A program made the position numbers and the translations under genes. A stretch of DNA of 47,936 nt, filler included, from Catajapyx aquilonaris (taxonomy: Eukaryota): the NCBI GenBank assembly GCA_000934665.2. It is 2 parts of 2 records of this genome, joined end to end, with 100 filler letters (N's around TTAATTAATTAA, not from the genome) between each part and the next. Parts side by side here need not be neighbours in the genome. Positions count along the whole stretch, not along the records: positions 23,908 to 47,936 come from JYFJ02005627.1; 1 more part is not named here. One strand, 5' to 3'. The notes below the pieces were generated by a model, which did not search any database, had not been told where the DNA came from, and saw only the letters and a program-made list of their open reading frames with translations. This document shows positions 1-47,936 of the stretch, one piece after another (positions within the stretch are counted from its first letter, which is position 1; each line of letters opens with the position of its first letter).

Positions 1-340
1 CTAAAGCAGCAGCTGCAACTTCCTTCTTAACAATATCCCCACAACCATCATTACTTGATACAACATCCCCAATTAAGCTAACAGATACATCTACACTTTG
101 CCTTTGATTTATAATACTCCAATAAGTGTCGATACCAGTTCTCCTCAGGTAATTTAGTTGCTCTTGATTTTAGTTGAAATTTTTTTAACTGTGTCCCAGA
201 ATTCGCGCGAGTTGTAAGATCCAACAAGTTTTTGAAGTGTCCTTGAGTAGTACAACTTTTTTCTTGCTGATATAAGTTTTTTGTACGCTCTATTACTATC
301 CAAGTAAATTTTCTTATCGGCCTCATCGTTAGTGTTCGTA
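1..340 (-). pseudogene. Degraded non-LTR retrotransposon ORF2 fragment (linker between endonuclease and RT)
   Basis: Minus-strand YKKLISARKKLYY...NSREFWDTVKK...WYRH resembles the K-rich 'NSKEFW' region preceding LINE RT domains; frameshifted. Confidence 0.4.
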
Positions 341-1673
341 ATTAGTAATAAGGGCCGAATAAAATTGATTTCCATCCAAAATAAAAAATATTCAGAATAC
401 CTCCAAATACCATGTTACAGTTGGCAGGTGTGAAAATAGCGATTGCGCACAAAAACATCCAGCCGGTAATAGGCCCATATTAAATCGAGTTTAAAACGCA
501 GATTCGAATGGAATGCAAAGGATTGAACAGCATTTACTGCTGCATCGGCTGCATATGTTTCCCTGATTTTAGAACTTCTTATTAACTTTCCCATTCTAGA
601 CTCTCAGTTGACTAGAGAGTAGGTTCATATCCACCTTAACCGTCACTACACCACCTGCCCTCCTTCACTGCTTGTTCCCTCTTCCTCGGTTACTAGACTT
701 TTTGCTTCGTGGTAATTTAGTCACCATCCAAGAGATGACAGGAGTATATTGAACCGAATTAGGAACCGCAAAGCTCGAATTCTCTGTACAGCTTTGAGTG
801 CGCCAAATTCAAACATCTTCAGTTCCTCATATGATGCTCGTCGCCCTCAAGAGGTTAAATAGTTGGGTGTGATTATTTTGGTTTGAGTGAAAAAATCTGT
901 CACTCGATGTCATTATTACTGCCGCAGCTTTTTGGCCGTGACAAGGTATTTCGCTTCTGAATCACCCTTGATATCCTCATGAGGTGTTCTTCCCCTCTTG
1001 GTCATCCTTTGGACAGATCTTCCATGAAATGAATGATTTTGCAATATTGTGTAGACAGGCTGAAATGGGTAATGTAATGGGAAGTGATCATTTTGGATAC
1101 ATTTTTACAGTAGACTCTGGATATAACAGACTTCAAGGGACCATGGGGGGAAATCTGCCATGATCGAGGTCTGATATAACCGAGAGTTTGTTACAGCCGA
1201 TAGTCCGGGCAGATTTGTTGAAAAAATCCATTTCGCTAATATTTTGTAGTAATTTTGCAGGAAGTTGCTAACATAATAAGAAGGTGAAAAATCAACTTGT
1301 CGCCTAATTTTCTCCCACATATTACAGCCGCCATCTTGGAAAAATGGCGGCATAAACCAGATTTACTGGTTTATCTCTTTAACCGTTCATTTTATGGAAA
1401 GATATTTCAGGTCTGAAACTCTCGCCCTCTTATCATGTGCCGTTATCGGATCCCACCTGACCAGGGAGGTTGCCCCTGCAATAAGTGAAAAATTGGTGAT
1501 CCCTGCAGACCAAACCTCCCAAACCACCAATTCAAATCTAGCCTTGCTCTTTGTGCTTGCGCAATCTACTTCTTCCCACACATTCTACAGTGCATATTGT
1601 GCCATTGACATGTGTCTGTTTCTCTTTCTTCCACAGATCTTTTCCACATAGAGTGCCACTGATTGGTTGAGCC

Positions 1674-4600
1674 ATGTCAGGCCCTTATGATGGAAATTGT
1701 TGTGTGACATTCGTGAAGCGTGAGCAGGTACCTACATCTGAAATCCGAGCCTGGATTCAGACAAGTGTGGACATTGCACAAAATGTACACCAATCCCTGC
1801 AGATCATTGGCCCCAAACTGGATCCCAGGACATCCTATGGTCTTGTCCTGCAGTTTGATGCTATCTACCTCGTTCGATGCGTGGATCTTGTCTGGTACCG
1901 CTGCGTAGTCCTCCCTGACGAACCCTTGCATCCGGGGCAGGCCAGGGTGAGGCTGATAGACTTTGGTACCGAAACTGAAGCCCCTCTGGTTAACATGCGC
2001 CCGTGGAAGGCACAACCCGGACTAGAACAAGGTCCTCTCTCATCTGAGCACTTTATTGCTGATCTTTATCCTCCTGTGGGGGATGTGTGGCTCGACCCAC
2101 ATTTCACAGCACTGCGAGATGCCCTAGAGGACGTACATTTTTGCTACAAGGTCGTAGGCCAACGTAAAGGTGTGCCTGTGTTTCAACTCTTCAGCAAGGA
2201 AAATGGGATGCCATTCAGTGAGGTTCTCCAGCAGGTGGGTCTGTGCTCTGCACGGCCACAGGACAAGCGTACTTACCAGGTCCTTGCCCTTGAGCCTGGG
2301 GAGTACCAGGTTTACGTGTCAGAAGCTGCCGAAGGACCCCACTTCTTCCATGTTCAGATGGCTGGTTCAGATGTGGCTCTGAATGTCATGGAAGCCAAAC
2401 TAGCTGGTTTGAATCTTGATCCACTGAGCCAAATTCCTCAACTGGGTTCTCCTGTCTTGGCACGCTACAGCCAGGATAATTTGCTTTACCGAGCCGAAGT
2501 AATTTCTGCTCCTGATGCACCCACCACTGTACGGTAAGTGAATACCCTGCATCAACTGTTGAAATTGTGCACTACTGGAATTAAACTTTTTTTTCTTAAT
2601 GGCGCCGGATACATTAGTAATTTTTCAGAATCGCGTTCCAAGCTAGGCCGAGTCACTGGTGCAGCGTTCTCTTTGCACCGCCGATGCAGGTGTCTCACTG
2701 GAGGTACGAACCTGAAATTTTCACAGAATGGTGAGGAAAGGCCAGTTGAGCCCCCGATGGAGTTTCGATTCATTAGAATAATAATTGCGAGATCTACAAG
2801 GGGAAGAGTATTTAAAGACGGCTCACGACAGCTCAGGATTCGAATTTGGAAAGTATCTTTAAGTTGTGCGATGGCAAAAGTTGACCTCTCTTACTCCTCA
2901 AAAGCATGATTAATTTGGGCTATTGGTGTTTTCTCAGCTATTAAAACGGTTTCACCACCTCACCTCATAAAATCGGCGTAGAGCTTTCGAACGTAGAACA
3001 GATGGTTCCCTGTCCAGGTTGCCGGGGAACCGGTTTGGGCTAAATGATTTAAAAAGCGCATGGGCAACAAGGAACCAACTGTTCTATTTCGGAAGTACTC
3101 CCTCAGATTTTACGAGGTGAGTTGGTGAAACCGTTTAATAGCTGTGCAAAAAACCAATAGCCCAAATTAATCGCACGTTGGAGGAGTAAGAGAGGACAAC
3201 TTTTGGCATCGCACAACTTCGAGATAATTTCCATATTCGAATCCGGAACGAAGATGTCGTGAGCCGTTTTTTAAACACGCTTCCCCTTGTAGATCTCGCA
3301 ATTATTATTCTAATGGATCGAAACTCCGTTGGGGGCTCAATTGACCCTTCCTCACCATTCTGTGAAAATTTCAAGTCCGTACCTCCAGCGAGACGCCTGC
3401 ATCGGTGGTGCGAAGAGAACGCTGCACCCGTGACTCTGCCAAACTTGGAAAGCGATTCTGAAAAATCATTTAGGTATCCGGATGGCGGATCCCTTAATAG
3501 TGTACATTGTAGCTTACACATTACTTTTGTTGTGTTGATATTGATATTGCAAACTATTTTCAAGTTTTGCTAGATTAGACTGATCAGCTTTGCCCTGGTA
3601 AATTATGGCTAGTCACTTTAAATTACATAATGTAACAGGGGTTGAATTTTAAAATTTTTGTCCAGATGCAAAGTTTGCATTCCAGACTTGAATCTGGAGT
3701 GCAAATCGCTTACTTGGAGTCCTTCATTTGTAATTATTACTGGGTATAGCCATGTTTAAAAGCAGAGCCTATTGGAGTGCAAACTTCACGACTCAGTTTG
3801 GAGTGACAATTTTGGATTGAAAATTGCACCTTTGCACCCGAATATGACCCCTGACCCCTGATGTAATGTCTGTTATTGTTAAATGCGGCGTCTCCAGTCT
3901 GGTGTTATTGTAATGTACGTTTGTGTTCTTAATGTGTTTTTGCAGATTTGTTGATTACGGCAACTCGGAGCAGGTCACTAGTCGCCAGCTGGGCTTCTGT
4001 CCTGACAACTTCTTGGTGCCAGAGCCCCTGGCAATCCCCTGCAGCCTGAGGGGTGCCCATGGGATTGTGGCGAGTCATTTTGCGGAGATCACTGCTGACA
4101 TTGAGCTGAAGATACACATTGTGCAGCACACTGATGGTGTTTATTATGTGTCCTTGTACCTCCCTGATGGACAAAGTATTTTGGACATTTTGAGGTCAGG
4201 TGGACACGTTGGCAACATTTCAGCGGGCTACCCAGAGCACGAGCAACTGACGACAGGGGACAGCGTGAGAGCCGTGTGCGTCCTCATTGAAGAAAACCAC
4301 ATCTGGATGCAGCTGCTGCGGGACTTGCATCGTCTCGAGAGGCTCATGCGGAGGGTCCAGCACTGTGGCGCTGCTGCACTAGGAAACACCTTGAGCCCTA
4401 ATCTGATGTTTCCTGGAACAGCATGTCTTGCTCGCTCCTCAAATGATCGTGCCTGGTACCGTGCCGAGATTTTGTCAGACCCTACGGCGACGTCAGTACA
4501 AGTCATGATGGTGGATTATGGATTCAAGGAAGAGGTATCCATTGCTGAAGTACTACCGAAGATGGATGATAATACTCCCAAGACGGCCATACTGATAGAG

Positions 4601-7600
4601 CTGGATGCCATTGGAATGATTCCAGGCCAATGGGCTCCTAAGCTGATTGAGAAGAAATTGGCCATAAATGTGCTGGAAGTGTCACACTGCAAATATGTGT
4701 CGAATCTGATTCTGGAGGGAAATAAGTGTCTCAATGAGGCACTTGTCCTTGCTGAGTTTCAGAGCCACCCAGTCCCCTCGGTGCCAGAGCTTCAAAGCAC
4801 GGAGGAGATGTTTGTTGCCCAGGTCGACTTACCACCTTACATGTATGCCCAACCCGTCAGGTTTATGGCCACAGAGTTACCAGCATTAGACAAAGCTGTG
4901 AATGAGATGTACAAAAAGCTAGCAAAGCACCCACGATTCCTGTACCCAGCAGATGCCCTCATTGCTGGTAAACTCCCAGAGTCACGCGTTGGGGAAGCGT
5001 GTGTGGTTTATGATTCTGCAAATGGAAACTACTTGAGAGGAAAGGTAAGTTATCAATCCACCAGGTACATGGCTTACATAGCACCGACGTCAGTAGATTC
5101 AGGCTTCTTCAAACTGTGCAACACGTGTAAAAAAAAATGTGTTACAGTGAGTCCAGTATTGACATATTAAGGCCCATTCACGCAGGCCGTCAACAGTTTT
5201 GGTTTTTGGTCGCGTTGACGTTGCGGACCAATCAAGACTCATGTACACAAGCTGTAAACAATGGGTTGCGCTTGTTTACATGAGTCATGATTGGTCCGTG
5301 TCGTCAACGCGACCACAAACCGAAATACTCCTTCACAGGGAGGCTCACTACTTTTCAAGCAATAATTACACATACACCCTTCTTCGAGGGAGGGGTTCAT
5401 GTCCAGAATTAAATATTTTAATTTGAAACTAGTTACTAATACAGCACAATTGATGCATGCCTGTAAGGGCCATCCCTAGAGTATGCTGATCCCACAAACA
5501 ACATTCTAATAAATCAATTTGTAAGATATTGTTTTGGACTGTGGCCGTTGTTCATTGGGTCATTCAATTGCATTGCTGTAAGATATTCTGTTTTTCTTCA
5601 ATGGTCCTCTTTTTACTGGATTGTAGGTATTAAGTGAATGCCTGTCAACCCAGAGTATCCGTGTCCGCCTGGTGGACTACGGACGTGTTTTGCAAGTAGG
5701 CCGTGAGATGGTGTTTTGCATGGAGGCTCGCTTCATGAGACACAATACGTTGGGTGTCCGCTGCAAGGTGAAGAACCTCCCCTGCGGCATGTCTGAGCCA
5801 ACCTTCAAGAGTGTAATGACCAATGCCAGCATGGCCTTCCAAGTGTTGGGGGTAGAAGAAGAGGGAGATGCTCGGGAGATGGTAGTGAGCGTGACCATTC
5901 CCAACACAGACCCTGGAAGGAAGGTGATGGCCAATTTGCAACCAGCTGCCAATCCTGTTAGGTCAAGACCAGAAAGCGTCTCGGATTCCTCCTCCAGGCC
6001 TGCCAGTCGGGCAGACTCGTTCAAGACTGGCTTGCAACAAGATAACAACAACAACCGGGAAGCAAGTTACTTTCCGAAGCCAACGACCAGCTTTACTCCA
6101 TGTCCAGTGACCCCTGGTCATTCTGAGATTGTGTACGTGAGCTGGTATGACTCCCCATCGTCCTTCCACGTGCAATTTGGTAGCACTACAATTGATGACC
6201 TGACGGCAACCCTCCAAGCCACGTATGGGTCAATGGAGCCTTCAGAGAACAATGAGAGTCGGCCTCCTGTGGGGACACCCGTGGTGGCCAAATTCAGAGA
6301 TGATGAACAGTGGTACAGGGCTGTGATAACTGAAGCAGCAACCAGGCAGAATGGATGCCAGGTAGGAGGAATCATGGCGGTTAATTTCAGTTGTGAGAAA
6401 GCAGCAATTAACACGAGTGAACTGTGCCCTTTCCTCAGGTCAAGTTTATCGACTTTGGCAACACAGCAACATGCACCAACCCTACGGATGTGAAGCGAGT
6501 GGGTCCTGACTTTCTGAAGCTACCCATGCAGGCCATAGAGTGCAGGGTGCGAGGCATATTACCCAAAAAGGAGACGGGCTGGGCGCAGCCTGATCTTAAG
6601 AGGGCAGAAGCACTTCTTGACCCAAGCAAGGCTCTGAAGTAAGTTGAAATGTTTTTGGAAGGGTGGCGAGTGTCATGTGGGACAGGATCGACTGCCCTAT
6701 TCTCCTGACAGTTGACTTATCAAATTAAACACTTGTTGATTAGTTTACCAGTGAATGTGACACTAAGGTGGTTCAGGTGAATAAGTTGCCCAGCCATTTC
6801 AGAGTGTTGTCCCAATGATAGGCTGCTGTCTACTACCAATCTCACTCTTGCTGACCCCTCTGCTTCTCCCAATTCAGTACATAACGTGCACTCACAATCG
6901 TAAATTTGGCTGGGTGTTGTGCTGAACGTTATAACTAGAGCCACTCAGAACTTAAAAACCTTTCTTTACAGTGTTACATGGTTACTACTGGGTCGTACAG
7001 GTTCGTTACGTACATTTACGTCATTGGTGAATTTGGTTGTTGTTGTTGTTGGCTATTGGTGAAGCATGATCTGCCTCTGTAGTGGCTTGCTTGTCTGATG
7101 CTTAATGGGGAGCTAGCACTGCTACACGTGGCAGTAAAAGGGGTGTGGTAATTATTCTCAGAGCTGGTTTACAGGTGCTTAATTACCCATAGTTTTTCAC
7201 TTCACCGCTGCTGATTGAGTATTATTTGCTAGTTAGCAGGATGTAAAAAAAATTAAAAAAAATCAATTTTGCCACAGCTGAAAATCGTTTTCACTAAAAA
7301 ATTATATTGAGTTTGGTCAAGTGACTGCCAATAGTTTCTTTAAAAGCTCCTTGAAAATTCAGGCCCATCCTTCTACAGTGCGTCGATGTAACCTCAATAG
7401 AAGTGATTGATGCTCTTGCGCTGTAACAGTGAATCTCTTTTGTTGGTGTCAACATATAAGGTACACATGAACTGGAAGATGGTGCCTATCCGTTTCATAA
7501 AGTACTGGAAAGATCAACTTTCTTGCTCGTGTTTGTCATATGGCATTGAAACTGTAGCACCGCGAAACTTATTTTTTGACTGACCCTCGTGTATCTCTTG

Positions 7601-10600
7601 TGTAATCCATTTCATACTTTCCTTCCTGCCTGCCGTGAGTTGGGAGTTAGACACATGCACGGCGAGCATGATATTGAACACGAAAATTGTTAGAAAGTAA
7701 AGGATAATTGCACGTGGAGCAAATGCTGAGGCTAGTTGAGAAAGCATTTGTCCCGCCCCCTTCTTTGATGGTGTTGTGATATGCTTCTTCATTACTGTCT
7801 AATCCTAATGCTTCCTAATCATTGCTGTTGTGTGCCTACTAATTGGTTCCCCCTTTTGCATCTGAATCAGGTGTGTATTTGTGGAGAAAGCTGAAGAAGT
7901 GTGGCTGGTGGACCTCCTGTCCCCAACTGGAGAGAAGAGCCTAGCAAACTCCCTGGTTGAAGAAGGACTAGCCCAAGTGCACTCCTTCCCCGAACACAAC
8001 CTGAGGAGTCTGATAGGGAAAGACCTGGAGGCCTACGTCACCTATGTTCAGGAAGAAGATGGGTCCTTCTTCATCCAGTTTGACCAAGCTGCAGTGGATA
8101 ATCTCCTGGAAGCGCTTGCAGCTGTACAGGTGAGGTTATTCTCCTCTCTGTCATTAGTCGTGATTACACATTTTCCACCTGCAAAGAGGAAATAGCCAGA
8201 AAGTGGAGATTATTTTAAAAGTTCAATGAGGTGTCACTTTTTATAGTTTTGTTATTTTACGCATGATTGCAAGGGTGACGTTAGATGCAGTGTCTGAACG
8301 GATGATGTGGCACAGTCAATTGGGGGTCATGACCATCTCTTTTATCTTTTCAGCCTGTGAAAACTGGTGCCAGCCTAATTCCTGGCAACACTGGCATCAG
8401 CTTGTATATGGATGCATGGTCCAGGGTCAGGGTCACTGAAGCCCCCAATGGGAAGAAGTCTGTCACCGTCATTTACGTAGATTATGGCAACTCTGAGGTG
8501 GTCAAAATGGAGCGAGTGGCTGCTGTGCCCTCCCAGTTGATGGATATTCCAGCCCAGGCCATTCGCTGCTGCCTGGAAGGTGGTCGCATTGACAAGGCAT
8601 CTGAAATGCTGTTGGACAAAGCCTTCACTGCTACAGTACTAGATGTGAAGGATGGCCAGACAGTGACAGTTCGCCTGGTAGATGAAGCGGGAACTGTGGT
8701 GGGTGGAGCAAAGGAAGCTCTAGCTGAGGCCATACCTGAGTTTGAGGCTGTGAGTGGGACGTCCGCACAAGGATGGGCTGTGCACATCGAGTCACCTGCG
8801 TCCTTCCACATTCAGACCGAAGAGTCTGCTAAAGGATTGGAGGAGTTTTCTGCGTCTGTTGATGGGCATTATGCTGAGGCTGAACTAGTGCAAGTGGAGC
8901 CTGTTGCTGGGGCCCTCTGTGTTGCCCAAAACCCAGATGACTCCCTGCACTACCGTGCTGTGTTCCTAGAAGATGGCATCCAGGACGGGACTGCATTAGT
9001 CACTTTTGTTGACTTTGGTGATTCAGCTCGAGTCACTCGCTGGGGAGGGCTGGCACCAGAGTTTGCCACCAGGGCCAAGTCTTCTGCGCACTGCCGCCTG
9101 CGTTGGATAACTTCACCTGGCGAATGGAGCCCTGAAGCGAAGGCTGGGGTAACTGAAGCTCTCATGGCCGAAGAACCTGCCCATATCCATTTTGGACGTC
9201 AGGTGGGAACATTTACCATTGAATACTCAAGGAAAATTTGAGGAGTATAGTGGTGATATTTACAAGGAGCATGATCAGATTTGTGTTGAAATATTTCAGA
9301 TAATGGCAGAGCTTAGCTCAAAACCTAAAGTAACAGTAATAGAGTGAAAGCCTATTTATAGGTGGTGTCATTTTTTAGTGGATTTTCTGGTGTTTTGGCT
9401 GTGTGCAGATTGATAGCCACACATCACTGTATAAATTGGATGTTGATGTCATGAGCTTTGAGTCGTTGCAGTAGTTGCATTGGCCTTTGTTACCATAGGG
9501 ATGCATGTAGCCAAGTTAGATTTTATACCAGGCTTCATTTATGCAGCAAGTGGACTTGATTGCATTTTTCGATCTCCAGGTGGACGGTGTTTGGAAAGTG
9601 GATGTGACCTTCCCTGATGGCCTTGACCTTGGGAGCACACTTGTGGAGCAGGGACTGGCAGCGGAAATTCCGAAGCCATCTGTCCCAGAGTTTGTTGTAC
9701 CTGAAGGCATCTTTTCCATTTACTTGGTCCATGTGGATAGCCCAAATGGAATCTGGATACACCTGACAAGTAAGGCAGATGAGCTGGCAGCCCAGAGTGA
9801 GCAGCTGCTCACCCACTACTCGGCATGTGGGGAATCGGAAGAGTTGGATCTGCGTGTTGGCAGCTGCGTGGCTGCCCTTCGTGCCTCTGACCAAGTGTGG
9901 TACAGGGCACGTGTGCTGGAGGTGACCCAGGAGGCCATCAAGATCCACTTCCTGGATTACGGTGACTCGGAAGGGGTTGAGTTAGGGTCACTCCGGGTTC
10001 TAGAGAAGCAATTCTTGGAAGTGCCAGCTTTTGCCATGGAGGCTGACTTAGGCTTGACATCGCCTGGTGATGCCCCCTGGTCTGCTGAAATCGTGGATAA
10101 GATCTGGGAAATCGCAGGAAGTGAGGAGGCCGCAGAGGTTATGGCGGAGGTGCTGCAAGGGCGTGTGGTTCGCATCAGTGTCAGTGGTGAGGACTTGGCA
10201 GCCAAGCTTGTGGCAGAAGGATTGGCCGAAGCTGCGGCCGAAGCAGGGGAAGTGGCAACAACCGTGGAGGGAGGCAAAGTCCCTGAAGTCACGGAGGAGG
10301 ACGCCGATCTGGCTGCTTTGCCAGCTCCCGCCGTGGGCGATCACTTTGAAGCGTACATCTCTAAGATTGAGAGTCCAGCCCTTTTCTGGATTCAGCCAAA
10401 GGCCAATGAGGACAAGGTATTTCCGTTGCATTGGAGAGTTTCTCCATAATTTCCTGCTTAAAACTTTCCAGCAACTGTGCAAAATACACTGAAAATTGTT
10501 CTTACCATATCATTGGAACTTGTCAGCCCCTAGTTATCCATGGCATTAGGTTTCCTCTATAATACACGTTTAAACATACCTACGATAAGTTGAATGAAAA

Positions 10601-13600
10601 CTAACTTGTAAGTGCAGATATTTTTTTTGTGAAACTGTCTGACTGCTCTATAGGCAGGTTTCACTGCAATTGTTCTCATAATTCTTTTATCTGGCATTAA
10701 TAATAATGGATACCCCGTGATAGGCCTCTGTAGGCCTCTTTATAGGGGATCATCTTTTCATGTATTGTCTTTAATCATTGCCTGCGCTGTGATGGATTTT
10801 GATTGTGGGAAGAAACGGAAGAACCCCGAGAAAACCCATGCGAACACAGAGAGAACCAATCTAAACTCGATGCACATATGTATCCTCTGTCCGATCCGGG
10901 TATCGAACTCAGGACCTCAGAGGTAGAAGGCTGCGGCACTAACCACTCCGCCATCGTGTCGCCCGTATCTGGCATCAATGTTAACAATGCAAAATTGTAG
11001 CTCCACATTTTAAGTAATAATTGCATGATATAGTCCTGTGATAGGGCCTATCTGGAGTTTTCTAATGTGGTTTCAAGTGGATCTTTGCATGTTTGTGTGG
11101 GTGTTTCAATGGTTCGGTAATTTCCTCCCAGAGACCAAAAACCTCTTCCTCTCTCACCCACCCCCTATGCCTGTGCCTATATGATTGCACAAATTGTTAA
11201 AATCTTGTCCTGCAATGTGCATTTAATAATGCTTTTTCAACTAATGCAGGTGTACCAAGTGGATGCAGCCATGGAAGCCCAGTACATGAACGAGCAGGAG
11301 GAGGGCGAGGGGCCTGGGAAGGAAGAGGTTGCTCCTGGGAGCATCTGGGCTGCCAAGATGGAAGACGGCAACTGGCGCAGGGTGAAGGTGGTGTCATCCA
11401 CTCCTGAGGGCGTGGAGGTGATGGCTTGTGACTGGGGAGGTCAGGAGGTTGTTGGCACCACCCTGCTGCGACCCCTGCATCCTTCCGTGGATTTGGATGC
11501 CATGCCTCAACTGGCCATTGCCGTTCAGTTTTCACTGATGCCACCCACTGGCTGCGCCTGGCTAGAGGATTCGGAAGCAAAGAAGTATCTTGAGAGCATC
11601 ACTGAGTTTGGGGAAGCCCTTGTCGACATTGAGGTCATTGCTGTCGAAGAGGTAATGGTGGTGGGAGCCAAGGTCGGTGACGTTGACCTCATGCAGTCCC
11701 TGCTGGAGTTGGGGCTGGCAGTAGGCAAGGCAGCAACGGATGCCGGACCGGAGCTGTTGGAAGTGGCTGCCATTGACACAGCCCCTGAACCCATCTTGAC
11801 TGAGGAGTTGGATGCAGCCAAAGGACTTTCCGTGCCAGACGGTTCAGAAGCATCTGCAACCACCTTGGCTGAGGAATCAGAAGTGGCTGGGATGGACATG
11901 GCAGGAACGACCTTGCCAGAGGAGTCCATGACTGCCGCAGCTGCAGGACCGGAAGCTGCAGTGATTGACATTGCAGCTGGAACTCCTCTCCCTGAGGGGC
12001 CAGAAGATCTTGCAGAAGGCGTCCTAGAAGTGGTGTTGGATCGTGTGACTGGGCATGTCACGACAACTGATGCAGCAGAAGTTGAGGAGGAGGTGAATGA
12101 CGCTGGATCTGAGGCGACACCTGCTTCTGACATTGAAGCTGAGCTTGACGATGTTGAGTTTTCATCTGATCCTGAGGAAGACCCAATAGACATTGCCCTA
12201 GGAATGGAGGAGACTCCTAATGCGGAAGTGGAAATGTCAGCAGGTGCTGAAGGGGATGACACTCTTGAAGGTGAGATGATATGGGATTTAATCATAATTG
12301 GGCTTCAAATAAAGTGCTGCTATCTCAGCTTCTGGCATTCAGAATGGAATTGAATGCATTTTACTATTTGTCATGCATTTAAAAGTAAGCGTTTATTCTG
12401 AAGCGAATGGGCCCCAACTCTGAATCTAACAAGTGCGCAATCCGACTTTAGATTATATCATTAGTGACACTACTAGGTATATGTACTGTACATGTCAATT
12501 GAAAGGTAACTGTTTGTGTCTCTGATTGCAGTTATTCCTGAGGGAGTTGAAGATGATGTCAGTGAAGGGCTCGGCCATAAGGTGGCGGAGTTCAATCCAG
12601 AAGAAGCGTCACCTGCAGCTGAGGGGTTGCCAGAACTTCAGGATTCAACAAAGACAACCAACCAGATACCAACCATTGTCATTACCGAAGCAGAGGCATT
12701 TGAGGTCATAAAACCTTGTCTGTCAGGAGCAGCTGCTGAAGAGCCAGAGGTAGCAGAGGCAGCTGAGGAGACTCCTGAGGTGTTGGAGACAGTGGGAGCT
12801 TCTGCTGCATCCGGAGCTGCTGTTGAAGTTCCCGCCGCTGCTTTTGAGGAGATCAACACGTCACACGACACAATTGAATCAGGCTGCAGCATTGGGCAGA
12901 AGGCAGAGTCCTGCGCAGATGATGAGGAATCAACCAAAGGAGGGAGTGCAGCCATGGAGAGCTCTGACAGTTTCTATTCTGTCAAAAGTGGAGTCAGTGA
13001 CGAAGCCGAGAATGAAGAGGAAGATGGCACAATTCTTGAGGAGGAGGAAATTGACTTCTCCCTCTGTGAGCAGTCCTCCCGCACTCCTTCTCCTGCCATC
13101 AATGAGACTAAGCCTGAGACATCCTCAACTGACAAGCACGAGTCGTCCAGCGAGACTGTTGTGTTGGATGCTGTTGCTCACATCCTGGATGGAGTGTCTG
13201 CGATCTCTTCCAAGGAAGAAGCTGACCTTGAGGCTCCCTCTGACGACGAGAAGATGCCAGGCCAAGCATCCCAACCTGGCAAGGAGGAGCCTGAATGGCG
13301 GCAGTCTCGCAAGAGGAGCCAAGATGGGCTTCCATGCATCGTTGGAGAGTCGCTGGTGGGGTTGCCCCTGAACTTGGCAGGCACAGATGAAGAGGATGGG
13401 ACTGATCCTGAGGAAGACGGGGACAAGGAAGGTCCTCCGTCAAAGACGCCCAAGTTAATTGTGGGCATCGGGGAGGCCATGGCGGTGCCTCTTCCACCCT
13501 CTCCCTTGTCCTCGGATGAAGACGAGAATGAATCAGCAGGAGACGGGAGTGGGGACGCCCCCTTGGTCAAGGAAGGGGTGAGGCTTACTAACACTGCACA

Positions 13601-13646
13601 TGAGCATGCAGCTGGGGATGTGGGGAAGGGAGACGGTGACAATTAG
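1674..13646 (+). CDS. Multi-Tudor-domain protein (Tudor/TDRD6-like germline piRNA-pathway scaffold), 9 coding exons, ~2324 aa, nine extended Tudor domains plus acidic low-complexity C-terminus
   Basis: Exons with GT-AG boundaries and matching phases: 1674-2533, 3946-5044, 5627-6361, 6439-6638, 7871-8129, 8354-9202, 9580-10416, 11250-12270, 12532-13646 (6975 nt total, divisible by 3). Splicing rebuilds Tudor motifs across junctions (LYRAEV..VR|FVDYGN; YLRGK|V..VRLVDYG; WYRAVI..Q|VKFIDFGN). Other copies: WYRCVV..LIDFG, WYRAEI..VDYG, WSRVRV..VDYGNSE, HYRAVF..VDFGDS, WYRARV..LDYGDSE, WRRVKV..CDWG. Upstream acceptor at 1635-1636 implies a 5' non-coding exon. Orthology (tud vs TDRD6/TDRD1/TDRD15-like) cannot be fixed by eye. 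Confidence 0.9.
2600..3493. mobile_element. ~0.9-kb foldback MITE in Tudor intron 1, TTAA-flanked (Kolobok/piggyBac-type target)
   Basis: ~2600-3010 is the imperfect reverse complement of ~3070-3490 (e.g. TTTTTCAGAATCGCGTTCCAAG vs CTTGGAAAGCGATTCTGAAAAA); TTAA at 2596-2599 and 3494-3497. Confidence 0.8.
3636..3860. mobile_element. Small hAT-like non-autonomous element
   Basis: Termini CAGGGGTTGAATT ... AATATGACCCCTG, internal repeated GGAGTGCAAA; no clean 8-bp TSD (only ATGTAA shared on both sides). Confidence 0.45.
5196..5328. repeat. Inverted-repeat hairpin (MITE remnant) in Tudor intron 2
   Basis: TGGTCGCGTTGACG..GGACCAATCAAGACTCATGTACACAAGC pairs with GCTTGTTTACATGAGTCATGATTGGTCC..CGTCAACGCGACCA. 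Confidence 0.7.
10790..10965 (-). mobile_element. tRNA-derived SINE with V-domain-like conserved core, in Tudor intron 7
   Basis: Minus strand: Pol III A box TGGCGGAGTGG (10953-10943), B box GAGTTCGATAC (10910-10900), then GAGTTTAGATTGGTTCTCTCTGTGTTCGCATGGGTTTTCTCGGGGTTCTTCCGTTTCTTCCCACAATCAAAA, matching the V-SINE core pattern from memory. Confidence 0.75.
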
Positions 13647-14146
13647 CCAGATGCCACCATGAGGATTATGCTAAGTCTGTGTGGTTGTGGAGGGATTCCT
13701 TCTTGTGTTGCTGACTTGGCCGGGATCATGCGTCACAGGGATGTTGTCGAAGGAAAAGTAGGGAGCCAGCACCAGACAAAGCCACAGTAAAGTAAGGAGA
13801 AAAAGATTGTAATGTGTGAGACTGATTGTGCATTTATATACCATGTAACCATTGTGTGTTCAGACCTTCAGTGAGTTCAAGCTTGGGAAAATCGACTTGT
13901 CGCCTTTTGTCAGCAATCCATTGGGTCAAAAGGGCTAGAGGGTGGGGAACGGGATGCACCTCTCTGTCGGAAAGTATTGATGAAGGTATTCCAGGCAAGA
14001 CTGTGAACTCATTCTTCATGAAAACTTTCAATGTTCCTTTTTTTCCCCCCCGTTGAGTTTTTTAAAATGAAAGTTCAAAAGACGTCTGAAACGTAATGGC
14101 TGTGTTATACGGACCTGATTTCTGCTTTTGTTTTTTTTTAATGTTT

Positions 14147-14152
14147 AATAAA
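14147..14152 (+). terminator. Candidate polyadenylation signal of the Tudor gene
   Basis: AATAAA ~500 nt after the TAG stop, preceded by a T-rich tract and followed by a GT-rich element (ttgtgtgtcttg). Confidence 0.6.
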
Positions 14153-14250
14153 GGCAGTTGAAGTAATCCAGCCTTGTGTGTCTTGGGGGGTGGTGCAAGA
14201 TAGTTTTTTTTCCAGCACTGCACTTTTCACTGTGCACGTGGAGTGTATTA

Positions 14251-14565
14251 CAGGTAGTCATCGGTTTACGAATGACCCGACTTACGGCGATCCATACTTA
14301 TGAACAGGCTCCCCCAGGATAATTTTCAATGACCCCTGCACTTGTAAAATGATACTTGTGCATACATTGACTGACAACAACATAAATACTGTATAATTAA
14401 TTAAGTTGTAGTTTGGAAACTGCGTTCATCTGTGTAAGTGATTTGTTGGAGCAGCATCTTTACGCTGTGTATATGCGCTGTTCCCCAGGGATCCGATATG
14501 TGCACAAATCCATCTCATGGCCATTTTCAGGAACATAACCCTGTTCGTATACCGGGGACTGCCTG
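14251..14565. mobile_element. Tc1/mariner (pogo/Tigger-type) MITE, 315 bp
   Basis: Left TIR CAGGTAGTCATCGGTTTACGAA; right TIR reverse complement CAGGCAGTCCCCGGTATACGAA; TA on both sides. Confidence 0.75.
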
Positions 14566-14845
14566 TAATTGCACAGGTGGTTTGATGGGCACTGATGGAT
14601 GACGGGGTTTTATGTTCAGAAGCATTTGCCTAATTACGTACCCAAGTCCATTTTTAATTCCATTCCCGTGTTCCATTCAAGCTGTGATGATGAGTTGAAC
14701 ATATTGCAGGCATTCCAGTGAGTGTGCCACCGACTGAAGAGCTGCTAATTATGCCGGTACATAACTCGTGTATGTGTTTTCCCCAGGGTGATTTTACAAA
14801 GGGTGACACACTTGCAGTCAAACTGGCGCGGGTCAATTCAAGCCA

Positions 14846-15164
14846 CCAATGGGGAGGGAGGGGGGGCATCACGTGACCTGAGCGCTGCAACATGGCGCCA
14901 GTGCTCGCTTGTCGACCAATGAGCGAGGAGAGTCGCAATCATGTGACTTGCGAGCCGCAATATGGCGGCCAGTTATAACTGGCCGCCTCCATGTTGGAGC
15001 ACGGGCCAATGAGCGACCAGGTGTCCGACCACGTGACTCAGGAACTGCAAGATGGCCGTGCGGACCATCCCCACTGCCACTGTGCGCCGCCATGTTGCAG
15101 CTTCTGACCAATAATGGATTCGAGATGGGTGTCACATGACGTTAGAGCTGTTGATGTGGCCAAT
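14846..15164 (+). promoter_or_regulatory. CpG-rich candidate promoter of the TMCC gene with repeated CCAAT / E-box / YY1-like modules
   Basis: CCAAT at 14846, 14916, 15006, 15108, 15160; E/M-boxes at 14869, 14939, 15029, 15132; AANATGGC (YY1-like) at 14889, 14959, 15049; lies ~600 nt upstream of candidate first exon 15727. Confidence 0.55.
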
Positions 15165-15726
15165 CCCGCAGGAGAGATCGATGCCACCCCCTTTCCCCCC
15201 TACCTTCTGTCGTCATCTCCACCCACCCACTTCTCCCCCCCTTCCCTCTCCATCCCACACCACCTCCTCCCCAGTGGATGGGACTGACTGAGTCATTTTT
15301 CGCATTCCCGCACTTCACTTCCCTGCAATACACGCAGCATTACGCACACACACACAGTCACACACCTCAAAGGCACAGGACTTGTCGGCTGCTGCACTGC
15401 GCTGGGCGGCCCACACCTAGAGAGACACACCAGCAGACAGCCAGCCCCTGACAACATATTATATCGAACACTGGAACACACACACCAATCCTTGGCTCCA
15501 TCATTCAGGTGACTGTGACATAATAACAACTACTTTCTCTCATCACGCCCACATTTGCAGCGGGTTTCTCCTTTCTTTTTAACGCACATTGTCTGTCGTG
15601 GGATGGATGTTGCCCGAGTGTCAGTTCGGCACTGGATGTGTACTGAACGGGTTGGTTCTTTTATTATTTGGCAGGGTTGTCATGTGAGGGGTGTCCAGGG
15701 GCCATGTGGTGGTTGAGCGAGAGGAG

Positions 15727-15842
15727 ATGGAAGGTGGTCTGAGCGGAGGCCTGGCCCTTGGGTCCGGCGGAGGTGGGAGCCGCAGCCACTCTCCGCAGCC
15801 TCCCCCTGCCACGCACCGACCAGACAACCATCCACACCATGC
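15727..15842 (+). CDS. Candidate alternative first coding exon A of the TMCC gene (MEGGLSGG...HPHH)
   Basis: ATG 15727, open for 38 codons + 2 nt, strong donor GTGAGT at 15843; phase 2 matches the acceptor at 22253; Gly/His/Pro-rich like the rest of the protein. Confidence 0.5.
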
Positions 15843-18800
15843 GTGAGTGAGTTTCTGCCCCTCTAAGCCTGCTCACGGTCAGACTAACCTTTGCGTCCTG
15901 TCTGATGATGGAATACATCTCAAAGTGTCCAATAGCAGATTGGGGCCGTGCAGACGGCCACGACGGTTCACACCTAGCGGCCCCCTAGCAACGCCACGGC
16001 CAGGCCACAGGCCAACTTCCTGGAAGTTGGCCATCTGCACGGCCCCATTGTCACCTCTTTTCAAGCGTCAGAACCATGCCCGGCAACAATGCCGAGACGC
16101 TGTGCTAAAGATAACTTTGGTCAAACTTCAATGGATATATTGAGCCAGCGATAAGGCAGGTTCACACAGTTGATGACATTTGGACCCGCAGCAGGACAAT
16201 TTTTAGGTTTATACTTGAACTGCTCGGTCCTTACAACGGGAGCCCAGTGCCGGCTGGGCTGGCGGGAAGAAAGGGCTTCCACCACAATCTGTCAACAGAT
16301 TTCCTATTCCGAAATAGTTCAAGTAAATGTAACTGTCTTATGTTTCGATTGCGATACGTTTGAAAGGGAAAACATTGCACAGTTTTTGAAATTAGTCATG
16401 TGTTGATTGAGATAATTGGTATGTGTGAGTCGTTCAATGCAACCTTAGTACCGTTGGAAGTGACTAATCTGCTCAAGTGATAGTGCAATGGTACATGAGC
16501 TTGTGTGCTCATGCCCTGATAAGTCTCCTACAAAAAGTCTGTCTTTGTTGACAGAACAGACGTTGACCGGTGATGAGCAGGCCGATAATAATAACAACTT
16601 CGCAAGATGTTTAACCGCTGCGTTTTTACTACTAGTAATATTTCACTCCTGCGTCAGCGCTTGATTTTTAAGGTTACTATGTGTACACAGGTCCAGTCAG
16701 ACTTTTACGCTAAGCGTAAAATGTACTGCAGACTTCTAAGATGTCCTACGTGGCTGCAAGAGTGAGGAAAAGTATGTTTTTCAAAATAAATGAGAATTGA
16801 CTACGCTAAGCTTTTAGTAACAGGCTACCACATATTGGGGGTTATTACAATCCCAAGAACTGTCATACTGCAAAGGTTAAATTCAGTGGAACGAAGTACG
16901 TGCAGCTGCCAGTGACTGAAGCGATGGCTTTTTGTATTAGTTTGCAGCATCTGTTAAGCAGAAATTACTGCCACAGCTGATGTGCGGCAACAATACACTA
17001 ACTGTCACATGTTATTTATAGCTGTCAGGTGCTGTTAGTCGAATGGACTTACTGTGACTGCTCACATTCACAGATGGAAATGTTTGTCGGATTTGTTCCA
17101 TAGTTTGAGAAAATTTGTATGCCGAGTGAAAAATTAGATTATAAAAATTCCTTGGTAGCATAGGTGGAATTCCTTGGAGCATATACTGTCAGCGCAGAAA
17201 TCATTGAGCATTGTTGCAGGGCATGGCCAGTGGGGCACCACTTTGCGCAATCATGTTTTGTTTTTTTGCATTGAGCTGGGAAACAATAGTTGGAGGCAAT
17301 TACGTTCTCTTGCGTGCCATGTGCGGTGGGATAAGCAAGGGTGCCATTTGTGGGCCCCTGGGCAGGAATGGCCCCTGGGCAGGTGCAATCGAATCAATAT
17401 GAAAAGGGTTGATTGTGGGAGAAGGGGAGGGTCCATGAATATATGATGATGGGTCTGTGGTGGGGTAGGGTTGGGAGGAGAGGGGAGGAAATAATGCCTG
17501 CACACAAGTGCATTACTACTCCATTACCTTCTGGGCGGATATGCCCGCTTAGATTGATTGATTGAGCAGCAGGCCCCACATTTGATTGATCCGCATTCCG
17601 CAAGACCCCCAACTGTCTTTTTTTTTTAATCTTTTAAGAGATACGTTCCTCATGTACTTGTACATGTCAGCAGAAAGCAGGAACGCCTGTGTTGCCGATT
17701 TGAAATCTGCATTAAAGAATTTATTGATGTATTTATGCCCACATTACATAACGCGCAACCGAAAGGAAAATGCAGATATCAATCAGCGAGATATGCTGTG
17801 TGCATCATACTATCAGTACTTGTGTGACTTGCATCTGAATAAATTGCTGATTCAACTGTAAATGAGGAACCTGTAAGCCAAGAGGAAGAATAATAATTAG
17901 TTGTGTGGACATTTTTTTGGGTGCAGCGTTTGGTGGCTTCCAGGAGGGCGCTAATTCGCGGGATTGGCCAGTTAATTTGCCTTGCCTTTCGTCTGTGGCA
18001 CACAATTAACCAGGAGGAGGAGCATGAATGTGGTTTACTAATGAGCCAGTAAAATGCATAAAAATTGCATGTGCAAACCAGTACTTGTTGGTGACGGAAA
18101 GGTTGGCAACTCAGGAATTTTGCCTTAACGTGATATGAATCTGCCAGATGAGAGCAACATGACCCATGAATATTAAATTACTGATATTGACCATAGGTGA
18201 TGTCTGTAATCTGACATTTTCTTTGATGCTCTTGAAGGTTACCCCGGAATGTAATAGAGGGTTGATGTGCTACCGTTGCCATACCAAAGCGGTGTGTTGC
18301 AAACCTGGTGCCCCTACCTTCTTGTCTCCAACAGTACACGTGTACGAAGGAATGAATGTGCCAGTGTTATGTAACCCAGTGGACTTTTTTTTTTCCTTTT
18401 TAATTTTTCCTTTGCTTGAATATTTGAACGGCCTTCCTCCCCACCCATGTGCCACTCCACCCACCAATAACTCCTCTGTTGAAACTTATTTTGGCATGTG
18501 TATATTTCCAATACAGCCAATGAGCATCACGTGTTTGTGTGTGTGTGTGGTGTATGTGTTTTGGCTTGTCGGAGTCCCAGCTGTTTTTCGAGTGGACCTA
18601 AGATCTATTCATAGATCAGCTGATTTTAGCGTAGATAGGTATGTGCTGCGGTGGGAGGAGGGGGATGAGAGAGTACCGAGAGTGCACTCTGCTGCAACTG
18701 CAGGATAAGTACACGTCACACACATTCGGCTAAGGAAAATAATGTTCGTTGAGTAATTGGGTGCGTGATGCCATTTGAAGGACTCCAGGCAAAAAATGAA

Positions 18801-19174
18801 ATGAAGGGGGGGGAAATATCTTGTCTGTTTGACTCGCGGCTTGTTTATAATATAGTTGGGTTGATGTAAGACCCGCTGGATGGTTGCCAGGTGCAGGGAA
18901 CCGTGAAGCTCGTGCTTTCATATACACACCCAGTTTATGAACCCTTCATGAGCTATAGGTTCGGTGAAGATGACGCCTATTTACAATATATCAACACAAT
19001 AGTTGGCTAATTGTTTCCAAGTCCCACATTGTCAGGTTGAGTCGTCAGGATACTTTTGTTATCGCCTCAAGAAAATTATCGGGAATGACTCGACGTTTGA
19101 CCTAGAAAACATTTCCGCATATTTCTTCATCCGCATGTGTGACTGTAAATGGGTTCTAGTAGGGAGCATACGAG

Positions 19175-19508
19175 TATACTATATAAGAGGCGCAAACATT
19201 CGATTTCCGCTTCTCTGTTTGGGGCCGTTGCCAAGGATGGCGGCCATCTTGAAGTGTGGGGAACGCCAACGAGGTATAAATAGGGTACAGGCAAAAATAA
19301 AGGTCCGCCATCTTTGATGGTTTTGGCGGCCATGGCAACTACACGGCAAGAACACGCGCGAATCAAAGATGGCGGACCATATTTTTGCCTGTACCCTATA
19401 TTTATACCTCGTTGGCGTTCCCCCTACTTCAAGATGGCCGCCAGCCTTGGCAACGGCCCCAAACAGAGAGACGCGGAAATCGAATGTTTGCGCCTCTTAT
19501 GTAGTATA
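19175..19508. mobile_element. ~330-bp foldback MITE
   Basis: 19175-19318 is a near-perfect reverse complement of ~19362-19508 (TATACTATATAAGAGGCGCAAACATTCGATTTCCGC... / ...GCGGAAATCGAATGTTTGCGCCTCTTATGTAGTATA); possible TA TSD. Confidence 0.85.
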
Positions 19509-20756
19509 TGCTTCCTGGTTCTAGCCTACATTTTGCAAACCAACCTTGTAAACAAAATCGTCCTGTTGGTGTGTTTTTTATAAAGAAATACGTATTAGTT
19601 CTCGAGCTGTGATCGATTGAATGTCATATTAATTATTACGGTATTGTATTCTGACGTCACTGTGGCGAAACAGATCGGTGCAGAGGCAGGAACGCACCCG
19701 GGCAGCTTTGTTTTGTTGGCACGCCTACCGCCTAGTAGAGCAGGTGAACTGGTTTTGCTGACGTCACTGTGGTTAGGCAGGAGTGGGAATGCGTCCGTCA
19801 GGCCACGCCCATTTGAGAGCGAATTTTAAACGTACGCGATAGTTGATCGATGTGTGGCATTTTGGTGCTTGTTTACATGAATGGTATACCGATTTTTTCC
19901 AAAATGTCAGACCAAGGCTAGGTTATTCGCAATCGAAGAATATTGTGTTTTGAGTCGGAAGCACCTGGCAACCGTGCCATGTTGTCGCCTGGTAACCTTT
20001 GCCAAGAAATCATGTTGGCGCCAACTGAAACCTGCGGGTTTGGCAAATCGATCAGTGCTTGGGAAGAATGCAATTCAAGTGTCACTGACTATATGCAAGG
20101 GGAAGAATTATCCAAACAACATCTGCTATAGTTACACTGCTAACTTAGCAATACCAGTGTTGGAACTGGCACTGCTAAAGTTAGAAGGAGCAGTGGGACG
20201 GAAAATTCAAATCTTTAGATTGCAAATTGTGATTATTATTTTTTTCCCTGCGACCGGCTGTGTAGTGTTGTGGCCAATAGCTGTAGTGACACTGGGCACA
20301 CTTCCAGAGCATTGTTGCAGACCAAGGCGCCATTGTTGTAGGTGACCAGCATGCAGCGGCCCAGAAGGAGGAGTAAGGTGGCCATGCTCCTTAGTAGGCA
20401 GCTTAGTTTCCCAGTCAGGTGAGCACAGGGACACCTGTATGTACTACACGTACGGAACAAAAATGCACGTGTACTGTGGGCGACCAAAAAAGATCGGTCG
20501 CCAACGGTACACACTGTTAGTAGTGCTGCACCCACCGCGGCTGCCACACTCTTGTCCTCCTCCAAGTACAGCAACATGTTTCTTCTTTATGGTCAATTCC
20601 CATTGTGTGTAGACGAGTATGAACGTCGTCCATTGTTGTAACTTGTGAGATACACACACACACGGCCCGCATATTGTTGTTACATGACGTCATCTTCTCC
20701 TTCTCTGTCCCCCTCTGGTCCACCTAGACGCGTAGGCCCCACCCACTCGAGAGCTG

Positions 20757-23700
20757 ATGGCCAATCCGAAGCAGTCCCAATCGGGCGGGGGAGACAGGCA
20801 CTTTTGGAGCCACCTCAGACTCTTTAGTCCCCATAAGTAAGTCCAATCCAACATTGAAACAAAACCAAACAAAAAAAAAAGAAAAAGTATTCCTCTTTCT
20901 CTGTAATCTCTTAGCTATCTCTATTGTTTCATTGCTAATATTAATCCTACCATCTTCACCTTTTTTGTGTGTGTGTTTGACTGAAACTCCCTGCATCTGG
21001 TTGGCTTCTCTCTATTACATACCATCTACCTTGTATGCTGCACGGTGAGATCAATCACTCTGGAGAATGAAAACTCGGCTCTTCCTGAGGATTGTCGCGG
21101 GATTTCCTGATTGTTGATGTGCCGAGTGTCTCTGGAAACAATGCTTCTGCTGCCTCCTTGACGCATCATTGCACTGCTTGCATGCATTATATACTTATTG
21201 CACCGTGCTTCCTACACGAGAGTGCAACGGTAGAAGTTTGGTTTGGGAGAGAATTGCGGGGAATCCCCTACTAAATATGTATGTCCACCGACGGTCCTCT
21301 ATTAGACATGTGCTGTGTGTCCCGTGTGTGGACTTTCTTGTTCCCTCTGTTGCATGTTAGACAATCACTTCCGGTCTTTTTTGGGAGGGTTGGTCTTCTG
21401 GATTACTCCGAACCGATTTGATGGTATTGATCACCCAGTATGGGGAATATCGACAGCTGTTCATTCGGAAGAGCTGCTGGCAAGGAGTTTTGTCATTCTG
21501 TCTTTTCCTCTCTTGCAAATTCCCCCCCACAGTCACGATTGATGGTCGTTTGGGTGGGTCGTAGTGGGTCATCGTGACCTTTTGTAATGATAAGGAGAGA
21601 GCACCCCTTTGCAGTCTCCGGCACGGCCTCTTCTGCACTTTTTAACTGTTTACGCCCTCACGATTTGAGCCTCAGTCACACGACCAGATGCTTTGTGCAA
21701 AGCGTCTGACCGTGCGACCGAGGCTCTAATCGTGAGGGCGTAAACAGAGGCCCCTTCCCTCACTCTGGCCTGGCTTCATTCACTATTAGCCTTTCATAGA
21801 CATGTCACCACGATCACTGCAGGCCGAGGGATTCATTGTAGTGGGGGATCACCCACTCTTGCTTCTAGTCCCACCCATCACAAGAGGGGGGGAAGGAGGA
21901 GGAATTGATTACAAGGGAGGGTCACCTGGAGAATATATCATTAATATCAGTGATTCCTCCTCCTTCCCTGCCTGTCCCCCCCTCCAGCATGCTGGGTGAG
22001 TCACCTGGGAATGTGTCACTGGGGTCATTCGACCAGTCACAATGATTCATCACCCTGTCAATTTGAACATCCTGATAACAGTCTGGGAACTGTCTGTGAC
22101 CTTTGATGTCACTGCCTAGCCAATGGCCCCGGGGGAATGACCCCAGTTCACTCCCAAGTGGTTGACCCGTCACCCCTCCCACCGGATGACCTCCTCATGT
22201 TTTGGTACTGCCCACTCACATCCCATCACCTTTTCGAACGCGGCTTCGACAGGAAGAAGTCCCTGGACAGCATGGGCTCCTCTGGGGTGCAGGGCGGCCC
22301 CGGGGCGGGACTAGTGGCGGCGGCAGCAGCGGCGGCCCCCCCAAGTGGTAGCGGACCGGCATCGACCTCCTCCTCCTCTTCTGCGCTGCCCCCAGTCAAC
22401 TCTTCCACCCAGGGGCAAACGGCCTCGGGACAGTCGGCCCAGGGGCAGCAAAGGGGCAGGCGGAGATCGCCAGTCAGCGGGAGGCGATCTGAGGGCACGC
22501 CCAGCTCCTCCTGCTCCGGGAGGGGCTCTCATCATGGCTCCCAGGAGGAGACGCTCGGCCCCGGGCCGGACCCGGACGCCGACCCGGGGGCGGAGCAGCA
22601 CCTGTCCAATGGGTCTTCCGCTGAGCAGCTGGGCCAGCCCCTGGTGGCCGTGGATGAGGTTGACGGCTGCCATGGACCTGGCGCAGGGGCTGCCGCCGGT
22701 GCTGGCACCCCGCAGTTGGGGAGAACCGTGGCCAACATGAGGCACGTCCAGGGAAAGATTTCCAGGACGATGGACCTCATCAAAGAGGAGCAGAGGCGGA
22801 GGGATGGTACGTGGCCCAAAATTATATTCCAACAACAAATCATATCTGAGTGCGTTGCCCAGTGTTTATTTCCATATATGACCATGCTTTACAAAAGGAC
22901 TGTTTGGTGCCCATTCCAGACAATGTGAATGAGTACTTGAAGCTGGCGTCCAATGTGGAGAGGATGCAGGTTCCGCAGGTGAAGGCGGTGTTTGAGAAGA
23001 AGAATCAGAAGTCTGCCCAGGCCATCGCCCAGCTGCAAAAGAAGCTGGAGAGATACCATCGCCAGATGGCTGATCTGGAGCAGCAGGCACACCACCATTC
23101 AATGTCCGTCCCGTCTGTGTCCGCCTTCTCTGCTGGGGGCGGAGGAGGAGGAGGAGGAGGGTCAGGTTCCACCACCATGTCCAGTGGGGGTGACGCTTCT
23201 TCCACTCCCCACCCTACTTCCTCCCACCCCCACCACCACCACCACCATCACCATCACAAGGGCGTCCTCAGAGATGTTGGACATGGGCTAAAAAGTGTCC
23301 GGGACGGAATCTCGGGTCTTTCTGGGTCAGTGATTCCAGCTGCATTGAGTAGTGTTTCAGTTGGCCTCTCTCTAACGCCATGTGTTTCCAGGACGGTGAT
23401 GTCGAAGCCACGTGAGTTTGCCCACCTGATAAAGAACAAGTTTGGTAGTGCCGACAACATCAACACCCTGGCAAAGAGCAGTGAGAACATGGGGGGTGCA
23501 GGTGGTGGTGGTGGAGGAGGAGGAGGAGTAGGGGGTGGAGGAGACAGGGGAGAGGTTGGGGACGGTGGGGGCAGCCACCACGGAAGCACCAATCTTCAGC
23601 AGTCCGGTCCAATTGGTGGTGGTGGTGGTGGGGGCGGTGGTAGGGTGGTGTCGGAGGAGGGTTCGGAGTGCAGCAGCTCGGTGACCAACGAGAGTGGGGC

Positions 23701-23807
23701 GGTGGGCCAACAGAGCGGACAGCTCCCGGCCCCGTCAGGCCAGTCCCAGTCCCAGCCACTGCCGCAAAGAGGGAACGAGGCCGAGTGGGTCTGGAGAGAG
23801 CTGCAGG
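20757..23807 (+). CDS. TMCC: Transmembrane and coiled-coil domain family protein (TMCC/Dementin/TEX28 family), 5' part, truncated by assembly gap
   Basis: Exons 20757-20836 (one of several candidate first exons), 22253-22806, 22920-23325, 23392-23807+. Spliced product contains family-typical KISRTMDLIKEEQRRRD|DNVNEYLKLA...VKAVFEKKNQKSAQAIAQLQKKLERYH and SKPREFAHLIKNKFGSADNI. The second coiled coil and C-terminal TM helices were not found in the window. Confidence 0.9.
21646..21747. repeat. 102-bp palindrome in TMCC intron
   Basis: 50-nt arms CTGTTTACGCCCTCACGATT... / ...AATCGTGAGGGCGTAAACAG with 6 mismatches and a 2-nt centre. Confidence 0.85.
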
Positions 23808-23907
23808 NNNNNNNNNNNNNNNNNNNNNNNNNNNNNNNNNNNNNNNNNNNNTTAATTAATTAANNNNNNNNNNNNNNNNNNNNNNNNNNNNNNNNNNNNN
23901 NNNNNNN
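23808..23907. other. Artificial assembly gap/linker
   Basis: N44 + TTAATTAATTAA (stops in all six frames) + N44 = exactly 100 nt. A second 7-N gap lies at 38615-38621. Confidence 0.95.
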
Positions 23908-25136
23908 AAAATGAATCATTAACTAATACACATGTATCTGAAACATTTCAGCTTCGGAAATCCAGATATAACATGCACTTATGCACAAAGGATTGGCATT
24001 TTTTCCAGATTTTACATTTCAGCGGGCTCAGTCAACTAGAAACCACATTATATTCAAGACTTTGCCAAAAAATGCATCATGGCTTTTTAATAAAGAGGTG
24101 ACTGTTGATTATTCTTAATATCTGTCACACTGGATGGCGAATGGTTCGATGACTGAGTTTGTTGTATTGATTCCTTTTGCCAATTTCCAAGATCTGTAAA
24201 ATCAAAAGGGTTTGAAACCATATCCTCCTGAGACCCCTAGTACACCTTTCAATCACTTTTTTTTTTACGCGTTTGAGTTAGTCAGAAGGTGCTGGAAAAA
24301 ACAAAGGTACAGTATACTGTACCAGGGGTCTCAGGAGGATAAGATGTTTTTTTTTTTTTTTCCCAAGAACTCTGACTGGAAGAGGATACAACCACGGTGA
24401 AATAAATCCAGGGTTGTAAGCCCTGATTGGCCAATTTGTAGTTCCGAAATTGGAAAATTTGCGAATTTCAAGGCCAAATATCTCAAAAGGGAGGGGGGGG
24501 GGGGACCTGCAAAAAATGTGTTGGCCATGGGTACTAGTACTTACAAGGGAAGACCGTGACGTGTCACTAACGGATTTGGACAAAAATCGCTCAGTGGGTA
24601 AATCACATGCGTAGAATATATTCACTGGTGAATGTAAAAACCCACACTTCGCAGCCATTTTCGAGATATGAGTGACGTCAGATCCGGCGCGCTCAATATA
24701 GTGCATCCTCTTGCTCCCTTTTTAGACTTTTTATCATCATCGAAAAAAGTCTCATAGAACGGCTCTGTCTGTCCGTCTGTTGACAGGTATCAGGCCCTCA
24801 ACCGCAACAGATACTGAGCGGCAAACTGTTTTCGGATTCGGATTAAACGTGACCTAAATAGGTGACCGATTTTCCGGGTTCAGAAGAGTTTTAATCGCAT
24901 AGCTTCGTCCACTTCCGATCACACCACAGATGATGACACGGAACAGGATGAGGAATATGTGAGCAACGACGAACATGATCCTAAGTACAACAAAGTGCAG
25001 AAACCACAGAAGAAACGAAGTGTTACTTTACATCCAAGGCAGCACTAACATATACAACCGAGTCGTATCACCACCACTTCCATATTTTAATCAACAATCA
25101 GGTTAGTTATACAGGACTTGTGACTGAATTAATGTA

Positions 25137-25223
25137 CAGTCCCACTCATAAAGAATGGTACTACTCGGCTACTCGCCAGCATATTCAAAGGGGAAATCGT
25201 ACCATTCTCTATGAACGGTACTG
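25137..25223. mobile_element. 87-bp Tc1/mariner-type mini-MITE
   Basis: TA-CAGTCCCACTCATAAAGAATGGTAC ... GTACCATTCTCTATGAACGGTACTG-TA. Confidence 0.65.
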
Positions 25224-25599
25224 TAAAAGCGTACTTGTGATACAATGGCAATGATGATGTAAACCATTCTGCAGGTAGTAGCAGTGACCATCAGAGCCAC
25301 AACCTGAGTGTGCAAATTGGGGACTCCGCCTCATCTTCCACCCCCATTGGTGACAGGTCTGAACACAGATGTCCACTATCAGATACTGATGGCAATGATG
25401 AAGATGCCAAAGTGTCAGAGGTCACTCTCAAAGAAATTGGGGTAGCCAACATAGTTGAAAAGCTGCTAGTTCATGCAGAGAAGAGGCGTGATGCAGGAAC
25501 AACACAATGGGGATCCCCAAGCACATCCGTTTCGCTGGAAGGTGAGTGGATCGTTAACTTGTGACAACTGCAGACCTGCTGGATATGCATGCATCACCA

Positions 25600-26000
25600 C
25601 AGCCACTCCTGGAACTTCCACTAGACATGGTGACACAGTTCCCGTTGGACTACCTCCAATCTTTTGTTGAGAGGACCGCCAGCTTATACGGAAAGCAGAT
25701 GTAGGTATATAAGATGCATAATTTGATTCATATAGCAGAAGATGCAAGAACGTTCGGTTCATTAGATGATTTTAGTTCTTTCCCATTTGAAACCTTTCTC
25801 CATCGAATAAAACGGAACATTAAGAGCTCCCCATCACACATTAGAGCAATTAGTAAAGCGCATACAATCATGAGCAGAACCAAGCTGGGATGTCTACTCA
25901 TACTTATTCAGAGCATCATGTTCGTAATGATGCAAATACTTGATTGTACATATACCAGATGAACAATTTCACAATTAAAAGCAAGGCAGTCCGTGATAGA
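25600..26000 (+). pseudogene. CACTA/EnSpm transposase fragment (internally deleted)
   Basis: PLLELPLDMVTQFPLDYL followed closely by LYGKQM*VYKMHNLIHIAEDARTFGSLDDFSSFPFETFLHRIKR, two motifs typical of animal CACTA transposases. Confidence 0.75.
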
Positions 26001-26023
26001 TTTTGTGCATTGACAAATGGTAC

Positions 26024-26432
26024 GAACCTAGAAAATCGTGCAAGGCGGAACAACAACATCCTTTATGAGTTTATGGAGAACCGGAAGATGCGGAGGAGAG
26101 GTGGGCCGATTCAGAAGCTCATTTCGTAAAAATAGTGCGAAAATATGGATTCCATCCGGTAAAGTTGAGTTCGAAATGGTCCATCCACTGTGGGGGCTAG
26201 GAGAGGGATGCGTGCCATTATTGCGGCCTGCCTCCGTTTTAAAGACAAAGATAAAATCCTGTTCAAAGCCAGCAACTTGCGGATGACCCCTTTCAGCTTA
26301 TCAGAGAACAACGCAACGGTAACGCGTGAGAAGAGACTCCGTCTCATACCGTTTATGAAGAGTGCCAAGGAACGGAACGACCGCGCCAAACTCAAACTGG
26401 ACAAGTTGCTGACATTCAATAATATTGTGTTA
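26024..26432 (+). pseudogene. Non-LTR retrotransposon ORF1 (CR1/L2/L1-type RRM) fragment
   Basis: NLENRARRNNNILY ... RAIIAACLRFKDKDKILFKASNLR...SEN...REKRLRLIPFMKSAKERNDRAKLKLDKL matches the 'LENRSRRNN...RPIIVKF...SED...KL' pattern of LINE ORF1p; frameshifted. Confidence 0.65.
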
Positions 26433-26443
26433 TCGGCCAACCC

Positions 26444-28345
26444 GTGCTGATGAGAATGAAGGTGTCCTTGGACACGCCACTGCCCAAGAGTTGGCCCAAC
26501 TTCCTTAGAGATGATGCCAACAAAACAGCCATGTTCGAAATTATAGCAAAGTGTATAATCCACCAGTTCCCAGGTAACACAAGACATCCCAGGGACGTCC
26601 CACTTTTGTCCCATTCATCCCAGAAACATCCCGGACATTTGGGTCCAAAATAGGATGTCCCAGGGATGTGAACTGTTGGACTTATCACGGCCCTCACTGT
26701 CAGGAGCTTCCAAGGATATGGGCAGGACGTTACTGTTTTTTTAGTTCACTAGAGGGGATTCCCCACTGATGGAATTATGCGCGAGGATTGGCCCCATCTA
26801 GAGCATGGAGAGTTCTCCATGCGCTGATGGGGAAGGCGGGGGAAGGCGGGGGAGCGAAGAGGTATTGCGCAAGCGGCGGTTTAAAAGTGCAGTCGTCATT
26901 TCGAAGCCTGCAAGATATGGCGTAGTGGCTGGAAGCATCTCGTGCTCGTCGGAGTCGTCCTGCCTCTTATTCCTATAAGCAAATCCATTGACTGGAATAA
27001 TCAGCCGCCACTGCCTTAACAAAAAAAGGTAAGATACATACAACCGGCGGACAAGCATATAAACTGACCAATGTGGTTTTGTAGCAACATGTTCGTATGC
27101 CATTTTCAGATGCAGTCAAGATGCATGCAACTAGAATTGGGATAAACGTGACAGACAAAGACATTGAAGTAGCAATGGCAGGGTGGCTACGCCATGCGAA
27201 GGAGAGACGAACGAAAGACTCATCATCACCTGCAATCTAATTGCAACAGACTTTATATTAGTGGATGACAAAGTGATGTTCCTTCCAGCACTTATTATGC
27301 CGATGTATGAATAACTTATAATCATATCAATGTAATGAGAAAAGTAATAAACAGAATCTAAATTGACCAGCAGAGATATAATTATATTACATCTGGATTT
27401 TTGACGGGGGGTGGAATGGAAAGGGGGAGACGTGAAGTGGGGAGGGGGGGGGGGATTATAGGGCGAGGAGGGATATGCATGAGATGTCCCTGGTACATCC
27501 CAGGAGGGTCCTGCGTTTTGGGACGTCCTGTGCACATCCTTGGGAGCAATTTGTGTTAGCTGGGTTGTGGGAGGGTGTCGATGTATTCACTACTCTTGAC
27601 ACACAAGTCATGACAACTAGTTCACGCCTTGATCTTCAAACCCTGAGTTATTGCAATCACGAAGAGGCAGACACACGCCTTATGCTGCATGTTGCAGACT
27701 CTGTGGCACATGGATGCAAGAAAGTTACGATCAGGGTAGTTGACACAGATGTTCTTGTCATCGCTGTTGCCTGCATGCAACAAATGGTTGGGATAGAGAT
27801 GTGGGTCCACCTCGGAACCAAGAACATTCAATCTCAGCTCTCTGCGGTCGCGGGAAGAAGTCGGCATTTGAAGCATGGACCTCATCCCCCGACGCCACGA
27901 ATGGATTCCTGTCCTTATATCAGCAGGAGATTATGACAGTGTCAAGGAAGATATTGAAAAATTCGTGGTGTCAATGTACGACAGGACCACACAACTCACA
28001 TCAGCGAATGAGTGCCCACAGGCACTTTCCACGAAAAATTATAGAGAACTGAGCAACATTCCGCCAACAAGCGATGCTCTGAAACTTCATGCCCTAAGAG
28101 CCGCATATCAAGGTGGACCAGTCTGGGGCCAAGCCCTGCGTGCTGAACAAGAACTCCCAGACCCATCTACTTGGGGTTGGCATCGCCCAGGTGTCGGGGA
28201 CAGGTGGAGTCCAGTGTGGACTATCACACCTCCTGCACCTGAATCCTGCCTGGAGTTAATCAAGTGTGGGATGCAACAGAGCCAGATGCAGGTGCATAAA
28301 ACAGAATATGCCTTGCACTCACCTGTGCCAGTGCAGTGTGATGGA
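26444..28345 (+). pseudogene. Academ (AcademX) transposon C-terminal region: XPG-like nuclease plus Cys-rich finger, interrupted by an EnSpm insertion
   Basis: PKSWPNFLRDDANKT...CNHEEADTRLMLHVAD..KVTIRVVDTDVLVIA...IPPTSDALKLHALRAAYQ...PDPSTWGW..WSPVWT...LIKCG..CRCIKQNMPCTHLCQC; several frameshifts. Confidence 0.75.
26569..27564 (+). mobile_element. Non-autonomous EnSpm/CACTA element (~1 kb) nested in Academ
   Basis: TIRs CCCAGGTAACACAA / TTGTGTTAGCTGGG (13 of 14 complementary), 2-bp TSD TT, subterminal GGACGTCC/GGATGTCC repeats. Internal DAVKMHA..TDKDIEVAMAGWLRHAKER resembles the DUF4806-type accessory ORF end. Removing it restores the Academ frame (IIHQ-L-WEGVDVF). Confidence 0.8.
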
Positions 28346-29235
28346 TGTGAATGGGCATCGTAGCAGCCATAAACATTGTACACCTTGTAACAGCAGGGCT
28401 AAGGGGATTTCCTTCAAAAAGCATAAATTCATAATTACTTTACATTCTTTCTTGCGATCGCTGTCGAAGAGAAATTTCACTCACGTGTGGAATATGTATC
28501 ATGTATAGGTCAGGTTCCATTCATGCTTCCCATATGACCAATAAATCACGGGGTCAAATGTGAAGATCTACTCCCTTCTGTTACCTTCTTTTACCATTCG
28601 CAAGCCATGAAATTCCAGGAAACAAAGTCCACGTGCAAAAATAATAATTTCATGTAAATTGTCCGTGAAGGGTAGGCAACCACTACATCATTGGGTCCCA
28701 TTGCATCACGGTCGTTGCCTATGACGTCTGATGTCATGTCCAGTGTATTTCCACCAAAAATCCGCGACTAAAATGGCTTAAGTGTTGTATTACCGGCCTA
28801 AAAACCATGCGTGAGACTGCTTACTTTTAATTTGCCCAGGCTGGGCAGTTCAGCACAGAACAGATGCAGAGGCCAATCTGGTTAGGTCCTCGCCATCTGA
28901 CCCTTCTTCTTCTTTGGCTTCATCCTCTGGTAGCCAGCCTCTCTTGCATATGAATTTGTCTATTATTCGAAGCTGGCCTGCCACGGTTCTTCAGAAACAT
29001 ACGAGTAGGGTGCGTCCCTACCCTTTTTGAGCCATCTTGAATTGAGCGGAGGTCAGTCGGGTCCGGTTTGCCCAAAAATCCGGACTTGTACAACGGCAGC
29101 TCCAATGCATTTACTGAGATAACTAGACTAATGAGAGTAGTAATAACTGATTCACAGCCTCATTAATGCAGCCACTAATGCAGGATCCACCTGGCGGCCA
29201 CCTTCTGCAGACAATTCACGGACGAAACCTGGCAA

Positions 29236-32228
29236 TTATCGAGAAGCAGATCTCAGGCTCACCACTAATACTACAGTAGATGCAGCACACCAACGCCTAA
29301 TAAGGCAAGAGGTTAAGCATTGGCAGGGTGTGTTGGAGCGGCTCATGGCTATAACGATTTTCTTATCCGAGCACAACTTGGCATTTAGGGGGCATACTGA
29401 GAAATTTTTCGGACAGAACAATGGGAATATTTCCTGGGTTTAGTAGAACTCTTGGGGAGGTTTGACGATGTTATGAGGGAGCACCTCCGACGCATTTCTG
29501 CCGGTGAAGCGTCTGATCATTATTGCAGCAAGACAATCCAGAATGAGTTGATAAATCTGTTGGCCAGCGAAGTTTTAAAACATATTCTCTCTAGAGCAAA
29601 GCTGGCCAGATATTTCTCAGTCATTCTGGATTGCACCCCTGATGTGAGCCGATCTGAAAAGATGTCTTTCATAATTCGATTCGTGGACATACACGGAGGC
29701 TCTGCTAGTGTGAAAGAACATTTTATTGGTTTTAAAGAGGCATGCAGTTCCACAGGTGAAGGCCTTACTGAACTAATTTTAGAAACTTTGTGTCAGCACC
29801 AACTAAAGTTAGAAGATGTCAGGGATAAGACAACGGTGCCAACAAGGTGGGGAAGTATAAAGGCGTTAGCACCAGACTGTTGGTATTAAATTCTAGAGCC
29901 GCATTTGTGCCATGTGGATGCCATTCACTTAATCTAGTAATTTCCGATGCTGCCTCCACAACGGCAGATGGAATGACACTGTTTGGGGTTCTCCATCGCA
30001 TATACATACTCTTTGCCGCCTCTGTCCAACTTTGGCAAATCATGCAGAAGCATATCCCTGTTCTAACAGTCAAACCGCTAAGTGAAACAAGGTGGGAGAG
30101 CCGCGTTAGCAGTGTGAAGGCAAAGATTATGTATGATGCTCTCTGTGAAATCTCAGAATCGACTTCAGATGTAGGGTTGAAGCACGAAGCTCATTGTCTA
30201 GCTGAGAAGCTGTTAGATTTTAAGTTTTTGGTCTCACTTTGTACCTGGTATGATATCTTGAGTAACATAAATGTTGTGAGCAAAGCTATGCAGAACCAGG
30301 ATATGAATTTGGTTACTGCGTGTTAATTGATGGAAGGGTGTCTGGCCTATTTGTCTACTTATAGAGAAGAAGGATTCAATGAGGCTGTCAAAAAAAGCAA
30401 AAGAAATGGGCGAAACTTTAGATGCTGAAGTTGAATTTGTAGAGGCAGTGCGGAGAAGGAAGAAGAAGAAGATATTTGATTATGAAGGGGAGGACGAGGG
30501 AATGAACGAGACACCAGAGGAGCGCTTCAAGAGGATTTTTTTTTTAAATGTAACAATTGATAGAGTGTTGATGTCTGTACAAGAGCGGTTGAAGCAGTTT
30601 ACACAGCATCAAAGTTTGTGGGGGTTTTCTCTATGATTTGGAAATACTCCCTACAGACCTATCCTCCCACTGCAAAGACCTCCACAATGCCCTGATGGAG
30701 GGTGATAATGCTGATTTGAATGGGTCTGAGCTGAATGATGAACTCAGAAGCTTAAATTTTATACTACCAAAAGGGCACGGGACCCCAATTAAGGCTCTGA
30801 ATTTCATAATTCAGAACCAGCTGCAGGGAACATTTCCACATGTGTGGGTCGCATTGAGGATTTTGCTCACAATTCCAGTTACTGTGGCCAGTGCTGAAAG
30901 GAGCTTTTCTAAATTGAAGCTGATAAAAACATATCTGAGATCGACAATGGCAGATGAGCGTTTATCTTCGCTGGATAAGCTTTCTATCGAAAATGGTATC
31001 GCCCATGAGTTGGACATGTCGAATCTAATCCACACCTTTGCAGAGGCAAAGGCTCGAAAGGCACCCTTTGTTTGAGTAAGTGTGGAGGTGAAAAGCAAAA
31101 GGCAGCTGGTAAGTCCGTCATAAAAAATTATACAGGAGCGAAGAAAAACGTGCCATCTGGAAACGCTTCCAAGCTGTAACTACTTGATAGTGGGATTGAA
31201 GAGATGATTTTTTTTTCTCTACATTTTTAAATATCAGATTTGAAAATCATGGGTTGGTAGTTCATCCGCAAATCGGGGAGTAGGTTCGGATCTAGCTGCT
31301 TTTGCTTGTCACCTAGTGGAAGTGACTGGTTTTGCTTGTGGAAAACTGTAGTAATAACGATTAAAATCCCAAAACAGTGTCGTAACAATAAAAAAGTGAA
31401 TTAGATAGTGGGACTACCGCTACTCATGTAGATGTTTCATGGAAGCACAATAATAAACATACTTCTGATACAGGTTCAAGGATTGAAAAAATTTATTGCC
31501 TCTACACCTATCACCGTAATGTAATTCATTGGACCTAGCTGCTTTTGCATACACAATAAGGACTTCATGGCTTGGATGTAGCTTACTTTGCATAGCACAT
31601 ATACTTTTGCAGCCGCTTTACAGCTGGATCTGCTTGGATATGCTGCACCATTTTTGAGTACCAGGTAGAGGACAACATGGGGAAGCCGATGGCACTTCCA
31701 ACTCATTTTTTCCCACGGTCGGATCTAACTGCCTTTGCTTTTAACCTCTACAAGTTATCTAAATATGTATTTATTATATGATTTCAAATGTTTTGAAATG
31801 AGTTGTAATGGTTTGATTTGTGTGTATTTGTTAATAATTTTTGTTTCCTTGTAAAACCATTTTATGTCACTTTGCCATATATTTTCATGTCTTCCATCAA
31901 TCCTTTACTACGTTTTCTTACGTACGTTTTCTTAGGTTAGTGTGTAATATGAAAATGTAAGAACTTCTTTCCAACAAAATACCATTACATGAAACTGCAG
32001 GACAAGTAATTATAATGGCAGTCGTCATTATTTTGTCAAGTGCAAGGTACTACATCAAAGTGGATGAACTTCTGTTTTTGTAATGTTGTTAAATTTCAGT
32101 GAGGTAATGTAATATGTATGACAAGATGAAGATCAATAAAACGCAATAAGTTCCAAAAGTAATTACTGTAAAAAGTCAGTTTTTAATGGGGGGGGAGGGG
32201 GGCGCCATATTACCTAAGTCCGCCCCTG
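29236..32228 (+). mobile_element. hAT transposon (ZMYM1-like DUF4371 + hAT dimerisation domain), pseudogenised transposase 29236-31075, right TIR present
   Basis: HNLAFRGH..NNGN, HYCSKTIQNELI, YFSVILDCTPDVS, VPCGCHSLNL, SETRWESR, VTVASAERSFSKLKLIKTYLRSTM; at least three frameshifts/stops; ends ...CCTAAGTCCGCCCCTG (hAT-type CAGGGGCGGA terminus) at 32228. Left end not found. Confidence 0.9.
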
Positions 32229-32876
32229 GCCAACCCCATTGTTGCTGCTGTGCTTCCTGAAAACCTGTCGAGCAAACTAACGCGATCTTTAGCTACCATT
32301 CCTTCACCATTCTCTCCTCTTCCTGCTTGGCGTAGCTTTGCTGCTGCCTGCCTGACGGAGGGTCATCTTCTTCCTTACGGAGAGCCAGCACCGACCCTTC
32401 AGCGTTGGCAAGATAGACAAAGACAAGCAGGGCGGAACATTTGACTCAGAATGTGTAGTACGATTATTTCAGAAGACAGTCTGCTTGTAAACATGTGTTG
32501 GTTATTACGAATTTTTCAGTATGGGCTACTATACAACGAATGCGAAAGTTAGTTCTCCGATTGAGTATGGCTCATGAGTTAATTAAGGAATGGGCGGCAA
32601 AAGGCATATCTACACAATTTTTTATTGTAGGCTAACTTACAACAAACAGAAAATCGTGCCAATGAGTATGTCTAATAATATATTGTAGGTTGATTCACTT
32701 GTCAGACTCCGAATGACGCACACCTGTTTCCTTTTCCTCATACGTGCCCTTGTGTCTCTTTTTCCGCTTCAGTGAGTCAAAAGAACTGTCTTGTTAGTTG
32801 GGAAACTAATAATTCTTCCTTCCCATCAAAATCACCTATGAATTATTTATACCTCTTATTTATTTTTCTGAAATAT

Positions 32877-32937
32877 CATCATCTTCACGACCTAATTATC
32901 ATCTTCACGACCTAATTATCATCTTCTCCACCTAATT
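32877..32937. repeat. 20-bp tandem repeat, ~3 copies
   Basis: ATCATCTTCACGACCTAATT repeated. Confidence 0.8.
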
Positions 32938-33699
32938 TATCGAACATAATTATTTTTCTTTAAGGCAAAAAAAACATTCCTCTTTCTCTTCCTCTCCTTT
33001 GCAGCTTCAGGGAAGTCAAAACCGATATTAGTGCAAATGACAAAGTCGCCAATTTCATCTTGGCCAGTTATTTTCACCGTCTCATCTAATTTGTGATTTG
33101 CTTGTAACTTACAAAGCGATAATGCACGGTTTTTGTTCCCGGTAAGATCACTTACTTTTTCGTATCGAAACACAATAATTATCATCAAATTTTTCCGCTG
33201 CTTCCATTTGAGTACCCCTTCTTCAGGCCTCGCGTTAAAAATACTAACACGAGTAATTTCAGCTGATATGCAGCACCACGGAGGTTTCTCTTCCATGCTC
33301 TCAGTTGGCATGAAAAAGTGAGGGAAAGTAAGTTGTTATGGTCGGTCGGCATGGAACAACTGTAATCCAGGGCTAATGTCTCATCTCTTTCTGCATGTAT
33401 ATTCCAAGCAGATAATTATCGCGTGCAAATATGCATAATAAGGTATAACTTATACAAATAATTAAAAAATATACAGTGACAGTACTGGAAAAATATGTTT
33501 CGGCATATTGCATTATTGTGAACACATGACTTCATGTTGCGTTGACATATTGAAACATTTCCTGAGACATGTAGGAACCATTTGAAATACAAGGCACTTT
33601 AAATATACCATGAGCATTATGCGGTATACATTTTTACACACATACCTGGTTTGCCCCCTTTTTGCCACATCATTCAGCCTGGGTAGACATACTTCTAAA

Positions 33700-33744
33700 G
33701 CAGCCCTGATGAAGGGTTAATTCCCTGAAACTCGGGTAGGCTGC
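33700..33744 (+). ncRNA. Minimal type I hammerhead ribozyme (Penelope-like element type)
   Basis: Stem I GCAGCC(33700-05)/GGCTGC(33739-44); core CTGATGA (33706-12); stem II AGGG-ttaatt-CCCT; GAAA (33727-30); stem III C-tcgg-G; cleavage triplet GTA (33736-38). Confidence 0.85.
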
Positions 33745-34870
33745 AATCTTGATCAAGTTGCAGTTTTAACAACTTTGCTTTGTCATTTACCAGTCTGATT
33801 TAACTTTTAAATTCAATTAAATACAACTTTGATAATGTAAATTCAGTTAACTTCAATCTAAAGCCTGTGCCATACTTCCTTTTCTTTCTGGTTCAAGTTA
33901 TACATACTGAAATGTAACAAGGGCAAATTCTGTTTGTAAGTGAAATATGGCAATACAATCATATTGATTAACATCATACCGTTTACGAAACGTTATTATG
34001 TGACCTAGCTTCCAGTGTTACTTATCTCAACTCATGGGCAGCCACAGCTTCACAAGTGGAACAACGGAAGAGCAAGGATTACCGATGTAAGGTCTGTAAA
34101 CTTGACACCGTGTTACCCCAGGAAAGTTGGGGGGCCAACCCATGTAGATTTTGAGGCACCTAAGAAAATGGAAGAATGATTCATTCAGCAAATTGCTTGT
34201 ATATGCTCTTGAACCTAAAACCAACCACAATCTGAGGCGACGTGGTCACCCATCAGCGAATCAAGTCTGGAGCTGCCGCAGCTGTCGGACCAGTTCCTGG
34301 CTGAGTACGGGATTGGGGAGGGGGTCAGTCCAGCTGTCCCGGCCATTACCCGGGCGCGGAATACGATTCCCAATCCGGTGGCCTCGACGACATCAGGACG
34401 AGGCCACGCTGTCCTCTCACAGAGGAAAAATGATGTCGGACAAGTTCCCGACGGAGCTTGGGGCGATGGAGGAGGTCAGTCCAGCTGTCCCGGCCATTAC
34501 CGTGGCACGGAACCGTATCAACTCCCCCGTGGCCCCGGCTTCATCCGGTTGCGACAGCGTCAAGGGGCCCATTCGTCGCCGAAAGAGGATTCCGGGCCAT
34601 AGTGAACATCCATGTGGCACTCGCCGACAGCCAGGTCCGCGGGGAGCATGGCGGGTCAGAGAAGGCAAGCCGGTGACCCCGACCCACCACACGCCATAAT
34701 GTGTCAAGGGGATCCCTTATTTTAATTATTTTAATTATTTTATTTATGATTTATTTTTATCTTGTTTTGTTTTTCTCTCTCTCCCCTCTCTTTCGTACAA
34801 TGAATTGTTCCAGTGTTGAGCATAAATTTTGATTGTAGAAATTCTGGCGTTGCCAAAATTTCTTTCTGAT

Positions 34871-35320
34871 TGTCACGAAAGGGGCCATGATAGAATACAG
34901 TAACTTAACATCCACATGCGCGCCATCTTTTTAAACTCTTACAGTGTCGATCAAGGGCGGGCGAAGGTCACCTTTTTTACCATAAATTTTACATGTAGAT
35001 CGATGTATCGGCCATCTTCTTTTCTTTGGTGACTAATCAATCGTTGCATCACTTGTCGAGTTTTTCTTATTGTGAAGGACAAATCCTCACTATAAAAGCC
35101 GTCTTTCGGGTCCCAAAAAATCACTCTCTCCAGGACGACTCAACTAGAAGCTCCAAGCTCTGTAAGTAGCACCTAATTCTTGTACCTTTATAATTGTGTT
35201 TAAACAGGCAACCCTTGTCTGTGTGCACTGTGTACTATCAGTAATAAACCTTTTATATACTGTGAACACTTGTCTTTATCTTTTCTGGTGGCTTGGGTTA
35301 TTGGAAAACTTTAACGTCAA
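34871..35320 (+). mobile_element. Possible solo LTR
   Basis: Begins TGTCACG, has TATAAAAG at 35091 and AATAAA at ~35243, ends near CGTCA; no matching TSD found; abuts the 5'-truncated pogo ORF. Confidence 0.35.
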
Positions 35321-35344
35321 CTGTCTTGGGTTAATCACGTTTAG

Positions 35345-37128
35345 TTGATGACAGAGTCCGTAGACTGGCATGGAAATTTGCTTCTGCGAACAAGAAATCA
35401 TACCCAGCTAAATGGGATGAAAACGAGGCAGCTGGCGTGTCATGGATGAAGTGTTTCATGAGACGCCACCAGAAACTGTCAATTCGCAAGCCAGAACCTA
35501 CCAGTTTGTCTCGTTCACTCAGTTTCAACAAAGTAAATGTGTACAAGTTTTTTTATAATCTTGAAACTGTGCATCGCCGTTTTGGGACTATACCACCACA
35601 TCGTATATGGAATTTGGATAAAACTGGGCTGTCGACAGTACAGGAACCACCAAAAATAGTGGCACCTCGAGGGGTAAAGTAAGTTGGAAGTGCCACCTCT
35701 GCTGAGCGTGGACAACTGGTCACAATGATTGCAGCAATCAATGCAATTGGAAACCTCACACCACCAATGCTAATTTTCCCACGTGTTCACTTCAAAGAAT
35801 TCATGATAAGAGGGGCACCAACAGGCACAATAGGGGGAGCAACTTCATCAGGATGGTCAAATGATGTCGTGTTTGTCCGGTTTTTGAAGCACTTCATCCT
35901 GCATACCAAGCCATCAAAGAAAGAGCCTGTACTTCTCATCATTGACAATCATGAAACTCACTTGTCAGTGGAAGCATTAGATCTGGCATCATCGGCAGGA
36001 GTTGTGATGCTCACATTACCTCCCCATACATCCAACAAACTTCAGCCACTCGACAAAACCGTGTATGGACCACTGAAAACCTTCTACAACCAAGCTTTGC
36101 AGGAATGGCATAACAACCACCCAGGGAAATGTCTTGATATTTATTCCATTGCAGAAGCCGTTGGCAAAGTTTATGAACGTGCTTTTTCCACCACCAACAT
36201 TGTCAATGGCTTCAAGACCACGGGAATTTTCCCCCTGGACAGAGGTGTGTTCACAGATGATGATTTTCTGGTCTCATACGTGACAGATCGCCCTAATCCA
36301 GGCGTTGGAAGTGCCAGTGTAGCGACTCCAGTGCAAGCAGAACAACCTACTGCAGATTTTTTTTCCCACGCACCGTCTACTTCCTGCGTTCCTACATCAA
36401 TTGACAGTGAACTAGTGCTAAATGATGTTTCATCTCCAGAACCATCCTCTCCTGGTGCAGCCACAAGCAGTAAGCCAACCACATCACATTCGTTCTCACC
36501 TGAGGAGGTCCAGCCATTTCCAAAGGCACCGCCAAGGAAAGAAACCAGAAAAAGAGGAAGACCGACTGGGGCAACACGTATTGTAACAGACACACCTGAG
36601 AAGGAAAGTATTAGAATACTGAAGCAGAAGAAGATGAGAAAAGCAACATCGAAAAAGACTGAAAAGGGGAAGTCATGCTGTGGTCCTAAAGCTAAGAAGG
36701 TCGTCAAGCGTCAGCTATTTGAAAGTGAATCGGATGATGACGAAGAACCTCAATTAGACAGCGACAGTGATGCTTCAATTTCTGATGAGAGCCAGACCAG
36801 CCAAGGGGATGATGCCAGTGCTCCTGAAACGCAGAATTTAGCCATAGGAGATTACGTCTTGGTACAGTTTTTGAAGAAACGGGGGCAGCCAGACCACTTT
36901 GTAGGTCAGATTTGTGGCAAAGATACCAGCAACGCAGACTTCCAAATACGGTTTTACAAACGCATAAGAGGGACTTCAAATTTCCTGCCCGACTCCGATG
37001 ACATTTTTGATGTGGATTACTCAGATATTATTCGGAAGCTCCCACAGCCTGGGCAACAAGCAGGGACTTCAAGAGTGTCATCAAGAATATCTTTCAAAAT
37101 TGGGTTTGAAAACTACAACGTGAAATAA
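35345..37128 (+). pseudogene. pogo/Tigger-like (CENP-B HTH + DDE_1) transposase, 5'-truncated, one premature stop
   Basis: AGVSWMKCFMRRHQKLSIRKPE...RIWNLDKTG...GVK*VGSATSAERG...SSGWSN...LLIIDNHETH...LPPHTSNKLQPLD; single in-frame TAA at 35680-35682. Confidence 0.9.
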
Positions 37129-37543
37129 AATATATGCATTTTTTGTTGGGCACCATACAAAAAATGCAAATATTTTATTTTATGTTGTATGTTCTTGAAG
37201 TTGTAGTTGTTTGTAGTCACTGTGCTGGAAAATAAATTGTTCAAAGGAAGCATCAGATTGTTCCAAGGTACATCACCATATTGTACCATGGAACATTTGC
37301 AACACTCTCACATATTAATTATTTTTAGTAAAGTTATTAGTGATATACAAAATGAGTAAGTTCCATTGTGTGGGCAATAATATGCTTTATACATGGACAC
37401 TTTCATATGTTGAAAACATGACCAACTTTACTAAATAAAAATAAATGTTTAAAAAGTGTTCTATGGTACAGCCCTCTCCCCTACTCGTATATTCAACTTG
37501 TATGATTGCGCTTCCAAGAGAATGAATGTGTGTCTGTATCACG

Positions 37544-38010
37544 TCACAGTTTACAATCAGGCCATTTCGAATGTAAGCGAGGACTTGACCAGCAATGTAG
37601 TACGGTACTCCATGCATACGGTTTTTCATGGGTCACGTGCGGCCAGTAGCCACTAGCCCGAGCAGCAGATGTGTTTTTTCTCGGGGATACGCAAAACAAT
37701 CTGAGGATTTCGTCTCTTAAAGCCTTCCAGTCCCTGCAAGACCACTGCACTGGCAGGAAAGTCGTGTGATATTCCATTCCGTTCAGCATACTGATATGCT
37801 ATGCTGCTATAGGACCATGAAGAACATCGAAACCTATGAGATCATCCAATTGCAGGCGGAAGTCTCCAGTGTATAATATTCTTTTCCCATTACATGTTTC
37901 AAACAAGAACATTACAGAACCTGGGCAGTGGTCAATTGGTAGCAATGTCACCCAGAAAGGCTTGATGTAAAAACCTCGAGTCCATTAAAAGGACCTTCCT
38001 GCTGCGGAGT
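37544..38010 (-). pseudogene. Degraded Artemis/SNM1 (DCLRE1-family) metallo-beta-lactamase/beta-CASP nuclease fragment
   Basis: Minus frame 37963-37802 (missed by the ORF track): [49 protein letters not shown]. After a TAG (37801-37799) the same frame continues HISMLNGMEYHTTF. Compare Artemis [27 protein letters not shown]10-LH...YLDTTF. Confidence 0.75.
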
Positions 38011-38104
38011 AAACACAGGCCTACGGAAAGAAGCAACCGAGACAATAATGGCACAAGACAGTACTGCAGGTATGTAGTGTTGTATTAGGCCTAAAGACCA
38101 TCGA

Positions 38105-38305
38105 CTATAATTTTATCTGTTTCTTCAAGGAGCTCCTTGTGTGCTCTTCGTATGTGTCTTTAAATGTCACCCTACATCCTTGCTGACCACAAATAAATTG
38201 TCTTTGAGAACAATTTTGTACGGCATGGATGTGTCTTAGGTGGGTTGCTAATGCCGAGACTTTTCCGGGCAAGCTTCTGTTACAGACAAAACAAGTTAAT
38301 GCCAT
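38105..38305 (-). pseudogene. N-terminal C2H2 zinc-finger ORF fragment of the type seen in animal CACTA-like elements
   Basis: MALTCFVC...LATHLRHIH...FICGQQGCRVTF. Confidence 0.45.
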
Positions 38306-38349
38306 AATTATTATAATATGGAGAGAAATGACAATAATTCATTCATAAC

Positions 38350-38770
38350 TTGAATATTGAAGTCAATGCCCATAATATGTTGTTGTTGGCAGTGATTCTG
38401 GGCAGCACTTATCAAGGATCTGACTTTTATGGGCCTTTTCTGGGATCCCAACAGTGTGAATCTATATTCCGAGCTATGAGAAGCATGACGAGCATTTTCT
38501 CTACAGTAGTAAATTTTGGCATCCTCGGGCTTCTTCAGAGACTTCATCGCCTGGACGTGCAGATGGAGATTGCTATTTATGATGAAACAAGCTTGTTATG
38601 CCATCTAAAAAAAANNNNNNNGGGGGGGGGGGGACAGTAAGATCAGGAGGGCCTGCTCCGCAGGGAAAGCGAGTACGCATGAAGTCTTGACAGAGTACCA
38701 CAAAATATTTGAATGCATCCAAGTTGCTCAAGCAGAAGCCAACAAGCTCTTAAATAGTGTAGGGCTTCCA
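38350..38770 (+). pseudogene. Transposase-like fragment (P-element-related; family uncertain)
   Basis: FLGSQQCESIFRAMRSMTSIFSTVVNFGILGLLQRLHRL, then IFECIQVAQAEANKLL; spans a 7-N gap. Confidence 0.45.
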
Positions 38771-39364
38771 GAATACAACAATTGTGTACCTATGCTAAAA
38801 ACACGAACACTGCCTAAGAACCGAGCTAAGAACACGAAAGGTGATGCACATAGCGACTTCCTCGGTGACTTCATGTGCCCTAGTGACGAGGAAATTGATG
38901 CGTGGAATGAAGACTGGAATGTTTCTGAACTAGAGTTGAGCGAACCAGAAGGATTGCAGCAAGACCTGCTCCGCATGAAGGGAAGTCTCGAGGAAAGTCT
39001 GGAGCGAAACAGTGACTCAATCGACACAATAGATATGGGCATGAATAATACGTCAGTGACTCCACCAAATCAAGGGAAGAGTTCGGGAAGGAGGCATAAA
39101 AAACCAAAATTGGCCAAGAACGTGGGGTCATTTCCTACATATTCACCTACGGAATGTGATCCAGACTCAACAGAATGTGACTTGCCATCACACTATGTGG
39201 AGTATACAGATGGTCCGCAATCAGACCGTCCTGGTGGAATATGAGAAATATAGAAGTCTATAATAATCAGTCACTTATGGTAAAATTATCATCAGTAAGA
39301 TCCGGTAAGATGAATGTTCATTTCAATGGTACAGGATCAATCAGAGGATCAGAAATGGGGAAGG

Positions 39365-39470
39365 AGGATCAGTAGGGGGATCCGAGGATTGGTAGGGGAT
39401 CCGAGGATTGGTAGGGGATCCGAGGAGGATTAGAGGATCAGTGGAAGGATCACTGATCCTCGAGGATCTA
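39365..39470. repeat. 20-bp tandem repeat (GGATCCGAGGATTGGTAGGG), ~3 copies plus degenerate copies
   Basis: Directly visible; resembles transposon subterminal repeats. Confidence 0.8.
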
Positions 39471-39489
39471 GTACAAAAATCTTCGAATG

Positions 39490-40985
39490 TCGGACCCCTC
39501 GAGTAACTGGCTGAGTCACGTGCGTGAATTTTTGAATGAAAATGTAGATGAGTTGTCAGATGTGTCGTGGTCAGCATTCCACGCTAGCCGGAGCAGCGGG
39601 TCACCTGCATTAGCCGCCATCAACGCGCTCCTTCCCCTATTCCATGAAAAGTCGAGCTCTGTAGCAATGTTGCGGCATGGCATGAACGTTCTACGGGACA
39701 TAACTAAGTACCTGAACGGGTTATAAACGCCCGTCATGTGCGTCGATAAACTCATATACGCTATTTGCAAAAGAAAATCAAGTGGACCTGGTCCAGTGCA
39801 TATAGGGAGGATGAATTTGTGATCATTCTAGGACCTCTCCATATTGAAATGTGGTACCTATACCCCGCTATACGTATTCTGGGCCAGTTCATGCAAGGTT
39901 CAGGCTGGGGTGCAATTGCGTCCCAATCTGGCATCACGACGAGTGGCTGTGCGGATGCCTTGATGAAAGTAAGTCACCTAGTATGTCCTTCACTTCATTG
40001 TTAGTTGTATTCTGTTCTTTTCAATCTTATCGAGCTATCATGAATGGTATAACGCAGGTTACTCATGTCAAGAGAGCGAGGGAAGTCCACCAGGTGACTA
40101 CAGCTGTACTGCACTCTCTCCTCCTAGAAGCATAATTATGAAACCCTCGGTGATAAGACACTTCAGGGGTGGATCGAAGAGATGTCAAAATCATCACCCA
40201 CTTTTTATTACTGGCTCTTACTTTTGAATCTTGAGATTCTCTTGCTGTATTTTGTGCGCGCCGTAAGGCAAGGCAAATATACTATATAGGTATAATGAAG
40301 CGCTCAAGCGCATGGCACCATGGTATTTCTTGTACGATCATCCACACTACGCTCGGTGGCTTTCTGTTCACATCCAGGACATGGAGGAACTGCCGACTCA
40401 AGCTCCTGACGTTCACAAGGAATTCCTGGCAGGTAAGTGTCTCATTTACCTATCGCAAGCGTTCATAGTGTGATACATATGAGCCCATCACAAATGGTGA
40501 ACGAGCTGAAAGAGGAGCTTCGCAAAGCGGCAGCTGGCCGGACTGCCCTGCAGAACAAGAATGATAAGTTGAAGGAAAAAATTGAGCGGAAGGGTCGGCA
40601 GTTCGAGAAGATCTACGAGCTGAGGTAAGTTGTCAAATAGGGCATTATGGAAAGCCAGCTGTTCTTTCCTGAGCTATTGAATGGCATTACTTAATTGATT
40701 AATTGATATTCAACGTAGAGCTTCCACAGGCATGCTCCCGACTAATTGGGATGACTATCTGCGCAATGACTCGAACAAGGAAGAATTGTTCCACTACCTT
40801 GCTGGTGTAGTGCTCGATGGCTTGAAGGATGTGCACGTAGTGACAAATATTGGTACAGAAATCAGACATGGACCGTCGAAGTTGGGTGGTATTTCGTCGG
40901 CTCAAATGGAAAAGGCTGACGGAAGAATGATGCTGCACGTGAAAGACATGGTTGAGCACGGATCAGAGCGTGTTCTCATTCGTAG
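39490..40985 (+). pseudogene. Second, distinct Academ element: transposase domain and start of XPG-like domain, with apparent introns
   Basis: VSWSAFHAS..LLPLFHEKSSSVAMLRHGM..FVIILGPLHIEM..GSGW..ALMK|VTHVKRAREVHQVT..SPTFYYW..YDHPHYARWLSVHIQDM..EFLAG; later PTNWDDYLRNDSNKEELF..EKADGRMMLHV. Confidence 0.75.
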
Positions 40986-41563
40986 GTTAGTATATATGTG
41001 TGTATGCTGATAACTGGGGCTCACAAACAGGTATTTCTTAATTTTTGTGATGCATGGCAATTTCATTTATTCCAGGTATGACCTATCTAAGGCGTTATCA
41101 GTGGTGGAGTTCCCAGAGTCGAGTTAGAAGCAGTGCCCTCAAAGGGGATGGCATCATGTCATTCAAGTGATGATGGAGCAGCAGTGACCTGCTGGCGGCC
41201 GCCACCACATGAGAATGCGACAAAAATGGCAGCCAACAAAGAGGACCCTGATGTGTCCACTTGGGAACTCTTTCAAGGTGTTTCATTCCACTGGTGAATA
41301 TCAGTAGATATTTTCAAGTAGTCTTTTCATGTAGGAAATTGCATAACTGTCCGTAAGAGGACATGTTAATCTTGGATGTTGAATCTATGTGCTGCTGCTC
41401 CTTATAATTAAATTTCATTAAATTTTCAAGTTGTCTCATCACTGCACGACAAAAAGCCACTGGCAGAAGATCAAAGTGATATTGCTACAAACAATGACAA
41501 TCACCAGGCAGACCTGCAGGTGAAGATTCATCTAATTTTTGGTAAGTAATGGCTATTATTTGA

Positions 41564-41626
41564 TTCCACCTCAGCATACATCATTTCCACCTCAGCATAC
41601 ATCATTTCCACCTCAGCATACATCAT
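41564..41626. repeat. 21-bp tandem repeat, 3 copies
   Basis: TTCCACCTCAGCATACATCAT repeated. Confidence 0.85.
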
Positions 41627-42233
41627 TAGCTGGAAGTACATTTTCTCTTCATAAAATTGAATCACGTATGACGTAAGCTCAGTGACATTGCGATCTATTC
41701 AGCACGTATTAAATTTTATTAGTTTTACATTTTGTGGAAGACAATTATAATAAATATTGGCCTGTTGTGACAGAACAATAGTGCGCAGTTCAATTTGTTC
41801 AATTTTGTTAGGTAACATAAATCCCTATAGTCATGGAGCGCATCACAAAATGTGTACTATTTGCCTTTAAACTGAAGACATCCCATATATATACTGTATT
41901 TATGTACTGTATTTATGTATTATATATATTATACTGTATTTATGTATTTTATTATACTAGCAGCGGTGCCCGTTCTTCGCACGGGGAAAATAAGAGCGTG
42001 AAGATTTACACCGAGATCACCGAGAAGCAATATTATACGCAAAACTGCTCATTCCCTTGCGTAATAAAGAGCCAAGCAACTATGGTTATGTGGTTATCAG
42101 AATACAAAAAGGTGGGACAGATGGAGAGAGAAACGAGGAGGAAAAAGAAGAGAGCCAGGTCCCCTGAACCCTGAAAACAAGCAATTGGAACACTGACTAC
42201 GACGTTTGACTATTTTTATATATTTCTATAGGG

Positions 42234-42760
42234 TTGTCACTTACGAAAAGGGAATTATTCGAAATCATGAGGCAGGCACCCAGCAACGCCAATCAGCGTG
42301 CATTTTTTGAAGGGAAAGTGATGCAGTTGGTAGACCCTGATCCGGAAGCTGAAGGTTATGACTCCATGATTAAAACAATTAAGGTAGAACTCTCTAGATT
42401 TTGCAGCAAGTTTCAACAGAAATGGCAATCTTCTGTTAGGAATGCAAGCTATTTTGTGGAAAAATATGGAACAAGGCTAGAGGGGGAAGTCACATTTACG
42501 GACAAAGCGCAGAAGTCGGGCCATGCTACGCAAGAGGCTGGACGTGGTCGTCCCAGCAGAGACTTTGCAGAGAGTAGTAACCGATCAACTCAACAGATCA
42601 ACAGAAGAACTCCGCAGAACTACAACCACCCCGGAAGTGACTTACGCTGCACAAATGAAGCTGCGTCAAGCAGGAAACGAAGATTCCGCTAAATTAGTAA
42701 AAGAAGCAACAATAACTACTCCGTCAAGGGCCAAAAAGATTCGTCTGGCATACCGGAGAA
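42234..42760 (+). pseudogene. Transib transposase N-terminal fragment
   Basis: GRGRPSRDFAESSNRS / TEELR..EVTYAAQMKLRQAGNEDSAKLVKEAT.TTPSRAKKIR (one frameshift), typical of the region preceding the Transib/RAG1-like core. Confidence 0.7.
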
Positions 42761-42789
42761 GCTTGGGGAGCATGCTTCTGTCTTCGTGC

Positions 42790-43005
42790 CAGCAGACAGT
42801 TCAAATTGAGGCAGAGGACAAGTTGACCGGCAACCTGGCAGACAGACAGAGGGGTACTGGAGCAAGCACCTGAACAGACTGTGAGAGGATATCTCGCGAA
42901 CAGCTGGCCTCGAGACAATTTTGACACTATGTGTTGGATGCAGTGTCATGCTGCGTCGAAACATCGACTTACACGAGGGTTTGGTGAACGGCTCCATGGG
43001 CACTA
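42790..43005 (+). pseudogene. Helitron PIF1-type helicase fragment
   Basis: RTAGLETILTLCVGCSVMLRRNIDLHEGLVNGSMG (PIF1 'VML.RN....GLVNG' motif). A Helitron-like end ACTAGCAGCGGTGCCCGTTCTTCGCACGGG lies at ~41955-41985. Confidence 0.7.
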
Positions 43006-44732
43006 ATACCTTGCCCAAAATCATCTATGTATTTAATTTCGTAAAATGCGTAAGTAAGACCTCTGGGTTACATTAACCGTTATGGTGTAGCTCTTACGTG
43101 GTATCCGTCAACTAGCTCTTACTCTTCTTTTTTTTGTTTTAAATTCCGTAGGAAGTGTTTTTGGGATAATACATACTTGAACTAAAAAGTCTGTGTATAT
43201 ATACACACTTAACCTTAGTAAGTAACATACTGGTATGCAATTTCAGGAGATGGAATCAACAAGCAGCCATTTTGTGGATAACAAACACTTAAGGAAGCTT
43301 TTGGCATTGGCACACAAACATCGGCAACCTGTAGCCACAAATTTGTCGTCTTACCTAGCATCTCACGAAGGGGTAAGTAATGTGTCCAACTGTGCATGTA
43401 ATGTACTGTAATTATGTCAAATAATGTGATGCAAGTGTAATATGACTGTACCATAATATCACTATACATGTAAGGTACTAAGGTCTATGCTGTTGGTATA
43501 TGTATACAGAATTGTGTTTCACAATATGTATAGAGGTCCAATTATTTACCTGATTATTATTTCAGCTCAAAATAGACTGTGAGGTCCGATTTGGCAGGTC
43601 AATGTCACAGATGGCGACAGACATGAAAAAAATTCAAGAGGCCTATGCGTTGACCATGAAAGTGCCTGGAAGACCATTGAGGACCACCTCCGTGCTCCCA
43701 ATGGCATACACAATTTCGTTAATGAGGTGAGTGTTTTGAGATCGTGAGTTACTAACTTCTGGAAACACTTGGATAATGTAAACAATACCTAATTATCATC
43801 CTTTTTGGCAATCTAGGCAACCTCCTGCACCCCATGACAAATGCACATACTGTATCTCAAATGATTATTCCATTGTATTATGTATTCCGTCTTATAGTGC
43901 ATCATACCTGCATGCGTTTATCATTCCATGAGCAATTGGAAGTCTCCATAGAATTTGGAAAGTGCAATTAGAGTGTGCTACAAGATTAGGCCTATATAAG
44001 TGTCTAATTGTATATCTCTATATGTATGTTAGGTGGATTTATCTCCTGACACCCCACGACCACCTGGGCCATGCCTCTACAGGGGGAAAACGTCACGGGG
44101 AGGATAAATTCAAACTGAGATAGGGCTTTCCATGCAATGTCATGCACTTAACGTAATTATTTTCACACACTTATAAGTGAGCTAAAAATGTGAGAATTGG
44201 CAGACCTGTAACCCAGACATCCAAGACAACGTCAAATGTCCAGAATCACACATTTTCGCCCTGGGGCCGGCCCACGGGCGAAAGTTCTTAGGCAAGGCAA
44301 AAAGGGCATAATTCCCTTCTTGGCCAACCGAATGACACAACAGCGTCGCGAAGGCAATCACCTACGTATGCCCAGACCAGGTAGAAGCTGCTGAAGTGTT
44401 CCGGTTAGTGAATGACTTCTTTGACATCTTCAATGCCCGTTGCCATACTGGAAGCCAAAATCAACTCGCGAGTGGATCTGGGTCGTCAAATTTGCGTGCC
44501 CAGTTGAAGGTTATGTGCAACTTCAAAAGGTTTCGCGCAACAATGCGCTGCAAGGGGAAGACAAGTCTACTGCCCTTCCAGAAAGGATTCCTAATGAATA
44601 TTCGTGCACTGAAAGGACTGTATTCCTTTTTCACCAGCAATGGCGGGAGGTATATCTTAACCTCCCACTTAAACCAAGACATTCTTGAGAACCTGTTTTC
44701 TCTGATTAGGGGCCTTGGACATTTCTATGACC

Positions 44733-46597
44733 TGTGATAGGAGAAAAAGGAGATACTGGGTGGATGCATAGTAAGCAGAGAGTCACCGCCACGAGGTCTA
44801 TGATGCAGGCAACACTCACAAGATGAGAACATGAGGTTCCCAGGAGATAGAGCAAGTGACATAATTATGAGCCCAAGTCATGAGGGGCACAAGTCATGAT
44901 GAGAACTATGAACATATAGCAATCAGACAAGATGACAGAATTTGGAAAAGGTAAACGCGAAGATGGCCTCTTTAGATAAGAAAGATAGGGACCTGTTGCA
45001 TTTAGTAGAGGACCAGGCAACCATTCTCAACACGGTTGATGGCCATGTGGAGAGAAATGAAAGACTGTTGGGTAAATTGGCTAACATCACTGGGGAATTA
45101 AGTACGGCTGTAGCATCTCTGTCAACCGAATTGGTAGAGCAGGTTGGAAATTTGGGAGAGAGAATTTACATTATGGCCATGATAGAAACATATCTGAGGG
45201 TGATGGAGCTGACCCTGACACAATGTCAAGTCGAAGTCTCTTTGCTGGCTGACTCATTGGACGTGACCTCTCAGGGACGTTTAAGTCCGTACATTTTGGG
45301 TCCATCTGACTTGTTCTTGACTTTACAACGAATTTCTTTGAAGCTGCCAACTCATTTAAATTTTATTGTCACCTTACGGGAAGACTCCATTTTTTCTTAC
45401 TACAAGTGGGCTAAAGTCCACACAGCTGCAACCCCCACTTCCACCCGCCTTTTCATTGAAATCCCACTCAGAGACTCGAACCAGTATTTTCTTGTATACA
45501 ATGTAATCCCTTGGCCTACCCTGATCAATGCTACTGATACAGCCCTCGTTATCCAACCCGACTCCCCCTACCTTGCTGTGACGGAGGACCAGCAGTCCTT
45601 TGTGGAACTTACCATCCAAGATCTACCCAGATGCTTGCAAGGTCCTATCAGTGTGTGTTTCCCCAGTCAACATATTTCCACTCCCCCGTCTACCTCCTGC
45701 CTATACCAATCCTTCGTGCAACTGCCAGCCCGCCATCGCGTCTGCCACGAGAGGGCGAGACCGAGGAAATGAAGGTTGCCATGTGATGGTCCAGCGCTTA
45801 TGCTGCAGCTGGGGAGGTGGCGTGCAGAAAGGATGAGTGGCAGCCACCGGAGCAGCCGAAGATGACGCCAGGTGGAACTTTAGGGGCACCTTGCTGCTAC
45901 AGCGACGGCGTCCCGTGTTCGAGGGACACCGTGCGCTTGTCCTAAGGAAAGGCGTATGTGATAGGAGAAAAAGGAAATACTGGGTGGATGCATAGTAAGC
46001 ATAGAGTCACCGCCACGAGGTCTATGATGCAGGCAACACTCACAAGATGAGAACATGAGGTTCCCAGGAGATAGAGCAAGTGACATAATTATGAGCCCAA
46101 GTCATGAGGGGCACAAGTCATGGTGAGAACTATGAACATATAGCAATCAGACAAGATGACAGAATTTGGAAAAACAAAGGGAAGGGCAGTCAGGACGGAG
46201 AGAGGACCGTGGGCAGTCGATCCAGGCTGACCGGGACGTTCGAGAATTGGACAGCGATTGACCCGCAGGAGGTCAACGAGGACCCAGCAGAGGACCAACT
46301 AGGCATCCGGAGCAACACAGTGAGTAGAGGGAGCATACAGCAGAGAACCGGGGATATACAGTGTACCTACCAGGAACCGTAGTGTAGCGTAGCCCACTTG
46401 TGAATAAATCTGTGCCGCAAATGAAGTAATATGTAAAAGCAGTCCAAGCCAAGTTGATTCCCCTACCCAGGAGTGCCCCTAACCCACGGCCGCTTGAACC
46501 CTTCTCGGGTCCGGCACCTTACCTCGCTTCCCAAGTGCACCCAACCAGTCCCTCTCCCCTCCTTACCCACTCCTACCCCACACAACCTCCCGTTACA
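44733..46597 (+). mobile_element. Internally deleted Gypsy/errantivirus-like LTR retroelement retaining only env
   Basis: Partial 5' LTR 44733-44949 nearly identical to 45957-46173; full 3' LTR 45957-46597 (TG...CA, AATAAA 46403); purine tract AAGGAAAGG before it; 4-bp TSD GACC/CACC (1 mismatch). Confidence 0.85.
44942..45772 (+). pseudogene. Envelope glycoprotein fragment (baculovirus F / errantivirus env-like)
   Basis: 276 stop-free codons: heptad-rich region then GRLSPYILGPSDL...SYYK...IEIPL...YNVIPWP...YLAV...C...C...SCL; lacks signal peptide and TM anchor. Confidence 0.7.
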
Positions 46598-47828
46598 CAC
46601 CACCCATTACCAAGTGAGGTGAAGAATATAGAATTCGGCTCCTCCTCCTTGGTGTAAACGCTCGTGACGTTCCTATGTCAAGTGCAGCCCCAGTTACCAG
46701 GGTGTATGAGAATAATAATACAAAGTTCATGACAGCGGATCTGTTCACCGGCATATGGGACATGGGACGACATAGTATCACATTCCACTTCTGAGGTGGA
46801 GCAGAGGGAAGTCACAGCCAGTGGTACGGCCAGCAGCTCTACAACCTTTCCAGAGGAAGCAATCAACACCTCCAGCAATGTCGATTGTCCCGCGGAAGCT
46901 TTCAAGTATCTGGCGGGATATATTGCTTACAAGTGTCGAGATGTTGACCGAACAATTGCAACCCCAACAGGGGAATTGACACTTGCAGCAGGAGATGTAG
47001 GCCTGTCTTGGATCAGGGTCCTGTCTAGGGGAGGTTTGTTGGAGCCTACTGAAGAATTGTTAGACACAATTAAATTATTGGAGGTGTCTTTTGCAGCATA
47101 CCATGGATCACATATTTGCAAGGACCGAAAAGTGATTCAGAAACTCAAATTTGGGAAAAGTTTCCCAATGTGAATGAGAGAGTGATTCATCATTTTGTCC
47201 GGGTCCGAACCTTCATAAGATTACGTTTTTTAAACGAAACATTTCTGGAAGAGAGGGCAACACGTGCAGCAGCTAGGGAAAATAAGAAGTGGTAGAAATC
47301 TGCCGTTTAATTTTTTATCGCGGATTTTGCAGACATTGCCACGTACATAATAATAATAATAATCATCATCATCATCATTAGATCCTGTGTGTTACGTTGT
47401 GGTACATGCAAGGGTACATGTCTTCATATACGTGCAAAGTGTGTGGTGGTGTGAATTGTGTTACAATCTTTGCGTATGTTTGTCGGTGGTTCAATGTCAG
47501 TGTTCAGTGTGCCAATTTGTGTCATTCGGTTAGCCTAGAAGGGAATTGTGCCCTTTTTCCCTTGCCTAAGAACTTTCGCCCGTGGGCCGGCCCCATGGCG
47601 AAAATGTGTGATTCGGGACATTTGACGTTGTCTTGGATGTCTGGGTTACAGGTCTGCCAATTCTCAAATTTTTAGCTCACTTAGAAGTGTGTGAAAATAA
47701 TTACGTCAAGGGCATGACATTGCATGGAAAGCCCTATCCCAGTTTGAATTTATCCTCCCCGTAACGTCACGCCGTGATTAAGGGAACATTGGACTAATAT
47801 ATTCGTTCTTGTGCGTAGTGAAACCATC

Positions 47829-47936
47829 ATGAGCTATTCACTGCCACCCCCGCAACCACTCGATTTTTCGATGAGCCCAGCTGACGCGTGGACGACGTGG
47901 AAACAAAAGCTACAGATCTATCTACGTGCCACAGCC
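47829..47936 (+). CDS. Start of a Ty3/Gypsy gag ORF (runs off the window)
   Basis: MSYSLPPPQPLDFSMSPADAWTTWKQKLQIYLRATA matches the PPxxLDF..W..WK..F..YL.A gag N-terminus; only 36 codons visible. Confidence 0.6.
   Translation, partial: MSYSLPPPQPLDFSMSPADAWTTWKQKLQIYLRATA

Follow-up and report, generated by a model that had tools for sequence, protein, structure and literature searches.

The contig G000:C3334 of Catajapyx aquilonaris is a dense array of defective transposable element (TE) fragments, almost all of them co-oriented, and contains no intact host gene. Such one-way mosaics recur on dozens of contigs in the genome of this species. The one-way layout is a strong genomic signature matching loci that make transposon-silencing small RNAs, and marks the contig as a candidate source of such RNAs. 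We lean towards reading C3334 as one piece of a uni-strand piRNA source locus or cluster system, which would consist mainly of DNA transposons and be one of many.

The window is the whole analysed stretch of 47,936 nucleotides, along which all positions are counted. Positions 23908-47936 are one whole contig, C3334 (24029 bp), and the left half is a separate contig, C3333. A Tudor-domain gene in that left half was considered as evidence and discounted because the linker between the two contigs is artificial. Both ends of C3334 are contig ends, and no promoter or cluster end was found on its 24029 bp. The assembly is fragmented (20583 contigs). Four junctions in C3334 (31075, 32700, 41019 and 44733) are spanned by run contigs with at least 31 letters on each side, these run contigs representing one sample that is possibly the source of the assembly. 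Run X5, of unknown kind, reached 9 of 30 bins, with low depth, and was weighed neither way.

Anatomy of the mosaic

The features identified are as follows (position, strand, description):

23808..23907, no strand: artificial, non-biological linker between the contigs (44 N, 12-base spacer, 44 N)
23908..47936, + (TE coding strand): whole contig G000:C3334, nested TE mosaic; putative precursor on -
23935..26229, +: block common to C11938 (94%) and C9966 (95%), which are mutually 94-98% alike
24539..24864, no strand: end of a high-copy non-coding repeat, MITE-like; not counted for strand
25660..25959, +: CACTA/EnSpm transposase fragment; DUF4218 E 0.013, tblastn E 3e-12 to a C7386 ORF
26022..26450, +: presumed LINE ORF1-like fragment; E 3e-11 to a 255-aa ORF in C8342
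26451..28781, +: presumed Academ-type transposase remnant 1 with right end; 88-94% to a longer element in C8011/C4874
26569..27564, + (by eye only): nested non-autonomous CACTA-type element; TT target-site duplication
28781..28964, no strand: piece adjoining 37482-38100 in C3139
29147..31075, +: hAT transposase remnant; DUF4371 E 2e-6, Dimer_Tnp_hAT E 6e-13
32700..33643, -: part of a gene from the multi-copy OTU-NACHT large-protein family; Pfam shows no TE domain
33700..33745, +: minimal type I hammerhead-like motif; core pattern at 33706-33738; uncounted
34232..35353, +: LTR retroelement 3' end with TG...CA LTR (34871-35353); 93-96% to C2361/C12027
35335..37128, +: pogo-type transposase; DDE_1 E 3e-15
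37811..37969, -: host Artemis mid-exon fragment, 159 nt; 98.7% identical to the gene in C604
38109..38327, -: N-terminal zinc finger of a CACTA transposase; 90% identical in aa to a PF02992 ORF of C9863
38338..39244, +: P-like transposase C-terminal remnant; 570 homologues
39472..41007, +: second presumed Academ-type remnant; 33-43% identical in aa to the C8011 element
42153..42770, +: Transib 5' fragment; E 3e-5 to the N-terminus of the C3647 Transib
42885..43073, +: Pif1 helicase 2B fragment; PF21530 E 4e-7
43169..44085, +: CACTA-type element 3' part; 85% to C6814
44081..47773, +: P element, internally deleted, both ~251-nt TIRs present; PDB 6P5A, E 1e-16
44733..46597, +: deleted LTR element nested in the P transposase; Baculo_F E 9e-18
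47774..47936, + (by eye, uncounted): presumed start of a Gypsy gag-like sequence, truncated where the contig ends; E 0.02 to a gag-like ORF of C2361

At least nine transposon groups are inserted into one another, trimmed by deletions and partly copied as blocks between loci; insertion, deletion and block duplication together account for the anatomy of C3334. About 66% of the contig was assigned to TE pieces, and non-coding repeats are interspersed among them. The preliminary description had seen coding-only scraps fused without spacers. The pieces are indeed broken, but TIRs, LTRs, target-site duplications and the non-coding repeats are also present.

Among the DNA transposons, the P element has many MITE relatives and has lost its target-site duplication. 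The P-like remnant had no PDB match and its word-index homologue search was empty, while the P-element HTH (PF12017) occurs in 3 of 14 long homologues scanned. The hAT remnant is frameshifted and no termini were recognised; the pogo piece has lost its 5' end and carries one in-frame stop. At the DNA level, the coding part of pogo and the greater part of that of hAT occur only once. The CACTA fragment at 25660..25959 is tied to a PF02992 ORF by a chain of homology, and the sense of the CACTA 3' part agrees with a 652-aa CACTA-related ORF of C6814. For the non-autonomous CACTA-type element, the empty site is found in C8011/C4874 and in run contigs (joint 26565-27564). The Transib piece itself had no PDB match; the core of the C3647 element matches the Transib structure 6PQN (E 2e-82). 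The Pif1 fragment is, by inference, of Helitron type.

Academ elements are characterized by DDE, XPG-like and Cys8 domains and TAG...CTA termini. Remnant 1 shows a TCR match (E 0.047), XPG-like and Cys8 features and CTA at its right end, and its Atlas leads were TCR, XRN_N and Pox_G5 at ~0.8 (all <0.9). For both remnants the coding strand is tool-supported and the name Academ is presumed from motifs; a literature search of partial coverage found no paper defining Academ, and the word-index homologue search with the Academ-type piece returned two unnamed proteins.

The retroelement pieces are similarly reduced. The LTR element nested in the P element comprises a truncated 5' LTR, a partial env and a 3' LTR with a 217-nt direct repeat; it is flanked by a 4-bp target-site duplication with one mismatch, and its junction is bridged in X4. 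An env piece had previously been placed on the plus strand, which is right, but its position inside this nested element had not been recognized. An ORF of the LTR piece at 34232..35353 persists in a diverged relative (38% identity), and the C12027 relative has an env-like ORF upstream. The fragment that we take from its motifs to be LINE ORF1 had no ORF1 Pfam match, its coding strand being tool-supported; the gag name is likewise presumed from motifs, with weak support for the coding strand (E 0.02). The hammerhead core (CUGANGA / GAAA / UH) was matched once, as it was in 5 of 100 shuffled sequences. The motif folds into two stems (z -2.0), whereas a minimal type I hammerhead has three, and nothing reached the Rfam gathering score, with three chance-level matches around the motif, which we presume to be Penelope-type.

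Host genes are present as fragments only, with a host-gene Pfam match in 0 of 220 ORFs of C3334. We considered the Artemis piece as a transposon-borne nuclease gene. This reading was dropped because the piece is 159 nt from the middle of a host exon with flanks that are not Artemis; its source is an intact, intron-containing gene amid host genes in C604. Members of the OTU-NACHT family match NACHT and OTU domains. Both non-TE pieces lie on the minus strand, opposite to the TEs, and both cases are common to C3139 and are not independent. The TE strand of C3139 carries an OTU piece from this large-protein family, and an opposite orientation of host pieces is therefore no general rule. The idea that only host pieces are reversed was rejected on this counter-example and on the reversed CACTA zinc finger.

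Four pieces of C3334 are common to C3139, and further pieces to C2361, C3677, C2829, C2912 and C4345, in each case in the same relative orientation. The order of the pieces adjoining in C3139 is swapped in C3334, and the joint 38096 to 28804 was found in X1, X2 and X4. The block at 23935..26229 represents either a segmental duplication or alleles.

Strand polarity of the TE pieces

The preliminary description had proposed that the TE pieces are co-oriented on the plus strand, with about 50:50 orientation as the outcome that would speak against it. Systematic annotation gave 13:1 instead: 13 of the 14 TE pieces with a tool-supported coding strand lie on the plus strand (p=0.002, post hoc test), the hammerhead motif, the MITE-like repeat end and the gag-like start being left out of the count. 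The lone TE piece on the opposite strand is the CACTA zinc finger. The earlier inventory had joined it with Artemis as the only clear minus-strand block; the strand was correct, but these are two unrelated things, and the OTU-NACHT fragment (~32700-33640) had been overlooked, as had the plus-strand LTR 3' end and CACTA 3' part.

A Pfam scan of ORFs of at least 50 aa yielded clear TE-family matches in 5 of 101 plus-strand ORFs, namely DUF4371 and Dimer_Tnp_hAT (one hAT), DDE_1 (pogo), Pif1_2B and Baculo_F env, and weak matches to DUF4218 (E 0.013), TCR (0.047) and TNP RNaseH_C (0.025). TE-family matches occurred in 0 of 119 minus-strand ORFs, where six weak non-TE matches in five ORFs include a C2H2 zinc finger (E 0.05). 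When 44 TE ORFs from other contigs were used as tblastn queries, 3002 bp were covered on the plus and 197 bp on the minus strand. DNA-type elements make up 10 of the 13 counted plus pieces and ~12.1 kb of the plus strand versus 3.6 kb for retroelements, which bears out the earlier contrast with the LTR-dominated flamenco.

Recurrence of one-way mosaics in the genome

The strand bias was compared with the genome background, which identified C3334 as one member of a genome-wide class and not as a singular locus. Where DNA-transposase remnants of different superfamilies are neighbours, both lie on the same strand in 50 of 53 pairs and on 35 of 36 contigs, as sampled from the best candidates only (at most 150 scored per family search, among the matches listed, which comprise all but three Harbinger matches), with C3334 itself left out and same-class, same-strand matches within 2.5 kb collapsed. 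With the contigs linked to the window removed, 47 of 50 pairs were co-oriented, and 0 of 10000 permutations were as extreme; pairs may include duplicates of one another. The pairs cover 14 different superfamily combinations, co-orientation persists at distances above 10 kb (12/13 pairs), and of 37 pairs on the 24 contigs where a match bears a stop, 35 are co-oriented. Co-orientation was found in only 18 of 27 retro-DNA and 4 of 7 retro-retro pairs.

Blind controls consisted of 10 contigs of 20 kb, C3335 and C3333. These 12 contigs contained 0-605 bp of TE coding sequence per 20-24 kb by tblastn versus 3199 bp in C3334, and 133 ORFs from 11 size-matched control contigs gave no TE Pfam match. 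Other mosaics are one-way by Pfam as well (C2361 and C2912 all minus, C2829 all plus). By eye, a gag-like ORF in C2361 and Harbinger- and CACTA-like ORFs in C2829 lie on the minority strand. The genome contains 60 Piwi-domain matches; of seven loci sampled, two belong to the AGO clade and five to the PIWI clade (two best matching Siwi/Piwi, three grouping with those).

Comparison with known uni-strand clusters

C3334 has in common with flamenco and flam-like clusters, as PMC10643416 and PMC11400887 describe them, a gene-free stretch of TE fragments lying almost wholly on one strand. These sources attribute the layout of flam-like clusters, as a proposal, to selection favouring antisense insertions, and TE strand bias by itself predicted piRNA-validated clusters in Drosophila (PMC11400887). 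According to PMC10643416, the bias among LTR families in the Drosophila flam-like clusters is driven by Gypsy alone, and the exclusively controlled TEs are nearly all Gypsy. The bias of C3334 is in contrast not carried by Gypsy, and its pattern recurs on dozens of contigs. C3334, known from DNA alone, measures 24029 bp with open ends; flam-like clusters are of the order of 100 kb.

Mosquito clusters resemble C3334 in combining several TE classes, Tc1 and MITEs among them, with nearly all coding strands aligned, and likewise several uni-strand clusters per genome and an expanded PIWI family are described in PMC7161354 and bioRxiv 10.1101/2022.08.22.504762. For the flamenco-like EVE cluster 38 of Aedes aegypti (143 kb, ~59% Gypsy, 17 viral insertions), antisense RNA and piRNAs were demonstrated (PMC7161354); C3334 differs in being rich in DNA transposons and known from its sequence. 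The cited work ties uni-strand clusters to Gypsy-type retroelements or viral insertions (PMC10643416, PMC7161354), and a literature search of partial coverage found no title or abstract on DNA-transposon-dominated ones. If dozens of contigs hold strand-locked DNA transposons, antisense-guide selection would be acting on cut-and-paste elements, which predicts piRNAs from the strand opposite the transposases. Without piRNAs, something else would have to account for the 94% orientation lock among unrelated DNA transposons, which would also be of interest.

Origin of the polarity

To our knowledge, there is no obvious reason for inverted-repeat DNA transposons to insert in one direction. Since no such preference is expected of them, the polarity would stem from selection. 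As a piRNA source, C3334 would be transcribed from its minus strand into a long RNA, and this precursor would be processed into PIWI-bound piRNAs that are antisense to the mRNAs of transposons. Insertions giving antisense guides would be retained by selection, and host-gene pieces would be tolerated in the opposite orientation, where they would yield non-targeting guides. A wider and tentative proposal, which we hold to be possible but doubtful, is that the species protects itself through distributed uni-strand piRNA loci whose archive consists chiefly of DNA transposons (hAT, P, Harbinger, pogo, Mutator, piggyBac, CACTA, Academ and Transib). Their polarity would be strict enough for any two transposase remnants of a contig to agree in strand nearly always, the loci would spread by polarity-preserving block duplication with host fragments filtered to the non-targeting orientation, and such loci might be mapped from DNA alone.

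Several observations weigh against a piRNA source. The putative precursor strand shows no depletion of AATAAA (17 TE-sense versus 14 antisense in C3334; 141 versus 124 over eight mosaics, p=0.33). Pairs that include a retroelement are weakly co-oriented, although piRNAs should target retroelements too, and one CACTA piece is reversed. The OTU piece on the TE strand of C3139, the minority-strand ORFs in C2361 and C2829, the Gypsy-driven bias in Drosophila flam-like clusters and the lack of a promoter or cluster end on C3334 count on the same side.

The main rival, which we regard as rather unlikely, is a heterochromatic long intron or non-coding transcript without piRNAs, from which sense insertions were purged for disrupting splicing or polyadenylation. 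It predicts the same direction, and C3334 is too short to exclude flanking exons. The likeness to repeats in transcribed regions (ROAST, PMC1391917; PMC3088655) lies in the antisense preference relative to the host transcript; for transcribed human regions, PMC1391917 reports that repeats favour the antisense strand. The absent AATAAA asymmetry speaks against this rival as well, as do the short introns of the inspected host genes (C604) and the paucity of TE coding sequence in the size-matched control contigs.

Alternatively, the polarity might be a neutral by-product, with a few co-oriented seed mosaics amplified by block duplication and unequal exchange and opposite copies lost as unstable inverted repeats. 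This idea is in line with the blocks that several mosaics have in common without a change in relative orientation (2.3 kb at the start with C11938/C9966; the four pieces with C3139; the pieces with the five other contigs). We nevertheless judge it improbable: inverted-repeat loss works only between homologous copies, the pairs cover 14 superfamily combinations, nested insertions are co-oriented with their targets (an LTR element in P, an LTR element abutting pogo), and pogo and hAT have coding sequence that is wholly (pogo) or mostly (hAT) present in a single copy at the DNA level.

It is quite improbable that the mosaic is the cargo of a large composite mobile element, or of Helitron- or Pack-type capture, copied in one polarity. 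The mid-exon Artemis fragment, the Pif1 fragment and the piece order swapped relative to C3139 indicate that capture and shuffling do occur. Yet no element termini enclosing the whole mosaic were found in C3334, the orientation of the captured host pieces is the reverse of that of the TE pieces, and several pieces retain their own TIRs, LTRs and target-site duplications, indicative of insertion by their own transposition. Finally, an assembly chimera of repeats, for which the fragmented assembly might speak, and a genome-wide count inflated by arrays of domesticated transposase-fusion genes are both hardly credible, since mis-joins would not set the strand, the four junctions are bridged by run contigs, nearly all pairs on contigs with stop-bearing matches are co-oriented and the pieces in the window are broken.

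Strand polarity of the transposon pieces

The region under study coincides exactly with a single contig, C3334 (24029 bp), of the Catajapyx aquilonaris assembly G000 (285.6 Mb, 20583 contigs). A Pfam scan covered its ORFs of at least 50 aa. Clear transposon (TE) family matches came from 5 of the 101 ORFs on the plus strand (hAT with two domains, DDE_1, Pif1_2B and Baculo_F), together with three further weak, supporting matches on that strand, whereas none of the 119 minus-strand ORFs had a TE-family match. The remaining pieces were given a strand by homology: the P piece was oriented + by its match to PDB 6P5A, the P-like piece via 570 homologues (P HTH in 3 of 14 scanned), the Transib piece via an element in contig C3647 and the CACTA piece via a homology chain ending at PF02992. 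Longer ORFs in other contigs set the strand of two pieces that we take to be Academ-type and one that we take to be ORF1-type. In total, 13 TE pieces lie on + and one on - (p=0.002); three more pieces assigned by eye raise the ratio to 16 to 1. If two non-TE minus pieces are added to the 13 and 1 instead, 13 of 16 are on + (p=0.02). The p-values are post hoc because the window was chosen for its bias. The preliminary description had placed the TEs nearly all on +, which is borne out, and its plus-strand inventory has to be extended by two pieces, one being an LTR element's 3' end and the other a 3' portion of CACTA.

The sole minus-strand TE piece is a CACTA N-terminal zinc finger. A second minus-strand piece (159 nt, 98.7% identical) comes from the interior of one exon of an Artemis gene; this gene, in contig C604, is intact and has introns. 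The flanks of the piece in C3334 are non-Artemis. The zinc finger and the Artemis piece had been recognised as the only clear minus-strand block, but a third piece, derived from a multi-copy family of OTU-NACHT genes, also lies on this strand. A minus-strand precursor would turn the Artemis and OTU-NACHT pieces into non-targeting guides, which fits selection. We treat their position opposite the TE strand as a lead only, since the sample is two, both are common to contig C3139, and a further OTU piece of C3139 reads in the direction of the TEs.

The host loci have features of their own:
C604:24700-31600: a tandem pair of diverged Artemis paralogues, both with introns, surrounded by host genes
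C3291:1-20000 and C10338: tandemly arranged ORFs of great length (740-1446 aa) that encode OTU and NACHT domains; a 2A-like DxExNPGP motif lies close to the start of one of them

Anatomy of the mosaic

C3334 is a nested mosaic rather than a row of bare coding scraps; the short, spacerless coding pieces described initially are only part of the picture, as nested insertions with inverted repeats and target duplications are also present. A CACTA-type element of 996 nt, flanked by a TT duplication, is nested in the first Academ-type remnant, and its insertion site was found empty elsewhere. The P element keeps both inverted repeats (~251 nt each) and harbours a deleted LTR element with partial env, flanked by a 4-bp target duplication whose two copies differ at a single base. 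Other junctions carry no duplications and look like deletions. The first 2.3 kb are common to C11938 and C9966, four pieces are common to C3139, and four junctions are bridged by contigs from DNA sequencing runs, these runs being of one sample that may be the assembly's source. Plus-strand content comprises about 12.1 kb of DNA transposon vs 3.6 kb of retroelement.

Pieces 28781-28964 and 37482-38100, which have about 25 bases in common, adjoin in C3139 and lie 8.5 kb apart in swapped order in the window; the joined form also occurs in DNA run contigs. A hammerhead-like stretch (33656-33847) matches at ~90% a 3-kb, deeply covered contig of run X5 and is therefore part of a repeat not recognised among the fetched loci.

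Co-orientation across the genome

Size-matched contigs, selected blind by their numbers, contain little TE coding sequence: 0 of 133 ORFs from 11 contigs had TE matches, and tblastn gave 0-605 bp per contig in 12 controls vs 3199 bp in C3334. The strand bias was also set against the genome background, as had been proposed, by searching with eight TE families and comparing strands within contigs. Adjacent DNA-transposase remnants of different superfamilies lay on the same strand in 50 of 53 pairs, covering 14 superfamily combinations. Counting one pair per contig, 35 of 36 contigs were co-oriented. Without contigs found through the window, 47 of 50 pairs were co-oriented, a value reached in 0 of 10000 permutations. 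Confining the count to 24 contigs in which a match contains a stop, a filter meant to limit domesticated fusion genes, left 35 of 37. Retro-DNA pairs were co-oriented in 18 of 27 cases and retro-retro pairs in 4 of 7. C2361, C2912 and C2829 were one-way by Pfam, with a few exceptions by eye. C3334 thus belongs to a class found across the genome and is not singular.

The mosaic of C2912 (L116) includes a Polinton-type PolB remnant (PF03175), and C2705 has unassigned, possibly virus-like ORFs (L092:7211-9177).

Relation to uni-strand piRNA clusters

The one-way layout of C3334 is real and strongly non-random, and on a modest balance the contig is probably a DNA-transposon-rich form of the uni-strand-cluster type, an assignment that stays putative. 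C3334 resembles in layout flamenco and Aedes cluster 38, the latter as presented in PMC7161354, and falls outside the flam-like clusters in their Gypsy-based definition. It is a putative candidate for a uni-strand piRNA cluster, a type whose defining features lie at the RNA level. Within partial literature coverage, no paper on DNA-transposon-dominated uni-strand clusters was found.

Nested insertion, deletion, block sharing and polarity are present in the DNA, as are genes of the PIWI clade, to which 5 of the 7 sampled loci belong. On the proposed reading, C3334 would be transcribed from the minus strand, the RNA would be processed to piRNAs, and selection may favour antisense insertions, a process that PMC10643416 models in Drosophila; there, strand bias alone predicted validated clusters (PMC11400887). 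Two observations count against a piRNA source: no AATAAA depletion was found on the putative precursor strand, and the strand lock of retroelements is weaker.

The Argonaute family is expanded in G000 (60 PF02171 matches); the sampled PIWI-clade loci fall into two types, and in one of these a single exon encodes the entire Piwi domain.

The adjoining contig

Contig C3333, which has Tudor-domain and TMCC-type exons, makes up the left half of the window. A 12-base spacer with 44 N on either side connects it to C3334, and the two are not proven neighbours because only this linker joins them. C3333 contains:
1671-13646: a gene of several exons that encodes many Tudor domains, followed by an acidic tail (all 3 of the 3 scanned ORFs match PF00567)
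22850-23806: an exon of TMCC type (PF10267) that encodes runs of Gly and His and is truncated where the contig stops
2605-3481, 5197-5325, 19175-19508 and 21646-21747: MITE-like long inverted repeats in this gene-containing contig

The Tudor gene, on a different contig from the mosaic, may encode a TDRD-type piRNA factor.

Follow-up and report, generated by a model that had tools for sequence, protein, structure and literature searches.

Results

The window analysed here is a stretch of 47,936 nucleotides (48 kb) of DNA from Catajapyx aquilonaris. On its minus strand, the frame at 37984-37544 reads through as an open frame save for a single TAG at 37801-37799, and it includes a block with similarity to Artemis (DCLRE1C) at 37754-37960. 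In a 415-position Artemis profile the block matches positions 113-178, which correspond to human Artemis residues of about 105-168; it represents no more than about 16% of the catalytic domain. Its best part is a well-preserved core of 46 codons (37814-37951, minus strand), delimited by alignment to human Artemis residues 107-152 and by identity comparison, which carries the motif-3 His codon at 37930-37928 and the motif-4 Asp codon at 37864-37862. On the 3' side of the TAG, profile and pairwise alignments place the sequence YHTTF (37757-37771), the counterpart of YLDTTF, in which a His stands where the Asp should be (codon 37768-37766). YHTTF lies in the same frame as the core and at the expected spacing, with no intron between the two. 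The remainder of the open frame past the block (37544-37753, minus strand) is without reliable Artemis similarity; pairwise tblastn stretches the similarity weakly as far as 37676. This frame had been described in an earlier sequence-only reading of the locus, and its transcription, coordinates, and single stop were borne out.

Upstream of the block and co-oriented with it is a 66-codon ORF (38105-38305, minus strand) with an ATG at 38305 and a stop at 38107-38105, which ends 145 nt before the start of the Artemis similarity at 37960. The sequence-only reading had placed a C2H2-like ORF about 150 nt upstream on the same strand, in agreement with this distance. The ORF encodes a single C2H2-like finger together with a truncated second pattern of the form CX4C...H. 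Its sole family signal is a sub-threshold match to Pfam zf-met (E 0.05), none of 18 candidates from a word-based search scored as a homologue, and its Atlas features are generic C2H2-like only. The "CACTA-type" label that had been attached to the ORF was not upheld, as neither Pfam, the homologue search, nor Atlas gave any similarity to the N-terminus of a CACTA/EnSpm-type transposase. Nor was a region resembling the ORF found in 184 Artemis-family proteins (best E 0.81).

The surroundings contain several transposon relics. The nearest transposase is a pogo/Tigger-type DDE_1 relic at 35326-37142 on the plus strand, opposite to the Artemis-like block (PF03184, E 2.7e-15; ORF 35683-37128), which falls on one contig at single-copy depth. 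Pfam detected hAT domains at 29401-31075 (plus strand), a relic that lies 6.6 kb from the block and again on the opposite strand. At 42885-43073 (plus strand) there is a piece of a Pif1 helicase 2B domain (E 3.8e-7), probably a Helitron relic, such pieces being typical of Helitrons. An ORF at 44936-45772 (plus strand) contains a Baculovirus F/envelope-like domain (E 9e-18) of the kind that occurs in envelope-bearing LTR elements of arthropods. Between these lies a series of frame-shifted plus-strand ORFs at 38338-40470, present at single-copy depth, which may resemble conserved transposase-family proteins of animal DNA-transposon families; no Pfam family matched them at E≤0.5, and Atlas returned nothing usable for 39472-39723. 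A 7-N gap at 38615-38621, between a poly-A and a poly-G run on the plus strand, is probably an assembly join, and the sequence across it is uncertain.

Two further gene regions occupy the first part of the window. A TMCC-family exon is found at 22850-23863 on the plus strand (Tmemb_cc2, E 1e-43) and terminates in two N runs of 44 nt each, at 23808-23851 and 23864-23907. The named rows among the 120 matches listed for this exon are all arthropod, with only 32-43% identity, from which the host would be an arthropod-like animal with no closely related sequences in that database. Six or more Tudor domains (Pfam TUDOR, E from 6e-7 to 2e-28) were detected in a run of large plus-strand ORFs at 1280-13646, which resembles a large-exon gene of the multi-Tudor (TDRD) type.

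The similarity of the block to Artemis was recovered in several searches. When the frame 37984-37799 was compared with the PDB by phmmer, human Artemis was matched at E 7e-11 (45 bits), with query residues 11-57 pairing with residues 107-152 of full-length human Artemis chains, followed by Apollo (E 7e-8, 36 bits), SNM1A (E 2e-6, 31 bits), and CPSF73 (E 0.08). A phmmer search of 1.84 billion representative proteins gave 260 matches at E≤1e-3, the best with an E-value of 2.8e-13, and the core is 57-76% identical to the best proteins of other species. For the third search, a profile of 415 positions was built from 85 of 184 retrieved family members, those 330-480 aa long, and run against the window's 1938 six-frame ORFs, among which the block scored E 1.7e-22 and the runner-up 0.27; the match to the block covers model positions 113-159 on the stop-bounded ORF and 113-178 when the stop is read through. 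In addition, tblastn of 29 Artemis proteins against the window returned 37999-37676 as the sole matching region. The sequence-only reading had named HCPG and TGDFR as metallo-beta-lactamase (MBL) motifs 3 and 4, and the alignments agree: the His of HCPGS and the Asp of TGDFR are both present and line up with their counterparts in human Artemis and in the profile consensus. We take these residues to be H115 and D136 of Artemis, positions that fit the PDB alignment.

A Pfam scan of the 61-aa piece gave no family match, which could be taken to mean that the similarity arose by chance. The proposed check for an MBL/beta-CASP HMM match was thus negative for Pfam and positive for the family-specific profile. 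Chance is refuted by the E-values of the profile, representative-protein, and PDB searches, and we regard it as having practically no claim on the data. Judged by these scores, the block is a true Artemis-family match, far above chance.

To place the fragment within the family, it was included in a maximum-likelihood tree of 60 rows, in which it falls inside a clade of 52 Artemis-named proteins (SH-aLRT 94) and, within that clade, in an insect-dominated group of 33 rows (SH-aLRT 93). The fragment sits on a long end branch, of 2.15 where the median is 0.5, and is in none of the starred clades of this quick tree. A tree had been proposed to distinguish a host-Artemis-like sequence from a separate clade; it came out on the side of the former, with the long branch noted. 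Both the tree position and the PDB scores (45 bits versus 31 for SNM1A and 36 for Apollo) assign the fragment to the Artemis subfamily over SNM1A and Apollo. The top source-named matches that were looked up are all "protein artemis", artemis-like, or MBL proteins, bar one from Acropora, which is an uncharacterised protein with two DRMBL-type units. The sources of the named matches are beetles, mosquitoes, a lacewing, springtails, a mayfly, a scorpion, a barnacle, nematodes, fishes, and a sea cucumber. A Pfam scan of 14 matches with unusual architectures found MBL/DRMBL families in 11 and a transposase in none.

The rest of an Artemis gene is missing from the window. Profile positions 1-112, which include HxHxDH (MBL motif 2), are unmatched anywhere in the 48 kb by tblastn or profile, and positions 179-415, the beta-CASP/DRMBL region with motifs A, B, and C, are unmatched at E<0.27 in the 1938 ORFs. 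No other parts of an Artemis gene were found in the 10 kb upstream or the 37 kb downstream of the block that the window covers. Several weak candidates were considered and set aside. Profile matches at 34747-34872 and 20520-20723 are in the wrong order to be beta-CASP parts. The sequence HCQQQHIMGIDFNI (HCQQQHIMGID; 38394-38353, minus strand), upstream of the block on the same strand, recalls the HCHxDHMxGL of Artemis except that other residues take the place of the middle His and of the Asp, and its HCQQQH portion (38394-38377, minus strand) was picked up by tblastn at E 2.8-9.3 with three queries; it was rejected as a decayed motif 2 because it lies in another frame and has no profile support. 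Likewise, 41181-41345 (minus strand) was rejected as an upstream exon, since the tblastn match is weak, spans two overlapping frames, and is without profile support.

What remains is unevenly preserved. Over residues 12-45, the fragment has a mean identity of 0.69 to the 85 real Artemis proteins, compared with 0.67 among the real proteins themselves. Over residues 58-98, the tail, its identity is 0.18 versus a real-real mean of 0.36 and is the lowest among 73 rows. Eight tail matches to one protein (P0063) were discarded as an artefact of a tandem repeat in that protein. A core without detectable decay could belong to a live exon or to a very recent copy. Since the core is nearly intact and the tail can no longer be recognised, the fragment may be a fairly young duplicate of a single exon together with flanking non-coding DNA, or else a variable region may have been aligned unevenly; a colinear copy in which that region has diverged beyond alignment would fit as well. 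That YHTTF is found at the expected spacing speaks for some colinearity past the core. As far as its sequence can tell, the block encodes no nuclease, because it is incomplete, is interrupted by an in-frame stop, and has lost an Asp.

Copy number was assessed within the window and from sequencing depth. At neither the protein nor the DNA level does the window contain a second copy of the block or of the zinc-finger ORF, and no inverted repeats, direct repeats, or element ends bracketing the block were found. Depth was taken from the contigs of four DNA runs of one sample at ≥80% likeness in 667-nt bins, and the values given are totals across contigs and do not represent copy numbers. The runs listed as containing the stretch were these four, with no RNA run among them. 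Long contigs at a depth of 18-40 served as the single-copy reference. The bin 37915-38581 has a summed contig depth of 51-77, about twice single-copy, and the bin 38582-39248 has 23-36; for true repeats nearby the values run from 750 to 8900. The bin that holds most of the core is dominated by an adjacent high-copy repeat at 37106-37455, directly downstream of the fragment, with a summed depth of 750-2400 compared with about 34 for single-copy sequence. Depth beside the block is not repeat-like, which speaks only weakly against a multicopy family of recent origin. A 76-nt palindrome (37114-37189) lies within this adjacent repeat, at its border with the pogo relic.

Discussion

We consider it probable that the fragment is an isolated, non-functional relic of a host-lineage Artemis (DCLRE1C/SNM1C-family) gene. 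About 50-70 codons remain from the middle of the metallo-beta-lactamase domain, retaining the motif-3 His and the motif-4 Asp together with a damaged YLDTTF. Downstream of these codons are a high-copy repeat and the pogo relic, upstream a short zinc-finger ORF that is unrelated, and, stranded in this position, the codons would do nothing for the adjoining transposons. The source may have been a small piece of the host Artemis gene that was duplicated or captured, or else an extra Artemis copy that was broken up through insertions and deletions. Origin in the host lineage is the simplest reading, in keeping with the arthropod matches of the TMCC exon, and a parent gene in the same organism would be presumed. 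One of the two origins offered by the sequence-only reading, a stray host pseudogene, thus fits in substance, as the fragment is isolated, contains a stop, and groups with insect Artemis proteins. A search of the literature for Artemis pseudogenes in arthropods returned nothing relevant. As a relic, the fragment is a further example of a dead gene piece among repeats and of little weight, though it warns that catalytic motifs can stay conserved in non-functional scraps.

Two other accounts of how the core came to be here were weighed. If 37960-37814 were a live exon of a working host Artemis gene, with the other exons beyond the window and the introns filled with transposons, the undecayed core would be expected, and so would the AG and GT dinucleotides seen by inspection at its edges; the short gene predictions of other species that end before VTLLP, or after LH(S/D)G or TGDFR, also hint at a border there. 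Such a gene, however, should have an HxHxDH exon, which is absent from the 10 kb upstream, and a YLDTTF/DRMBL exon, which is absent from the 37 kb downstream, where the TMCC and multi-Tudor genes instead run on the opposite strand. YHTTF follows the stop in frame and with no intron, for which a dead colinear copy is the better fit, and we rate a live exon as very improbable. Passive capture of a gene fragment by an exon-transduplicating DNA transposon (Helitron or Pack-type), a special case of the relic, has somewhat more to recommend it, given that the block has the size of an exon, that its core is intact, that its flanks show no homology, and that it sits in a transposon-rich setting (pogo DDE_1, hAT, the Pif1 2B piece, and high-copy repeats). 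Terminal repeats or element ends were nonetheless not found around the block, the Helitron-like piece is 5 kb distant, and neither further copies in the window nor a repeat-like depth was seen, so that we hold this route to be possible but rather unlikely.

The second origin offered by the sequence-only reading was a transposon family that carries its own nuclease, in which case the locus would be the decayed remains of an arthropod DNA transposon, of a type not yet described, whose protein joins an N-terminal zinc finger to an Artemis-like hairpin-opening nuclease. The zinc-finger ORF and the Artemis-like block are co-oriented and only 145 nt apart, and the biology is plausible: passages in PMC3299998 report that excision of hAT (Ac/Ds) elements leaves hairpins which Pso2 and Artemis open, so the premise that Artemis can open transposase hairpins is sound to the extent of those passages. 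Several results stand against such an element. No transposase is co-oriented with the block or adjoins it, the small share of the catalytic domain that survives is unaccompanied by other beta-CASP parts anywhere in the 48 kb, and the zinc-finger ORF is without relatives and unlike any region of the Artemis-family proteins. None of the 14 unusual Artemis-like matches carries a transposase family, the fragment groups with ordinary insect Artemis and not with a separate lineage, and neither the depth nor the window search gave a multicopy signal. With no second copy in the window, no beta-CASP parts, and no linked transposase, the proposal found no support, and we think it highly doubtful. If it were true, the element would process its own excision hairpins, and a family that was multicopy, transposase-linked, and in possession of intact beta-CASP frames would be the first transposon known with its own hairpin opener. 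Judged from titles and abstracts, literature searches turned up no transposon-borne beta-CASP/MBL nuclease, in line with the statement of the sequence-only reading that it knew of no described example.

The fragment can also be compared with known systems. Artemis itself (DCLRE1C/SNM1C), the hairpin-opening beta-CASP nuclease of NHEJ, shares with the fragment the HCPGS His and the TGDFR Asp over residues 107-152, but the fragment is without HxHxDH, the beta-CASP/DRMBL region, and the C-terminal region and has a stop and an altered YLDTTF Asp. DNA transposons with an accessory nuclease are alike in concept, and Academ elements, for instance, carry an XPG-type nuclease; an intact nuclease ORF, element ends, and multiple copies were, however, not seen here. 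The fragment differs from gene-fragment pseudogenes and transduplicated exons in transposon-rich DNA in that no carrier element, ends, or sister copies were identified for it. In other respects it is like them, being exon-sized, out of context, interrupted, and set amid transposon relics.

Further repeats are distributed across the second part of the window. Very high-copy sequence is found at 23908-25241 and 41917-42583, where the summed contig depth is 2200-8900, and short tandem arrays with units of 19 nt and 21 nt are present at 39357-39445 and 41564-41627.
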